A stretch of DNA of 57,474 bases, taken from positions 1 to 57,474 of the IMG/VR virus record IMGVR_UViG_3300005933_000015. One strand, given 5' to 3'. This DNA is from a virus (taxonomy: Duplodnaviria > Caudoviricetes). The notes below the pieces were generated by a model. The model worked only from the letters and a program-made list of their open reading frames with translations. It was not told the origin of the DNA and did no database searches. Positions 1 to 57,474 of the stretch are shown here, piece after piece; positions within the stretch are counted from its first letter, which is position 1; the number at the start of each line of letters is the position of its first letter. The translations under genes and the position numbers were made by a program.

Positions 1-102
1 TTTGTGACCAAACAAAACTTAATGGGTGGCATAGAGTTTCAAGAGCGTTATGACACGCCCTACTACTGTAGCCCAAGCTCAGAAACTTACTGGAGAATGT
101 AA
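1..102 (+). CDS. 3' end of small hypothetical phage protein (partial)
   Basis: Frame 1 is open from the window edge: FVTKQNLMGGIEFQERYDTPYYCSPSSETYWRM, stop TAA at 100-102. Confidence 0.6.
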   Translation, partial: FVTKQNLMGGIEFQERYDTPYYCSPSSETYWRM

Positions 103-117
103 TACGCAAGTATTACA
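98..117. promoter_or_regulatory. Perfect hairpin/palindrome TGTAATAC-GCAA-GTATTACA upstream of a possible -35 box (TTGACC 127-132)
   Basis: 8-bp inverted repeat with GNRA loop at a gene boundary; no clean -10 at 17 bp. Confidence 0.4.
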
Positions 118-169
118 AACTTTTGGTTGACCCATATTTACCATTTTAGATTAATACTCGATAATACAC

Positions 170-400
170 ATGTCCAAACAAATTTTTATCATCTACGACA
201 AGAAAACATACGAGGTCTTGAAAACCAAGACCAACTCTGGCGTCAGTGTGCAATACTACGGTATGGGTGCTGCTCGGGGAGCGTTGACTCGCTTATGTAA
301 GAAGAGCGGTATATTTCCTAATGATCCTTCATACCCTCTGTACCAATACACTATTGCAGATCGTGACTACTATACAAAGATGACTGGAAAGACTATATGA
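170..400 (+). CDS. hypothetical protein
   Basis: 76-aa ORF; its stop overlaps the next start (ATGA). Confidence 0.7.
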   Translation: MSKQIFIIYDKKTYEVLKTKTNSGVSVQYYGMGAARGALTRLCKKSGIFPNDPSYPLYQYTIADRDYYTKMTGKTI

Positions 401-648
401 GCACTTTAACCGAATATTTTGATAAGAAGGCTATCACCGAGAAGTACTCTATCGGGGATCGTGTTGCTGGAAAATTTGGTAAGATCCCTTTCATGGGAAC
501 CGTTGGTAACTGTAGTAGCATGAATGCCGAGGGTGTGTCGGTTGCTATTGTGCATCTTGATTTGCCAATGGTTATCAATGACACGACTAGTCATTTCATT
601 AGCGTGTTGAGCAGGACCTTGCGCCCTTTGAAAGAATTGAAATTATGA
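397..648 (+). CDS. hypothetical protein (possible SH3-like fold)
   Basis: 83-aa ORF, coupled to both neighbours; YSIGDRV...FMGTV pattern. Confidence 0.7.
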   Translation: MSTLTEYFDKKAITEKYSIGDRVAGKFGKIPFMGTVGNCSSMNAEGVSVAIVHLDLPMVINDTTSHFISVLSRTLRPLKELKL

Positions 649-884
649 ATCGCAAATTTACAGCCGAGTTTGAAGATTATGAATGTGACAATGATCGCCG
701 CTCATACTGGACGGTCATAGAATGGGATGAGGGAGATAATATGGGTAATCGTTCAGGGCGGCAATTTCAACCCGCAACTATATACACTGAAGAAAGTGCC
801 AGGCAAGTTGCAGATAGTATGCAGGCTGCGTGGGAGCGCGAGCAGTACCTAAATCAAGAAAGTGCGTTTGACTACCGTGGCTAA
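645..884 (+). CDS. hypothetical protein
   Basis: 79-aa ORF in a coupled + strand run. Confidence 0.7.
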   Translation: MNRKFTAEFEDYECDNDRRSYWTVIEWDEGDNMGNRSGRQFQPATIYTEESARQVADSMQAAWEREQYLNQESAFDYRG

Positions 885-1104
885 TATTCACTTCCTACGC
901 AAAATCGCCGCAGATGAGTTGATGGACACTATGTTCTTTGCAACTGGCCAGCGGGCGACTAAAGTTAAGTCTCGCTCGCATTGGGACTTGAGCAACGAGT
1001 ACTTCAAAGTTAAGATCGTTACCAATAGAAACATCACGGTCAATGGTGCTAAGTGTAAAACCATCCACGATGCGAAGTGGGAATTACAGGATTTGATATC
1101 ATAA
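877..1104 (+). CDS. hypothetical protein
   Basis: ORF 862..1104; GTG at 877 gives a shorter overlap and is the more likely start. Confidence 0.65.
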   Translation: MANIHFLRKIAADELMDTMFFATGQRATKVKSRSHWDLSNEYFKVKIVTNRNITVNGAKCKTIHDAKWELQDLIS

Positions 1105-1105
1105 C

Positions 1106-1285
1106 ATGGCAATGAAATTTAGAAATTGGGTTCAAGAAAAGTACTACGAGAACCAAGAGGAACTATTAGGGTGGTCTGAGATTATCCCATCTGACCATAC
1201 ACTGTCAAAGTACTTTAACGCATATCGCTGGTGGTTAAAACGCGAATACCGCTTTTACCTAAATGGTAAATTGAACAAAGACTGA
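1106..1285 (+). CDS. hypothetical protein (59 aa, not in ORF track)
   Basis: MAMKFRNWVQEKYYENQEE...YRWWLKREYRFYLNGKLNKD*; fills the gap between neighbours. Confidence 0.65.
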   Translation: MAMKFRNWVQEKYYENQEELLGWSEIIPSDHTLSKYFNAYRWWLKREYRFYLNGKLNKD

Positions 1286-1288
1286 TAT

Positions 1289-2584
1289 ATGGCTATACTA
1301 AACATACTTGATGAACTAGCATCTGACGCGAGTCGTAACTTTAAGATCGCTACTCTTGAGAAGTATAAGAACAACGACACACTTCAAACGGTTATCTTTC
1401 TTGCTCTAGATCCGTTCACACAGTTCTATATTCGCAAGATCCCAAAGTACATACGAGGTATCCATACTATCACTTTCGTAAACGCATGTAAACAGTTGAA
1501 GAAATTGTCCTCTCGTGAGTACACGGGTAATGCTGCAATTGACATGTTAGCATCGATGTTGGAAAGTCTACCCCAAGATGATGCAAGGGTAATTGAGAGG
1601 ATTATCCAGAAAGACCTAAAGTGTGGAGTTGCTGCTTCTACGGTCAATAAGGTATGGCCTGGTATGATTCACGAGTATCCATGTATGCTCTGTACCGCAT
1701 ACGATGAAAAGGTTATAAGTAAGTTTGAGTTTCCTGCGATGGTGCAACTTAAGATGGATGGTATGCGCTTTAATGCTATTGTTAAAGATGGTGCTGTAGA
1801 GTTCCGCAGTCGCAACGGCAAAGAGATTAACCTATTGGGTAACTTATCCCAAGAGTTTATTACACTTTCCGAGGGAAATGACTTAGTCTTTGATGGTGAG
1901 TTGGTATTGTTGTCTGAGGATGGTTCATACATGGATCGTCAGACGGGTAATGGTATTCTTAACAAGGCAGTCAAAGGAACAATATCAGCAGATGAAGCGA
2001 TGCTAGTTTCTGCAACACTTTGGGATGTTATACCATATGAAGAATTTAAAAATGGCGTTTGTACATTTCCGTACGAAGATAGGTTTGCTCGTATTAAGAT
2101 CTCTCGTTTTTCGGCTGGAAAGTTGCGCATCGTCACTAACACATATGTCGAATCGCTTGATCAAGCACGAAGCATCTTTAACGCTTACCTTGCTGAAGGT
2201 GAAGAGGGAATTATCCTCAAATCAATGACTGGTATCTGGGAAGATAAGCGTACCAAGTCTCAGATTAAATTTAAAGCGGAGTTAGATTGTGATCTTAAAA
2301 TCGTTGATGTGCAAGAAGGTACTGGCAAGTACTCAGGAATGCTTGGAGCAGTTATCGCTGAATCTGCAGACGGACTCCTTAAAGTCTCTATCGGTTCTGG
2401 TTTTTCTGACGCTATGCGAACTGAGTTTTGGTCTGATCGCGATTTTTTACTTGCTAAAATTGTCGCAGTGAAGTATAATGCTAGAATAAGTAATAAACAA
2501 GGCGAGGAGTCGTTGTTCTTACCTATCTTCCTAGAGATTCGTGAGGACAAGACTTCTGCAGACATGACAAAGGATATTAAATGA
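1289..2584 (+). CDS. gp30: ATP-dependent DNA ligase (T4 gp30-like)
   Basis: Motif I KMDGMR, FDGEL, EGIILK, KFK and C-terminal OB fold (GSGFSD, SLFLPIF). Confidence 0.96.
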   Translation: MAILNILDELASDASRNFKIATLEKYKNNDTLQTVIFLALDPFTQFYIRKIPKYIRGIHTITFVNACKQLKKLSSREYTGNAAIDMLASMLESLPQDDARVIERIIQKDLKCGVAASTVNKVWPGMIHEYPCMLCTAYDEKVISKFEFPAMVQLKMDGMRFNAIVKDGAVEFRSRNGKEINLLGNLSQEFITLSEGNDLVFDGELVLLSEDGSYMDRQTGNGILNKAVKGTISADEAMLVSATLWDVIPYEEFKNGVCTFPYEDRFARIKISRFSAGKLRIVTNTYVESLDQARSIFNAYLAEGEEGIILKSMTGIWEDKRTKSQIKFKAELDCDLKIVDVQEGTGKYSGMLGAVIAESADGLLKVSIGSGFSDAMRTEFWSDRDFLLAKIVAVKYNARISNKQGEESLFLPIFLEIREDKTSADMTKDIK

Positions 2585-2823
2585 TAGATGCATTTGAACT
2601 AGATAACGAACTAACACAAACACAGAAACAAGACTTGCGTATAGTATTGTCACTAAACACACCAGAAGAAATTCAAGACTGGATTGATCATGTCGGTTGG
2701 GGTGACTTTGAATATGGTATGTCTCTTATTGAAGTTGCTGCGCTAAAGCAGTTAGAGAAAGATACTGCCCATGATGATTGTATCGACGCAAAGATTGCAT
2801 TGTCGAGATGCTTGGATATATAA
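2581..2823 (+). CDS. hypothetical protein
   Basis: 80-aa ORF coupled to the ligase stop. Confidence 0.65.
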   Translation: MIDAFELDNELTQTQKQDLRIVLSLNTPEEIQDWIDHVGWGDFEYGMSLIEVAALKQLEKDTAHDDCIDAKIALSRCLDI

Positions 2824-3362
2824 AAGTATACGACAACGTATTAGATAATATAGATTGTAACAAGTTGATAAAGGGTTACGAGGAAAATCTGCATAAGGCA
2901 AGGATGATCGACTCTCCTGGAGACAAATACTATTTCATGAAGTGTTCAGATAATCTAAGATGGGATTCGTACTCAAATAAGGTTGTTGAACTTATGCAGT
3001 TGTTGTATAAACAATATCGGCAAGACACTGGTATGAAGATCAACCGTCAGGTTCCAGACAAATATGTATTGGAAGATCCTTACATGGAAAAATATAACCC
3101 CGACCACGATTTTCGTAAACGAATACACTCCGACTCCCAAGACTCATTCACATCTCATCGATTCTTGTCCATGACAATATACTTGAATTCAGTTAGTCCG
3201 GGTGGTGAAACAGACTTCACACCAAATATAAAATTTAAGATGAACCCTCAACAAGGGTCGGTTATAATATTCCCTTCTTATTGGGGATACTACCATAAAG
3301 AAAATCATTGCTCTGGCCAAACACCTAAGTACACGATCAACACACATTTAAAATATTTGTAG
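2808..3362 (+). CDS. 2OG-Fe(II) oxygenase (prolyl 4-hydroxylase-like)
   Basis: HSD, 'RFLSMTIYLN', 'GGETDF', 'IIFPS...YYH', 'KY' motifs; ATG 2808 preferred to 2778. Confidence 0.85.
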   Translation: MLGYIKVYDNVLDNIDCNKLIKGYEENLHKARMIDSPGDKYYFMKCSDNLRWDSYSNKVVELMQLLYKQYRQDTGMKINRQVPDKYVLEDPYMEKYNPDHDFRKRIHSDSQDSFTSHRFLSMTIYLNSVSPGGETDFTPNIKFKMNPQQGSVIIFPSYWGYYHKENHCSGQTPKYTINTHLKYL

Positions 3363-3371
3363 GAAATTCAT

Positions 3372-3611
3372 ATGTCATCTGACGCAGCACCAATTCCAGA
3401 CTTACCTAGTCCATACGAGTTTAAGAAGATCCGAGTTAACAAGATGCTCAACGCATTATACAATGGAGACGAGGTTATCATAGAACGCTGGTGGAAATCG
3501 CCTAATGTGTATATGAGTATGGAAATCCCAAGAGTGTTATTTGAAACTAACCAAGACAAGGTCGTCGAAGTAGCACATGCAGAAGTTAGAAGACGGCTGG
3601 CTAAACAATGA
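3372..3611 (+). CDS. hypothetical protein
   Basis: 79-aa ORF with AGGA RBS. Confidence 0.65.
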   Translation: MSSDAAPIPDLPSPYEFKKIRVNKMLNALYNGDEVIIERWWKSPNVYMSMEIPRVLFETNQDKVVEVAHAEVRRRLAKQ

Positions 3612-3802
3612 ACGCATTAGCACAATGGATATTGATTTTTAATATCAATGTCGCGGAAGTACCATCCGCAGCATACCTAAACTCTCCAGTCGTTATGGAC
3701 AGTTTTCCTTCTCAGGAGCGATGCGAAACTGCACTACAACAACTCTCTCGAACCTTTGAAGGTACTTCGAGCAAGGGGTATTGTGTAGGCGAATCCCGAT
3801 AA
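3608..3802 (+). CDS. hypothetical protein
   Basis: 64-aa ORF coupled to the upstream gene; F-x-S-x-x-x-C and terminal Cys pattern. Confidence 0.6.
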   Translation: MNALAQWILIFNINVAEVPSAAYLNSPVVMDSFPSQERCETALQQLSRTFEGTSSKGYCVGESR

Positions 3803-3845
3803 CCCCTATATAATTATTTACCTAAACATTAACGGAGATTATACC

Positions 3846-4208
3846 ATGTTTACATTTATTAAAAACCTATTTAAGAGCAAACCCCTAGAAGAAGTTCTAG
3901 ATTCTGAACCTGTGCGCATTACCCCTACACTGGAACTAGTTGCACCAGTTGTTGAAGAAGATACTCCTGCTGCATTAATCCCTCAACCGGCATGGCCATT
4001 TCCCACTGAGGAAAAACCTGTTGCCACGCAAGAAGTGAAGAAAACACTTCCGAAGAAAAATAATAACTATAAGAAGAAGAACTCCGCTGTAAAGAAACCA
4101 ACACCTGTCCAGAAACCTACTAATATACCAGCACCAACTGATCCACTTGCTCCTAATGCTCCACAGAAACGCGCTAAGAAGCAAGCAGTTCGTCCAAAGA
4201 AAAAGTAA
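3846..4208 (+). CDS. Pro/Lys-rich hypothetical protein
   Basis: GGAG RBS; low-complexity basic C-terminus; PAWPFP motif. Confidence 0.7.
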   Translation: MFTFIKNLFKSKPLEEVLDSEPVRITPTLELVAPVVEEDTPAALIPQPAWPFPTEEKPVATQEVKKTLPKKNNNYKKKNSAVKKPTPVQKPTNIPAPTDPLAPNAPQKRAKKQAVRPKKK

Positions 4209-4240
4209 TTTTTGTAATTTAGATTGAGAGAAACTATAAT

Positions 4241-4828
4241 ATGTTTATGTTTGATATTGAAACCCTCGGAGTAGAATCTACTACGGTAATTCTGTCTGCG
4301 GGTATCATTTACTTTGACCCAGAAAAAGATGCCGACATCAGTTATAAAGAACTAGTTGAACGCGGGCTGTTCGTTAAACTGGATGCTAAAGACCAACTAA
4401 AGCGCCTGGATCGCACCATCACTAAATCCACCTTGGATTGGTGGGCAAAGCAGGGCGAGTACCAACGCAGTCAGAGTTTCGACACTAAACCAGACGATAT
4501 CAAGGTAGAAGAAGGCATTGCTGCGATCAAGAAGTACATTAACAAGTATGCTCAAGGTAAGTTGAACAACGAGACCATGTGGGCGAGAGGGTCTTTGGAC
4601 CAGATGGCGATCGACAGCCTAACAAATAAGTGCGGCGTGGAACCGATTATCAACTTTGCTCGCTGGCGTGATATGCGCACTGCAATTGATATGCTCACGG
4701 GTAGTACTAATGGTTACTGTAAAGTTGCCAATTTAGACATGAACTCAGTACTAAAGCACCATCCTGTAGACGATTGCGCCCTTGACATCCTAATGTTGTT
4801 GCGTGGTATGCCAGAACCGGAGCAATAA
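4241..4828 (+). CDS. dexA: DexA-like 3'-5' exonuclease (DEDDh)
   Basis: FDIETLG, 'KSTLDWW', 'WARG', 'RDMRT', 'HHPVDDCALDILM' match the T4 DexA pattern. Confidence 0.88.
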   Translation: MFMFDIETLGVESTTVILSAGIIYFDPEKDADISYKELVERGLFVKLDAKDQLKRLDRTITKSTLDWWAKQGEYQRSQSFDTKPDDIKVEEGIAAIKKYINKYAQGKLNNETMWARGSLDQMAIDSLTNKCGVEPIINFARWRDMRTAIDMLTGSTNGYCKVANLDMNSVLKHHPVDDCALDILMLLRGMPEPEQ

Positions 4829-4905
4829 AACCGATTGTAAGGAGATTACCCAGCCTGGGTGATACTAACATGTCCCTAAGAGGTTTAAACTCCTTAAATC
4901 GCTCC

Positions 4906-4968
4906 TGTTGTATTTAAACAACGATTAATAACCCTACCATTGCGTAGGGTATTTTTTTGTGTTATACT
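4906..4968 (+). promoter_or_regulatory. Early promoter cassette 1: TGTTG..CAAC palindrome + hairpin + sigma70 promoter
   Basis: TGTTGTATTTAAACAAC 4906-4922; -35 TTGCGT 4940-4945, 17 bp, TG-extended -10 TATACT 4963-4968; stem ACCCTAC/GTAGGGT overlaps the -35. Confidence 0.75.
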
Positions 4969-5000
4969 GAACTCTGTTTAGTTAATAAGGAGTTTTTCAA

Positions 5001-5165
5001 ATGTCTTCCCCTTTCATAGTCCGTATTACTGATGAATTTTTATCTGTATTTACAGTAGAAGCCCAAACAAAAAAAGAAGCTATTAAAATAGTTACTATGT
5101 GGTTAAATAATTCAGATTCTACCCCAATTTACGAAATTGTAATTGAAATTAATGAAATTGTTTAA
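5001..5165 (+). CDS. small hypothetical protein (54 aa, not in ORF track)
   Basis: TAAGGAG RBS; MSSPFIVRITDEFLSVFTVEAQTKKEAI...*. Confidence 0.65.
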   Translation: MSSPFIVRITDEFLSVFTVEAQTKKEAIKIVTMWLNNSDSTPIYEIVIEINEIV

Positions 5166-5194
5166 ATCTATTGTATTAATTAAGGAAATTTAAA

Positions 5195-5374
5195 ATGAAT
5201 ATTAATAAATTAACTAATTGGGAATTATTTAAAGTTGCTCCGCATATATTTGCTGAACGAATGGTTAAGACTCGTAGGATCTCCGCTAAGGAACTTTTAG
5301 ATGCATGTTTGACTACCATGACCAGTGAGATGATCGAGGAGATGCTAGAAGACCTTGAACTAGCACCCGAATAA
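5195..5374 (+). CDS. small hypothetical protein (59 aa, not in ORF track)
   Basis: TAAGGA RBS; MNINKLTNWELFK...EDLELAPE*. Confidence 0.65.
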   Translation: MNINKLTNWELFKVAPHIFAERMVKTRRISAKELLDACLTTMTSEMIEEMLEDLELAPE

Positions 5375-5437
5375 TGTTGCATTAATACAACAAATAATAC
5401 CCCTACACTTGCATGGGGTATTTTTTTGTGTTATACT
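5375..5437 (+). promoter_or_regulatory. Early promoter cassette 2
   Basis: TGTTGCATTAATACAACA 5375-5392; -35 TTGCAT 5409-5414, 17 bp, TATACT 5432-5437; stem TACCCC/GGGGTA. Confidence 0.75.
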
Positions 5438-5465
5438 AGTATCATAGTTTGAAACAAAGGTCTCC

Positions 5466-6215
5466 ATGAAATTACTATCTACAGGCAACCCCAAAGTACT
5501 CAAGGGTACAAAGCAGGGATATAATACTTACATACTACACCTCGCTCCGGCAAATTTGTCAGGATACGAGACATGTGCCAAGAGAACCGCTGGTTGTACT
5601 GATGCTTGTCTCAATACTGCTGGGCGTGGTGGTCTGTTCAAGAAGGGGGAGGCCACTAACGTCATCCAACAAGCTCGTATCCGCAAGACCAAGATGTTCT
5701 TCGAGTCCCGTGAGGTGTTCATGCCCCAACTGGTCAAAGATATTGAGTTGGGTATCAAGCAGTCTGCTAAGGTAGATTTGACTCCGGTGTTCCGACTCAA
5801 TGGAACATCAGACCTTGCCTTTGAGAAATATGAAGTGGTTCGTGCTGGAGTTACATACAAGAATGTGTTCAGTGCGTTTCCAGAGGTACAGTTCTATGAC
5901 TACACCAAGATCCTCGGTCGTAAGGTGTTAAACATTCCTAACTATCACTTGACGTTCTCAGACGCAGATGGCAACGATACTGATGTACGCAAGGCTATCG
6001 GTCAGGGGTATAACATTGCTACTGTATTCGGTATCAAGAAGACTCTTGCTATGCCCGAGTCATACAATGGGTTGCCAGTATTTAACGGAGATGAGAGCGA
6101 CCTACGCTTCCTCGACCCGAAAGGCGTCATAGTTGGCTTGTATGCAAAGGGCAAAGCGAAGAAAGACACCACTGGATTCGTTAAATATCCTACAATTACT
6201 CTGACCAAAGTATAA
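5466..6215 (+). CDS. GP88-like phage protein with Cys cluster (radical-SAM-like)
   Basis: C-x6-C-x3-C (CAKRTAGCTDAC), RLNGTSD, FYDYTK, YHLTFS, GDESDLRFLD motifs. Confidence 0.7.
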   Translation: MKLLSTGNPKVLKGTKQGYNTYILHLAPANLSGYETCAKRTAGCTDACLNTAGRGGLFKKGEATNVIQQARIRKTKMFFESREVFMPQLVKDIELGIKQSAKVDLTPVFRLNGTSDLAFEKYEVVRAGVTYKNVFSAFPEVQFYDYTKILGRKVLNIPNYHLTFSDADGNDTDVRKAIGQGYNIATVFGIKKTLAMPESYNGLPVFNGDESDLRFLDPKGVIVGLYAKGKAKKDTTGFVKYPTITLTKV

Positions 6216-6253
6216 TAATTGCGCCGGCGCTCCTGATGGGCTCATAACCCATC

Positions 6254-6315
6254 TGTTGCAAAAATACAACAACTGAGAAAATAATGCTTGCAAGTATCCA
6301 TTTTTGTGGTATACT
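6254..6315 (+). promoter_or_regulatory. Early promoter cassette 3
   Basis: TGTTGCAAAAATACAACA 6254-6271; TTGCAA 6288-6293, 16 bp, TATACT 6310-6315. Confidence 0.75.
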
Positions 6316-6347
6316 AGTATCATAGTTCAAAACAAAGAGAGGTTACC

Positions 6348-6572
6348 ATGTATCGCATACCCCGAGTATCAACATACCAAGTTGAGTACACTGCATTAGA
6401 TAGTAATAAAGTAGTACAAGAGCAGCGCACCTTCAATGAGTTCCATGCGCGTGAAGTTGGAACAGTACTTGCTAATGACGGTTTGAGCGTTCGCGCGGCA
6501 GAGATGCTAGTCCAAGGATGGAACAATGTGTCAACTAATGGGGTATATTCTGTTGCATTTTTGCAACATTGA
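6348..6572 (+). CDS. hypothetical protein
   Basis: GAGG RBS downstream of cassette 3. Confidence 0.7.
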   Translation: MYRIPRVSTYQVEYTALDSNKVVQEQRTFNEFHAREVGTVLANDGLSVRAAEMLVQGWNNVSTNGVYSVAFLQH

Positions 6573-6612
6573 TGAAAATAATGCTTGCAAGTATCCATTT
6601 TTGTGGTATACT
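6551..6612 (+). promoter_or_regulatory. Early promoter cassette 4
   Basis: TGTTGCA-TTTT-TGCAACA 6551-6568; TTGCAA 6585-6590, 16 bp, TATACT 6607-6612; about 49 nt identical to cassette 3. Confidence 0.75.
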
Positions 6613-6642
6613 AGTATCATAGTTTGAAAAAAAGAGGTTCAT

Positions 6643-6963
6643 ATGATCAATGAAAAATTCGCAAATCACATCGGTTACTCTGATGTTAACCCGTTCGAGA
6701 TCGTTAAGGTAGTATCAGACAAGACCATCGAGGTTCGTGAAATGGATGCTACAGAAGATAAATCTGTCAAGATGGAGTTCATTCCAGGCGGTTTCTCTGC
6801 TGTGTGTACTAACATCCGTGACCAGAAGTGGAAAATCACCTCTGATAATACTGCTCCAGTTATCCGTATCCGTCTTAATAAGAATGGTAAATGGAAATGT
6901 AAAGATGGTCGCCGCTTCTCGCTGTCAGCCACCCCTGCTAAATTTTACGACTACAACTTCTAA
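6643..6963 (+). CDS. hypothetical protein
   Basis: GAGG RBS; 106-aa ORF ending YDYNF. Confidence 0.75.
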   Translation: MINEKFANHIGYSDVNPFEIVKVVSDKTIEVREMDATEDKSVKMEFIPGGFSAVCTNIRDQKWKITSDNTAPVIRIRLNKNGKWKCKDGRRFSLSATPAKFYDYNF

Positions 6964-6975
6964 GGAAATATTAAA

Positions 6976-7194
6976 ATGCCCGCTACACTAAAACAACGCA
7001 CTGCCAAGTCCAATACAACCGTTAAACGCATTGGTAAAAATGCCAAGACCACTACTAAGATCAAACGGAGTGAAGACTTCGACGGTGGTGACCGTTACTT
7101 GGGATGGACTGCTAAGGAAGAACAGTCGTACATCCGAGATAGTGGTATCTACGAATCATACTCATCTATGAAGGGTATGGATTCATGGGACTAA
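6976..7194 (+). CDS. hypothetical protein
   Basis: TAAGGA RBS; 72 aa. Confidence 0.65.
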   Translation: MPATLKQRTAKSNTTVKRIGKNAKTTTKIKRSEDFDGGDRYLGWTAKEEQSYIRDSGIYESYSSMKGMDSWD

Positions 7195-7550
7195 TGCATC
7201 CGATGTATAACATGAGCGGATCTTCTAAAAAGAATAAGAAGATGAAGTTCAAGTCGGCAGAAGCAAAGCGTGAGTACGAACTCAGTTTAAATTCGGAGTT
7301 TGGGGTTGCGCAAAAACGAAAAGGCGTGTATAATTCACACATGACCAATTCTATACTGACACCAAGGGCATATGTCCGAGAGACTGCTACTATACTCTCT
7401 AGGGGTAATGGTATGGGTAATGCTGCGAAACCAGCAGATAAAGTGTATACTGGATCTAAAATGATTGGAGTAGCTACGCTACACAAGTCTAATGCTGTTC
7501 CGGTATTCTCGAATGAAGAAGCAATCAACATGGCGAATATGCGCCGATAA
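7185..7550 (+). CDS. conserved hypothetical T4-like phage protein
   Basis: C-terminal YTG..IGVATLHKSNAVPVFS motif, which I recall from T4-like phages. Confidence 0.7.
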   Translation: MGLMHPMYNMSGSSKKNKKMKFKSAEAKREYELSLNSEFGVAQKRKGVYNSHMTNSILTPRAYVRETATILSRGNGMGNAAKPADKVYTGSKMIGVATLHKSNAVPVFSNEEAINMANMRR

Positions 7551-7566
7551 CATGAAAGAAAATATT

Positions 7567-7845
7567 ATGCAAGTGACTACAGAACCTACTCTAACTCGCG
7601 ACGAAATGCTATCACGCCTTGCAATGGATGCACAGCAAGTGGTGTTCACTAAGAAGGACGGTACAGAACGAGTGATGAACTGTACTATGGACTTTATGAT
7701 GATTCCAGTGGAACACCAGCCTGTTATCAAGGAAGATGCACCTGAGCGCAAAATCTCTACCGAGACCATCCGTGTATTTGACTTGGATATCAATGAGTGG
7801 CGCAGTTTTCGAGTAGATTCAGTAAAATGCTTTACAAACATCTAA
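7567..7845 (+). CDS. WYL_2 / Sm-like SH3 beta-barrel protein
   Basis: VVFTKKDGTERVMNCT...VFDLDINEWRSFRVD signature; ATG at 7567 (or 7552). Confidence 0.75.
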   Translation: MQVTTEPTLTRDEMLSRLAMDAQQVVFTKKDGTERVMNCTMDFMMIPVEHQPVIKEDAPERKISTETIRVFDLDINEWRSFRVDSVKCFTNI

Positions 7846-7859
7846 TTTTAATATATAAT
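7831..7859 (+). promoter_or_regulatory. sigma70-type promoter
   Basis: TTTACA-17 bp-TATAAT upstream of ORF 7890. Confidence 0.6.
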
Positions 7860-7889
7860 AACCACATATTATAATTAAAGGTACATCTC

Positions 7890-9041
7890 ATGGCAACATC
7901 AAGCAAAACTACAAAATCTAGATTCTCCGACCCAGACATGAAGTTCTTGGGAGCTGAACCTATGTTCGATTCAACTCTTGGTGTTGACTATGAGGGTAGG
8001 AATATTGCGTTGCTCAAGGCTCTCAATTGGTACAACTATTTTGTATCTAAGAAAGACCTTATTCCCAATATACTATCCTACGCAAAGACAGAGTTAAAGT
8101 TACCTGCAACACAACTCAATCAGTTCAAGTTAGCGTGTCCAACATGGGCGAACTCAACCGCAGGCGCATTGGTTAGGATGAGCGATAGTCGTGGATTCGT
8201 GCTTAATGATAAAGAGAAAACATTTATCAAAGACCATATCATGAGAGCGGTTGAGGAAGGTTCTAAGATCAAGGAGGTCAAAACGTCAGAAGACAAACCT
8301 CGTGAAGTCATTACCCCTCAACAGCGTCTGCGTAATAAGGTTAACGTCACTATCATGGAAGACCTTCGCGTGTTGGAAGACGCATGGTTGGCGAGTCTAA
8401 CTGAAAAGTTTGATGCATACGCCCTTATGAAGCAACACGACTTACCAGCAATGTCTGTTGGTATGGTTACTCCTTGGGTTAATGACCGCATCCAGGAGAT
8501 GCAAGACGCGATTGATAAATCTTGTCCACAGGCGGTGGAGGCATTCCGTCACTTGGATAAGAAAGAATTAGTTGCGCGTGTAAAATTGCTAAATAAAGTA
8601 CTAGATGATTTAAAACGTCATCAAGCGAACTCTAAAACAGTACGGAAGGTCCGTACAAAGAAACCAGTCGCGGCAACGAAACTAGTCGCTAAGATAAAAT
8701 TCCTAAAGGAATCACCAGAGTTCAAACTCGTGTCGATCAATCCTGCTACAGTAGTAGGGGCGGCGCGTCTGTTTGTATTTAATGTGAAAACGAGGACATT
8801 GTCTGAGTACATAAGTTCGGGTCCCGATGGTCTGAGCGTTAAGGGTACAAGTCTACAAAATTGGGATAGTGCTATATCCAAGTCTACGCGTCTGCGTAAA
8901 CCGGAGGAGTTCTTACCCCTAGTCCTTTCTAAGACACCGAAACAAATCGGTAACGCTTGGTCCAAATTAACTACAAAAGATGCCTCTCCAAATGGTCGAC
9001 TTAACGACGACACCATTTTGATGAGGATAACTAATGGTTAA
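7890..9041 (+). CDS. conserved hypothetical T4-like phage protein
   Basis: 383-aa basic ORF; ALNWYNY, VKGT, NGRLNDDTIL motifs. Confidence 0.8.
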   Translation: MATSSKTTKSRFSDPDMKFLGAEPMFDSTLGVDYEGRNIALLKALNWYNYFVSKKDLIPNILSYAKTELKLPATQLNQFKLACPTWANSTAGALVRMSDSRGFVLNDKEKTFIKDHIMRAVEEGSKIKEVKTSEDKPREVITPQQRLRNKVNVTIMEDLRVLEDAWLASLTEKFDAYALMKQHDLPAMSVGMVTPWVNDRIQEMQDAIDKSCPQAVEAFRHLDKKELVARVKLLNKVLDDLKRHQANSKTVRKVRTKKPVAATKLVAKIKFLKESPEFKLVSINPATVVGAARLFVFNVKTRTLSEYISSGPDGLSVKGTSLQNWDSAISKSTRLRKPEEFLPLVLSKTPKQIGNAWSKLTTKDASPNGRLNDDTILMRITNG

Positions 9042-9675
9042 AAAACAAATAATCGGTTCAATCGCTTCTATCGCTCTTGCGCTAATATCAGTAACATCTC
9101 TGGTACTTACAATACCAAGTATGGTTAGTAGTAACCAAATTGAATATCGGATCACACTCCCAGAAGAAACTTCTGAGCCAATTGTGGAGCGGTTGCAACT
9201 ATCAACCGAACTCAAACCACTAACGAGACAAACTAAACTAAGCATCAAGGACTTAAACTGTCTTGCCACTAATGTATACTTTGAGGCACTAAACGAAAGT
9301 TTTGCTGGGCAGATCTCTGTGGTGTTTGTTGTTATGAATAGGGTTGTAGATGATAGGTTTCCCAACTCAATTTGTAAAGTAGTATATCAGGGAAGGCTTG
9401 GCACTGAACAACATGCAGATGATGCTCGCAAAGGTAAGTGTCAGTTCTCTTGGGCGTGTGATGGTAAATCAGACACTATCAATGAGGAAACGGATAAGTG
9501 GAAACGAGTTATAGAGGTTGCCAAAACAGCGTTTCAGATGTATAATAAGGGGTTCGACATAACAGAAGGTTCCACACATTATCATGCGACATATGTCAAT
9601 CCAAAGTGGCGCAATGATAGAAGCATGGAACGCACTGGTAAGATGGACACACATATTTTTTATAAATGGGGTTAA
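9034..9675 (+). CDS. SleB-like cell wall hydrolase (Hydrolase_2) with N-terminal membrane anchor
   Basis: CLATNVYFEA, VVMNRV, CQFSW, THYHATYVNPKW, HIFY; hydrophobic N-terminus. Confidence 0.9.
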   Translation: MVKKQIIGSIASIALALISVTSLVLTIPSMVSSNQIEYRITLPEETSEPIVERLQLSTELKPLTRQTKLSIKDLNCLATNVYFEALNESFAGQISVVFVVMNRVVDDRFPNSICKVVYQGRLGTEQHADDARKGKCQFSWACDGKSDTINEETDKWKRVIEVAKTAFQMYNKGFDITEGSTHYHATYVNPKWRNDRSMERTGKMDTHIFYKWG

Positions 9676-9676
9676 C

Positions 9677-9901
9677 GTGATTGATGATATTTTAAGTAAG
9701 AAACAGTTTAGTGAACTTGCCGAGCAGACCGCTCGTCTAAAACGCATGACGCACATGGAGGCAGTTCTTTTTATCTGCTCTGAGCGATCGATCGACCCGC
9801 AAGATGTTGGTCCATTAATCAGTGCTCCCCTTAAATCTCGTATTGAGGCAGAGGCAATTGCTGATCGTATGTTACCTGGACACAATACACTACCAGTATG
9901 A
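9677..9901 (+). CDS. gp33: late transcription coactivator gp33
   Basis: GTG start; 'EAVLFIC...LISAPLKSRIEAEA...LP'; directly upstream of gp59 and gp32 as in T4. Confidence 0.8.
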   Translation: MIDDILSKKQFSELAEQTARLKRMTHMEAVLFICSERSIDPQDVGPLISAPLKSRIEAEAIADRMLPGHNTLPV

Positions 9902-10509
9902 TTATGATCCAACCATATGATGCATACTCATATTACATGGCGATCAAATTACATTTTGAGCGCGATGGGTATGACGCTCTGAAATATAACTTTAAAAGTT
10001 CTGCAACACCCAAGGCATTCTTGGGTCGTAAGGACAAGTATCACTTCGCAAAGATAGCAAAGAAGTTCACTCAACCAAAAGACTTGGTGGAATTCTATGT
10101 TTCTAACTTCTCGCGTGGTTCTAAATGGGTTGGCGACATGGTAGAGGATGGTGATGTTCACTACCTTGCATGGAAAAGATACTCTGACTCTATGAAATAT
10201 CGTTTCACAAACGATATAGATACTATGGTAAACTATGCAGATATGAAGGGTCTTAAATTTGACGGACTCTTCTTATCTACTACTGACGATGCGCATCCGC
10301 ACATTGTCAAACTACTTCTTCAAGAAGATATATCCCTGGAGACAGTGGTAATCATCGAGAAGATGTTGGGATTCACTAAACGATTGAACAAGTCAATAAC
10401 GGAAACACTAGTGTGGCCAGATTTGTCTAAGAAGATTGTGAAGATGACTCCCTTTGTGAGTGCAGACCTACCAGTGATGAAAAAAATCATCGTTGAAAAG
10501 TTTGCATAA
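9898..10509 (+). CDS. gp59: helicase loader gp59
   Basis: YMAIKLHF...YD..KYN, RKDKYHF, ISLET; synteny 33-59-32. Confidence 0.88.
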   Translation: MIMIQPYDAYSYYMAIKLHFERDGYDALKYNFKSSATPKAFLGRKDKYHFAKIAKKFTQPKDLVEFYVSNFSRGSKWVGDMVEDGDVHYLAWKRYSDSMKYRFTNDIDTMVNYADMKGLKFDGLFLSTTDDAHPHIVKLLLQEDISLETVVIIEKMLGFTKRLNKSITETLVWPDLSKKIVKMTPFVSADLPVMKKIIVEKFA

Positions 10510-10530
10510 TTTGCGATACTGTGTTATAAT
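10502..10530 (+). promoter_or_regulatory. sigma70-type promoter for gp32
   Basis: TTGCAT-17 bp-TATAAT with TG extension. Confidence 0.65.
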
Positions 10531-10565
10531 ATCAATTCAAAATCTGTATAAAAGGAAAATACAAA

Positions 10566-11495
10566 ATGTCATTTAATGCTCTAAAGAAAAATCGTTCTGC
10601 TTCAATTAACAAACTAGTTGAACAAGCACAAGCCGTTGCTGATAAGGCAGGCGGTTCAAAGCAAGAAGATAATATCTGGAAACCTACGGTAGACAAGTCT
10701 GGTAACGGTTACGCCGTGTTGCGATTCTTGCCCGCGCCAGAAGGTGAAGATGTGCCTTGGGTTCGTTTCTGGGACCACGGTTTCCAAGGTCCTACTGGAA
10801 AGTGGTACATTGAAAAGTCATTGACAAGTATTGGTCAACCCGATCCTGTCTCTGAACTCAACTCTAAGTTGTGGAACTCTGGTATCGAATCTGACAAAGA
10901 TCAGGTGCGTAAACAGAAACGCCGACAACACTATGCAGTCAATGCATATATTGTGAGCGATCCGGGCAATCCTGCTAATGAAGGTAAGGTATTCATCTAT
11001 CAGTTTGGTAAGAAGATCTTTGATAAAATCATGGATGTTATTCAACCACAATTCCAAGATGAAGACCCAGTCAATCCGTTTGACTTCTGGGATGGCGCAG
11101 ACTTCAAATTGAAGATCCGTCAAGTTGAAGGATACCGTAACTACGACAAGTCTGAGTTTGCAACCCCTGCTCCATTGCTAGGTGGCGACGACGAGAAGTT
11201 GGAAGAAGTCTATACGAAACTAAACCCATTATCTGCTTACACTGATGTTAAGAACTTCAAATCATATGAAGAACTAGATCGTAAACTAAGTATGGTATTG
11301 GGTGGTGCGCAAGCATCTCCAATGAAGACTGCTGAGTCTATGATGGATGATGAGTTCTATACTCCTACTCCATCTGCGGGTCGCACTGAAAGTGCTGCTG
11401 CTCCAAAGAGTGCTGGCGCAAAACCAGTTACCTCCATGGAAGACGACGATGAAGATGCGATGAGTTTCTTCAGTAAGTTAGCTGCTGACGCATAA
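10566..11495 (+). CDS. gp32: single-stranded DNA-binding protein gp32
   Basis: GNGYAVLRFLP, GKWYIE, FGKKIFDKI, NYDKSEF; acidic C-terminal tail. Confidence 0.96.
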   Translation: MSFNALKKNRSASINKLVEQAQAVADKAGGSKQEDNIWKPTVDKSGNGYAVLRFLPAPEGEDVPWVRFWDHGFQGPTGKWYIEKSLTSIGQPDPVSELNSKLWNSGIESDKDQVRKQKRRQHYAVNAYIVSDPGNPANEGKVFIYQFGKKIFDKIMDVIQPQFQDEDPVNPFDFWDGADFKLKIRQVEGYRNYDKSEFATPAPLLGGDDEKLEEVYTKLNPLSAYTDVKNFKSYEELDRKLSMVLGGAQASPMKTAESMMDDEFYTPTPSAGRTESAAAPKSAGAKPVTSMEDDDEDAMSFFSKLAADA

Positions 11496-11513
11496 CAGTT
11501 CAATATGCCAAAT

Positions 11514-11539
11514 AAAAAGGACCCTTCGGGGTCCTTTTT
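11514..11539. terminator. bidirectional rho-independent terminator with C(UUCG)G loop
   Basis: AAAAAGGACCC-TTCG-GGGTCCTTTTT between convergent genes. Confidence 0.9.
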
Positions 11540-13261
11540 TTATGCTGCTATCATCATATCATTACCTACTAATCCACCGAAACTTCGATCTGGAATATTA
11601 GGGTTTGATATATTATAGGTGTTCTGACTATTAGTTACTGGAGAAGATCCGGAGTTACTCGACACTGATGCAGGCACAGATAGTGCCGCACTATCTTTAA
11701 CCATTTCGGTGGCAGTTTCAGAGTTGCGCCTTTCAGTATCTGATTTGTTTAGTGTGTCTCCACTCTTCTGAACTTCTTTTATCGGGGGTGCTGACATTTT
11801 CTTAATATCGACTGTTGCTTCACCCGCAGCCAGTCCACGGATCATAGAAGCACCTTTGTTGCCAACAAGAGGAATTTTTTCAATGAGTGATGCAACCCAT
11901 TCTATAATAGTGTTCCACACACCGCGAAGTATGTTGCCGATACTAAATTCTGGAGCATCTTCATCGCGGAAACCAAGAGTTTTGGTAATCCAGTCAATAA
12001 GCATGTCGATTGGTTTGAATAGTAAGTCCATATAACCACCTTTGCCTACTAGGTTATTCCATAATTCGGTTAGTGCTGCGCCAGGATCAGTGAATAATGT
12101 ACTAAACCAATTGAATATACCGTCGATACCGTTTTTAATCAATGATAAGAAGTCAAAACTATCTAATGTTTCTGAGAAAGATTCGAACCCTAGTTTAGAA
12201 GCGATCCAAGATGCTAAGTCCTTGAGCATATTCAATGGAGTACCGATGATAGATGATATTAAACCACCCAGGCCACCTTTAATAGCACCCAATATCCCGC
12301 CGTCTTCGTATCCTTTCATAGCACCACTAACAGTATCGAATAGTGCCATGATGATAGTGAAGGGCGCGAAGATCTTTCCAAAGAATGCTCCGAACTTACC
12401 CAGTACACCACCGGCAGTAAATATCTTAAGAACTCCCTTGATCTTTGATAATACATTACTAACCCATCCACCAACTGTATTCTTTATCGAGGTGAATACT
12501 CCCTTAACATCATTTAATCTATCGCCTATGCCAAATATAGGACCAAGCAAAGCTTTTACTTTAGGTACAATGTTTCCAAATGCGTCTGAGAATAATTTAA
12601 ATTCAGCTTTAACATTATTTAATGGTATGAGAAAGAAATTCTTCACACTAGTGAATATCGATTTAATCTTTTTTACAAAACTACTTTCTTTAAAGAACAA
12701 TTTGATACGATCCAGCACACCAGTGAAGAAATTTCCTACACTGGAAACTAAAGACATGATCTTAGCACCTATCTTAGTAGCACCAAACTCTGCCTTCAGG
12801 AAACGGAATGTTGCTGCAATTCCTTTACCTATCAATAGAGCAGCTTCTTTCACTATGATAAAAAATGACTTGGCGATCGTTACGAACTGCTTTAGATAGC
12901 CGCTAATAAATCCCGCGACAAAACTAATAGCACCTAATATAATTCCACCAAACCCTCCAGCGCTTGATTCACTAACGGTCTTTTTTGGGGTAGTATTGTC
13001 TGCAATTGCGTTTAGAGCATTAAGAGTCCTCTCTTGTAATACTCCATCTTCCTTTGCCTTTTCAAGTGCTGCAAGGTTATTGCCTCCTAAGATATCTGCA
13101 ATGTTTTGTAGTTGATCGTTCATCACGAACGAGTTCGCGTCGATGTTATTCAAGTAGTCGTTAGACATAGAAATCCTGCTATCGACCTGAACAATGTTCT
13201 GGTTGAATTCCATCATCTCTAGAATTACATCTTCTAGCAAACCTTTTTGTTCGTTATCCAT
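11540..13261 (-). CDS. gp29: baseplate hub / tail length determinator (gp29-like tape measure)
   Basis: 573 aa of amphipathic, Gly/Ile/Phe-rich helical sequence; lies downstream of gp26/gp51. Confidence 0.65.
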   Translation of the reverse strand: MDNEQKGLLEDVILEMMEFNQNIVQVDSRISMSNDYLNNIDANSFVMNDQLQNIADILGGNNLAALEKAKEDGVLQERTLNALNAIADNTTPKKTVSESSAGGFGGIILGAISFVAGFISGYLKQFVTIAKSFFIIVKEAALLIGKGIAATFRFLKAEFGATKIGAKIMSLVSSVGNFFTGVLDRIKLFFKESSFVKKIKSIFTSVKNFFLIPLNNVKAEFKLFSDAFGNIVPKVKALLGPIFGIGDRLNDVKGVFTSIKNTVGGWVSNVLSKIKGVLKIFTAGGVLGKFGAFFGKIFAPFTIIMALFDTVSGAMKGYEDGGILGAIKGGLGGLISSIIGTPLNMLKDLASWIASKLGFESFSETLDSFDFLSLIKNGIDGIFNWFSTLFTDPGAALTELWNNLVGKGGYMDLLFKPIDMLIDWITKTLGFRDEDAPEFSIGNILRGVWNTIIEWVASLIEKIPLVGNKGASMIRGLAAGEATVDIKKMSAPPIKEVQKSGDTLNKSDTERRNSETATEMVKDSAALSVPASVSSNSGSSPVTNSQNTYNISNPNIPDRSFGGLVGNDMMIAA

Positions 13262-13265
13262 ATCT

Positions 13266-13409
13266 TTACCTATTCCAAGATTGTTGTCTTATTTTTGCGC
13301 GTTCTTCTTCTTGTTTCACAAACTCAACTAATTGCATAACATAAATCTCTCTCTCCCAAGGCATCATGGTATCAAGTTCACTGAGTGAATAATTATGATG
13401 CTGCATCAT
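13266..13409 (-). CDS. gp51: baseplate hub assembly protein gp51-like (not in ORF track; may be made as a frameshift extension of gp26)
   Basis: MMQHHNYSLSELDTMMPWEREIYV... is the typical small ORF following gp26; its frame stays open upstream into the end of gp26. Confidence 0.75.
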   Translation of the reverse strand: MMQHHNYSLSELDTMMPWEREIYVMQLVEFVKQEEERAKIRQQSWNR

Positions 13410-13456
13410 AGCAAAATTCGTCTTGTAGTGGTTTACAAGCGAATCATGGGAGAGGC

Positions 13457-14155
13457 CTACCCGAAAAAATTTGCAAGACCCTTTAACTCAAACTCATTAA
13501 CTGTACCACAATTGGAACAAGTATATTTGACATCATGTTTAAGCGAAGGCATGCTCTGGAAGAACTGCTCGATCTTTTTAAACTGAGCAGAGTTCAGTGA
13601 GTCTACAAACGCTTGTAGTTCTTGTGGAGTAGAATCTTTGGCAGGGTATACATTATTTTCGTCAAAAATCATTTCAATTGAATTAACAACTGTTTTCATA
13701 ACCGCTTCTATACCTTCTAACTTAGATATCTTTTGAGCATCTTCGACAGTAGGATACCTTAGTTTGATTCCGACCTTATCGGTCAACATAATCTTACTAT
13801 CGAATTCAGTACCTTGTACTTCTAATGCATCTAGATTAAGTTCGTACTCGTTACTCTCTTCGCAGTTAGAACACTTTAGGTTAATTTTAGATACTTCCCC
13901 GACAGACTTTGATCTCAACTTTAAAAACAAGTACTCTAGGTCAAATGTAGCAAGTTGTTTAACTTGAAGTTTGCCAAATGTACATGCGTCAATAACATCT
14001 TGCACTGCTCTTAATATTTGCGATTGATCTTCGCTTTCCATAGCAAGCATCAAAACCTTTTCCTCTTTAACGAGGTAGGGTCTGTATGTAACTTCTTTCT
14101 GTGTAGATGGGATCTTTACAGAATATTTGGGTGTATCGATTACGGGTAATGCCAT
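13457..14155 (-). CDS. gp26: baseplate hub assembly chaperone gp26
   Basis: MALP..., YRPYLVKEEK, DLEYLFLKLRSKSVGE, two CxxC motifs, ends GLANFFG. Confidence 0.88.
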   Translation of the reverse strand: MALPVIDTPKYSVKIPSTQKEVTYRPYLVKEEKVLMLAMESEDQSQILRAVQDVIDACTFGKLQVKQLATFDLEYLFLKLRSKSVGEVSKINLKCSNCEESNEYELNLDALEVQGTEFDSKIMLTDKVGIKLRYPTVEDAQKISKLEGIEAVMKTVVNSIEMIFDENNVYPAKDSTPQELQAFVDSLNSAQFKKIEQFFQSMPSLKHDVKYTCSNCGTVNEFELKGLANFFG

Positions 14156-14191
14156 TATTTAATTCCTTAATATAAAAATTTCAGTCAGTAG

Positions 14192-14199
14192 TATTTATA
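14192..14199 (-). promoter_or_regulatory. T4-type late promoter TATAAATA
   Basis: Exact consensus on the minus strand upstream of gp26. Confidence 0.8.
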
Positions 14200-14201
14200 G
14201 T

Positions 14202-14870
14202 TTAAAGTCCGAAGGTTCCTGCAACTGTATCAGCAATTCCACCAGCAATTCCAGTAACTGTATCAACAAGTCCTTCTACCACGAAGTTCTCGTATGTTAG
14301 GTTAACCGTCACTTTCTGAATACTGTTCTCGGCAGTGTTATCTAGGTTAATAGCATTAATACCAGTAGGATATGCGTTCTCTAGGCGAACAGTGTATATT
14401 GGGATGTTCTGTTTGTTTAGTTGAGCAATTCTGACGTCGGTTACATATTCGCTCTTATAGTTCATAGTATAAGTGTCGATATTAAATACCATACCCATCC
14501 ATTGATCAAACATCTTTCGCATATAATAATCATTGGTCAACAAGAAAGTAAACGTGACGTCTTCATTGATATATGTGTATGGAACTTTGATAGATTGCTT
14601 TACGTTCTGCATATCAATCGTCGTGATTGCGCGCCCAGGCAGGGTGCAACTCTCACATAACATAGCAACATCTCTGGGGTCGTTTATAAGACCTCCTAAC
14701 GACAAACCATTTCCAGACAGTACTCCGACTGCAAGGGCGTTTAAGTCAAGATTCAGTAAACTGCCCGATGGAGGTTGCATATAAACCATGAATCTATTAG
14801 AGTTAGCAAGTCCTTGGCGTTTGCTGAAGATTCCTTTTAGTTCGTCGATATCGCTTCCGAGTAATGACAT
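14202..14870 (-). CDS. gp54: baseplate tail tube initiator gp54-like
   Basis: NRFMV, CESCTLPG, FDQWM, LENAYP...VTVNLTY tube-like fold; position. Confidence 0.75.
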   Translation of the reverse strand: MSLLGSDIDELKGIFSKRQGLANSNRFMVYMQPPSGSLLNLDLNALAVGVLSGNGLSLGGLINDPRDVAMLCESCTLPGRAITTIDMQNVKQSIKVPYTYINEDVTFTFLLTNDYYMRKMFDQWMGMVFNIDTYTMNYKSEYVTDVRIAQLNKQNIPIYTVRLENAYPTGINAINLDNTAENSIQKVTVNLTYENFVVEGLVDTVTGIAGGIADTVAGTFGL

Positions 14871-14872
14871 TA

Positions 14873-15469
14873 TTATAGTCCTCTACTTATTTTATATGAG
14901 TCTTTCCAGACTGCGGTTTTTGTGCTCTTAGCAAATTGCTCAGTTGGTAAGAATATCGCGATCTCCCATTCTGGTGGGCGAACCAATACAATTTTTGAAT
15001 CTATCTGACTACTAAGATAATGTTTGAAACAAGGTTTAAACTCTCGATACTTACGAACACTCTTGAGTAAGTCGTACCTCATTTTAAACCTAGTACTTTC
15101 ATCAAATTTATCATTAGTAAGAGTACCACCAAGGCTGTCTAAGAACGAAGCCCGTACCGTTGGTTTCAGATAGTGTAGATTTAATCCGTAGAAACCGCCC
15201 GGAGCCTTTTCAACCATTATTGTCAATGGGAATTGGTCATAGTACGGAAGTTTCTCTCGATGTTTAGGATCATAAAAGAACATATACATGTTACCCCAGA
15301 TCGCCCTAGACTTCATGATCAATGCTTCATCCTTTAGCAATTGATTTCTATTGACCTTGCCTAGTTCCTTAACTTTTTGACGGAACCATACTTTAGCATC
15401 ATCGCTGCGTGGGTTTATTCCCGCTCGAAATGCTGCTTGTTCTAATTTATAAAATAATGATTCTGCCAT
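14873..15469 (-). CDS. gp2: DNA end protector protein gp2
   Basis: YDPKHREKLPYYDQFPL, GLNLHYL, PCFKHYL. Confidence 0.92.
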   Translation of the reverse strand: MAESLFYKLEQAAFRAGINPRSDDAKVWFRQKVKELGKVNRNQLLKDEALIMKSRAIWGNMYMFFYDPKHREKLPYYDQFPLTIMVEKAPGGFYGLNLHYLKPTVRASFLDSLGGTLTNDKFDESTRFKMRYDLLKSVRKYREFKPCFKHYLSSQIDSKIVLVRPPEWEIAIFLPTEQFAKSTKTAVWKDSYKISRGL

Positions 15470-15916
15470 TTATTTTCCTAGTATTTTAATTCCAAGACCC
15501 TTTAAGGTATCTTCTGTCCACACAACAAACTTCCACCCCCGAGTCATACAATATTCTTCAGCAGCATCCCACTTAGATTGGTTCTTAACATATGTCATAA
15601 CCTCAGTAATATACTTCCTAGTTTTACGAGCAGGTTGCGCGGGTGGTGTAGTTTCTTTCTTTGGTTTAATCTCAACCAAAAATGTTTGCCCATTTGCCAT
15701 TTTCATTTTAACGTCTACAAAATATCTATGTATCTTATTATCAGTCTTGCATCTGTATGGTATGACAACTTCTTCAGAACTCCATTTTAGAACCTGATCG
15801 TTTTCTTCGCACCACTTAAACACCTGTCGTTCCCATAGGGAACGGAAATATACCTTAGTAGAGTCCCCATCGTACTTATCATGTCGTTTAATTGGGTATC
15901 TGCCGGAGTATGCCAT
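15470..15916 (-). CDS. gp4: head completion nuclease gp4
   Basis: RSLWE, WSSEE, HRYFVD, EIKP, NQSKW..A, WTE. Confidence 0.93.
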   Translation of the reverse strand: MAYSGRYPIKRHDKYDGDSTKVYFRSLWERQVFKWCEENDQVLKWSSEEVVIPYRCKTDNKIHRYFVDVKMKMANGQTFLVEIKPKKETTPPAQPARKTRKYITEVMTYVKNQSKWDAAEEYCMTRGWKFVVWTEDTLKGLGIKILGK

Positions 15917-15958
15917 ATAAATAATATATAATGTTGTGTATTCTTACAACTATTTATA
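15916..15958. promoter_or_regulatory. Pair of oppositely oriented late promoters (TATAAATA on + at 15916-15923; on - at 15951-15958)
   Basis: Two exact consensus copies between the divergent gp4 and gp48 genes. Confidence 0.8.
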
Positions 15959-15968
15959 AGAGAAATCC

Positions 15969-16793
15969 ATGATAGATTTTAATAAAAAAAATGATACAGC
16001 AAGGTACATGTATCCAGAAGATATATCAAATTACCCAAAAATGGCAATTGAAGTTGTCACGGGGGATTACCCAACTTCTGTATTTCTACCGATACCAATT
16101 GGAATGCCTATACAAGATGGTATGTCATATGGGTCTAATAACCTCAATCAGATTGGCGCTATAGCTCAAGATGTTTTGAACAGTGGTGGTTCGATAAATT
16201 CAATTGGAAATAGTATAAGTAAGATGAAGAATGAACTTGCCGCTTCGAATGATTCTACCACAAATACAGCTGCACTTGCGATGATTGCGCAGAAGAACGG
16301 CATGGGAGCACTTGCGGGTGGTGATACGGGCAAAGCGATTGCAGAGGCAGTGTTATACAACAAGAGAACATTGCTTAACCCGAATCAAGTAACAACTTTC
16401 AATGGTTCTAACACACGGTCATATTCATTTGAATTTAAACTAATTGCGACTAGTCAGAAAGATAGTGATACCATAAGGAATATTCTTGAGCGATTACGAC
16501 TTAATGCATACCCATCTGGTAATAGGTTTACATTGAAATATCCATCAGAGTTTAATATTAAGGTTCTTAATAGAGACGACACTGTCAATAAGTATTATTC
16601 ACCTACATATAATTGTTTCTTACTCAGTATGAGTTCTTCTTATAATACGACTGCTAACTCTTTCTATAAAGACGGAGCACCATTAGATGTTACTCTATCA
16701 CTACAGTTTCAAGAAACTAAAGCACTTACACGAGAAGATATCGAAAAGATGCATTCTGATAGGTCTAGTATGCCAGATAACTTTTACATCTAA
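15969..16793 (+). CDS. gp48: baseplate tail tube cap gp48-like
   Basis: NPNQ...F.G...RSYSFEFKL, YP, LSLQFQET; precedes gp53. Confidence 0.78.
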   Translation: MIDFNKKNDTARYMYPEDISNYPKMAIEVVTGDYPTSVFLPIPIGMPIQDGMSYGSNNLNQIGAIAQDVLNSGGSINSIGNSISKMKNELAASNDSTTNTAALAMIAQKNGMGALAGGDTGKAIAEAVLYNKRTLLNPNQVTTFNGSNTRSYSFEFKLIATSQKDSDTIRNILERLRLNAYPSGNRFTLKYPSEFNIKVLNRDDTVNKYYSPTYNCFLLSMSSSYNTTANSFYKDGAPLDVTLSLQFQETKALTREDIEKMHSDRSSMPDNFYI

Positions 16794-16804
16794 GAGGTTT
16801 TATA

Positions 16805-17584
16805 ATGTCTTTCTTTAGAAACTTCCCAAAAACTTCCTACGACTATTTCAATACAGGAGTTAATACCAGAATCATTGATTTGTTCAGGTATGTCAAACCT
16901 TTAAACACCTTAGATGATGAATTGACTGCTTATACTTTTTACAAGATTGAAGAAGGTGACAGACCCGATATAGTATCACAAAAAGTATATGGCACGCCAG
17001 AATATTACTGGACTTTCTTTATAACTAACGACAGCCTTAGAACAGGTTTAGGTGAATGGCCAATGTCATTTAACGAGTTCGATAAGTACATGGCAGAAGA
17101 ATACTCTGGAGTAACTTTCACATTCAGACCACAGTACAACTACACTGGAGACGGATTACTACAGTCTATTGAGAATTCTGTTGCGGGTAAGTTTCAAATT
17201 GGAGAAACCGTTATAGGAACATTGAGTGGTGCAACTGGTAAAATAGAAAGTAAAGAACCAACCATGCAACAATTATCTATTGTTGATGTTGTTGGCACAT
17301 TTCGCAGTAATGAGATTATCCGTGGGCAAACTACACTGAACAGTTCTATTACTTATGAAGTTTTTGACACACAAGTAGCACCTCATCACTACGAAGACAA
17401 TCTTGGTAGGAGAGTTAACAATGCAATACACATTGATGGAGGTCTTCCCCCAGTGCAGTTGAATACAGTTACCAATTATGAATATGAGTATAATTTAAAC
17501 GAACAAAGGTCAAATATTCGTATTATTAGTAACGATCGTATATTCGAATTCGCAGACTCTTATCAAGAATTACTCAACACATGA
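16805..17584 (+). CDS. gp53: baseplate wedge subunit gp53
   Basis: FFRNFP, LysM-like EGDRPDIVSQKVYG..EYYW, WP, NYEYE..LNE..R.I. Confidence 0.88.
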   Translation: MSFFRNFPKTSYDYFNTGVNTRIIDLFRYVKPLNTLDDELTAYTFYKIEEGDRPDIVSQKVYGTPEYYWTFFITNDSLRTGLGEWPMSFNEFDKYMAEEYSGVTFTFRPQYNYTGDGLLQSIENSVAGKFQIGETVIGTLSGATGKIESKEPTMQQLSIVDVVGTFRSNEIIRGQTTLNSSITYEVFDTQVAPHHYEDNLGRRVNNAIHIDGGLPPVQLNTVTNYEYEYNLNEQRSNIRIISNDRIFEFADSYQELLNT

Positions 17585-18927
17585 TTAACGGCAATCTAGA
17601 CAATAATAACACTGCAGAAAGTGCTGTTCCGGGATCTTTTAGGATATCTGAGATATCTATACAGAACGCATACGGTAAAGAGTTTAATATATTTAACCAA
17701 GTAACTAAATTGGTAATAACTGAGAGTATGTACACCTATGGTCTGCATGCTTCTATAGAAATACTCGATACAGTCAACCTATTTGAAGAACTGCGCATAA
17801 GCGGCCAAGAGAAAGTTACTATCATCATCCACAAGAGAGATAAAGGATCTAAAGACACCATTAAATTGAAAAAAGTATTTTATGTTACGGAAATCCCATT
17901 ATTTGGTAAGATCAAAGAAGCAAGTCAAGGATATACCCTAACTTGCCTAAGCGAACACGCATTTACAAATAAGGTAGTAAGTTTGTCTAGGTCTGTTAAA
18001 GGTTCTATCTCTAAAGCAATTGAAAAAGTTATAAAAAACGATCTACAGTATACGGGTGACATATTCAACACGGCAGATAGTAAGGGAAATGTGAGTTTAG
18101 TAATACCCAATGTAAAACCATTCAAGGCTGTGGACTGGTTGTTGCGTAGATCATTTGACGAGTCCAGTTCACCTATATTTGCATACGAAACGTTGAACGG
18201 GTTTTATATAATCCCATATAAAGAAATTGCAACCTCAAAAAGTATCGGAACATACAGTTTTACATTTAGACAAAATGATGAGGAAACTACTGAGGAAGGG
18301 TATAACGAGCGTAAATACAAAGTACTTGCAATGGCGTCTAACCTAAACAGTTCAAAGTTTCATCACTCTGGACGGGGTGCATATGCATCGACGACAAAAG
18401 TATTAGACATATCGACCAAGAAATATTATGATGTTAAGTACGATTATCAGAAATCATTCGAGAGGTCTCCCAAGGCGTATGTGGGATATCCGTTGATATC
18501 TAATAAGTTTAAGATAAAAGACGAGACTTTAAATCATCATCACGATTCTTTAGAAATTTATATAAACTCCAATGAAATGTCATATGGTACGAACTATGTG
18601 AACTATCATGCGGGAGCAATTAATAGTGCAGGGACAAGATTGTCCATTCTAGAGAATATGGATTCAATTAAAGTTTCTATCACCATCAATGGTGACTTGT
18701 CAGTTAATCCTGGAAAGAAACTTTCGCTGACCGCACCAAAGTCAATTGATCCACAAGTATATAAAAAGATACGAGAAAAATCTGCAAAAAGAAGCTCTGA
18801 GCATGACATGATGATATCTGGGGACTACATAATTACTGGAGTTCAACATGTATTCAGTGATAAGTACACATGCGAAGCAGTACTGAAGCGAGATTATTCA
18901 TATTACACATTAGATTCGGCAGAGTAA
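17581..18927 (+). CDS. baseplate hub protein (gp27-like)
   Basis: Lies between gp53 and gp5; ISGQE, GD...PG, SGDYIITGVQH phage D/VgrG-N-like motifs. Confidence 0.7.
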   Translation: MINGNLDNNNTAESAVPGSFRISEISIQNAYGKEFNIFNQVTKLVITESMYTYGLHASIEILDTVNLFEELRISGQEKVTIIIHKRDKGSKDTIKLKKVFYVTEIPLFGKIKEASQGYTLTCLSEHAFTNKVVSLSRSVKGSISKAIEKVIKNDLQYTGDIFNTADSKGNVSLVIPNVKPFKAVDWLLRRSFDESSSPIFAYETLNGFYIIPYKEIATSKSIGTYSFTFRQNDEETTEEGYNERKYKVLAMASNLNSSKFHHSGRGAYASTTKVLDISTKKYYDVKYDYQKSFERSPKAYVGYPLISNKFKIKDETLNHHHDSLEIYINSNEMSYGTNYVNYHAGAINSAGTRLSILENMDSIKVSITINGDLSVNPGKKLSLTAPKSIDPQVYKKIREKSAKRSSEHDMMISGDYIITGVQHVFSDKYTCEAVLKRDYSYYTLDSAE

Positions 18928-18931
18928 CATT

Positions 18932-20443
18932 ATGGCAAGTAGTACAGACCAATTTATTGGAGCAAGTTTTGTTTGGTTCACAGGCGTGGTTGAAGATCGC
19001 ACCGATCCAGAAATGATGGGGCGAGTTAGGGTTAGATGCTTTGGGTTTCACACAGACTCTAAGGCACAGATCCCTACTAACGATCTCCCTTGGGCAACGG
19101 TATTATTACCAAATACCTCAGCATCAGTATCTGGCGTAGGACACACTCACGGATTGGTTCCTGGGAGTTGGGTTGTTGGGTTTTTCCGAGACGGATCATC
19201 TGCACAAGATCCAGTTATCATGGGATCTATAGCAAGTTCATTCGAACAGATGCCGGTTTCTACCAAAGGGTTTTCTGATCCTGGTGGACATTATCCAAAA
19301 TATATCGGCGAACCTGATGTGAATAAACTAGCCCGTGGAATAGACACTCACCCATATGTAAATGACGTAAGCATTGGTGAACCCGCGTCGCCATATGCAG
19401 CGGTATATCCATACAACAAGGTTATAGAAACTGAGTCTGGTCATAAGATAGAACTTGATGATACCCAAGGCGCAGAGCGAGTTAGAATAACTCATCATTC
19501 CGGCTCATTCGTTGAGATGCAACCTGAAGGCGATATTGTAATTAGACAAGAGAACAAGTATGAAATTGTTCTATCCAACGATAACTGTCACGTCCAAGGG
19601 AATATCAACTTATTAGTTGATGGGAATGTAAATCAGTTTATCCGGGGCGACCTAGATATATTCGCAGAAGGGAATATGAGTTTTAAATCTGGTGGAAACA
19701 TCACCTTTGATGCAGCGGGTAATTACGCTGAAGCAGCATCTAATATTAACATGAACACATCGCCCGCTGACCCATTCGGTGCGGATGCTCAACGTTTAGT
19801 TCTTGCTCTTGCAGGATCTAACGCTGCGTTTGACGATGACTTTGATAATGATAACGCAGCATTAATCGTCCCATCAGAAGATGTTGTTGTTACTGAAAAT
19901 GTTACTCCTGATACGACTCCAGAGGTAGTGAAAAAAAATCCAGCAAAACAAGTGTGTGATGGCATATCTGAGGACGATGTTACAGATTCTCTACAATTGA
20001 CACCCAATTATACATTGGCATCAGTTTCTTCTGCAGCACTGTTTAAGCATACCGTACAAGCACAGGCGGGGTATACTAAATCAGAAATTGCATGTAACCT
20101 AAAGGCACTTTGTGAAAATATTCTAGAACCAATCATTGCGCAATACCCAGGCCTAAGAGTTAACTCTGGATTCCGAACAGTAACTACAGGTAAATCTCAA
20201 CACGAACGGGGGATGGCATGTGATATTCAATGGCCCGGAATTAAACCCGCCGAATATCTTAATCGTGCGCAGTGGATTAAAGCAAACGTTGGATATGATC
20301 AACTTATATTTGAACATGGAAACTCTATCTGGTTACACCTAAGTTTTGATCGCCCTAGAAATAATCAGGGCACTCCGCAGAGAAACCGTGAACTAACTTA
20401 TTACAAAAGTAAGTATACCTCTGGTATGACTTTGTACTACTAA
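18932..20443 (+). CDS. gp5: baseplate central spike gp5 with C-terminal peptidase M15A domain
   Basis: WFTGVVEDRTDP..GRVRVR OB fold, YPYN...ESGH, beta-helix repeats; C-terminal NSGFR, SQH..G.ACD, WLHLS. Confidence 0.88.
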   Translation: MASSTDQFIGASFVWFTGVVEDRTDPEMMGRVRVRCFGFHTDSKAQIPTNDLPWATVLLPNTSASVSGVGHTHGLVPGSWVVGFFRDGSSAQDPVIMGSIASSFEQMPVSTKGFSDPGGHYPKYIGEPDVNKLARGIDTHPYVNDVSIGEPASPYAAVYPYNKVIETESGHKIELDDTQGAERVRITHHSGSFVEMQPEGDIVIRQENKYEIVLSNDNCHVQGNINLLVDGNVNQFIRGDLDIFAEGNMSFKSGGNITFDAAGNYAEAASNINMNTSPADPFGADAQRLVLALAGSNAAFDDDFDNDNAALIVPSEDVVVTENVTPDTTPEVVKKNPAKQVCDGISEDDVTDSLQLTPNYTLASVSSAALFKHTVQAQAGYTKSEIACNLKALCENILEPIIAQYPGLRVNSGFRTVTTGKSQHERGMACDIQWPGIKPAEYLNRAQWIKANVGYDQLIFEHGNSIWLHLSFDRPRNNQGTPQRNRELTYYKSKYTSGMTLYY

Positions 20444-20444
20444 A

Positions 20445-20741
20445 ATGCCAGCAGTAGCAAGAATAGGTGACCCGACCACAACAGGGCATGGATGTGATGC
20501 CACCACTACTGTGATAGGTGGTTCGGGGAATGTGTTTGCTAATGGTATCGGGGTAGAGCGTCAAGGAGACCCTACAGCGCCGCATACGATCCTTGCGGGT
20601 AGTGTATGTGTACCCCACGGCGCTGTGATCAACGTGGGGTCTCATAATGTCTTTACTAATGGTATTCCTACTGCAAGGGTTGGTGACTCCACCGACGGAG
20701 GTGCTATCACTGCTGGGTCGCCCAACGTGTTCGCAAATTAA
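20445..20741 (+). CDS. gp5.4: PAAR spike-tip protein gp5.4
   Basis: MPAVARIGD, PTARVGD, GSPNVFAN. Confidence 0.93.
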   Translation: MPAVARIGDPTTTGHGCDATTTVIGGSGNVFANGIGVERQGDPTAPHTILAGSVCVPHGAVINVGSHNVFTNGIPTARVGDSTDGGAITAGSPNVFAN

Positions 20742-20744
20742 CCC

Positions 20745-20773
20745 TTGCCAATATTCCAAAAATGGTGTATAAT
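20745..20773 (+). promoter_or_regulatory. sigma70-type promoter inside the late cluster
   Basis: TTGCCA-17 bp-TATAAT. Confidence 0.5.
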
Positions 20774-20811
20774 ATTCATTGGTCCAGCAGGGTAGTAGCT
20801 ACAATATAACA

Positions 20812-20819
20812 TATAAATA
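20812..20819 (+). promoter_or_regulatory. late promoter TATAAATA
   Basis: Exact consensus 5 nt before the gp25 ATG. Confidence 0.7.
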
Positions 20820-20824
20820 AAAGT

Positions 20825-21268
20825 ATGAGCACAGAACTACTATCAGACGTTAATGTAACAAACCAGAAGGTTGCTATTGTTTCTAGAAGAAAACAATACT
20901 CTGACCTAGACTTGTCATTAATACCTCACCCAAACAAAAAGGATATAATTCCTTTAACGGATATTGCAGCAGTAAAGAATTCTATTAAGAATTTAATACT
21001 TACTTCAAGATACGAGAGACCATTTCAACCAGAACTTGATTCTGGTGTGAGAAGTATGTTATTCGAGAATGCGGATAGCATGACAAGATATATGTTAACT
21101 AGTAGAGTTAAGAGAATCATTGATAATTACGAACCTAGAGTTAATAATGTAATTGTCCAAGTAGAAGATGACTCTGACAACAATGGATACAATATAACTA
21201 TAGTTTTTAACGTTATAACTTATGACTCGCAGTCAGACGTTAGAATATTCTTAGAGAGAGTTCGATAA
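20825..21268 (+). CDS. gp25: baseplate wedge subunit gp25
   Basis: YSDLDL, AVKNSIKNLILT...ERPFQP, NYEPRV. Confidence 0.92.
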   Translation: MSTELLSDVNVTNQKVAIVSRRKQYSDLDLSLIPHPNKKDIIPLTDIAAVKNSIKNLILTSRYERPFQPELDSGVRSMLFENADSMTRYMLTSRVKRIIDNYEPRVNNVIVQVEDDSDNNGYNITIVFNVITYDSQSDVRIFLERVR

Positions 21269-23112
21269 TGGCAGTCAACCTAAATGTAACTGAATTAGAT
21301 TTTGATCTGATCAAGCAAAATTTAAAAAATTACTTATCATCACAATCGAAGTATAATGACTACGACTTTGAAGGGTCTGGGCTATCTATTCTATTAGATG
21401 TTCTGGCATATAATACACATTATAACGCGATGACAGCACACCTTGCGTTGAATGAGGCGTTTCTCGACTCAGCGCAGATTCGCGGTAATGTTGTGTCACA
21501 TTCGAAATTGTTGGGATACTTGCCTAGGTCAAAGACTGCATCTACAGGACTAGTTAATGTAACGGTTAATAATCCAATTGGTTCACCAGTACCTGCTTAT
21601 TTAACTCTAGAACGCGGAACTAAATTTATTTCTATAGTTGATGGTGAGGAATTTCCGTTTGTGGTAACAGAATCTACTTCTGCAACATATTCTGCATCTA
21701 ATAATAATTTTGTATATCCAAATATAGCTATCAAACAGGGCACATTTAAAAGTCTTACTTATAGGGTAGACACTTCCATCGAAAATCAAAAGTTTGAGAT
21801 ACCAGATGAAGATATTGATATCTCAACTCTGAGAGTTCGCCTCAAGACAAATGATGACTCTGACGACTATACTATATACACTCAATTCTCATCTTTGGTA
21901 AATGTTGGTGCTAGTAGTAGAGTTTACTTTGTTCAGGAGAATAGTGGTAGTAAGTATGAGATTTATTTCGGTGATGGTATTATTGGCGCAAGGCCAACTT
22001 CAAATAATATTGTAGAGTTGGAGTATGTATATACATCTGGTGCAATAGCAAACTCTGCTAGAAACTTTGAAATAGTATCTGAGATAGGTGGTAACTCTGA
22101 TATTACAGTCGCAACAGTTAGTTCAGGCACAGGCGGTGACGATCGAGAGTCAATAGAATCTATTCGTTTTAACGCGCCTCTGACATACATTACACAGAAC
22201 CGTGCAGTGACTGCCGACGATTATAAAGCAATTATTTTAAGAGAATATGGTGACATCGATGCGATTTCCGTTTGGGGTGGTGAAGATGCTAGTCCTCCAG
22301 ATTATGGTAAAGTATATATCTCGATTAAACCTAAAACTTCTGATACATTAAGTACGACAGATAAAGAATTTATCAAAGATAATATCCTAAAGGGTAAGAA
22401 TGTTATTTCTATCACACCAGTAATGGTCGACCCAGAATACACTTTCATTAAACTAGAAGTATTCTTTAAGTATAACCCTAACCTAACTGATAGAAAACTT
22501 GCTGAGTTACAAGCATTAGTTGCAAACGTCATTGCAAATTATAACAATACTGATTTGAAGAGATTCGACGGCGTGTTTAGATATTCTAAGTTGTTAAGAA
22601 ATATCGACTCTTCTGATCCTGCTATATTAAACTCATACTCAAGAGTCTATATGTATAAGGTTGTTACTCCTTCGAACACTGTTCAAAACTATTACGACTT
22701 ATATTTCTCATCTCCGATATACACTACAACTTCTTCAGAATCTGTTCTGGAAAGTACATCATTTTTGATCAATAGTATTGAACACTTCTTTGGCGACTAT
22801 CCGATTATTAATTCTAATAATCGACGCATAACTATTTACAAGATTGTTAATGGTGCGAGAGTAATAGTCAACTCTGAAGCAGGTATTATATACACTGCAA
22901 CTGGTAGAATAGTTATCAATAACTTTAAACCCGACACAACTGCTGAGATTAGGCTTACAGTTCTACCAAATTCATTAGACCTTGCGCCTAAACGCAATCA
23001 GTTATTGTCGATATCACCTTTCTTTACAGAAGTTAATGGTGAGGTAGATACTATTGCGGTATCTGGTTCATCAGGAACAGTTGATTACACTACAACTTCT
23101 AGACACAAGTAA
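21268..23112 (+). CDS. gp6: baseplate wedge subunit gp6
   Basis: LDFD.IK..L, DYDFEGS, LAYNTHY, FGDG, QNRAVTADDY. Confidence 0.94.
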   Translation: MAVNLNVTELDFDLIKQNLKNYLSSQSKYNDYDFEGSGLSILLDVLAYNTHYNAMTAHLALNEAFLDSAQIRGNVVSHSKLLGYLPRSKTASTGLVNVTVNNPIGSPVPAYLTLERGTKFISIVDGEEFPFVVTESTSATYSASNNNFVYPNIAIKQGTFKSLTYRVDTSIENQKFEIPDEDIDISTLRVRLKTNDDSDDYTIYTQFSSLVNVGASSRVYFVQENSGSKYEIYFGDGIIGARPTSNNIVELEYVYTSGAIANSARNFEIVSEIGGNSDITVATVSSGTGGDDRESIESIRFNAPLTYITQNRAVTADDYKAIILREYGDIDAISVWGGEDASPPDYGKVYISIKPKTSDTLSTTDKEFIKDNILKGKNVISITPVMVDPEYTFIKLEVFFKYNPNLTDRKLAELQALVANVIANYNNTDLKRFDGVFRYSKLLRNIDSSDPAILNSYSRVYMYKVVTPSNTVQNYYDLYFSSPIYTTTSSESVLESTSFLINSIEHFFGDYPIINSNNRRITIYKIVNGARVIVNSEAGIIYTATGRIVINNFKPDTTAEIRLTVLPNSLDLAPKRNQLLSISPFFTEVNGEVDTIAVSGSSGTVDYTTTSRHK

Positions 23113-23118
23113 ATAGTT

Positions 23119-24066
23119 ATGGCATCTATCGAAGCATCCGCGTCTTCAAAACGAAAGACCAAAGAATCTATTAGAGTAGAATCATTAATACCCGAATACC
23201 TTAGAGAGAATTCGGAAAGATTATTGATGTTGCTCGAAGATTACTATAAATTCATGAATCAGGGATTTCAACCATCGTATGAACTACATCACATATCTGA
23301 AGAACGAGACATTGATACCGCTGAACATTATTTAGATCTTATTCAGAAAGAGATCGCGGTAGTTATACCTAGAGATATTCAAACTGACAGAGTTAAACTA
23401 TACAAGAGACTAGTTAACTATTATAATATTAGAGGTTCTTCTGAGTCTATTGAAACTTTCTTTCGTATACTATTGCAAGATGAAGTCGAAGTATACTACC
23501 CAAAGGATCAAATGTTGATCCCATCTGCGGGAAAATGGGATCCTAGTATTCAGAGATACCTTAATTCAGATGGATTCTTGTCAGATAGAAACAAGTTACA
23601 AGATTCTTATTTCTACCAGAAATTCTCATATGTTATTAGAACTGGTAACAATGTAGATCAGTGGGAAAATGTATACAACAAATTAGTACACCCAAGTGGA
23701 TTTATTTTCTTCGGTGAGATTTTCTTATTACTGATGGCAACTCTTGATCAAGGTGTTGTAAATAGTGGTGCAATCATGCCAGGGCGCCAGCCAGGATTGA
23801 TCCGAGATGAAGATCTGCCAAGATTAGTCTATATGATCGCAGCTCATAATAGGATGAGCGTTCAAGAATCTTTAATGGTAGTAATACTTGCACTTACATA
23901 TGTGGATCAATACTATGTACGCAAGTCTAAAGAATTCTCAGACCTGCTCAAGTTCTACGACGAATCTCCAATGTATTCTTATGAGAATTTCACTATACAA
24001 CAGGGTATAAATAAAACAATCGATAGAGTTAATGTAGGAGTCTCTATCACGCAATCATCAATGTAA
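23119..24066 (+). CDS. gp7: baseplate wedge initiator gp7-like (short form)
   Basis: Y..RGS.ES...FFRIL, LQDSYFYQKFSYVI, HPSG; lies between gp6 and gp8. Confidence 0.7.
   Translation: MASIEASASSKRKTKESIRVESLIPEYLRENSERLLMLLEDYYKFMNQGFQPSYELHHISEERDIDTAEHYLDLIQKEIAVVIPRDIQTDRVKLYKRLVNYYNIRGSSESIETFFRILLQDEVEVYYPKDQMLIPSAGKWDPSIQRYLNSDGFLSDRNKLQDSYFYQKFSYVIRTGNNVDQWENVYNKLVHPSGFIFFGEIFLLLMATLDQGVVNSGAIMPGRQPGLIRDEDLPRLVYMIAAHNRMSVQESLMVVILALTYVDQYYVRKSKEFSDLLKFYDESPMYSYENFTIQQGINKTIDRVNVGVSITQSSM
24006..24013 (+). promoter_or_regulatory. late promoter TATAAATA for gp8
   Basis: Exact consensus in the 3' end of gp7. Confidence 0.55.
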
Positions 24067-24081
24067 GAGGAATATTTAAAA

Positions 24082-25446
24082 ATGACAGCAATCGTAACCA
24101 ATGATTTTCGAGTAGTTAACGCTCAGAACTTCAAAGAAGATATTACAGATGCGGATAATAGTGTTTATGTGTTCATCGGTAAGTCTGATGCGTGGTCAGA
24201 CTCTATTGATGATTTAGCCGATGCTACACCGCCCGATCCTATCGACTCGCCTTATGAACAAAACCTTGCGTATAAAAATATGATCGCAGCCAAGGTTGTA
24301 ACTTCTAGCGATGTAACACACGTTGTTCCACGTCATGATTGGACTAGTGGTGAAGTTTACTATGCATGGGACGATAGTGACCCAGATATATACTCCACAG
24401 GAGACCACTATTTTTATGTTATCACTGATGAGCGTAAAGTATTCAAGTGTTTAGATGTTGGTCCTGCTGCATCTGTAGTTAAACCTACTCTTTCTCAAGT
24501 ACCTCCGTTCGCATTAGGTGATGGTTACACTTGGAAGTATCTCTATACACTTGCTATTGTAGATTCTGAGAAGTTCTTGACTAACTTCTATATGCCAGTT
24601 AAAACAGTGTTGTTACCAGAATCTGGTTTGATAGGTGATTTGTCTGAATCTGATCAGGCACAGTACACGAATCAACAATCCGCGATCGCTTCGTTGTCTG
24701 GTAAAATATACAGATCTAAAGTTGTTTCTGGTGGTAGTGGTTATACTTACGCAACTTTAACCGTAGACGGTGACGGCACAGGTGCTACAGCTACAGCTAC
24801 AGTTGCCGGTGGTGTTATCACAGGCGTTACGATGACCAATGTTGGGTCTAACTACAATATTGCTAGAATTGTTATCACGGGCGACGGTGTCGGCGGCGAA
24901 ATTCACCCAATTCTTGCCGCTAGTAAAGCACATGGATCAGATCCAGTTGCTGAGCTTGGAGCATACTTTATTGGAGTCAATACTCGGTTAGAGTATGATG
25001 ATGGTAGTGGTGACTTTATTGTGGATAACTCATTTAGACAGGTCGGACTAATTCGCAACCCATTGAACCCTGCTGGTAATGCAGTATCAACTGCTACCAC
25101 TTTCAACGGACTAAAGACACTTAGTCTTGCTTCAGGAACTGGTTTTACCGCCAGTGACTATATAACAGGTGCTTCTAGTGGTGCTGTTGCATACATCGAC
25201 GATTTTGATTCAGATTCATTAGTTATCAAATTTCACCAAAATGAGAAGACCGGATATAAATCATTCCAAAACTCGGAAAACGTTGTAGGTGATATATCAG
25301 GCAGTGGTGCTGCACTAGGTTCTGGTGCGGTTTCTGGTCCAGAGTATTCTCCTAATACGGGTTATATTATATTCCTGGAAAACCGTGGACCGTTGAACCG
25401 ATCAGCAGCACAGATCGAAGATGTAAAAATCATCATTGAATTCTAA
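24082..25446 (+). CDS. gp8: baseplate wedge subunit gp8
   Basis: YVFIGK, VVPRHDW, VFKCL, DGYTWKYLYT, FRQVGL, ENR...R...Q.EDVKIIIEF. Confidence 0.9.
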   Translation: MTAIVTNDFRVVNAQNFKEDITDADNSVYVFIGKSDAWSDSIDDLADATPPDPIDSPYEQNLAYKNMIAAKVVTSSDVTHVVPRHDWTSGEVYYAWDDSDPDIYSTGDHYFYVITDERKVFKCLDVGPAASVVKPTLSQVPPFALGDGYTWKYLYTLAIVDSEKFLTNFYMPVKTVLLPESGLIGDLSESDQAQYTNQQSAIASLSGKIYRSKVVSGGSGYTYATLTVDGDGTGATATATVAGGVITGVTMTNVGSNYNIARIVITGDGVGGEIHPILAASKAHGSDPVAELGAYFIGVNTRLEYDDGSGDFIVDNSFRQVGLIRNPLNPAGNAVSTATTFNGLKTLSLASGTGFTASDYITGASSGAVAYIDDFDSDSLVIKFHQNEKTGYKSFQNSENVVGDISGSGAALGSGAVSGPEYSPNTGYIIFLENRGPLNRSAAQIEDVKIIIEF

Positions 25447-25459
25447 GAGAGAAATATAA

Positions 25460-28400
25460 ATGACATTCAAGCTTTTCAATACACCGCCTTACTATGATGA
25501 TTTCGATGAGACGAAGAACTATGTAAGAATCCTTTTCCGACCAGGAAATGCAGTCCAAGCGCGTGAATTAACTCAGATGCAGACTTCACTGCAAGCACAA
25601 ATTGATAGACATGGTAAACATGTATTCAAAGAAGGTTCTCCGGTAATTGGAGGGAAACCAACTATAGATGAATCTGATTTTATTAAGGTTGAATCATCTT
25701 TTATTCCCTCTTCTGGCGGAGCAACTTTAGTTACTGATAATTATTATGAAGAATTTTTAGGAACAACCATCCTTGGTCAAACATCTGGTGTTACTGCAAA
25801 AGTTATTGATGTAGTTCCATCTGGAACAGATGGTCCAATTACATTATATTTAAAGTATACTAATTCTGGTACTGATACAGAGACAAAATTATTTCAAACA
25901 GAAGAAGAACTAGTTTCGGATGCAATTATTCCGCGACAGGCAAAAATTAAAACCTCGGTAGAAATTCCTACAGGTAAAGGGTTGAGGTTCTCAATCCCTG
26001 AAGGAGTATTTTTTGTTAATGGTCATTTTGTATATGTCCCAAGCGAATCTTTAATCGTATCTAGGTATAGTCTAGATATTTCCACTCGCATTGTTTACGA
26101 GATTGTAGAGAACACTGTAACTATCGCTGAAGACGCGTCTCTTGGTGATAATGCTCTAGGTACTCCTAACGAGGCAGCACCCGGAGCACATAGATATCAA
26201 ATCCTACTGAACCTTAAAACTCAACCATTTTCTTTCACAGAACCTCGAGACGATAAATTTATTCAGTTAATGCTTATCGAAAATGGTTTCATCAAGCAGC
26301 GAGCAACGACAGAATACTCAGAATTAAGTAACGAACTTGCCCGAAGAACATACGAAGAATCTGGTAACTATGTTGTTAAGCCTTTCATCATCAATACTCG
26401 CGAGTTATATAATGATGGATCTAATAATGGACTTTATAATTTAGCACAATTGCGTAGATTTTCTAGATTAGGCGTTGCTTCTACAGACGCGCAAGTAATT
26501 TCTTATGGCGAAAGTCGGCTTGCGGTAGGCCTAGAAAAATCCGTTGCATATGTTAACGGATACCGTATCGAGTTAGAAGATATTAAATATGTAGAGTTGC
26601 TCAAATCTAGGGAAACTGAATGGTTTAATGGAGCTTCAATTGTTGCAAATTTAGGTAACTATGTAACAGTTAACGTCAGTCAGGGGTTACCAGACGTAGA
26701 TACATTTGGTATTCTTAACCTCAAAGACAGTGGTAATTCTGTTATCGGAACTGCTCGTGCTCGTTCTATAGATTGGGTATCAGGTACTACATATAAACTA
26801 TATCTGTTTGATATATCTATGGCAATAGAAACTTTTTCTGATGTCGTATATATTCAACAAACCCTTTCTTCTGGGCCACAGTTCACAGCAACTTTAGTTT
26901 CTACTAACTTATTCGATACCAACTATAATTCTTTAGTATATAAGTTACCATTTGATACAGTACAGACATTGATCTTTGGTGGGCAGAATGATACTTATTA
27001 TACTGTAAAGAGAAAAACTTCTGCTTCAGTTACTGGCTCTCAAACAACTGTTGATGCTACTGATGGTGTTATTCAACCATACAATTCAACTGACTGGATT
27101 GCGATTGATAATAGTGGTGATCCTATTAATATTAGCGGAGTTACTATATCATTCAACTCTAGCACGAACGTTTCTAGTGCAGTAATATCTTTCTCAGATC
27201 ATACAACTGGTGATGTATACATCGTATATCCAATTGATAAGAACCTTGCTAAGAAAACCAAGAACCTAATTGAAGATCATGTTATCTTAAAGACTAGCCC
27301 TAACACTACTCCAGGTAGTTATGATAGTTTAGGTATTACAGACGTATTTAGACTAGTTTCTATAAAAGATGTAGGTGTACCTCTTGCGGGTGGTGGTTTC
27401 TTAGATATCACCGATAGATATGAATTAGACAACGGTCAACGCGATAACTTCTACGGTATTGGTAGAGTTCGCCTAAAGTTTGATGCAATTCCTCCTATCG
27501 GAAATTTGTCTATTACTCTAGATTATTTCCTACATGGTACTGGCGATTACTTCTCTGTGGACTCGTACTCTGGTATCGACTACGAAGATATTCCATCTTT
27601 CAACTCTATTAAGGGTCAAGTCGAATTGCGCGACGCAATTGACTTTAGACCAGTAAAGACTACTTCTGGAGATAATTTCACCGGAGCAGGATCATCGCTA
27701 GTTGATATCGTTAAACCTGGATCTATTATTAGAACCGATATCGTGTATTACCTAAACCGTATCGATAAAATTTATGTTGATAAAGATGGTAACTTTGGTA
27801 TCCTACAGGGCGTTCCTGCTCTAAACCCAGAACCGCCTAAAGACCTTAAAGATTCTATGATTCTTTACAGGTTAGAAGTCGGGGCGTTTACATTTGGTCC
27901 TGAGAGTATCAATCCAATCATGATCGACAACCGTCGATACACAATGCGCGACATTGGTAAGTTGGAAAGACGTATTAAGAACTTAGAATACTACACAACA
28001 TTATCTTTGTTGGAAAAAGAAACTGCCGACTATCAGTTGCCAGGGAATGCATTTAAGAACGGATTCGTCGTAGATAACTTCTACGGTCATAATGTAGGAA
28101 ATCCATCTAATCCAGATTACTCATGTTCAGTTGACCGTGCAAGAGGGGTATTAAGACCGCAGTTTGTAGAACAAGAAACTCGGTTAAAGTGGAACAGCGG
28201 TTTAAGCACGGGGGTTAAGAAGTCTGGTTCTTTGTTAACACTAGATTACTCTGAGGTTTCTTATATAGAGCAACCATATGCTTCGTATGCAGAATGGGTT
28301 AATCCGTACAATGTATTCACATGGACTGGTGATATGGTGTTGTCGCCAGAGTCTGATAACTGGAAAGATACAGAAACCCGTCCAGATGTTATCATCGACC

Positions 28401-30685
28401 AAGAAGGTGTGTATGACTCATTTGTGCAACTAGCAGACGCGTCCGGTGTTACTGGCACCGTTTGGAACGAATGGCAGACAAACTGGTCTGGCGTTGTTGC
28501 ATCTTCTACTAGTAGAAGCAATATCAACATGGGTGTACGCGACACTACTATCACTACTACGAAAAGTAACCAATCTAGAGCAGGTATTAGAACTGATGTA
28601 GTCCCAGATACTATTACTACTGACCTAGGTGATCGTGTTGTTGAAGTTAACTTCGTACCATTCATTAGATCTAGAATCGTTGCCTTCAAAGCAGAACGTA
28701 TGAAACCTGGAACTAAGTTATATGCGTTCTTTGATGGTAAAGATATCACAGCATATACTACACAGACAACTCAGTTTTTTACATTTAGCGATTTCACCGG
28801 CAATAACCCAGAATATACATCTGGATACACATTTAATAACCGAACTGGCTGGCCAACTGAACTCCAGTCTAAAACAGATTTGGTTACAGACTCATCTGGG
28901 TCTATAACTGGGTTTTTCATTGTTCCGAATAATTCGTTACTAAAGTTTAAGACTGGTCAACGAACTTTCAAATTAACTGATGAAGAAAACAACATCTTTA
29001 TAGATTCGACTACTTCTGCAGAAGCACTTTATGAAGCTGCCGGACTAATTGAATCTAAAGAAAATGTCATTTTGTCTACGAGAGTTCCTCGTCTCGATAG
29101 AACTATGCTCGGTGAAGATAGAGTTCTTACATCGACAACTTCAACCTCGAGAGATATCATAACTTGGTCAGATCCATTGGCTCAGACCATTATAATCGAT
29201 GAACCAGGCGGTATATTCGCAACTTCATTAGACTTGTACTTTAGAGAATATGATGAAGATATTCCAGTTACAGTACACTTGGTTACTACAGAAACTGGTA
29301 TTCCTACACAAACAATCATACCGTTTACTAAAGTCACTAAGAAGTTGAGTGCCGCAAATGTTTCTGAAGATGCATCAGTGGCAACTAACTTTGCATTTGA
29401 AGCACCAGTGCATTTACAACCAGGAATTGAGTATGCAATCGTTATCATGTCTATGTCAGATAAGCCTAAGGCTTGGGTTGCTGAGATGGGGGGATTTGAT
29501 GTAACTAATCCAACTTACCGAATCTCAAAACAACCTTATAATGGTGTATTCTTCAAGTCAGCAAACGCTTCTACATGGACACCAGAGCAAGAGAAAGACC
29601 TTAAGTTTAAATTAAACCGCGCCGAGTTTACAACTACATCTGGTGAGATTATTCTAGAGAACGTCGAGTTGCAAAGAACCATACTAGGCACGGATCCTAT
29701 ATACACAACTACTGGTTCTAATGTAGTTAAGGTATACCACAAGAATCATGGTATGTTTGTTAATTCAGACACCACCATTGATAATATTACTGCAACAGCG
29801 ACAACATTCTTGAATGGAATTCCACTGAGTGAGTTAGAGGATACTCATAATATCATACGAGTTGAAAAAGAATACTACGAAATTACTGTAACCACTAATG
29901 CTACAGCAACTGGTAGAGCTGGCGGAAGTTCTTTAACAGCAACCGCAAACCGATTGATGGACCTGATGCAAGTATATCTTGAAGAACTTGCTATTCCAGG
30001 AACTTCATTGTTGTGGGATGCTTCGGTAATGTCTGCTAAGTCATTCGCAGGCATAGAGCAAGAATATGTTGCAAGTCCGTACTTCCCTATCATTATTAAC
30101 GAGAACACAATATTCAATCGACCACAGTGTATTCCTAGTCTGGAAAATGAGCCTGCTGGTGTTCGTGGATTCAGAGCAAAGGGTGCTATATCGACGAATA
30201 CAAGTAAGTTGTCTCCTGTATTAGATCTAGACAGAATGTCAGTATTCTCTATATCAAACAAGTTGGATCACCCAAGTAATATTGTTGAAGATAACAGAAA
30301 CTATGTTGAAAACTTCGTTGCTGAAACAGAAGCAAGTGGAACTAGTTCTGCTGCTAAGTATATTACTCGCAGGATCAGTTTAACTGAGAGTGCAAACAAT
30401 ATTAAAGTTCTTGCTGGTATGAACCGTCCTTCTGGAACAGATTTAGAGTTGTACTACAAAGTTCAATCTAGTGAAGATACTAACTTCGACTTTGTTGGAT
30501 GGACGCTGGCAACACCTACATCTCCTATTCCATTCGGTGAAAACTCTAATAACTACTCTGAGATTGAATATGATATTAGTACGAACGAGTTTAGTAACAT
30601 GGCATTTAAGATTGTTCTTAAATCTAGAAACTCTTCTTTCGTCCCTACGGTTCGAGACTTCCGAGCAATTGCATTTACTTCGTAA
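25460..30685 (+). CDS. large virion structural / baseplate-associated protein (VrlC/DUF4815-like)
   Basis: PYYDDFD...RILFRPG.AVQARELTQ.Q, ARRTYEESGNY, RYTMRDIG.LE.RI, DPLAQT, ends RDFRAIA. Confidence 0.85.
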   Translation: MTFKLFNTPPYYDDFDETKNYVRILFRPGNAVQARELTQMQTSLQAQIDRHGKHVFKEGSPVIGGKPTIDESDFIKVESSFIPSSGGATLVTDNYYEEFLGTTILGQTSGVTAKVIDVVPSGTDGPITLYLKYTNSGTDTETKLFQTEEELVSDAIIPRQAKIKTSVEIPTGKGLRFSIPEGVFFVNGHFVYVPSESLIVSRYSLDISTRIVYEIVENTVTIAEDASLGDNALGTPNEAAPGAHRYQILLNLKTQPFSFTEPRDDKFIQLMLIENGFIKQRATTEYSELSNELARRTYEESGNYVVKPFIINTRELYNDGSNNGLYNLAQLRRFSRLGVASTDAQVISYGESRLAVGLEKSVAYVNGYRIELEDIKYVELLKSRETEWFNGASIVANLGNYVTVNVSQGLPDVDTFGILNLKDSGNSVIGTARARSIDWVSGTTYKLYLFDISMAIETFSDVVYIQQTLSSGPQFTATLVSTNLFDTNYNSLVYKLPFDTVQTLIFGGQNDTYYTVKRKTSASVTGSQTTVDATDGVIQPYNSTDWIAIDNSGDPINISGVTISFNSSTNVSSAVISFSDHTTGDVYIVYPIDKNLAKKTKNLIEDHVILKTSPNTTPGSYDSLGITDVFRLVSIKDVGVPLAGGGFLDITDRYELDNGQRDNFYGIGRVRLKFDAIPPIGNLSITLDYFLHGTGDYFSVDSYSGIDYEDIPSFNSIKGQVELRDAIDFRPVKTTSGDNFTGAGSSLVDIVKPGSIIRTDIVYYLNRIDKIYVDKDGNFGILQGVPALNPEPPKDLKDSMILYRLEVGAFTFGPESINPIMIDNRRYTMRDIGKLERRIKNLEYYTTLSLLEKETADYQLPGNAFKNGFVVDNFYGHNVGNPSNPDYSCSVDRARGVLRPQFVEQETRLKWNSGLSTGVKKSGSLLTLDYSEVSYIEQPYASYAEWVNPYNVFTWTGDMVLSPESDNWKDTETRPDVIIDQEGVYDSFVQLADASGVTGTVWNEWQTNWSGVVASSTSRSNINMGVRDTTITTTKSNQSRAGIRTDVVPDTITTDLGDRVVEVNFVPFIRSRIVAFKAERMKPGTKLYAFFDGKDITAYTTQTTQFFTFSDFTGNNPEYTSGYTFNNRTGWPTELQSKTDLVTDSSGSITGFFIVPNNSLLKFKTGQRTFKLTDEENNIFIDSTTSAEALYEAAGLIESKENVILSTRVPRLDRTMLGEDRVLTSTTSTSRDIITWSDPLAQTIIIDEPGGIFATSLDLYFREYDEDIPVTVHLVTTETGIPTQTIIPFTKVTKKLSAANVSEDASVATNFAFEAPVHLQPGIEYAIVIMSMSDKPKAWVAEMGGFDVTNPTYRISKQPYNGVFFKSANASTWTPEQEKDLKFKLNRAEFTTTSGEIILENVELQRTILGTDPIYTTTGSNVVKVYHKNHGMFVNSDTTIDNITATATTFLNGIPLSELEDTHNIIRVEKEYYEITVTTNATATGRAGGSSLTATANRLMDLMQVYLEELAIPGTSLLWDASVMSAKSFAGIEQEYVASPYFPIIINENTIFNRPQCIPSLENEPAGVRGFRAKGAISTNTSKLSPVLDLDRMSVFSISNKLDHPSNIVEDNRNYVENFVAETEASGTSSAAKYITRRISLTESANNIKVLAGMNRPSGTDLELYYKVQSSEDTNFDFVGWTLATPTSPIPFGENSNNYSEIEYDISTNEFSNMAFKIVLKSRNSSFVPTVRDFRAIAFTS

Positions 30686-30690
30686 TAAGT

Positions 30691-30903
30691 ATGAGTGATA
30701 ATCTAGTTCCAATTGAGAATAGTACGGGGTTTAGAAGGGACCTCCACTCTAAAGCCGTACTAAATACTAATAAGAATGCATACCTCCGAGCACGCGAAGA
30801 GGCACAGAAAAAGAAACAAGAAATTGAGGAAATGCAACAACTTAAAACTGATGTTGCAGAACTCAAGGATTTACTAAACAAACTTTTAGAAAAAGTAGGT
30901 TAA
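30691..30903 (+). CDS. small coiled-coil hypothetical protein
   Basis: RD..SKAVLNT plus heptad C-terminus; follows the VrlC-like gene. Confidence 0.75.
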   Translation: MSDNLVPIENSTGFRRDLHSKAVLNTNKNAYLRAREEAQKKKQEIEEMQQLKTDVAELKDLLNKLLEKVG

Positions 30904-30904
30904 T

Positions 30905-33220
30905 ATGGCAGTAACTAATGTAGCAAAGACAGACACGTTTGATGGATGGCGTGTCAAGACAAATACCATAGCATCAGAACTTGGTGATAATACACTTCTG
31001 GTAGCAAACTCTACCCTAAATTCAGAAAATGCAGTTGATGCAGTATTAGAGACTCTTGCTAAAGTAGAAACTGAAGTTGGTAATATAAATGGACTAACCA
31101 CTACAGCACTTAACTTGGTAGGTGGTATCAATGAACACGATGTTGAAATCGGTGTAATATCAACGCTGACGACTGCTGCTAAGAATAATTTAGTAAGTTC
31201 TATCAACGAATTGGACTCGGAACTTGGTGTTCTATCTGGTTTAACAACAACTGTTAAATCTACAATCGTTGGTTCTATCAATGAATTGGACTCGGAACTT
31301 GGTGTTCTATCTGGTTTAACAACAACTGTTAAATCTACAATCGTTGGTTCTATCAATGAGGTAGTTCAACGAGAAACTGATAGATACAACAATACATTAA
31401 AACTAGACCTTACGGATGCAACCGTTGGTGGTAGCAACGCTAGTGAGCAAGCAATTCTATCTGATATATCAATGCCTGCTGGTAGAACTATGACTTTGTC
31501 TGGCACATTAGATATATCTTCTGGTCAATTGATCGTAGGTGGTGCAGGCGGCGCGTTGAATATCCAAACTACATTCTTGATATTAGGTGATGCTGAAGCA
31601 GCAACCGCTTCTAATGGTGGAGTAGTTGTTAATCGAGGTGAAGAAGGATCTACTGCAAGGGATGACGTTCGTGTATATTGGGATGAGACTGTAAAAGATT
31701 GGAAGTTGAAGAAATTCGCAGACGATAATACTACAGTTATTAGCCCACATATCATCGACTCATATAACATGAAAGATGTCGTTGTAGGAGGTACTCAGAA
31801 TGGTATTGCGGTAACATACGACAGTGTTAATAATAGAGCTAACTTTGATGTAAACGACTTTACGATCACCTTGAGTGGAGACGCTACAGGTAGTGCTACA
31901 GTAACGAACTTATCTAATGTTAATATTCCAGTAACGATTCAACCGAATTCTATCGCTCTTGGAGTAGATACCACTGGTGCATATGTTCAGTCTGTTACAC
32001 TATCTGCTTCTAATCCTGGTATTAGTTTAACACAATCTTCTGCTGGGGCTGAAAGTAATGCTATCACAGCATTGCAAGTTGACTCTACTGTCATTAGAAC
32101 AACAGGAACGCAATCCCTTGCTGGTGTAAAAACCTTTGCAGATAAACCAGTTTTTTCGACTGGATTTACTTCTAACGGGGCATCGACAATCTCAACAGGC
32201 GGGTTGGTTACATATGGCAACTCTTCGTTCGAGAACAATCTAGAGGTTAAGGGTAACTTTACTGTTTCTGGGACTGTCACTACGGTTAACACTGAGACGG
32301 TTACTATCAACGACAACATTATTGTATTAAATAACAACTCTGCAGCAACCCCTACAGAAAACGCGGGTATTGAGATTGAGCGCGGTAGTTCTACGAACAC
32401 TAGTTTGTTGTGGGACGAGACAGAAGATAGTTGGAAATTTTATAATGGATCAGTTCAATACGATCTAGTCGGTAAGGTAAATGCCGGAGCGGCAATAACA
32501 GTAGCCAAGTCTACTAATAAAGCAGAGTGGACTGTTAACCACGCAGATACTTCTTCCACTTCAAGCATAAATGTTAATAACAGCGCAAATACATTTGTGC
32601 AGGACATCAAAGTTAGTGTTGACACCTATGGTCATGTTACTGAACTTTCTAGTACATCAACTGAAGTTTCTATTGGTCGTGGTGAACTTACTATCACTGC
32701 TGGTGGTGCAATTACTCTCGGAAATATTTCAGGCAGCAATACATTTAATGCTGATCAGTTTACAAATAATAATATCACAGTTAACCACGCAGATACTTCA
32801 ACACAGGTTTCTGTAAATAATGCTGGATATACATATATTCAAGATATTATCTTAGATGATTATGGTCACTTAACTGGAATTACTTCCTCTACTTGGTCTG
32901 CAACTCTTGCTAATATAACAGACTCAACAGAAGATATTCAAGATATCGTCGGAGGAATGTTTTCTGGCATAGGTAATCCAGATGAATTTGGTATAAGTAT
33001 CACATATGATGACACGACTGGTAAGATCAAGGCAGATGTTGGGGATTTTAATATAACACTAACAGGATTTGTGAGTGGCACTGGTACTGTAAATAATTTA
33101 GGTAATGTTAGCATAACAACCTCGTTAAACAGCTCTATTAATACTGAACTCTCTAACGCAATTAAAGCACTTTTACCAAAGTTATATAATTCTGCTGGCT
33201 CCCAAGTATTCCCTACGTGA
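30905..33220 (+). CDS. tail fibre / whisker-like structural protein
   Basis: DTFDGWRVKTN N-terminus, 25-aa INE repeats, Thr/Ser/Asn-rich beta repeats. Confidence 0.75.
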   Translation: MAVTNVAKTDTFDGWRVKTNTIASELGDNTLLVANSTLNSENAVDAVLETLAKVETEVGNINGLTTTALNLVGGINEHDVEIGVISTLTTAAKNNLVSSINELDSELGVLSGLTTTVKSTIVGSINELDSELGVLSGLTTTVKSTIVGSINEVVQRETDRYNNTLKLDLTDATVGGSNASEQAILSDISMPAGRTMTLSGTLDISSGQLIVGGAGGALNIQTTFLILGDAEAATASNGGVVVNRGEEGSTARDDVRVYWDETVKDWKLKKFADDNTTVISPHIIDSYNMKDVVVGGTQNGIAVTYDSVNNRANFDVNDFTITLSGDATGSATVTNLSNVNIPVTIQPNSIALGVDTTGAYVQSVTLSASNPGISLTQSSAGAESNAITALQVDSTVIRTTGTQSLAGVKTFADKPVFSTGFTSNGASTISTGGLVTYGNSSFENNLEVKGNFTVSGTVTTVNTETVTINDNIIVLNNNSAATPTENAGIEIERGSSTNTSLLWDETEDSWKFYNGSVQYDLVGKVNAGAAITVAKSTNKAEWTVNHADTSSTSSINVNNSANTFVQDIKVSVDTYGHVTELSSTSTEVSIGRGELTITAGGAITLGNISGSNTFNADQFTNNNITVNHADTSTQVSVNNAGYTYIQDIILDDYGHLTGITSSTWSATLANITDSTEDIQDIVGGMFSGIGNPDEFGISITYDDTTGKIKADVGDFNITLTGFVSGTGTVNNLGNVSITTSLNSSINTELSNAIKALLPKLYNSAGSQVFPT
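31197..31359 (+). repeat. 75-bp tandem duplication (2 copies + partial; SINELDSELGVLSGLTTTVKSTIVG)
   Basis: Units start at 31197, 31272 and 31347; the first two differ at one synonymous position. Confidence 0.92.
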
Positions 33221-33232
33221 TAGGTTCATAAG

Positions 33233-34363
33233 ATGGTTGATTTTTTAAGATTGAAAAATACCGGCAGTGATACTGTCGGCTTGCAAGCTATGTCAACATC
33301 AGATAAAGCTTGGGTAGCTTGGAAGTTTGGTTCATACATAGTTAATAATCCAAGCAACTATATGCGTATTCAAGTTTCTACTTCTAATCCAGGTGGTACT
33401 TGGGAAAACATTGGTTCTTTCGTTGATACTTTTAGGGATCCTATAGGAACTCATCCAACAACTACAGTATATTCATCTACTACAGGATTATATCAAGTTA
33501 GACAACCAAGCGTTGCAGACAGACCTTCATTAAACGATTCTAATTCACCAGTATATCTATATAACCATCCGACAAATGGATGGGGGTCTAGAATATCTTC
33601 TAGTGGGGTAAATAGTAGTTATCAATTTGAAGATTCTATGATGCCTGCTGTAGCAGCACACTTAGCAGGGTTGAATATCGGGTCTTATTCTATTCAACCA
33701 AATAATCCAGGTGGTTCTGGAAAAACCTGGATAGCAAGAGATACTATTACCGATTTTGCAAGAAGTGGAAGCACTACTACAACGCTTTGGCAATGTACTG
33801 CATCACCTTCTCCTACAGAATACAGGCCTGTCTATGCTAATGATAGTGGTACGAGCGGAGATTTTCAAGAATATAGTGACTCTGGGGTAGATACATTAGT
33901 AAAATGTATACATACTAGATCATGGAGTTCTAGTGGAGTCGGTTCTTATGTATTTCAAACTTCTGCACCAACAACAGGTACTTGGGTTAAGATGGGTGCG
34001 TCTATAACAGATACTCGACAAACTGTATCACCTAGTTCTTATGTAAGCAACACTTCCGGAAATTTCACCGGATACTACGCAAGAGATTATGCTGGGACAT
34101 ACACTGGCACTTACATTAGGGATTTTGCTGGCGCATATGCTGGGGCGTATAGGATGATTTTTTCGGGATTTGCAGGTCCGCAATATGTAGGATATTATAC
34201 AGGATATTATAGAGGGTATTTCACTGGAAATTATACTGGATACTTCCGCACGAATTATGCCGGAACATATACTGCTTATTACACCGGATATTACGCTGGT
34301 GCTACTGTGACCAGTAACAAAGAAACTGTATCTTCAAAATCACTATGGTTGAGAACTGCTTAA
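33233..34363 (+). CDS. putative virion protein with C-terminal Tyr/Phe-x-Gly-x tetrapeptide repeats
   Basis: Ser/Thr/Gly-rich; FTGY YARD YAGT YTGT...YTGY YAGA; follows a fibre gene. Confidence 0.75.
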   Translation: MVDFLRLKNTGSDTVGLQAMSTSDKAWVAWKFGSYIVNNPSNYMRIQVSTSNPGGTWENIGSFVDTFRDPIGTHPTTTVYSSTTGLYQVRQPSVADRPSLNDSNSPVYLYNHPTNGWGSRISSSGVNSSYQFEDSMMPAVAAHLAGLNIGSYSIQPNNPGGSGKTWIARDTITDFARSGSTTTTLWQCTASPSPTEYRPVYANDSGTSGDFQEYSDSGVDTLVKCIHTRSWSSSGVGSYVFQTSAPTTGTWVKMGASITDTRQTVSPSSYVSNTSGNFTGYYARDYAGTYTGTYIRDFAGAYAGAYRMIFSGFAGPQYVGYYTGYYRGYFTGNYTGYFRTNYAGTYTAYYTGYYAGATVTSNKETVSSKSLWLRTA

Positions 34364-34382
34364 CATATTAAGGAATTATAAA

Positions 34383-34925
34383 ATGGCAAATTTTATCTCG
34401 TCGACATTCGCAGAACCTCATTGGCAGGATATTCAGACAAAGAGCGTGATCCGCGCAAAGATGATCCACAACTATGACGACGGAAGTTCTAGACAATTCG
34501 ATTGTTCTATATCAAAACCTGCTGTTGAGGGCGAATCTAATCCTGACTGGGACTTTATCATGGATAAGTATGGTGAAGAATTCGTAACAGAATCGACGAC
34601 AGAAGTTATTCAGAAAATTCGAATGAGTGTAGAAAAATCTAGGATTGAAGACGACTCTAGAAAAAAGAAAGAAGAAAGTTTCGCCAAGCAAGAAATACTC
34701 TTTGCGATTAAGTTAGAAGCGTTCGAAATTGAAGAAATTAAAAATTCTAAAAACAGAGAATTAAAGGCGAAGATTCGGAAATCTAAGTCTGTTACTGAAG
34801 TGCAAGCGTATACTACTATTTTATTGATGAAAGAATTTGAGAATGCTAAATCAGAGCCAGCGCCAACAGCAAAACCTGCAACCAAGAAACCCTCTGTCAA
34901 GAAGGAAGAGTCCAGCCAAGAGTAA
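34383..34925 (+). CDS. hypothetical protein (possible fibre assembly chaperone)
   Basis: TAAGGA RBS; charged helical C-terminal half. Confidence 0.7.
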   Translation: MANFISSTFAEPHWQDIQTKSVIRAKMIHNYDDGSSRQFDCSISKPAVEGESNPDWDFIMDKYGEEFVTESTTEVIQKIRMSVEKSRIEDDSRKKKEESFAKQEILFAIKLEAFEIEEIKNSKNRELKAKIRKSKSVTEVQAYTTILLMKEFENAKSEPAPTAKPATKKPSVKKEESSQE

Positions 34926-35664
34926 CGGGTTTTTAATTGTAGCGTCAGTATCTTCTGGATATTATGACTCGGCAATTAACCTTGCTGGTTCTATACTAGA
35001 TTTCTATCCCGAGGCGAAAATAGCACTTTTTACTGAGAAAGAGTTATTTAAAGAAGAACATCGCCACCTCTTCGACTATGTAGAATCTAATTCACCACAT
35101 CATATTCGTGCTAAGTTATGGGCACTTCCCCGCTCACCTTATGCAACAACTGTCTATATAGATGCTGATTGTGAGGTGCGCGATGAAGAAATCTCAGAAG
35201 CATTCTCCCTATTAGATTCCCAAGAACTAGACATTGCAACAACTGCCGTGCGAGATTACTCTGGCGCATTTGTGTATTTTGATGACAACGGTGAGCAGAC
35301 TAAACTTGCTCATCATTGTGGGGTATTTGTATATAACGATAAACCGCAGACTTTAGAGTTTATGCAATCTTGGTGGGAAGAATACCTAGAGCAAGTTTCC
35401 GGAGAGTGGAACTATCCTCATGACAGGCGCTTAAAGCCTTGGGATCAATACACATTTTGGCGGTTGCTTCGTGACACTAGATACTCTACAAGTGTTAAAG
35501 TAGGATTCATAGAAGGCGAGGATGCTCGTTGGAATTTTGTGAATAACTATAAACTTGAAGAGGTCACTAAAGACCCTATTATATTTCATTACACATTAGC
35601 AAAAGATTTCATAGATGCAGGTCGTCTCAATAAAAAACAAACAACTACTCCAGATACTGAATGA
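34837..35664 (+). CDS. GT-A fold glycosyltransferase-like protein
   Basis: RAKLWAL..SPY..TVYIDAD (DxD), GVF, WDQ, RWN, HYT; start uncertain (34837 or 34843). Confidence 0.75.
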   Translation: MRMLNQSQRQQQNLQPRNPLSRRKSPAKSNGFLIVASVSSGYYDSAINLAGSILDFYPEAKIALFTEKELFKEEHRHLFDYVESNSPHHIRAKLWALPRSPYATTVYIDADCEVRDEEISEAFSLLDSQELDIATTAVRDYSGAFVYFDDNGEQTKLAHHCGVFVYNDKPQTLEFMQSWWEEYLEQVSGEWNYPHDRRLKPWDQYTFWRLLRDTRYSTSVKVGFIEGEDARWNFVNNYKLEEVTKDPIIFHYTLAKDFIDAGRLNKKQTTTPDTE

Positions 35665-36256
35665 TTTTAAAGACTGGATGTTTACTGAACCAGTTAATAT
35701 TATTCATGATAAAAAGTTATTTGATCATAAATTACTTTCTTCTATTTCTGCAGAAGAAGGCACTTCTCAAGAATTTCTTAATGATCGTCTAAGCAAAGAC
35801 CCTTATGAAACGGGGTTCCCTTTATACTCTAAAGGGTTTGATATAGGTAATGATAAAAATTCTTGTGATGAGTGGGAATCCGTGTCTAAGAAGATGGACA
35901 TTGATATGATAGAAGCGATTGGTGTTAAGTTCAGCGCTCTGAAGATGTACTATCCTGAAGACGGGTTTATCGGCTGGCATAATAACTGCAACTGTCCAGG
36001 ATACAACTTGGTTATGTCATACAGCGAAACCGGAAACGGATACTTTCAGTATCTAGACCCAACGACCAAGCAAATAGTTCGTATGCAAGATGTTCCAGGA
36101 TGGAGCGCTAAGGTGGGTTACTTCGGATCGTTCACAGAACCTGATAAAATCTTTTGGCATTGCGCTCGTACTCATGAGCCTAGAATTACAGTATCTTACG
36201 TGACACCAGACCAATACATGTGGGAATGCATGATAGAGGATATTCAGAGCGAGTAA
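35615..36256 (+). CDS. cupin / 2OG-Fe(II) oxygenase-like protein
   Basis: YYPEDGFIGWHNN ... FWHCA ... RITVSY double-stranded beta-helix pattern. Confidence 0.55.
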   Translation: MQVVSIKNKQLLQILNDFKDWMFTEPVNIIHDKKLFDHKLLSSISAEEGTSQEFLNDRLSKDPYETGFPLYSKGFDIGNDKNSCDEWESVSKKMDIDMIEAIGVKFSALKMYYPEDGFIGWHNNCNCPGYNLVMSYSETGNGYFQYLDPTTKQIVRMQDVPGWSAKVGYFGSFTEPDKIFWHCARTHEPRITVSYVTPDQYMWECMIEDIQSE

Positions 36257-36894
36257 TATTGCTTAGACAAATCGCCATTGTATAAACATATCATCCTCTC
36301 GGGCATATCATACACACCATCTACCATTCTAGAATGTCTTTTTGGGTCTCTCTGATCATACCCCCAAACTTTACAATAAACCCAATGTGAAGGTAGAACG
36401 TTTATATGGTCTATAAACTCTTGCTCCATAAAGTCATCATTCCCATCATACTTCAATTGATAGTAGTTGGGATCTTGTATAAATCGATTTTGAAATATAC
36501 TACACTGCGCATCCCATATCATTATGCTACTATTGATAGAAGTTAGCCCATCAGTAGGACCAAGTACACTTTTCCACTCAGCAGGAATAACATAAACTCC
36601 TTTGGTTGGCGCATAAGACAATATCTCGTCTATGTTGTTTTGAATATCTATGTCTAGATCAAAGAATACATTATGCCCTTCTAGGGTTAGTATCCACAGT
36701 TTCCACCAATAAGACTCCACATCATTTTTAGGCAATTCTGTTATTTGAATACCGCTGTCGATGTCACTTGGGTCTTCGGTAAAGCATATAAAATTAAACT
36801 TTATAGTGGTATTATCTTGAACTAACTTATATAAACGGTTTACATGAGCGGCAGAATACTTGTCGCCCCATTTTAGACAGATTACATTTACCAT
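36244..36894 (-). CDS. glycosyltransferase-like protein (KWGxKY family)
   Basis: VICLKWGDKY..HVNRLY, WWKL, FFDLD, NSSIM. Confidence 0.75.
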   Translation of the reverse strand: MVNVICLKWGDKYSAAHVNRLYKLVQDNTTIKFNFICFTEDPSDIDSGIQITELPKNDVESYWWKLWILTLEGHNVFFDLDIDIQNNIDEILSYAPTKGVYVIPAEWKSVLGPTDGLTSINSSIMIWDAQCSIFQNRFIQDPNYYQLKYDGNDDFMEQEFIDHINVLPSHWVYCKVWGYDQRDPKRHSRMVDGVYDMPERMICLYNGDLSKQYYSL

Positions 36895-37304
36895 TTCTCA
36901 CCTACAATCGTATAGTAATTGACTCCATTAAACTTTGTGGTAGATGCAAAATTTACTTCATCTAGTTGAGACTGTTCAATAAGAGCCTCTTTAGATGTTG
37001 TTCTATTGACATGTTCGTCGCAATACCTATTGTTAGACTGTAGTAAGTAAGTTGCTGGTAGAGTTATTACTCGCATTGGATACATGTGTTCGCAGCATAG
37101 GTTTATGATTAAGTTGTGAGTGCCATTATTTATTTCTTCAAACCTATAATTAACATTAGACACCTTATCAATCCAGTCTATCTGATCATACTTGGTGAAT
37201 GGTAGCTCTGCACCGGAAACAGATCCCAGTATCAAAACATGCTTATCAACATGAAGTTCCATCACCCGCATTATTTCTATTGCATATTCCGCAGATAATT
37301 TCAT
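36888..37304 (-). CDS. methyltransferase-fold-like protein (short)
   Basis: IINLCCEHM...LLQSNN...HVN resembles INTSCEHI...LQSNN...HVR of ORF 47778. Confidence 0.5.
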   Translation of the reverse strand: MKLSAEYAIEIMRVMELHVDKHVLILGSVSGAELPFTKYDQIDWIDKVSNVNYRFEEINNGTHNLIINLCCEHMYPMRVITLPATYLLQSNNRYCDEHVNRTTSKEALIEQSQLDEVNFASTTKFNGVNYYTIVGEKW

Positions 37305-37969
37305 AACATACCTAGTTCATGCATTTCGAGTTGACCTGGCTGAGTTTCAAAGGTATATATGATAGGTTCTACTGAAGGAGTTTCATTATGATAGGATGCA
37401 ACTAATGGCCTAGGAACAAAGTCAAATTTACTCATATGTTCTGAACTCAAGTAGTTGTCAGAACCATTTATACATACAAAAAATATGTACTCAGAGTTCT
37501 TCACTATATGTTCCCATATTTCCTTGGTATCAGAGGTGTCTTCCCAAACAATTATGCTGCTATTGGTAACTCCACGATAACAAAGATATGCATTATGCGC
37601 GGAGTTTATACCAGCATCGTCTTGCCAGTGTGATCTATTAATCAGTATCTTATTTGCGTGAAGTTCTGTAATTTTATTTAAATTACCTTGAATCAGTATA
37701 TCCAAGTCTAGATATACTTTCTTTCCCATGATACCCCAACAATTAGGTTCCCATATATTGCACTTGGGTTTATCCGGAAAGCGACCATCCATAATAGGTT
37801 GGAATTTGCTAAACGGTAGTTCTATCGCACCATCTATACCTAATACTTTATCTGTTTGGCAATAGAACGCAAATTCGCCAATGTAATTATCCTTTACAGA
37901 TTCATACAACTTCTGCACATATTTGGTACTGTACTTATCGCCCCATAAAGAACAAATGAAACTAATCAT
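37301..37969 (-). CDS. glycosyltransferase-like protein (WGxKY family)
   Basis: MISFICSLWGDKY, YLDLD, NSSII; ATG at 37969 preferred. Confidence 0.72.
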   Translation of the reverse strand: MISFICSLWGDKYSTKYVQKLYESVKDNYIGEFAFYCQTDKVLGIDGAIELPFSKFQPIMDGRFPDKPKCNIWEPNCWGIMGKKVYLDLDILIQGNLNKITELHANKILINRSHWQDDAGINSAHNAYLCYRGVTNSSIIVWEDTSDTKEIWEHIVKNSEYIFFVCINGSDNYLSSEHMSKFDFVPRPLVASYHNETPSVEPIIYTFETQPGQLEMHELGML

Positions 37970-38396
37970 TTCTACCCCATACAATGTAAGAATTAATTCT
38001 ACGATGTGCGATGTGTTTAGTCGCATATACGGTATGTATATTATTCTGCGTTATTAATTGCTTGCAAGAAGTGACTACATTACAATCGCCAGGATGGTTA
38101 TCATCACCGCCGCATATAATTAATACACCATTATATAATTTACCGATTGGATAAGTTTTCTGAGCATTCATATGAATAATGCAATTTGAAAGAGGAGGAG
38201 TCTCAAATATAACATCTACTATATTGCAATTAGAAATATTCTTAAACTTAGGGTCTATATCATAATATGTTAAAGAAATACCCATTGGTGCAACAACCGC
38301 AAATTCATTAAATGTATTCCCCGGAGCAATTATAGATGCATCTAATTCACCCGACTCTAACAACCATTCTATTGCTTGGTAAGTATCTTCACGCAT
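37962..38396 (-). CDS. methyltransferase-fold-like protein (short, divergent)
   Basis: YYDIDP; weak similarity to ORFs 36888 and 47778; ATG at 38396 preferred. Confidence 0.4.
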   Translation of the reverse strand: MREDTYQAIEWLLESGELDASIIAPGNTFNEFAVVAPMGISLTYYDIDPKFKNISNCNIVDVIFETPPLSNCIIHMNAQKTYPIGKLYNGVLIICGGDDNHPGDCNVVTSCKQLITQNNIHTVYATKHIAHRRINSYIVWGRND

Positions 38397-39120
38397 CGTA
38401 GGACTCCCATAATTCCTTAGCCCACCCCTTGGTCTCATGAAGTTCTAATGCGTCCTTAGCGGTCCGATTAAGACGGATGTGAGAGGTGTTGAATAGTGCT
38501 ATCTTGTGTCCAACTTTCTTCTCATTAAGAGCGTTATCATAATTGTAATTGTACGCTATGCCTTCATCCCAAGTGTCTAATCTATCTTTCCAGTAATGTT
38601 GATAAAACAAATACTTATCTAACGAGTTATATGTAAAGAATATCTTCTCAGAGTTTTCTTGTGTATAATCATATAACCATTGACCACTATCACTCGACCA
38701 ATATACAAACGAACTATTGATATGACACGATGCACCGCGCCCATAATTAAACATTGTTCGTTTTTGTAAATCGAACCAGTAATTGAATATCAACTTTGGT
38801 TTAGTGCTCTTTGTTGTAACTAATTCAGTTATGTTGTCATGTATTAGTACATCTAAGTCGATCCATACATTATGTTCCTCATGAGATAAGTTAAACAAAC
38901 ATAACTTCTCCCTAGTGAATACTCTATCCTTGGGATAATTAAATCGATCAAAGGAATTGTAATCTATAATATATACTTCAGGGCGAATACCTTTTTTATC
39001 ATCTGTTATGCAGTGAAATTTAAATGGCGCATCAATGTGCTTCACTAATGAACCATATAGTCGGTTAACATAGTCGCAGGAATATTTGTCTCCCCATTTA
39101 AATGTAAATATATTAATCAT
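38389..39120 (-). CDS. glycosyltransferase-like protein (KWGxKY family)
   Basis: FKWGDKY..YVNRLY, FHCITDD, EKL.LF, WIDLD, NSSFV. Confidence 0.75.
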   Translation of the reverse strand: MINIFTFKWGDKYSCDYVNRLYGSLVKHIDAPFKFHCITDDKKGIRPEVYIIDYNSFDRFNYPKDRVFTREKLCLFNLSHEEHNVWIDLDVLIHDNITELVTTKSTKPKLIFNYWFDLQKRTMFNYGRGASCHINSSFVYWSSDSGQWLYDYTQENSEKIFFTYNSLDKYLFYQHYWKDRLDTWDEGIAYNYNYDNALNEKKVGHKIALFNTSHIRLNRTAKDALELHETKGWAKELWESYDA

Positions 39121-39131
39121 ACCATATCTAT

Positions 39132-40100
39132 ATGCAAGAAGTTAGAATACCATTAAAGAATATTATCAAGTTCGGTCAGAGAACTATGCTTGAGGATGAT
39201 GTATTTAATGTAAGTTGGATATTAGGAAGATTCTGCAACTATAAATGCTCGTACTGTTGGCCATACGCAAATAGTAGCACATTAGACTTTTCCGAACTTT
39301 ATACTTATAAATCTGTAGTGGACCGTATCCACGCCCAAAGCAGCGCAAATGGTTTTTCAAAAATACATTGGAGTTTATCTGGGGGCGAACCTACAACATA
39401 CAAACATTTGATTGAGTTGGTTAGTCATATAGCAGAGTATGAAGAAGAACAAACGATCCATATGACTAGCAACATAAGCCCTGGAATTAAATGGTGGGAT
39501 AAGTGGGAGCGAGATACTAGAAAATTCGCAAGGCGTTCTATCACAGCAAGTTTTCATGCAGAGTTTGCTAAGGAGAATAAGTTCATAGAGAAGTGTTTAC
39601 ATCTAAACAAATTAGGTATTCGCTTGGTGGTCAATCAAGTAATGGTTCCAGAACTATTTGGTGAGACATATGCAAGACTTGCTAAGATGTATGAACTAGG
39701 TATTAATGTTACGATGAAACCTCAAAGTGACGAAACTGCAAGTTCAATTGTATATGGATATACCGAAGAAATGCTTTCATTAATGCAACAAGGGTTTCCA
39801 CAGAAGTATGACGGCAGGGAAATTTCACAGATCGTTATGCATGATGTTGGCGGTGAAACTTATTACATGGATCAAGCAGAGAGGTTCAATGCGTTTGGGT
39901 TTAATGAGTTTTCTGGATGGAAATGTAATGCAGGATATCAAGGGTTGATAATTCGAGGAGATACTATTAAACGGGGTTACTCATGTAATGATGAACCTAT
40001 AGGAAACCTACAAGAATTTAAATTATTCTCTAGTCCAGTAAAGTGTTCCACTCCACGGTGCGTCAGTTCAGCAGATAGTAAGATACCTAAGTTTAAATAA
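39132..40100 (+). CDS. radical SAM protein with C-terminal twitch-like Cys domain
   Basis: CNYKCSYC, GGEP; C-terminal CNAG...SC...C...C. Confidence 0.9.
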   Translation: MQEVRIPLKNIIKFGQRTMLEDDVFNVSWILGRFCNYKCSYCWPYANSSTLDFSELYTYKSVVDRIHAQSSANGFSKIHWSLSGGEPTTYKHLIELVSHIAEYEEEQTIHMTSNISPGIKWWDKWERDTRKFARRSITASFHAEFAKENKFIEKCLHLNKLGIRLVVNQVMVPELFGETYARLAKMYELGINVTMKPQSDETASSIVYGYTEEMLSLMQQGFPQKYDGREISQIVMHDVGGETYYMDQAERFNAFGFNEFSGWKCNAGYQGLIIRGDTIKRGYSCNDEPIGNLQEFKLFSSPVKCSTPRCVSSADSKIPKFK

Positions 40101-40788
40101 TTTCTAAACCAAATTGAGATGGGAGCATTTCTTGAACAAGTTCTATGTGGTTTGGCTCAATATCAAATGATACTGTAGATGCAGTTTCAACCTTAAAATT
40201 GTCAATTATACTTCGTTTGTTTGCACGGTTTAACCACGGACTTATTATACTATCAAACACATATCTAAACTGATAAAATGTACTATCTTTCAGTTGTATC
40301 TTTACTCGCACGGCGGAATTTAACATACAGTGCCGTAGAAGTTTCCTAACAACTAATTGATATCTATCAGACTCGCCGAAGTTACATGCAGTATGAATAT
40401 ATCCCGCGTCCATATGATACCATTTCCCATCTGGCATCAGTTTATGCATAACCTCGTCTGAAAGATTTATAAGGTACGACATCTCGGATGCAATGGTTAA
40501 ATGATATCTATCATCGATATCAGCATGTGATAGGTATGATTGTCCTGGCGAAAGTTTAATAATCCTAGCCTCACCTATTTCAATATCATTTAAAGAACAT
40601 ATTATATTTTCCCAAACCGTATTGATAAATTTAGGTTTACATTTCCACGGATCATAAAAGAAATTTCCAGTGGGTTCGTTAATAACGGTTTTAGAATCTA
40701 TAACAGGCAAGTTATTATTTGCTTGCAGTAAGTCATCTGGTGTTACGCTATATTTTGTAGGTGTTATCATTCTGGCATATATATTCAT
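40093..40788 (-). CDS. Asp/Asn beta-hydroxylase-like Fe(II)/2OG oxygenase
   Basis: ARII.L.PG...HADID, HTACN, R.QLVV. Confidence 0.65.
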   Translation of the reverse strand: MNIYARMITPTKYSVTPDDLLQANNNLPVIDSKTVINEPTGNFFYDPWKCKPKFINTVWENIICSLNDIEIGEARIIKLSPGQSYLSHADIDDRYHLTIASEMSYLINLSDEVMHKLMPDGKWYHMDAGYIHTACNFGESDRYQLVVRKLLRHCMLNSAVRVKIQLKDSTFYQFRYVFDSIISPWLNRANKRSIIDNFKVETASTVSFDIEPNHIELVQEMLPSQFGLEII

Positions 40789-40830
40789 GAGGAACTTTAG
40801 TATTTAGTTTAATTAGTTAGGAAATTTTTA

Positions 40831-42102
40831 ATGAGTGGATGTGATAGTAAAACATTTTGTATGCATCCTTTTACAGGACTCGCAACAAGGGAAGACGGCG
40901 CGGTTAAGGTGTGTTGTAGAAGTGCTCCTATTGGGTTTATTCAAAAAGAATCTCTTGAGAAGATTTGGAATAATTCTATGATGTTGAAAGTTCGTAAACA
41001 AGTATTAAACAATGAGCGACCCGAGGTATGTAAACCATGTTTCGACTTAGAAGACCAAGGTGTCGAGAGTTTGCGTCAAAGACATATTAAGAACACTATT
41101 CCAGAATCTAGAGTTAACCTATACCCAGAAGCACTTGATAAACTAAATGATGATTACACAATGGCATTTGAACTGCCTACGATGGAAATTAAACTTAACA
41201 ATCTATGCAATCTGAAATGTAGAATGTGTAACCCATTAGACAGCACTAGTTGGAAAGACTGGGATCAGGTTACAGAATTCTACGCAAAGGACAGGAATAT
41301 ACTAATACCCATTGTAGAGTCGTTAGTAGATACTCCAGGAAAATATATTGGTGAGTTTGACGACACTGATAATTGGTGGAAAAGTTTTGAAAAATTATTA
41401 CCACACTTCAGGCGAGTAGAATTTGCTGGAGGGGAACCTCTTATGGATCCACAGCATTACAAGATACTTGATATGCTTAAACCATATGCTCATCAGATTG
41501 AGTTGAAGTATGCTACTAATGGAACAACATTAGGTATTAGCAAGGGTAGGACTATTCATGAGTACTGGCCGCATTTTAAGCAGATCGCGGTTAATGTTAG
41601 TATTGACGGTATACATGACGTCTACGAATATGTTCGGGGTAACGGTAAGTTTAGCACTATAGAATCTAACATCGAGGTGTTTAAATCTTTTCCAAATGTG
41701 AGTAGAGTTGTTGGTGCATTCACAGTACAGTCAAACAATATATTACAGATAGACAAGGTTATCGATTATTTCATAAACAAATTGGGCATTGTATTTTATT
41801 CTCACAGAGTTAGTTATCCTTTAGCATTAAGTGCGCAAGTAATACCGCCAGATCTGAAGGAAGGTGTTATAGAACGCTTAGAAGAAATGAAACTAGAGAT
41901 ATTAGATTATCCTCGCATTCAAGAAAATAAGTTGTTGGAAACTGTAACTAGGCAACAGATTCAAGATAATATAAATTTCTTGAAGGCAAAGTGTATGTAT
42001 GATTCGCATTGGCAAGACTGTATAGATTTTAATATGAAATTAGATAAGACTAGAAATCAAAGTTTATTGCAGGTAATACCAGAATTCAAGCCCTATGTAT
42101 GA
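40831..42102 (+). CDS. radical SAM protein with N-terminal SPASM/twitch domain
   Basis: FCMHPF..VCC...CKPC, then CNLKCRMC, FAGGEP, TNGT, SIDG. Confidence 0.9.
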   Translation: MSGCDSKTFCMHPFTGLATREDGAVKVCCRSAPIGFIQKESLEKIWNNSMMLKVRKQVLNNERPEVCKPCFDLEDQGVESLRQRHIKNTIPESRVNLYPEALDKLNDDYTMAFELPTMEIKLNNLCNLKCRMCNPLDSTSWKDWDQVTEFYAKDRNILIPIVESLVDTPGKYIGEFDDTDNWWKSFEKLLPHFRRVEFAGGEPLMDPQHYKILDMLKPYAHQIELKYATNGTTLGISKGRTIHEYWPHFKQIAVNVSIDGIHDVYEYVRGNGKFSTIESNIEVFKSFPNVSRVVGAFTVQSNNILQIDKVIDYFINKLGIVFYSHRVSYPLALSAQVIPPDLKEGVIERLEEMKLEILDYPRIQENKLLETVTRQQIQDNINFLKAKCMYDSHWQDCIDFNMKLDKTRNQSLLQVIPEFKPYV

Positions 42103-42931
42103 ATCTATATGCTTAGAAGGAGATACTGAAGTTGCTAATACGATTAGCAAGTTTTACTCAGGGGATAGCGAAAAGATATTTAATAAAAATATTTCTATTA
42201 TCCCAGATTGGTATTGGTATGATGTACCAATTTCATATGAATTCAACTCTAAGGGTTATAGGATGCCTCAGTTTGACGAAGTTAACTGGGATAATTATTT
42301 TATTGCTTTGGGGTGTAGTAATTCTGTTGGAGTTGGATTGCCTTTAGGGGTAACATATACTGGATTATTGAGTGATGAACTGAATATTGATTGTGTTAAC
42401 TTAGGATTATCTGGGGCGAGTAATGATTTTATCACTATGAACTTCATACATAGTATAGACAAACTGCCAAAGAAACCCAAATTCGTAGTAGTTAACTGGA
42501 CTAAACCATATAGGTTTATGTGGTTCAAAAGAACACTTGATATAGAATGGATATATAATTGGGTTCCAAGTGTATCCGCATGGGGTAAGAATAAAGTACC
42601 GGATTTCTGTAGGCATGAAGATTATGTCAGCAGATCTTATGCTAATTTGTCTAATCACGATTTAACTTATCACAATATAAATTCATGGAAGTATAAGCGA
42701 AAGTCTATTCAGTTAATTTGTTCTGCATTAGGAGTGGGTTATGTAGACTTCAGTATGTTTTCGGATTTTTCTGAATACTGCGAGTATATATCAATTGATA
42801 ATTTCGATGTGAATTCTTATTGGGCTCGAGATATTCAGACCGCAAACTTAATAGATCCAACTAAATGCAATGGACATGTTGGTAGGTATCATCATAAACT
42901 AGCATACGAATATACGATAAATCAATTATGA
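42095..42931 (+). CDS. SGNH/GDSL-like protein
   Basis: FNSKGYR, LGCS, NLGLSGASN, terminal GHVG. Confidence 0.6.
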   Translation: MYESICLEGDTEVANTISKFYSGDSEKIFNKNISIIPDWYWYDVPISYEFNSKGYRMPQFDEVNWDNYFIALGCSNSVGVGLPLGVTYTGLLSDELNIDCVNLGLSGASNDFITMNFIHSIDKLPKKPKFVVVNWTKPYRFMWFKRTLDIEWIYNWVPSVSAWGKNKVPDFCRHEDYVSRSYANLSNHDLTYHNINSWKYKRKSIQLICSALGVGYVDFSMFSDFSEYCEYISIDNFDVNSYWARDIQTANLIDPTKCNGHVGRYHHKLAYEYTINQL

Positions 42932-43659
42932 TTAACATAGTAGATAAAGTTGAAATACCATACGATCCTTCTTGGGGTAATATTGCAATAAGCATGTCAG
43001 GAGGAGCAGACAGCACTATACTTGCATATCTACTATGCGATATGATTAAACAAAACGATAACTCTACAGCAGTTCATGTGATCAATCATGTTAGAATGTG
43101 GCAAACGCGCCCATGGCAAGAGTATGACGCACTGAGAATATATGAAGTACTATGCGAAATGTTTCCACAAATTATATTTCATCGACATGTTAATTTTATA
43201 CCTCCAGACCTAGAATATGGTGTTTCTGGACCAACTATAAAAGATGCATATGGTAGAACTGTATCAGGAGACAACATTGCAAAACGCTCATTTGCAGAAT
43301 ATGTATGTAAGAAGTTTTCTGTAGACTGTCATTACAATGGAGTTACTAAGAATCCTCCAGTTCAGATTCGAGGTGCTATGACCGAGCGAGAACTCACTAA
43401 AAATGAATCTAACACACATTTAGAATTTACTACTCATATGGGAATATTTGTTAGTCATCCATTGCGGTTTGTAGATAAATCTTGGGTGTACCGACAGTAT
43501 AGGGACAACGGTCTATTAGAACTATTTGAGCAGACAAGAAGTTGCGAAGGTGAGTTTGACGGATTAGACTATAAGTCATATGGACCATATCAACCAGTCC
43601 CAGTATGCGGTAAGTGTTTCTGGTGTGTAGAAAGAGAATGGTCTATTAAAAATGCATAG
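42928..43659 (+). CDS. QueC-like PP-loop ATP pyrophosphatase
   Basis: SMSGGADST P-loop; C-terminal TRSC...CGKCFWC.ER zinc site. Confidence 0.7.
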   Translation: MINIVDKVEIPYDPSWGNIAISMSGGADSTILAYLLCDMIKQNDNSTAVHVINHVRMWQTRPWQEYDALRIYEVLCEMFPQIIFHRHVNFIPPDLEYGVSGPTIKDAYGRTVSGDNIAKRSFAEYVCKKFSVDCHYNGVTKNPPVQIRGAMTERELTKNESNTHLEFTTHMGIFVSHPLRFVDKSWVYRQYRDNGLLELFEQTRSCEGEFDGLDYKSYGPYQPVPVCGKCFWCVEREWSIKNA

Positions 43660-44539
43660 CGTTCGTAATAGATGGTATAAGGAAAATACCGTAAAGGTAG
43701 AATGGAACATAGGCAAGCGATGTAACTACGACTGCTCATATTGTCCTGCCGAGATACATGACAACCATAGTAAGAGCACACCTATAGATGAACTAATATC
43801 AGCGGCAGACCAGTTGCTTCAGATAAACAAGCATATGAGGATTAGTTTCACGGGTGGAGAACCATGTGTCAATAAAGGTCTACCGCAGTTAATAGAATAT
43901 ATTAAGTTGAACGGAGTAAGTTTCGTAAGTGTCACAACAAATGGTACTATGCCAGCAGATTACTACGCCTGTCAAAGGGTTGATCAGTATGTGTTTAGTG
44001 TACATTTTGAATACGACACCGAAAGGGTGTTAGAAACTATACTATCAATAAATGATCTGAACAAATTTCAAATTGTAGTTCATGTTATGGTGTTAGAAGA
44101 ACAGATAGAGCGTGTGCATAGTGTTGTAGATACACTAGACGTTGCTGGAATTCCATATGTGCTAAGGCGAATCCGTTGGAACAGTGGTTTAAGCAGAGAT
44201 GACTTTGATGACTCTCGATATGAAACCAAAACAATACAGTGGATGGTTAACAGCGCTGCGACAGTTAAACCCAATTGTATTGTAGATGACACAACTTTAA
44301 TACATGCAAACGATGTATTGAAAACAAATACTAATCAATTCCAAGGGTGGTCATGTAACGCAGGAATAGAAAGTTTGATGATAGATCAGGATGGAGAAGT
44401 GTACAGAGCAACTTGTAGAGTAGGTGGTAGATTAGGAAACATATATAATGAGAAGTTTACTATACCGAATGAATGGATAACATGCACTAGAACGTTCTGC
44501 ACATGTGAATCCGATATACCATTAACAAAATGCAAATAG
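43652..44539 (+). CDS. radical SAM protein with C-terminal twitch-like domain
   Basis: CNYDCSYC, FTGGEP, TTNG; CNAG...C...C...CTC. Confidence 0.9.
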   Translation: MHSVRNRWYKENTVKVEWNIGKRCNYDCSYCPAEIHDNHSKSTPIDELISAADQLLQINKHMRISFTGGEPCVNKGLPQLIEYIKLNGVSFVSVTTNGTMPADYYACQRVDQYVFSVHFEYDTERVLETILSINDLNKFQIVVHVMVLEEQIERVHSVVDTLDVAGIPYVLRRIRWNSGLSRDDFDDSRYETKTIQWMVNSAATVKPNCIVDDTTLIHANDVLKTNTNQFQGWSCNAGIESLMIDQDGEVYRATCRVGGRLGNIYNEKFTIPNEWITCTRTFCTCESDIPLTKCK

Positions 44540-45372
44540 ACAATTTAGACACAAGGAAATATAAGAGATTCTTTGCATTTGGATGCAGTTTCACTTGGTA
44601 CTACTGGCCGACGTGGGCAGACATCATCGGAAGAGAGATACCCTACTATGAAAATTGGGGACGCGGCGGAGCAGGAAACCAGTTCATATTTAATTCATTA
44701 ATAGAATGTAACTTGCGGAATAAGTTCACAGAAGATGATCTGGTTATAGTAATGTGGACTAGTTGTTCTAGAGAAGATAGATACGTTGATAATGATTGGT
44801 TATTATCTGCAACGGAAAATCGTAAATCTGTATATGGTAATACATGGATGCGAAGGTTTGCTAATCAAGACAAGGGTTTGATGATACGCGATTTTGCATC
44901 CATACAATCAACACAAACCTTATTAGATTCGTTTAATGTAGACTGGGTTAATTTAAATAGTCTACCTCTGATAAGATTTGATATAGATCGAGCAGAAAGA
45001 GATATCAAGAATGGTATTGCTTCTATAAACGACCTAGAAACTCGCTGGGCAGATCAGCAACAACACTTGCATGAAAATAATGGATACTTTGATGAATACC
45101 TAAAAGGTAAATCTGTAGTAGAGTTATATAAAGATATATTTCCCAATATCAAAGAGTCTCTGTATAGAACAATACTTAATAACAAAAAGAGACCCAACTT
45201 CGGAGATCTACATCCAACACCAATCGAATCCCTAAATTATTTGAATAAAGTAATACCTAATAATTTAAAGTCGAATGAATATGTCAACGGTTGGAATGAT
45301 ATGGTTTTGATGATAGAAATTGTAAATCAAATGCCAGAAAAATTTGTTAGGAAACTCCCATTCAGGTTTTAG
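44530..45372 (+). CDS. SGNH/GDSL-like protein
   Basis: FGCSFT, NWGRGGAGN, DLHP. Confidence 0.6.
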   Translation: MQIDNLDTRKYKRFFAFGCSFTWYYWPTWADIIGREIPYYENWGRGGAGNQFIFNSLIECNLRNKFTEDDLVIVMWTSCSREDRYVDNDWLLSATENRKSVYGNTWMRRFANQDKGLMIRDFASIQSTQTLLDSFNVDWVNLNSLPLIRFDIDRAERDIKNGIASINDLETRWADQQQHLHENNGYFDEYLKGKSVVELYKDIFPNIKESLYRTILNNKKRPNFGDLHPTPIESLNYLNKVIPNNLKSNEYVNGWNDMVLMIEIVNQMPEKFVRKLPFRF

Positions 45373-46366
45373 ACTTAGAAATATGTGTATCTGGTTGACA
45401 TGAACAATTTATCCTAGGGCATGTAATACTATCTAGTTTAAACATAGACATATCGAATTCATCGATGAAGTCCTCTGAGAAAATGTTTAGATTAGACCCT
45501 TTGAACAACTGTTCTTGACACGACCCCTTTACCGATCCATCATAACTGATAACTAGGTTTTCCTTTGCTACATCACATTTCCATCCATGGAAAAAGTTCC
45601 ATCTACCGTTAATATGAGTTTCTGGGCGACAAGAAACTGCTGATCCATCGTCAAATATAGCAACGCTCTTTACAACGCTCAATACATCCATTCGAGGTAA
45701 TATCCATTCTCCAGGAGGTATACGTTTGAGTGAGGGGTTAATGTATGCAAGTTGATCGGGAGTGTATGAATTGATATCTTTACCAGGAGACTCTACAACA
45801 CTTTTTGCTTCAACAATCCACAGTTCTTTACTCCTTAGCATCTTGTTAATAAGACCGACACATTTATCCCAAGCGGTCGCATCCATCAACATTATAGAAT
45901 TAATAATAACACCTTTACGATACAACATGTCAGCAACACTTATGAAGTGTTCTATGTTCACGAATTCATGATGACAACTTAACACTGCTTTGTCTATGTG
46001 TTCAGAATTTTCTTCCCACCAACGAAGAGTCCTAGATCCGTTGGAAGTTACTTGGATTCTGACATCATGTTGTTCTTTGATCTCTCGACAGAACTGCCCG
46101 AGGTGAGGCCACATTGTAGGTTCACCCCCTCCTACTAAATTTATCAGATATGTATTTTTACCAAACTTCTCATTATATACATCAAACAATCTGCGAAAGT
46201 TTTTTATCACAGTGTCAATATTCTTTGGATACCTATACACTGCATCTTTAGAACCCGGAAAGCAATATCCACAATCATAGTTACATATATCAGTTGGCCA
46301 GAATCTAATATCAAGAACATTAGATTCTTGGGTATTGACGATTCGTATTATTTTATTTTTATTCAT
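45362..46366 (-). CDS. radical SAM protein with C-terminal twitch-like domain
   Basis: CNYDCGYC, GGGEP, TSNG; C...SC...C...CSC. Confidence 0.9.
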   Translation of the reverse strand: MNKNKIIRIVNTQESNVLDIRFWPTDICNYDCGYCFPGSKDAVYRYPKNIDTVIKNFRRLFDVYNEKFGKNTYLINLVGGGEPTMWPHLGQFCREIKEQHDVRIQVTSNGSRTLRWWEENSEHIDKAVLSCHHEFVNIEHFISVADMLYRKGVIINSIMLMDATAWDKCVGLINKMLRSKELWIVEAKSVVESPGKDINSYTPDQLAYINPSLKRIPPGEWILPRMDVLSVVKSVAIFDDGSAVSCRPETHINGRWNFFHGWKCDVAKENLVISYDGSVKGSCQEQLFKGSNLNIFSEDFIDEFDMSMFKLDSITCPRINCSCQPDTHISKSKT

Positions 46367-47777
46367 ATATCAAATGAGCAAGCTCTGGAAATATTTCTAT
46401 AAATTTAGTATTACGGATACCATCCATCTTAGTAACATACTCTGAGAAAGCGCTGAGTTCTTTGCTATTATCTAAACCGTCCATAAAATCTAGTATTGCT
46501 TGCCAGCGCTTCCATCCATATGGATTAGTTTCCCAGAAGTTCTCATCAGTCCTATAGTTTACATATAACCATTCTTTAAATTCTGCAAATATTCTATGAA
46601 CTTCCTCTTTATCTTTCTTAGGTAGCGTTGTAATACTTAACCAAGTTGGGATATATAACAAATGCATATTAAATATGCCTCCACCCGCTTCGGTATCGTT
46701 ATATACATTCTGCAGATTCACTTTAGTAAACCCTTGTGTTATTTTCCATTTAGCAAACTCAGGTAAATGTTTAATATTCATTATCTGTATGGCGGTTGCA
46801 ATACTAACATGAATATTATCTGGGGTATTATCCAATTTATGTAAGTTACGCACAATAGTATCCCAATTACTAGGATACCTGATGTATGCGTTCCTATCGG
46901 TGAGTGCATCAACACTAAATCCTATCTTAACTTGCTTGAAATTTTTCCACAAATCAATAATATCATCATTCAATAGTAGTCCGTTGGTGTTATATCGCAA
47001 TTGGATTTTATCATGATATCCTTGTCTGATAATTTCTTCAACAAATTTTCTATGCTCTTTAATCATTAGGGGTTCTCCCCCTGCGAAATACACTTGCTTC
47101 AAATTAGGTATCTGAGCATACATTTCTTTCCAGAAGTCAGGGTTCTCATACCATGAGTTATTGAATTTAGTTGAGTCCCATGCCATCTGTTTGCGTAAAG
47201 ATTCATGACTCAGTATCGGGATTAACTTTTTATGATCTGCGACCCATCTACTGCTATCATGGGGACTACACATAATACATTTTATGTTACATGTATGCCC
47301 AAGTCGTAGGTCTAAATACGCAAGTTTTTCTGGTACAGTTCCATCCCCTTCGGTATCATCTACAAGTTTTCCAATATCATAACCATCTTCCATCCAAGTT
47401 CCGGTCTCCCATATTCGTTTACTAACAACATGTTTAGATTCTTCTGCGAAACACTTAGTACATGAAGCTGGAATTTCTCCAGATAACATAGTGGTGCGCA
47501 CGCTTTTCATATAATCATTATTCCACGCACTCATTGGAGTTTCTCTACCAAAATTTGCTGGAGAACCAGTTTCATTCTTCACCAACCCAATTGTATGATC
47601 TTCCCCGGCACCACTGCTATTGCTATTACAACATAGGCGCATATCACCATTAGGACGAGTTGCAAAGTGCATCCAAGGCAAAATACAGAAAGTATCAGAT
47701 CCAGTTATATCAGATATCTTTTTTTGATATCTACCAATGGTGCTATCTTCGGGTTGTATCCAATGTACTTTATTCAT
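46359..47777 (-). CDS. radical SAM protein with N-terminal SPASM/twitch domain
   Basis: FCILPW..LCC...CTKC, then CNIKCIMC, FAGGEP, NTNG. Confidence 0.9.
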   Translation of the reverse strand: MNKVHWIQPEDSTIGRYQKKISDITGSDTFCILPWMHFATRPNGDMRLCCNSNSSGAGEDHTIGLVKNETGSPANFGRETPMSAWNNDYMKSVRTTMLSGEIPASCTKCFAEESKHVVSKRIWETGTWMEDGYDIGKLVDDTEGDGTVPEKLAYLDLRLGHTCNIKCIMCSPHDSSRWVADHKKLIPILSHESLRKQMAWDSTKFNNSWYENPDFWKEMYAQIPNLKQVYFAGGEPLMIKEHRKFVEEIIRQGYHDKIQLRYNTNGLLLNDDIIDLWKNFKQVKIGFSVDALTDRNAYIRYPSNWDTIVRNLHKLDNTPDNIHVSIATAIQIMNIKHLPEFAKWKITQGFTKVNLQNVYNDTEAGGGIFNMHLLYIPTWLSITTLPKKDKEEVHRIFAEFKEWLYVNYRTDENFWETNPYGWKRWQAILDFMDGLDNSKELSAFSEYVTKMDGIRNTKFIEIFPELAHLIYE

Positions 47778-48380
47778 TTAATCTTTGTGTCCAATAATCA
47801 TATATCTATTGTATAGTGGTAAAGGTAGTTCTCCAGCATATGTGATAGAACCTAAGTTGCTTTGATGTGTAAATTCTTCTAACGACCTCGATATCCTTAC
47901 ATGCTCTTTTATCTCGTAGTTATTACTTTGCAGTACAACTAGGGCATCGCCAGGGATTTTATCTAACCAGCTGTCGTATTGATCTTGTGTTATGTGCTCG
48001 CATGAGGTATTTATTGCGACATCTGCAAGAGAATAAATACTACACATATCAGAGGTTATTGCTTGGAACATCCCTTTACTATACTCGACACGGTTAATTT
48101 CTTCTGCTGTGCGTTTACAAGTGGGGTCGATATCAATGCTACGGATGCTTGTTATATCGAAATCACTTTGAAACAACATACTGGATAATATGCCCGTCCA
48201 ACCTCCAAAGATATCAATGGAGATATCCTCTTGTTTATTTAAAATGTCTGTCAGTTTGTTAACAACCCATTCTTTACTGGATACTTGTCCACGCCACATC
48301 GAATCCATAACCCTAGTTGGATCATCTGATGTTCGGATTGCATGTATCCAATAATGTAAGTGTTCTAAGTCTATTCTCAT
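47778..48380 (-). CDS. class I SAM-dependent methyltransferase-like protein
   Basis: IFGGWTG (motif I), SIDID, DM, INTSCEH. Confidence 0.7.
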   Translation of the reverse strand: MRIDLEHLHYWIHAIRTSDDPTRVMDSMWRGQVSSKEWVVNKLTDILNKQEDISIDIFGGWTGILSSMLFQSDFDITSIRSIDIDPTCKRTAEEINRVEYSKGMFQAITSDMCSIYSLADVAINTSCEHITQDQYDSWLDKIPGDALVVLQSNNYEIKEHVRISRSLEEFTHQSNLGSITYAGELPLPLYNRYMIIGHKD

Positions 48381-48444
48381 AATTATGACCCTGCTGAATC
48401 AATAAATATTATACTACATAATTATATAGTGAGATTTTAAATAT

Positions 48445-48452
48445 TATAAATA
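48445..48452 (+). promoter_or_regulatory. late promoter TATAAATA
   Basis: Exact consensus upstream of ORF 48485. Confidence 0.75.
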
Positions 48453-48484
48453 TACATGTATAGAATAAACAATTCGGAGATTTT

Positions 48485-48913
48485 ATGGCAGTTTATGCTA
48501 ACCTATTCATGGATCAGGGAACTGATTTCAGAACTACTATCAACCTTGAAGGTGGCACAGGCTCGGCGTTTGATATTACAGATTATGATATACTTGCTCA
48601 AATGAGAAAAAGTTATTCTTCGAATAAATCTTACGATTTCGAAGCTAACGTTAATGACGGGGAAAACGGCGTTGCTATTTTAGAAATGACCGCAGCAACG
48701 ACTAACGCTATCAAGCCAGGTCGTTATGTATATGATGTTCAGGTTAAATCACCTCAGGGAGTCTATTATAGAGTCGTTGAAGGTCAAATTGAAGTTAGTC
48801 CTGCTGTAAGTAGACCTAATGTTAGTGTATCTGGCACAGTCATAATCGACGGTGGCGCTGCAGATACCGATTATTCTGCAGCTTCTGGCGTTTTTGACGG
48901 CGGTGGTTCGTAA
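48485..48913 (+). CDS. virion structural protein (Ig/BppU-like adaptor)
   Basis: GGAG RBS; DQGTDF, QMRKSY, GRYVYDV, RVVEG...V.P. Confidence 0.7.
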   Translation: MAVYANLFMDQGTDFRTTINLEGGTGSAFDITDYDILAQMRKSYSSNKSYDFEANVNDGENGVAILEMTAATTNAIKPGRYVYDVQVKSPQGVYYRVVEGQIEVSPAVSRPNVSVSGTVIIDGGAADTDYSAASGVFDGGGS

Positions 48914-48919
48914 AACTAT

Positions 48920-48927
48920 TATAAATA
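48920..48927 (+). promoter_or_regulatory. late promoter TATAAATA
   Basis: Exact consensus upstream of ORF 48947. Confidence 0.75.
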
Positions 48928-48946
48928 AATAGAGGTATATAAAAAA

Positions 48947-49201
48947 ATGGCAGATAGAATTGTCGCTAAGGTTATAACTAACCCAACAGTCACCGCAAAA
49001 ACTTTTACTCCTAGGAACCTTCAGGCGACTAGCATAGGTATTAGCGGTGGTATCGCGATGGCAGATTTATCGGATGTGGTGATACCAGATTCTCAAAGAT
49101 TAACTGGTGCATTGATGACATACGATGCTGAAAGAGGCGGATTTGTTGTTCTATCAGAAATTTCAAGTCCTAACTTAAAACTAAATGGAGGTGCATTGTA
49201 A
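48947..49201 (+). CDS. small virion-associated protein
   Basis: GAGG RBS; DLSDV...GALMTYD fibre-type motif. Confidence 0.7.
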   Translation: MADRIVAKVITNPTVTAKTFTPRNLQATSIGISGGIAMADLSDVVIPDSQRLTGALMTYDAERGGFVVLSEISSPNLKLNGGAL

Positions 49202-49202
49202 A

Positions 49203-51821
49203 ATGGCCGGAACAGTAATTAAATTAAAAAGTAGTCCCCAGTCGGGCGGCTCATCAGCACCATTAGATAATACGCTTGAGGTAGCAGAACCGGCGTATAC
49301 ATTCTCCAATGGTATTTTATGGTTAGGACAAGACGACGGTGGAGGACTTGGTGGGACAACTTCTGTTCAAATCGGTGGTTCTTACTTTACTACTAAACTA
49401 GACCACAACCTAGGCGTACTGACCGCAAGTTCTGCACTTTTAGTTGACTCTAACAGTCATATTGATAAAGTCATTGCTGGTGCTCTACAGTTAACTACAT
49501 CGGGTGGTGCTGGTCAGATTGTTAGCAGCATTGCGACAACCATAGACGGAACATCTTCAGATACACAATTGGTTACTGCTCTTGCAGTCAAATCATTTGT
49601 TCAAGCTGAAACATCTAGTATTGAACTTGGTGAGATATCTAATGTAACTCTGGGAACTCTCGCAGCAGGTAACGTACTAGTATACAACTCTGCTTCGGGT
49701 GAGTGGATTAACCGCGCCCTAAGTGGTGATGTTACTATCAATGCATCTGGTGTTGCTGATATCAGTGCATCTGGTGTTAGTGCTGGTAATTATGGTTCTG
49801 CAACTGCAATTCCAATATTTACAGTTGCAGCAGATGGTCGTATCACAAGTGCTGGTACTGCAAACATTGCAACAACTCTGACAATTACTGGTGATGATGC
49901 AATCACACAGGGTATTGATCTATTAACCGAAACGCTCACTTTAACTGGCGGCACGGGCCTTACCACTGTAACAACAAGTAATAGAATTACTGTAAACCTT
50001 GACGATACCGCTGTAACTGCGGGTACATACGGTTCTACTGCTGCAATTCCTCAAATTACTATTGATGCTCAAGGTCGTATTACAAGTGCAACCACTCTTA
50101 GTGTTGCTACTGTACTTGATATTGCTGGCGACTTTGGTACAGACTCTGTTAACCTATTGGATGACACTTTCACCATTTCTGGTGGAACTGGTCTAACCAC
50201 TACTGCAACTGATAATGCACTTACAATTGTACTAGATGATACTGCTGTAGCCGCTGGTTCATACGGTTCTGCTACAGTTATTCCAGTACTAACTGTTGAT
50301 GCTCAAGGTCGTATCACAGGTGCAACTACACAAACAGTTTCTACCAATGTAACCGTTGCAGGTGACACTGGAACTGGTAATATTGCAACCGGATCTACAC
50401 TAACTGTTGCGGGTGGAACAGCTTTAACCTCAGTATTCTCTGCGGGTACTGTTACTGTAACACTAGATGATACTGCTGTAACTGCCGGTGCATATGGTTC
50501 TGCAACTACAATTCCTCAGTTCACAGTTGATGCGCAAGGTCGTATTACTGCTGCTGGAACTGTTGCGATTAACGCAAATTCATTCGGAACTGTTTCTGTA
50601 ATCGATGCAGACTCTGGATTTAGTTGGTCTGATAACGGCACTGCTGTCTCTGCTGCTAATGCCGCGACTCTAACATTCGTATCTGGGTATGGCGTAAACG
50701 TTGATGTAGACTCAGCATCAGATGCAATTCGCTTCAATAACACTGGTGTTACTAGTGCCACAGCTGGTACATACATCACGGTTGATGCATCAACTGGTGA
50801 TATCACAATCGGCACAAACGCGACTGCTGCTAATACAGTAAGTACTCTAGTTGCTCGTGACGGTTCTGGTGACTTTGCTGCTAATAAAGCAACACTGAAC
50901 GAATTACAAGTTGATAATATTAATATCAATGGTAATGTAATTTCTAGTACTGTTACTAACGAAAACATTCAGATCTCACCTAATGGCACGGGTATTGTCG
51001 AAATTACGGCAGAAACCAACATCACAGGCAATGTCGTAATTGCTGGTGACTTTACTGTCAATGGTCAAACTACTACAATTAATGTTCAACAACTAGTTGT
51101 TGAAGATCCCATCATTTACCTATCTAGTGCCGCCGCAGGCAATGCTGTAGACATTGGTTTTGTAGGTAACTACAATGATGGTACATATGCACACACTGGT
51201 TTGGTTCGTCATGCTGCAGATGGTGTATACTACCTATTTGATGGATATACTCCTGACATTGATGTCGACGGTAACATACTTGACATAAATCATGCATCGT
51301 TAAATATTGCTTCTTTGCAGGCAAACGTCGTAGGTGCTTTGATTGGTACTGCTGAGACTGCTACTAAACTTCTAACCACAAGATCAATATCGTTAACTGG
51401 TGATGTCGTTGGTACGCTGACATTTGATGGTAGTGCCGATGTTAGTATGACTGCAACTATCCAGGCCAACTCTGTTGCTCTGGGTACTGATACTACTGGT
51501 AACTATGTTGCAACTCTAGCAAGTGCAAACGGTGGTCTAATAGTAACTGGTTCTGGATCAGAAACTGCTGGTGTTACAATCGAACTAGATGTAACAGATA
51601 GTCTTTTTGTTGAAGGTGTTCAAGATGCTGCTGGTGCATTGTTCTCCAATGGTACACAAAGTCATATCAGCATTACATACGACGACGCAAACAATGCTAT
51701 CAATGCATCTGTTCCAGTCGCAACAACTTCTGTTAAGGGTGTTGCTTCTTTCAGTGCTGACAACTTTGCAGTAACTTCTGGTGTAGTTACTATCACGGTT
51801 ATCGATGGAGGAACATTCTAA
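49203..51821 (+). CDS. tail fibre protein with internal repeats
   Basis: ATG at 49203 after GGAGG; four V.AG.YGS...IP..T.DA.GRIT.A repeats; ends IDGGTF. Confidence 0.82.
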   Translation: MAGTVIKLKSSPQSGGSSAPLDNTLEVAEPAYTFSNGILWLGQDDGGGLGGTTSVQIGGSYFTTKLDHNLGVLTASSALLVDSNSHIDKVIAGALQLTTSGGAGQIVSSIATTIDGTSSDTQLVTALAVKSFVQAETSSIELGEISNVTLGTLAAGNVLVYNSASGEWINRALSGDVTINASGVADISASGVSAGNYGSATAIPIFTVAADGRITSAGTANIATTLTITGDDAITQGIDLLTETLTLTGGTGLTTVTTSNRITVNLDDTAVTAGTYGSTAAIPQITIDAQGRITSATTLSVATVLDIAGDFGTDSVNLLDDTFTISGGTGLTTTATDNALTIVLDDTAVAAGSYGSATVIPVLTVDAQGRITGATTQTVSTNVTVAGDTGTGNIATGSTLTVAGGTALTSVFSAGTVTVTLDDTAVTAGAYGSATTIPQFTVDAQGRITAAGTVAINANSFGTVSVIDADSGFSWSDNGTAVSAANAATLTFVSGYGVNVDVDSASDAIRFNNTGVTSATAGTYITVDASTGDITIGTNATAANTVSTLVARDGSGDFAANKATLNELQVDNININGNVISSTVTNENIQISPNGTGIVEITAETNITGNVVIAGDFTVNGQTTTINVQQLVVEDPIIYLSSAAAGNAVDIGFVGNYNDGTYAHTGLVRHAADGVYYLFDGYTPDIDVDGNILDINHASLNIASLQANVVGALIGTAETATKLLTTRSISLTGDVVGTLTFDGSADVSMTATIQANSVALGTDTTGNYVATLASANGGLIVTGSGSETAGVTIELDVTDSLFVEGVQDAAGALFSNGTQSHISITYDDANNAINASVPVATTSVKGVASFSADNFAVTSGVVTITVIDGGTF

Positions 51822-51863
51822 AGTTCTTTTAAATCTTATATATATTATGTAATGTTAAAATAT

Positions 51864-51885
51864 AACTCCCCTCTTTAGGGGAGTT
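51864..51885 (+). terminator. hairpin / probable terminator
   Basis: AACTCCCCT-CTTT-AGGGGAGTT; only a short T tract follows. Confidence 0.55.
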
Positions 51886-51908
51886 TAACAACCAAAGGTC
51901 TTTACCTA

Positions 51909-52406
51909 ATGACAACGAAAATTATACACAAGAAGTCTTCCGTCTCTGGAAAGGCTCCTCTTGCAGGTCAACTCGATTATGGTGAGTTGGCAGTTAACAC
52001 ATACGATGGTGTAATTTATCTTAAACGCAATCAAGGCGTTGATGATGAATTAATTACAATTGCTCCGGTATCTGAAGATACTCTAGAAATTGACACCACC
52101 GGATTTTCGAACTCGTTAGGTTCCACACTGGCAGAGGTCTTAGAAGACCTAGACTCTGCTATCACTTCTGCCGCAGTTGGTGGGGTTTCGGTAAACCCAA
52201 ATACCATTCTAGGCGCAGGCACAGTCGCAAGCCCATTTACAGTAACACTAGATTCCGTCCTAGCAGGCGGAGGTGCTTCTGCGCGTAATCTTGAGGTGAA
52301 TAACCTTGTTGTAAACGGGCAGTTCAGTGGTTCTGATATATCTGCAACAGAACTAGAAGGGTCTACACTTTCTGACATTATTGCGTTATCAATTGCATTG
52401 GGATAA
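51909..52406 (+). CDS. fibre-associated protein (Mtd/hyaluronidase N-terminal-like)
   Basis: IIHKKSS..GKAP...L.YGELAVN..DG.IY; ends IALSIALG. Confidence 0.7.
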   Translation: MTTKIIHKKSSVSGKAPLAGQLDYGELAVNTYDGVIYLKRNQGVDDELITIAPVSEDTLEIDTTGFSNSLGSTLAEVLEDLDSAITSAAVGGVSVNPNTILGAGTVASPFTVTLDSVLAGGGASARNLEVNNLVVNGQFSGSDISATELEGSTLSDIIALSIALG

Positions 52407-52409
52407 ATC

Positions 52410-52745
52410 ATGGCAAATACATTTAAATTAAAAACATTCGACGGATCATCTTCTGCATCAGATACTGCGATGACAGTATATACTTCTCCGGCAAGTACTA
52501 GTGCAGTTATTATTGGTTTAACTATAAGTAACACTTTGTCTACATTGGTTTTTATCAATGTTAAGATAAACAATGCAGACGGAGATAATGCATTTCTAGT
52601 AAAGAATGCTCCTATCCCTCAGGGTGGATCCATTGAGATTATGAATGGTAATAAAATCGTCCTAGAGACAGGTGATGCAATAGAAGTGTATTCAAACAAT
52701 GCAAACTCAGTAGATACAATCGTTAGTGTAATGGAGCAATCATAA
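52410..52745 (+). CDS. small virion structural protein (MANTFK type)
   Basis: MANTFK, VYTSP, IIGL...N, KIVLETGD. Confidence 0.75.
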   Translation: MANTFKLKTFDGSSSASDTAMTVYTSPASTSAVIIGLTISNTLSTLVFINVKINNADGDNAFLVKNAPIPQGGSIEIMNGNKIVLETGDAIEVYSNNANSVDTIVSVMEQS

Positions 52746-52746
52746 T

Positions 52747-55700
52747 ATGGCACAGTATATTGGTAATTCACCAGAAACAATTCTCTTAAAAACTAAGAGA
52801 GATACTTACACTTACACATCCACTGCGGGGCAGACAGTATTTTCTGGTACTGATAATGATTCTAAACTATTTGTATCCCTAGAGCGTTCACAAGTATTGG
52901 TATACTTGAATGGACTTCTATTAGAACCAAATTCATACACAGTAGGTTCTACTTCAGTCGTATTAGATACTGGTGTTGCAAGCGGCGTAGAAGTTGTAAT
53001 TTTTACTGAAATTGAGTCTGCACTTGTAAACTCACCAACTCGAGTTGAAGTCAATACTTTAATTAGTACTGCAATTGCCGCTGTTGCTACAGAGTTGAAC
53101 GACTTAACCGATGTAGACTTAACCACCACACCCCCGACAGATGGTCAGGCACTTATCTGGGATAACGCAACTTCTACTTGGATTCCAGGTGATAGTTTTA
53201 GTCAAACAGATTTCGACTCTGCGTTTACCTTTAAAGATACTGACGACCTGAGTGAAGGTACTACAAACCTATACTATACAGATGCACGAGTGGATGCAAG
53301 AGTAACCGCGCTTGACCTTGCAACTGAAACATATGTAGACAGTACAGTTAGCACAGCAGTGTCTAACCTAGTTTCTAGTGCTCCTGCTGCATTAGATACA
53401 TTGAACGAACTTGCTCAGGCACTTGGTGATGATGCTAACTTTAGCACAACAATTACCAACTCCATTGCTACTAAGTTATCGACTGCTGATTTTACATCAA
53501 CTGCTGATACTTGGATTGGTACTAAAGATACTGACGATCTAAGTGAAGGTACTACAAACCTATACTACACAGCAGCACGCTCAAGAGGTGCTATCAGCGC
53601 AACTGGTGATCTAACATACAACTCTGCTACTGGTGAGTTGGGTGTTACTACTTACAAAACTTCTGATTTTAATACTGACCTTGCTTCTAGCGATACTGAC
53701 GATCTGAGTGAAGGTTTAACTAATCTATATTACACAGATGCGCGAGTTGGTACATACTTAACAACTAACGATTATGCAACAGAGTCCTTTGTAACATCTG
53801 CTGTTGCGGCAAAGGATAATACTGATGAAATATCCGAAGGTTTAACTAATCTATATTACACAGATGCAAGAGTTGGTATATATTTAAATGCCAACTCATT
53901 TGCGACTGAAACATATGTAAATAATACAATCTCTGCAAAGGATAGTGATGACTTTGCCGAAGGTTCTACGAACCTATATTACACAGATGCAAGAGTTGGC
54001 TCATATTTAAATGCAAATTCATTTGCTACCGAAACATATGTAAATAATACAATCTCTGCAAAGGATAGTGATGACTTTGCCGAAGGTCTTACGAACCTAT
54101 ATTACACAGATGCGCGAGTTGGCTCATATTTAAATGCCAATTTATTTGCGACTGAAACATATGTAAATAATACAATCTCTGCAAAGGATAGTGATGACTT
54201 TGCTGAAGGTGCTACTAACTTATACTTCACCCAAGCAAGGGTTTCGTCATACCTAGATGTTAACGGATTTAATCCGACTGATGAAATTAGTATCACTGAT
54301 CTTGGTATCACTGATGGCGTTGTCGGACAAGTATTGACAACTGATGGTGCTGGTAACTTCACATTCGAAGATGGTGCTACACCTACTACAGTGTCTGGAA
54401 CTGCTCCAAGTTCACCAGAACAAGGCGACTTGTGGTTTGATAATGTAACGACTGGTCAACTGTACACATATGTTGGAACATCGTGGTTATCAACTGCCGG
54501 ACTAACAACATTAGAGTATTCTAGTGTTGGTGACCTATCTGATGTGGATTTAACGGTTGCTCCAGTTACCGGACAGGCCTTGGTGTGGGATGGATCTAAG
54601 TTCATTCCAGGCGACTCATTCAGTCAGACCGACTTTGACAATGCATTTACTGCCAAGGACACAGACGACCTATCAGAAGGGTCAACAAACCTCTACTATA
54701 CAGATGCTCGTGCGGATGCTAGAATCGCCGTTGCATCTAGTAACTATGCTACCGCCGCTCAGGGTGCTTTGGCAGACACTGCATTGCAAGCCGCAGACCT
54801 TACTGGGTATGCCACAGAAACATATGTCGGCACAGCGATATCTAATTTAATCGACACTGCTCCAACAACGTTAGACACATTGAATGAACTTGCAGCTGCA
54901 CTAGGTGATGATCCTAATTTTGCAACGACTGTCGCCACTTCAATTGGTACTAAGTTGGCGACTGCTGATTTTACATCAACTGCTGATACTTGGATTGGTA
55001 CTAAAGATACTGACGCTCTAAGTGAAGGTTCTACGAATCTATATTACACAGATGCAAGAGTTAGTTCTTATCTGACAACTAATACTTATGCAACCGAGTC
55101 ATATGTAACAACCGCTATTTCTGGCAAGGCGGATAGTTCATCGCTTGCAACAGTTGCAACTACGGGTGAATATAGTGATCTATTAAACCAACCGTCTATT
55201 CCATCAGTATTGACTGACATTGGAATCGTCGACGGTACAATTGGTCAGATCCTCACTACAGATGGCGCTGGCGGATTCATATTCGAAGATGCTGCTGAAC
55301 CTCTAGTAGTTTCAGGTACTGCACCAGCATCACCTTCAGAAGGCGCATTATGGTTTGATAATGTAAATACTGGGCAACTATATGCATATGTCGGAACCTC
55401 TTGGTTATCAACTGCAGGACTAACAACATTAGAGTATTCTTCAGTCGGCGATCTATCTGATGTGGATTTAACAGTTGCTCCAACGGATGGTCAGACACTG
55501 ATATGGGATAACGCCAATAGTAAGTTCATTGCTGGTACTATTGAAGGTTATACAGTATTAGACTTTAATACTGACCTTGCCGCTTCTGATACTGATGATT
55601 TGTCTGAAGGTTCTACAAACCTCTATTACACAGATGCAAGAGCAACTGCTGCGTCACGTTCTGCAATTAGCGCTGGTGGTGATCTCTCATATGATTCTGC

Positions 55701-57474
55701 AACTGGTGTTATCAGTTTTACTCAGGTGCCTGAAACAACTACATCACTGGCATTTGTTGGAACTACATTAACATTTACTGATGAGACAGGAACACCAAAC
55801 AATATTGATCTGTCATCACTACTTGATGACACAAATACTATCACTTCTGTTAATAGTCAAACTGGTGCTGTTGTATTAGATACTGATGATATCGGCGAAG
55901 GTACTACTAACCTTTACTACACCGATGCAAGAGCACAAGCCGCAATCACTGGTGGTACTGGTGTAACAGTTACTGGTGGATCAGTTGCGATTGGTCAAGA
56001 TGTATCCACTACTGCTGATGTAACTTTCAATGATGTTGATGTGAACGGGAATGTCACTATAGACGGAGACTTAACTGTATCCGGTACAACTGTTACTATC
56101 AACGCAACTAACTTGGCTGTTGAAGATAACATGATCTACTTAAATAGTGGATCTGCTGTTGCTAACCCAGATTTGGGTATTGCGGGTAACTACAATGATG
56201 GAACATATGCTCATGCGGGTGTATTCCGAGATGCAACAGACGGTGTGTGGAAGTTCTATGATGGATACACTCCGGAACCAGACGCTTCTGCTTTTATTGA
56301 TACCACACATGCATCATTTAATCTAGCATCTGTCGAGGCTGGATCATTTATTGGTGATCTAACTGGCAATGTGACTGGAACTGTTTCTAGTCTGTCTAAT
56401 CATACAACATCAACACTTTCTGAAGGTTCTAATCTATACTATACAGATTCTCGTGCTAGAGGTGCAATCTCTGTATCTGGTGATCTTTCATATGATTCTG
56501 CAACTGGTGTTATTTCATATACTACTCCAGATATATCATCTACGACAGTATCAGGCACTGCACCAGTTGCGCCATCTGAAGGCGACTTGTGGTTTGATAA
56601 TGTAACCACAGGGCAACTCTACACATATGTAGGTTCATCATGGTTGTCCACTGCGGGTATCACGACATTAGAGTTCTCAAGTGTTGGCGATCTTGGTGAT
56701 GTAGACCTTGTCACCAATGCTCCAACGGATGGTCAGACACTGATATGGGATAGTGTTAATTCTAAGTTTATTCCTGCTGATGTAGCAGTAGACTTTACTG
56801 GATATGCGACAGAGACGTTTGTTAATACTTCTATCTCTACTGCATCTAGTAACTACGCTACATCTACTCAAGGTGCATTAGCAGATACTGCATTGCAGAC
56901 AACAGACCTTACTGGTTACGCTACTGAGACATATGTCGGTACAGCGATATCTAATCTAATAGACTCTGCTCCTGGCGCACTAGACACATTAAATGAACTT
57001 GCTGCTGCACTTGGTGATGATGCTAATTTCGCAACTACTACTGCGAACGCAATTAGTCTAAAAGCTAACTCTGCTGATCTAGGTACTGCTGCGGTACAAG
57101 ATGTTGGCTACTTTGCAACTGCTGCCCAAGGCACGCTTGCCGGCACTGCACTACAGTCAGTCGCATTCGCTGATCTTACATCTACACCAACGACTCTCGC
57201 TGGTTACGGTATCACGGATTCGTTCTTTGATGGTGCTTATGGAAGTTTAACTGGTGCTCCTACCATTCCATCAGTATTAACTGATCTGGCTATTACTGAT
57301 GGCACTGTCGGGCAGGTTCTAACCACAGATGGTGCTGGCACATTTACTTTTGAAGATGCTGCGGCGCCATATGGCGATTCAGAAGTCGGAACTTACTTGT
57401 CCACCAATGGGTTTGATACTGCTGCAAACATTGTAGCATCTATTGTAGATACCGCTCCTGGAACCTTAGATACT
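52747..57474 (+). CDS. very long repeat-rich tail fibre / adhesin (partial, >1575 aa; missing from ORF track because there is no stop)
   Basis: MAQYIGNSP start; spot checks show the same frame to the window end (…DTAPGTLDT); repeats TDDLSEGxTNLYYTDAR, APxxLDTLNELAxALGDD, GDLWFDNV. Confidence 0.85.
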   Translation, partial: MAQYIGNSPETILLKTKRDTYTYTSTAGQTVFSGTDNDSKLFVSLERSQVLVYLNGLLLEPNSYTVGSTSVVLDTGVASGVEVVIFTEIESALVNSPTRVEVNTLISTAIAAVATELNDLTDVDLTTTPPTDGQALIWDNATSTWIPGDSFSQTDFDSAFTFKDTDDLSEGTTNLYYTDARVDARVTALDLATETYVDSTVSTAVSNLVSSAPAALDTLNELAQALGDDANFSTTITNSIATKLSTADFTSTADTWIGTKDTDDLSEGTTNLYYTAARSRGAISATGDLTYNSATGELGVTTYKTSDFNTDLASSDTDDLSEGLTNLYYTDARVGTYLTTNDYATESFVTSAVAAKDNTDEISEGLTNLYYTDARVGIYLNANSFATETYVNNTISAKDSDDFAEGSTNLYYTDARVGSYLNANSFATETYVNNTISAKDSDDFAEGLTNLYYTDARVGSYLNANLFATETYVNNTISAKDSDDFAEGATNLYFTQARVSSYLDVNGFNPTDEISITDLGITDGVVGQVLTTDGAGNFTFEDGATPTTVSGTAPSSPEQGDLWFDNVTTGQLYTYVGTSWLSTAGLTTLEYSSVGDLSDVDLTVAPVTGQALVWDGSKFIPGDSFSQTDFDNAFTAKDTDDLSEGSTNLYYTDARADARIAVASSNYATAAQGALADTALQAADLTGYATETYVGTAISNLIDTAPTTLDTLNELAAALGDDPNFATTVATSIGTKLATADFTSTADTWIGTKDTDALSEGSTNLYYTDARVSSYLTTNTYATESYVTTAISGKADSSSLATVATTGEYSDLLNQPSIPSVLTDIGIVDGTIGQILTTDGAGGFIFEDAAEPLVVSGTAPASPSEGALWFDNVNTGQLYAYVGTSWLSTAGLTTLEYSSVGDLSDVDLTVAPTDGQTLIWDNANSKFIAGTIEGYTVLDFNTDLAASDTDDLSEGSTNLYYTDARATAASRSAISAGGDLSYDSATGVISFTQVPETTTSLAFVGTTLTFTDETGTPNNIDLSSLLDDTNTITSVNSQTGAVVLDTDDIGEGTTNLYYTDARAQAAITGGTGVTVTGGSVAIGQDVSTTADVTFNDVDVNGNVTIDGDLTVSGTTVTINATNLAVEDNMIYLNSGSAVANPDLGIAGNYNDGTYAHAGVFRDATDGVWKFYDGYTPEPDASAFIDTTHASFNLASVEAGSFIGDLTGNVTGTVSSLSNHTTSTLSEGSNLYYTDSRARGAISVSGDLSYDSATGVISYTTPDISSTTVSGTAPVAPSEGDLWFDNVTTGQLYTYVGSSWLSTAGITTLEFSSVGDLGDVDLVTNAPTDGQTLIWDSVNSKFIPADVAVDFTGYATETFVNTSISTASSNYATSTQGALADTALQTTDLTGYATETYVGTAISNLIDSAPGALDTLNELAAALGDDANFATTTANAISLKANSADLGTAAVQDVGYFATAAQGTLAGTALQSVAFADLTSTPTTLAGYGITDSFFDGAYGSLTGAPTIPSVLTDLAITDGTVGQVLTTDGAGTFTFEDAAAPYGDSEVGTYLSTNGFDTAANIVASIVDTAPGTLDT
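53710..54230 (+). repeat. 123-bp (41-aa) tandem repeat in the fibre gene
   Basis: GAAGGT unit starts at 53836, 53959, 54082 and 54205 (123-bp period); a diverged copy starts at 53710. Confidence 0.88.

What the first reader, a model, noticed from the sequence alone, without database searches (positions are those of the whole stretch)
34837..48380. 17-gene tailoring-enzyme island inside the virion genes: candidate phage system for modifying its own virion proteins
Seen: between two fibre-gene blocks are 5 radical SAM/twitch enzymes, 4 GT-like genes, 3 methyltransferase-like genes, 2 Fe/2OG-like oxygenases, 2 SGNH-like proteins and a QueC-like PP-loop enzyme, with no replication or nucleotide-metabolism genes. 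Established: rSAM-SPASM/twitch enzymes mostly modify peptides or proteins (RiPP maturases, anSME); 2OG hydroxylases can create hydroxyl acceptors for glycosyltransferases; SGNH proteins add or remove O-acyl groups; virion glycosylation is known in some phages. Inference: this resembles a biosynthetic gene cluster for decorating fibres or capsid (hydroxylate, glycosylate, methylate/acylate, radical chemistry), or possibly the host surface, rather than DNA.
Basis: partly seen in the sequence, partly recalled or inferred. Interest (0 to 1): 0.85.

Follow-up and report, generated by a model that had tools for sequence, protein, structure and literature searches.

The report
Radical-SAM sugar-tailoring island in phage
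A marine T4-like phage carries, between its tail-fibre genes, a gap-free 17-gene block of soluble enzymes: a widely shared five-radical-SAM cassette joined to its own set of sugar transferases. It most likely makes and attaches an unusual sugar, but what receives the sugar is unknown.

Summary
The island is real: 17 ORFs with 53 non-coding bases in 13.5 kb, and no predicted membrane protein. Tools support 12 of the 17 assignments: 5 radical SAM (two are full-length N_Twi_rSAM, NF033640), 3 paralogous GT8-like GT-A transferases, 2 p200-type methyltransferase-fold proteins, 1 Fe/2OG oxygenase and 1 QueC-like PP-loop protein. Five rest on motifs only.

The island has two parts. The right arm (39132-48380) is a mobile cassette. 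Its marker enzyme has 246 IMG/VR relatives at 63-72% identity, mostly ~360-kb jumbo phages, and 7 bacterial MAG loci. There it sits beside nucleotide-sugar enzymes and GT2 genes, not beside fibre genes. The left arm (34837-39120) is specific to this lineage and is kept after the fibre genes in the one close relative that can be read.

Of 80 relatives, 18 have the fibre-assembly gene 2.5-8.8 kb from the baseplate giant gene, against 17.8 kb here, so the island is an insertion in the hypervariable fibre region. Such regions with GT8 genes and radical SAM cassettes are in print for pelagimyophages (PMC7029224).

The best reading is sugar tailoring plus transfer, with the acceptor unresolved. This scan has found the same cassette before on other DNA.

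The parts
34837..35664 (+). 275-aa ORF (TTG start, overlaps 34383-34925). Candidate nucleotide-sugar transferase, not verified.
   Evidence: DAD motif by eye. hhalign to the GT-like profile aligns only the DxD stretch, E 0.14. No Pfam, PHROG, NCBIfam or PDB match. Homologue at 50% identity in L085 at the same position.
35615..36256 (+). 213-aa protein of unresolved fold class: jelly-roll/2OG-like or tail-assembly-chaperone-like.
   Evidence: No family hit. No hhalign match to the island's 2OG family. Atlas leads: a viral 'Asp/Asn beta-hydroxylase domain' cluster at 0.93; structure TM 0.72 to a Phage_tail_APC cluster, 0.56 to 2OG-FeII_Oxy_3. 48% homologue in L085.
36244..36894 (-). GT8-like GT-A glycosyltransferase, paralogue 1.
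   Evidence: phrog_1962 glycosyltransferase, E 2.5e-7. 26% identical to 38389, with invariant DxD.
36888..37304 (-). 138-aa truncated paralogue of p200 (methyltransferase-fold family).
   Evidence: hhalign against the p200 profile: probability 97%, E 8.6e-11 over 131 columns.
37301..38026 (-). GT8-like GT-A glycosyltransferase, paralogue 2. The true start is probably the internal Met.
   Evidence: phrog_1962, E 1e-4. 29% identical to 38389, invariant DxD.
37962..38438 (-). 158-aa protein of unknown function.
   Evidence: No family hit. hhalign to p200: probability 1%. 46% homologue in L085.
38389..39120 (-). GT8-like retaining GT-A glycosyltransferase, paralogue 3.
   Evidence: AF2 pLDDT 91.6. 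Foldseek PDB: GlyE E 8.7e-9, UGGT, LgtC TMq 0.63, LARGE1 0.64. BFVD: phage 'Glycosyltransferase' TM 0.86 and 'Glycosyl transferase family 8' TM 0.68. 153 homologue clusters, none named.
39132..40100 (+). Short radical SAM (rS322) with a C-terminal Cys cluster; cassette core.
   Evidence: Pfam Radical_SAM 41.1 bits. Present in 79 of 80 cassette loci. Invariant C-terminal Cys in the short-rSAM alignment.
40093..40788 (-). Fe/2OG oxygenase of the Asp/Asn beta-hydroxylase type.
   Evidence: PF05118 28.4 bits, cut-off 22.6. Invariant H88, D90, H132, R142. In 54 of 80 loci.
40831..42102 (+). N-terminal-twitch radical SAM (NTwiA).
   Evidence: NF033640 320.6 bits, cut-off 170. SPASM hit at residues 10-70, ahead of the radical SAM core. 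In 80 of 80 loci.
42095..42931 (+). 278-aa accessory protein, distant paralogue of 44530. SGNH-like by motif only.
   Evidence: hhalign to the 44530 family: probability 78%, E 1.8e-5. In 7 of 80 loci.
42928..43659 (+). PP-loop ATPase, QueC-like.
   Evidence: Invariant SGGADS and four C-terminal Cys. ATP_bind_3 21.3 bits, below cut-off 27. TilS_N E 4.9e-6; QueC TIGR00364 13.1 bits against 150.3. phrog_1550 QueC-like, E 2.5e-6. In 55 of 80 loci.
43652..44539 (+). Short radical SAM (rS295).
   Evidence: Pfam 48.3 bits. In 80 of 80 loci. Profile of the three short rSAM families: best PDB matches 9dfn E 3.6e-14, MoaA 4.4e-12, viperin-like 5.9e-12.
44530..45372 (+). 280-aa accessory protein of a large viral family. 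SGNH-like by motif only.
   Evidence: 1233 representative clusters. Invariant G-C-S, G-N, D, R.D, W, H-P. No PDB sequence match. Atlas: viral clusters, DUF6071 in 13% of one cluster. In 3 of 80 loci.
45362..46366 (-). Short radical SAM (rS334).
   Evidence: Pfam 41.1 bits. Strict family present in 60 of 80 loci.
46359..47777 (-). N-terminal-twitch radical SAM (NTwiB), the marker of the cassette.
   Evidence: NF033640 392.6 bits. 246 IMG/VR relatives. 4560 protein clusters at E <= 0.001. 7 bacterial MAG loci.
47778..48380 (-). p200: class I SAM-dependent methyl(alkyl)transferase fold; cassette core.
   Evidence: AF2 pLDDT 95.5. Foldseek: MtNAS E 1.9e-10, NTMT, PhzM, ChlM, TMq 0.6-0.69. In 78 of 80 loci. 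Found fused behind 1-2 'f5' domains in 6 of 26 longer relatives.
33233..34363 (+). Flank: 376-aa fibre-region protein with a Tyr/Gly-rich, roughly 8-residue-period C-terminal tract.
   Evidence: 14 Tyr in 40 aa. 30-32% homologues in L085 and L096. No family hit.
48485..48913 (+). Flank: LtfC-like fibre-assembly protein with a TATAAATA late-promoter motif 39 nt upstream.
   Evidence: phrog_1084 E 1e-26 and phrog_3304 E 1.5e-20. Motif at 48445.
25460..30685 (+). Flank: 1741-aa baseplate-region giant protein, used as the anchor for synteny.
   Evidence: phrog_358 1499 bits. 591 IMG/VR relatives.

Best explanation
The island is a composite, cytoplasmic glycan-tailoring unit inserted in the hypervariable tail-fibre region of a marine T4-like myophage.

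Its right arm is a mobile cassette: five radical SAM enzymes, an Fe/2OG hydroxylase, a QueC-like ATP-dependent amidating enzyme and a SAM-dependent alkyltransferase. This arm converts a common precursor, probably a nucleotide-sugar, into a heavily modified sugar. Its left arm holds three to four retaining GT-A (GT8-like) transferases and a second p200-type enzyme, and transfers this and other sugars onto an acceptor.

Shown: the gene content, the folds, the conservation and mobility of the cassette, its neighbours elsewhere, and the absence of membrane proteins.
Inferred: the nucleotide-sugar substrate, the order of steps, and the acceptor. I leave the acceptor open between a host envelope glycan (superinfection exclusion) and the phage's own fibre proteins, at about equal odds.
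For: - The cassette core is shared by the 80 fetched IMG/VR loci: 78-80 of 80 for four of the five rSAM genes (79-80) and p200 (78); the fifth rSAM, rS334, is in 60 by strict family; 54-55 of 80 for the 2OG and PP-loop genes.
- Around the cassette in 14 jumbo-phage loci (133 ORFs scanned), the named neighbours include UDP-glucose dehydrogenase x2, nucleotide-sugar epimerase x2 and an HldE-like heptose enzyme. Short NAD-epimerase-like, class III aminotransferase and further 2OG families also occur.
- In 7 bacterial MAG loci, 39 of 97 ORFs are radical SAM, 7 are GT2 and 1 is GT1.
- An independent T4-like relative, L136, also pairs a GT-like gene with two rSAM genes downstream of the baseplate giant gene.
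- 38389 folds as a retaining GT-A like GlyE, UGGT, LgtC and LARGE1. p200 has a class I methyltransferase fold, and 36888 in the GT arm is its paralogue.
- The short rSAM profile is nearest to nucleotide-binding MoaA and viperin-like enzymes. The N-twitch profile also touches BlsE, which acts on a nucleoside-sugar, at E 7e-4.
- None of the 17 proteins has a hydrophobic 19-mer above 1.45, apart from a start-codon artefact in 37301.
- Only 53 nt are non-coding, so there is no room for a precursor-peptide gene.
Against: - The window's island holds no recognisable nucleotide-sugar synthesis gene (no nucleotidyltransferase, no dehydratase).
- SPASM/twitch radical SAM enzymes and AspH-type oxygenases often act on peptides or proteins. 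The best PDB match of the N-twitch profile is the peptide maturase SkfB (E 4.2e-7).
- Matches of the radical SAM cores to MoaA and viperin may reflect only the shared SAM-binding core.
- No product, acceptor or expression data exist. No cultured phage carries the cassette: 3 weak hits among 50,697 records.
- Five of the 17 genes are still unassigned.
Confidence: 0.5

Rival explanations
1. One reading: the enzymes decorate the phage's own virion proteins (fibres or capsid). They would hydroxylate, glycosylate and methylate or acylate them, and the radical SAM enzymes might act on the protein itself.
For: - The island lies inside the fibre gene block. The left arm keeps that place in the closest readable relative, L085.
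- 34837 and 35615 overlap the preceding fibre-region ORFs on the same strand.
- The nearest solved folds of 38389 include enzymes that work on protein-linked glycans: GlyE, UGGT, LARGE1, XXYLT1, glycogenin.
- AspH-type 2OG enzymes hydroxylate proteins (general knowledge).
- All products are soluble.
- Viral precedents exist: PBCV-1 A064R (GT-GT-methyltransferase on the capsid glycan) and mimivirus L230 (hydroxylase plus GT on collagen-like proteins), from passages of PMC9614988.
Against: - The cassette is not linked to structural genes elsewhere. 0 of 80 loci carry a window fibre or baseplate gene. The gp6-like gene is 26-120 kb away in all 5 jumbo contigs with a hit, of 10 searched. Only one head protease appears among the top 25 flank families.
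- The cassette also sits in bacterial chromosomes beside efflux and housekeeping genes.
- No Tyr-rich or otherwise conserved candidate substrate protein travels with it: 0 of 1470 ORFs.
- None of the 7 TATAAATA motifs lies in the island.
- LgtC, also a top fold hit, acts on lipooligosaccharide.
Confidence: 0.2
2. A small-molecule pathway: a nucleoside, aminocyclitol-like or cofactor-like metabolite that is not attached to a macromolecule and is used to manipulate the host or competitors.
For: - Other copies carry a class III aminotransferase.
- One family, f25, looks amidinotransferase-like by eye only; no family hit.
- CP220/CPt10 rSAM clusters each hold a putative glycine amidinotransferase (PMC2853527, passages).
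- A cyanophage paper reads a similar trio as 'antibiotic synthesis genes' (PMC12801897, passages).
- The enzymes include a QueC-like protein and rSAMs with viperin/MoaA-like cores.
Against: - Three to four glycosyltransferases in the window, GT2 genes in bacteria, and nucleotide-sugar enzymes in the flanks point to a glycan.
- No transporter or resistance gene lies in the island.
Confidence: 0.12
3. DNA hypermodification: a modified base or a sugar on a base that protects phage DNA from restriction.
For: - The island has a QueC-like PP-loop protein and a QueE-like PHROG hit on 43652.
- T4-like phages commonly modify their DNA (general knowledge).
- CP220, rich in radical SAM genes, replaces G by a 7-deazaguanine derivative (bioRxiv 10.1101/2023.04.13.536721, passages).
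- A QueD-like gene lies about 9 kb from the cassette in one jumbo contig.
Against: - PF01702 (TGT/DpdA) is absent from 5 of 5 records, including a 93%-complete jumbo genome, while 14 of 14 control genomes ring.
- QueD is about 210 kb from the cassette in that genome and absent from 3 of 5 records.
- The PP-loop protein fails every QueC model cut-off.
- Five or more radical SAM enzymes exceed any known base pathway.
- The window holds only 35% of the genome, and divergent DpdA3/4 types could be missed, so this is not excluded.
Confidence: 0.1
4. A RiPP-type peptide natural-product cluster matured by SPASM/twitch radical SAM enzymes.
For: NCBIfam and PDB give weak partial hits to peptide maturases such as SkfB, PapB and CefB.
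Against: - There is no room for a precursor gene: 53 nt non-coding.
- No small ORF family is conserved with the cassette. The only small family noted, f37, looks like IF-1 by eye.
- All hits to maturase families are far below their cut-offs.
- No protease or exporter is present.
Confidence: 0.03

Closest known systems
Host recognition cluster (HRC) of pelagimyophages and cyanomyophages (Zaragoza-Solas et al. 2020, PMC7029224; passages read)
   Same: A large hypervariable region that holds the tail fibres of marine T4-like phages. It also holds many glycosyltransferases (GT8 the most common) and sugar enzymes such as UDP-glucose 6-dehydrogenase and rfaE. [quoted passage not shown] The window phage is a distant relative: gp6 is 38-41% identical to Melnitz, Mosig and HTVC008M.
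   Different: The paper does not dissect the radical SAM cassettes and attributes the GTs to host O-chain modification. Here the cassette is resolved gene by gene and traced to jumbo phages and bacteria. I did not test whether the 1741-aa protein is the paper's VrlC. The figures and supplements were not seen.
NCBIfam NF033640, N_Twi_rSAM (twitch domain-containing radical SAM protein)
   Same: 40831 and 46359 match the full model above its cut-off. The auxiliary-cluster domain precedes the radical SAM core.
   Different: The family has a name but no known reaction, so membership gives no function.
Multi-radical-SAM regions of Campylobacter phages CP220/CPt10 (Timms et al. 2010, PMC2853527; passages) and of a T4-like marine environmental genome with 12 radical SAM genes (Nishimura et al. 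2017, PMC5332604; passages)
   Same: T4-like phages with 11-12 radical SAM genes. These include an exchangeable five-gene radical SAM module judged non-essential, and Fe-S assembly genes nearby. A NifU-like gene also flanks the cassette in one locus here.
   Different: tblastn with NTwiB found no Campylobacter phage at E <= 1e-5, so homology of the modules is not shown. Their function is equally unknown.
Virus-encoded glycosylation of virion proteins: PBCV-1 A064R/A061L and mimivirus L230 (Chem Rev 2022, PMC9614988; passages)
   Same: Soluble viral GT-A transferases with DxD motifs work together with class I methyltransferases, or with an Fe/2OG hydroxylase, on the virus's own structural proteins. 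p200 occurs fused behind other domains in 26 longer relatives, which recalls the multi-domain A064R.
   Different: No sequence relationship was shown. The fused 'f5' domain could not be identified as a GT. Those systems have no radical SAM enzymes. The acceptor here is unknown.
Earlier reports of this scan on other DNA (e1-5411587, e1-5403660, e1-6006905)
   Same: They describe the same cassette: N-twitch pair, short rSAM trio, 2OG, QueC-like. They report the same recurrence in hundreds of uncultured phages and in Bdellovibrio-type bacteria, and give the same 'unusual sugar, product unknown' reading.
   Different: Here the cassette sits in a ~160-kb-class T4-like phage (57 kb at CheckV 35%), directly inside the fibre block. 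It is joined to a lineage-specific arm of three paralogous GT8-like genes, and no late-promoter motif was found inside it.

Membership tests
Radical SAM superfamily (PF04055) | CxxxCxxC cluster motif and a score above the Pfam gathering cut-off | tested here: met
   All five ORFs score 37.6-51.4 bits against a cut-off of 29.5. CNYKCSYC, CNLKCRMC, CNYDCSYC, CNYDCGYC and CNIKCIMC are read.
NF033640 N_Twi_rSAM | Full-length match above the curated cut-off (170 bits), with the twitch/SPASM-type Cys domain N-terminal to the core | tested here: met
   40831: 320.6 bits over model positions 1-397. 46359: 392.6 bits over 1-397. SPASM hits lie at residues 10-70 and 31-109. The three short rSAMs are not members (22.9-31.7 bits or none).
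RiPP radical SAM/SPASM maturase systems | An adjacent precursor-peptide gene, and a match to a maturase equivalog above its cut-off | tested here: not met
   Only 53 non-coding nt in 13.5 kb. The best maturase equivalogs score 17-45 bits against cut-offs of 300-650.
QueC (7-cyano-7-deazaguanine synthase) and the 7-deazaguanine DNA pathway | Score above the QueC model cut-off | tested here: not met
   TIGR00364: 13.1 bits against 150.3. PF06508 gives no hit in the window; the cassette copy in G005 scores 16.2 bits against 22.
QueC (7-cyano-7-deazaguanine synthase) and the 7-deazaguanine DNA pathway | PP-loop SGGxDS motif and a C-terminal Cys (zinc) motif | tested here: met
   S24, G25, G26, A27, D28, S29 and C206, C227, C230, C233 are invariant in 30 sequences. 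That QueC binds zinc through such a motif is recalled, not taken from a call.
QueC (7-cyano-7-deazaguanine synthase) and the 7-deazaguanine DNA pathway | Companion genes: DpdA/TGT inserting enzyme and QueD | tested here: not met
   PF01702: 0 of 5 records. PF01242: 2 of 5, none in the window. The window is 35% complete, and divergent DpdA types may be missed.
Fe(II)/2-oxoglutarate oxygenase, Asp/Asn beta-hydroxylase type (PF05118) | Score above cut-off and an HxD...H triad with a 2OG-binding Arg | tested here: met
   40093: 28.4 bits against 22.6. H88, D90, H132 and R142 are invariant in 26 sequences. 35615 is not shown to belong.
Retaining GT-A glycosyltransferases of the GT8 type | GT-A fold with a DxD motif, and nearest structures in GT8/GT24 | tested here: met
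   Model pLDDT 91.6. GlyE, UGGT, LgtC, LARGE1 and glycogenin-2 match at E 1e-8 to 1e-7, TMq 0.53-0.64. D88 and D90 are invariant in 45 sequences. Sequence-level membership in CAZy GT8 was not tested; the PDB profile hit to glycogenin is only E 1.1.
Class I SAM-dependent methyltransferases | Rossmann-type methyltransferase fold with a Gly-rich SAM loop and an acidic residue after strand 2 | tested here: met
   p200 model pLDDT 95.5. At least 500 Foldseek matches at E <= 0.001; the top 50 listed are SAM-dependent methyl- or alkyltransferases. G59, G60, W61, G63 and D83, D85 are invariant. No sequence-level match to any solved protein. Methyl versus aminocarboxypropyl transfer cannot be told; the top hit is a nicotianamine-synthase-like enzyme.
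SGNH/GDSL hydrolases | Blocks I (GDS), II (G), III (GxND) and V (DxxH), and an SGNH fold | tested here: inconclusive
   The 44530 family keeps G-C-S, G-N and H-P invariant, but block I has Cys for Asp and block V reads D-x-H. No PDB or Pfam match.
Hypervariable fibre region ('host recognition cluster') of marine T4-like phages | Lies between conserved baseplate genes and fibre genes, and its content varies among relatives | tested here: met
   Of 80 relatives, 32 have at least 5 kb downstream of the giant gene. 18 have the LtfC-like gene 2.5-8.8 kb downstream, against 17.8 kb in the window. 3 of 80 (L085, L136, L154) carry any island gene.

The most novel reading that the evidence does not exclude
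The cassette makes a new class of radical-SAM-tailored sugar. This phage's own GT8-like transferases attach it to its tail-fibre proteins, so the receptor-binding organelle is self-glycosylated with a sugar that no host makes. This would be the first radical-SAM-built virion glycan in a phage and a new way of tuning or shielding host recognition.
Probability: 0.15. Interest if true: 0.8.

Novelty: new member of a known kind. Interest (0 to 1): 0.45.

Why it matters
A cassette of five or more radical SAM enzymes, kept at 63-74% identity across thousands of environmental sequences and moved between T4-like phages, jumbo phages and predatory bacteria, must do something important. Nobody knows what.

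This window offers a compact natural version: ten cassette genes next to three or four transferases, all soluble. It would be a convenient starting point for heterologous reconstitution.

If the product is a new sugar placed on host or phage surfaces, it bears on how abundant marine phages control host recognition and superinfection. The chemistry would also extend what radical SAM enzymes are known to do to carbohydrates.

Tried and rejected
- Close DNA relatives: megablast of the island against 50,697 phage records found none.
- Cultured phages with the cassette: tblastn of NTwiB found 3 weak hits (Ralstonia RsoM2USA 23.7%, Vibrio K566/K567 19.3%). tblastn of GT-like 38389 found none.
- Relatives of the Tyr-rich protein 33233-34363 in IMG/VR: none. 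The LtfC-like protein gave only 3 loci.
- Tyr-rich protein as the conserved substrate: rejected. None of 1470 ORFs in the 80 cassette loci has 10 or more Tyr in 40 aa.
- A Cys-rich N-terminal extension on the GT-like protein of L136 as a twitch domain shared with the N_Twi rSAMs: hhalign found no such match.
- 'f5' domain as a glycosyltransferase. This family occurs in 46 cassette loci and is fused to p200 in 6 longer proteins. It has no PDB match. hhalign to the GT profile aligns only a DxD stretch, E 0.25. Its precomputed Pfam label is DUF4197. Left unresolved.
- 37962 as a methyltransferase, 35615 as a relative of the island's 2OG enzyme and 34837 as a GT: none confirmed.
- PDB sequence searches with the p200, PP-loop, 44530 and GT profiles gave nothing significant.
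- Recent transfer judged from composition: the island has 36.2-36.9% GC against 39.3-41.4% in the flanks. GC3 values overlap, so no conclusion.
- Sigma-70 and terminator scans were at chance level: 71 sites found against 71.3 expected.
- The PDB entry 9dfn, best match of the short rSAMs, could not be traced in the paper library.
- Complex prediction, the look-up of sequencing runs and read laying were not used. No binding claim is made, and expression data for an uncultured phage fragment would not name the product.
Table S1E of PMC5332604 and the genome figures and tables of PMC7029224 may list the same cassette, and I could not see them.

Full report
**What the window is.** The 57,474-base window is the whole record held. 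CheckV-type completeness is 35%.

It is a fragment of a T4-like myophage. It encodes a DNA ligase, a gp32-type ssDNA-binding protein, tail tube, baseplate hub, gp5-like hub-lysozyme and gp6-, gp7- and gp8-like wedge proteins. It also encodes a 1741-aa baseplate-region giant protein (phrog_358, 1499 bits) and fibre proteins.

The gp6-like protein is at best 40.8% identical to Methylophilales phage Melnitz, 38% to the pelagimyophages Mosig and HTVC008M, and about 35% to cyanomyophages. It is therefore a marine T4-like lineage without a cultured close relative. Megablast of the island finds nothing among 50,697 phage records.

**The observation.** Between 34837 and 48380 lie 17 ORFs. Only 53 nt are non-coding: gaps of 11 and 42 nt, with every other junction overlapping or abutting. 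The transcription direction changes five times within the block.

Family searches give:
- Five radical SAM proteins (39132, 40831, 43652, 45362, 46359), all above the Pfam cut-off.
- 40831 and 46359 are full-length members of NCBIfam NF033640, N_Twi_rSAM (320.6 and 392.6 bits, cut-off 170). Their SPASM/twitch-type cysteine domain lies in front of the radical SAM core.
- An Asp/Asn-beta-hydroxylase-type Fe/2OG oxygenase (40093). Its H, D, H and R are invariant in 26 homologues.
- A PP-loop protein (42928) with invariant SGGADS and four C-terminal cysteines. It stays below every curated cut-off, including QueC (13.1 bits against 150.3).
- Two hits to a phage glycosyltransferase PHROG (36244, 37301).

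Ten of the 17 have no Pfam hit. For those I used structure and profile comparisons:
- 38389, 36244 and 37301 are paralogues (26-29% identity, invariant DxD). A model of 38389 (pLDDT 91.6) matches retaining GT-A enzymes of the GT8/GT24/GT6 kind: GlyE, UGGT, LgtC, LARGE1, glycogenin-2. It also matches phage proteins labelled GT8.
- p200 (47778) folds with pLDDT 95.5 into a class I SAM-methyltransferase fold. 36888 is a truncated paralogue of it (hhalign 97%, E 8.6e-11).
- 42095 and 44530 are distant paralogues in a viral family of 1233 representative clusters. The SGNH label rests only on G-C-S, G-N and D-x-H-P motifs.
- 34837 (fourth GT?), 35615 (second 2OG?) and 37962 (third methyltransferase?) could not be confirmed.

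So 12 of the 17 assignments stand and five are open. None of the proteins has a membrane-spanning stretch.

**The island has two parts.** tblastn of all window proteins against 80 IMG/VR loci fetched with NTwiB splits the island (246 of 247 candidate stretches confirmed, best 80 kept, 63-72% identity).

Right-arm genes recur:
- rS322 79 of 80; NTwiA 80; rS295 80; rS334 80 (60 by a strict family criterion).
- p200 78; PP-loop 55; 2OG 54.
- The two SGNH-like genes: 7 and 3.

Left-arm genes recur in none, except 36888 in 4 loci, consistent with its p200 paralogy. None of the window's fibre or baseplate genes is present in these loci.

Gene order within the cassette is reshuffled but tight. Other copies carry a sixth radical SAM family in 72 loci and further radical SAM, 2OG, short NAD-epimerase-like and class III aminotransferase genes. 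NTwiB alone has 4560 related protein clusters at E <= 0.001 among 7555 candidates, the best at 70-74% identity.

**Where the cassette lives elsewhere.**
- The carriers with long contigs are jumbo phages. Ten searched records of 60-331 kb have estimated completeness of 16-93%, which implies genomes of about 360 kb.
- A gp6-like wedge gene was found in five of the ten. It lies 26-120 kb from the cassette in each.
- A PHROG scan of 133 flanking ORFs from 14 loci shows, among the 25 most frequent families: UDP-glucose dehydrogenase (2), nucleotide-sugar epimerase (2), an HldE-like heptose enzyme, thymidylate synthase, DHFR, a NifU-like Fe-S assembly protein, a TauD-like dioxygenase and homing endonucleases. 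One head maturation protease appears and no fibre family. Only the top 25 of 68 families are displayed.
- Seven bacterial MAG contigs also hold it: three Pseudobdellovibrionaceae, one Bacteriovoracaceae, one Bdellovibrionales, one labelled Parcubacteria and one Chloroflexota. These clusters are even richer in radical SAM genes: 39 of 97 ORFs, with 7 GT2, 1 GT1 and 2 QueC-like. They are set among ordinary chromosomal genes such as AcrB, OEP, NDK and cyclophilin.

**Where the island sits in this lineage.** I used the 1741-aa protein as an anchor: 591 IMG/VR relatives, of which 80 were fetched.
- Baseplate synteny is conserved.
- Of the 80 loci, 32 have at least 5 kb downstream of the giant gene. 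Eighteen show the LtfC-like fibre-assembly gene only 2.5-8.8 kb downstream, against 17.8 kb in the window.
- Only three loci hold any island gene.
- L085 is the closest relative with downstream sequence (64% identity in the giant protein). It has homologues of 34383, 34837, 35615, a GT-like gene, 37962 and 38389 (30-63% identity) in the same order, and then the contig ends.
- L136 has a GT-like gene followed by two radical SAM genes. L154 has an NTwiA-like gene.

The island is therefore an insertion in a hypervariable slot among the fibre genes. The GT arm is older in this lineage, and GT and radical SAM genes have come together there more than once.

Exactly this kind of region is in print as the 'host recognition cluster' of pelagimyophages. 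It holds many GT8 genes, rfaE and UDP-glucose dehydrogenase, and radical SAM cassettes distinguish two related genomes. The authors read it as host O-chain modification (PMC7029224, passages).

**Expression signals.** All seven TATAAATA matches in the window lie within about 50 nt upstream of structural genes. That total equals the chance expectation of 6.65. One lies 39 nt before the LtfC-like gene at the island's right edge, and none lies inside the island.

The first plus-strand genes (34837, 35615) overlap the preceding fibre-region ORFs and could be read through from them. The minus-strand p200 operon has only a sigma-70-like TTTATA-N18-TATAAT upstream, in a scan that is at chance level overall. 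This is weak evidence that most of the island is not under its own late promoters.

**What it most likely does.** I read the right arm as a pathway that turns a common nucleotide-sugar, or a closely related precursor, into a heavily modified sugar. I read the left arm as the transferases that use it.

For this reading:
- GT genes accompany the cassette in three independent settings: the window, L136 and the bacterial loci.
- Nucleotide-sugar enzymes flank it in jumbo phages.
- The p200 fold, and a p200 paralogue placed among the GT genes.
- A QueC-like enzyme could amidate a carboxylate such as that of a uronic acid (inference).
- Profiles of the short radical SAM enzymes are nearest to MoaA and viperin-like enzymes, which bind nucleoside triphosphates (E 4e-12 to 6e-12).
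- The N-twitch profile touches the nucleoside-sugar decarboxylase BlsE (E 7e-4).

Against this reading:
- The best N-twitch match is the peptide maturase SkfB (E 4.2e-7).
- AspH-type oxygenases and SPASM enzymes often work on proteins.
- The window's island has no nucleotide-sugar synthesis gene of its own.

**The acceptor is unresolved.** All products are soluble, and there is no lipid-carrier transferase, flippase or polymerase. This fits a cytoplasmic acceptor such as a phage protein or DNA. It equally fits soluble steps that feed host envelope pathways.

The nearest folds of the GT include both a lipooligosaccharide enzyme (LgtC) and enzymes that extend protein-linked glycans (GlyE, UGGT, LARGE1). 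Viral precedents for self-glycosylation exist: PBCV-1 A064R/A061L and mimivirus L230 (PMC9614988).

p200 occurs as the C-terminal domain of 26 longer proteins. Six of these carry one or two N-terminal 'f5' domains. I could not show that f5 is a glycosyltransferase.

**Rivals.**
- DNA hypermodification is weakened but not excluded. TGT/DpdA is absent from 5 of 5 records, including a 93%-complete jumbo genome, with 14 of 14 control genomes positive. QueD is far from the cassette in that genome. The window is only a third of its genome.
- A RiPP reading fails for lack of any precursor gene.
- A free small-molecule product remains possible. An aminotransferase occurs in other copies. Putative amidinotransferases are reported beside rSAM genes in CP220/CPt10 and a cyanophage (PMC2853527, PMC12801897).
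The cassette is not linked to structural genes elsewhere, and the proposed Tyr-rich substrate is unique to this phage.

**Novelty.** The kind is known as an observation. Multi-radical-SAM modules are reported in T4-like phages, and GT- and radical-SAM-bearing fibre regions in pelagimyophages. This scan has already reported the same cassette several times on other DNA.

What this window adds is a compact version in which the cassette is joined to a GT8-like arm directly inside the fibre block of a T4-like phage. The function is still unknown, and that is the real interest.

Noticed in passing
window 33233-34363 (+): 376-aa fibre-region protein whose last ~100 residues are a Tyr/Gly/Thr-rich tract with a roughly 8-residue period (14 Tyr in 40 aa). 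The L085 homologue keeps the aromatic period but is less Tyr-rich. Both end in LWLRT.
   Followed up: partly
window 14192, 15916, 15951, 20812, 24006, 48445, 48920: All seven exact TATAAATA matches lie just upstream of baseplate, tail or fibre genes, although the total equals the chance expectation (6.65). They behave like T4-type late promoters.
   Followed up: partly
L166:6790-20317 and L169:918-21381 (bacterial MAG contigs): Runs of about ten or more consecutive radical SAM genes, many of them N-twitch paralogues. They lie on a 1.27-Mb contig labelled Parcubacteria and on a Chloroflexota contig. This is far more than in any phage copy.
   Followed up: partly
P0255, P0262, P0264, P0265, P0244 (proteins): The p200 methyltransferase-fold domain occurs as the C-terminal domain of 650-1220-aa proteins. 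Their N-terminal part holds one or two copies of the uncharacterised 'f5' domain that also accompanies the cassette in 46 of 80 loci.
   Followed up: partly
L136:16933-18021 (-): A GT-like homologue with a ~110-aa Cys-rich N-terminal extension, followed by two radical SAM genes. It lies 3-6 kb downstream of the baseplate giant gene of a distant T4-like relative. hhalign did not relate the extension to the N-twitch domain.
   Followed up: partly
L008:758-976 (-) and six other jumbo-phage loci (family f37): A 72-aa ORF near the cassette whose N-terminus looks like translation initiation factor IF-1. This is by eye only; no search was made.
   Followed up: no
flanks of cassette loci (alignment A6): A NifU-like Fe-S cluster assembly gene lies within 10 kb of the cassette in one jumbo-phage locus. 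This fits the published note that T4-like marine genomes rich in radical SAM genes also carry Fe-S assembly genes (PMC5332604).
   Followed up: no
window 34383-34925 (+): 180-aa Lys/Glu-rich protein without any family hit, conserved at 48% in L085. It lies between the Tyr-rich protein and the first island gene, and its end overlaps the 34837 ORF by 89 nt.
   Followed up: no
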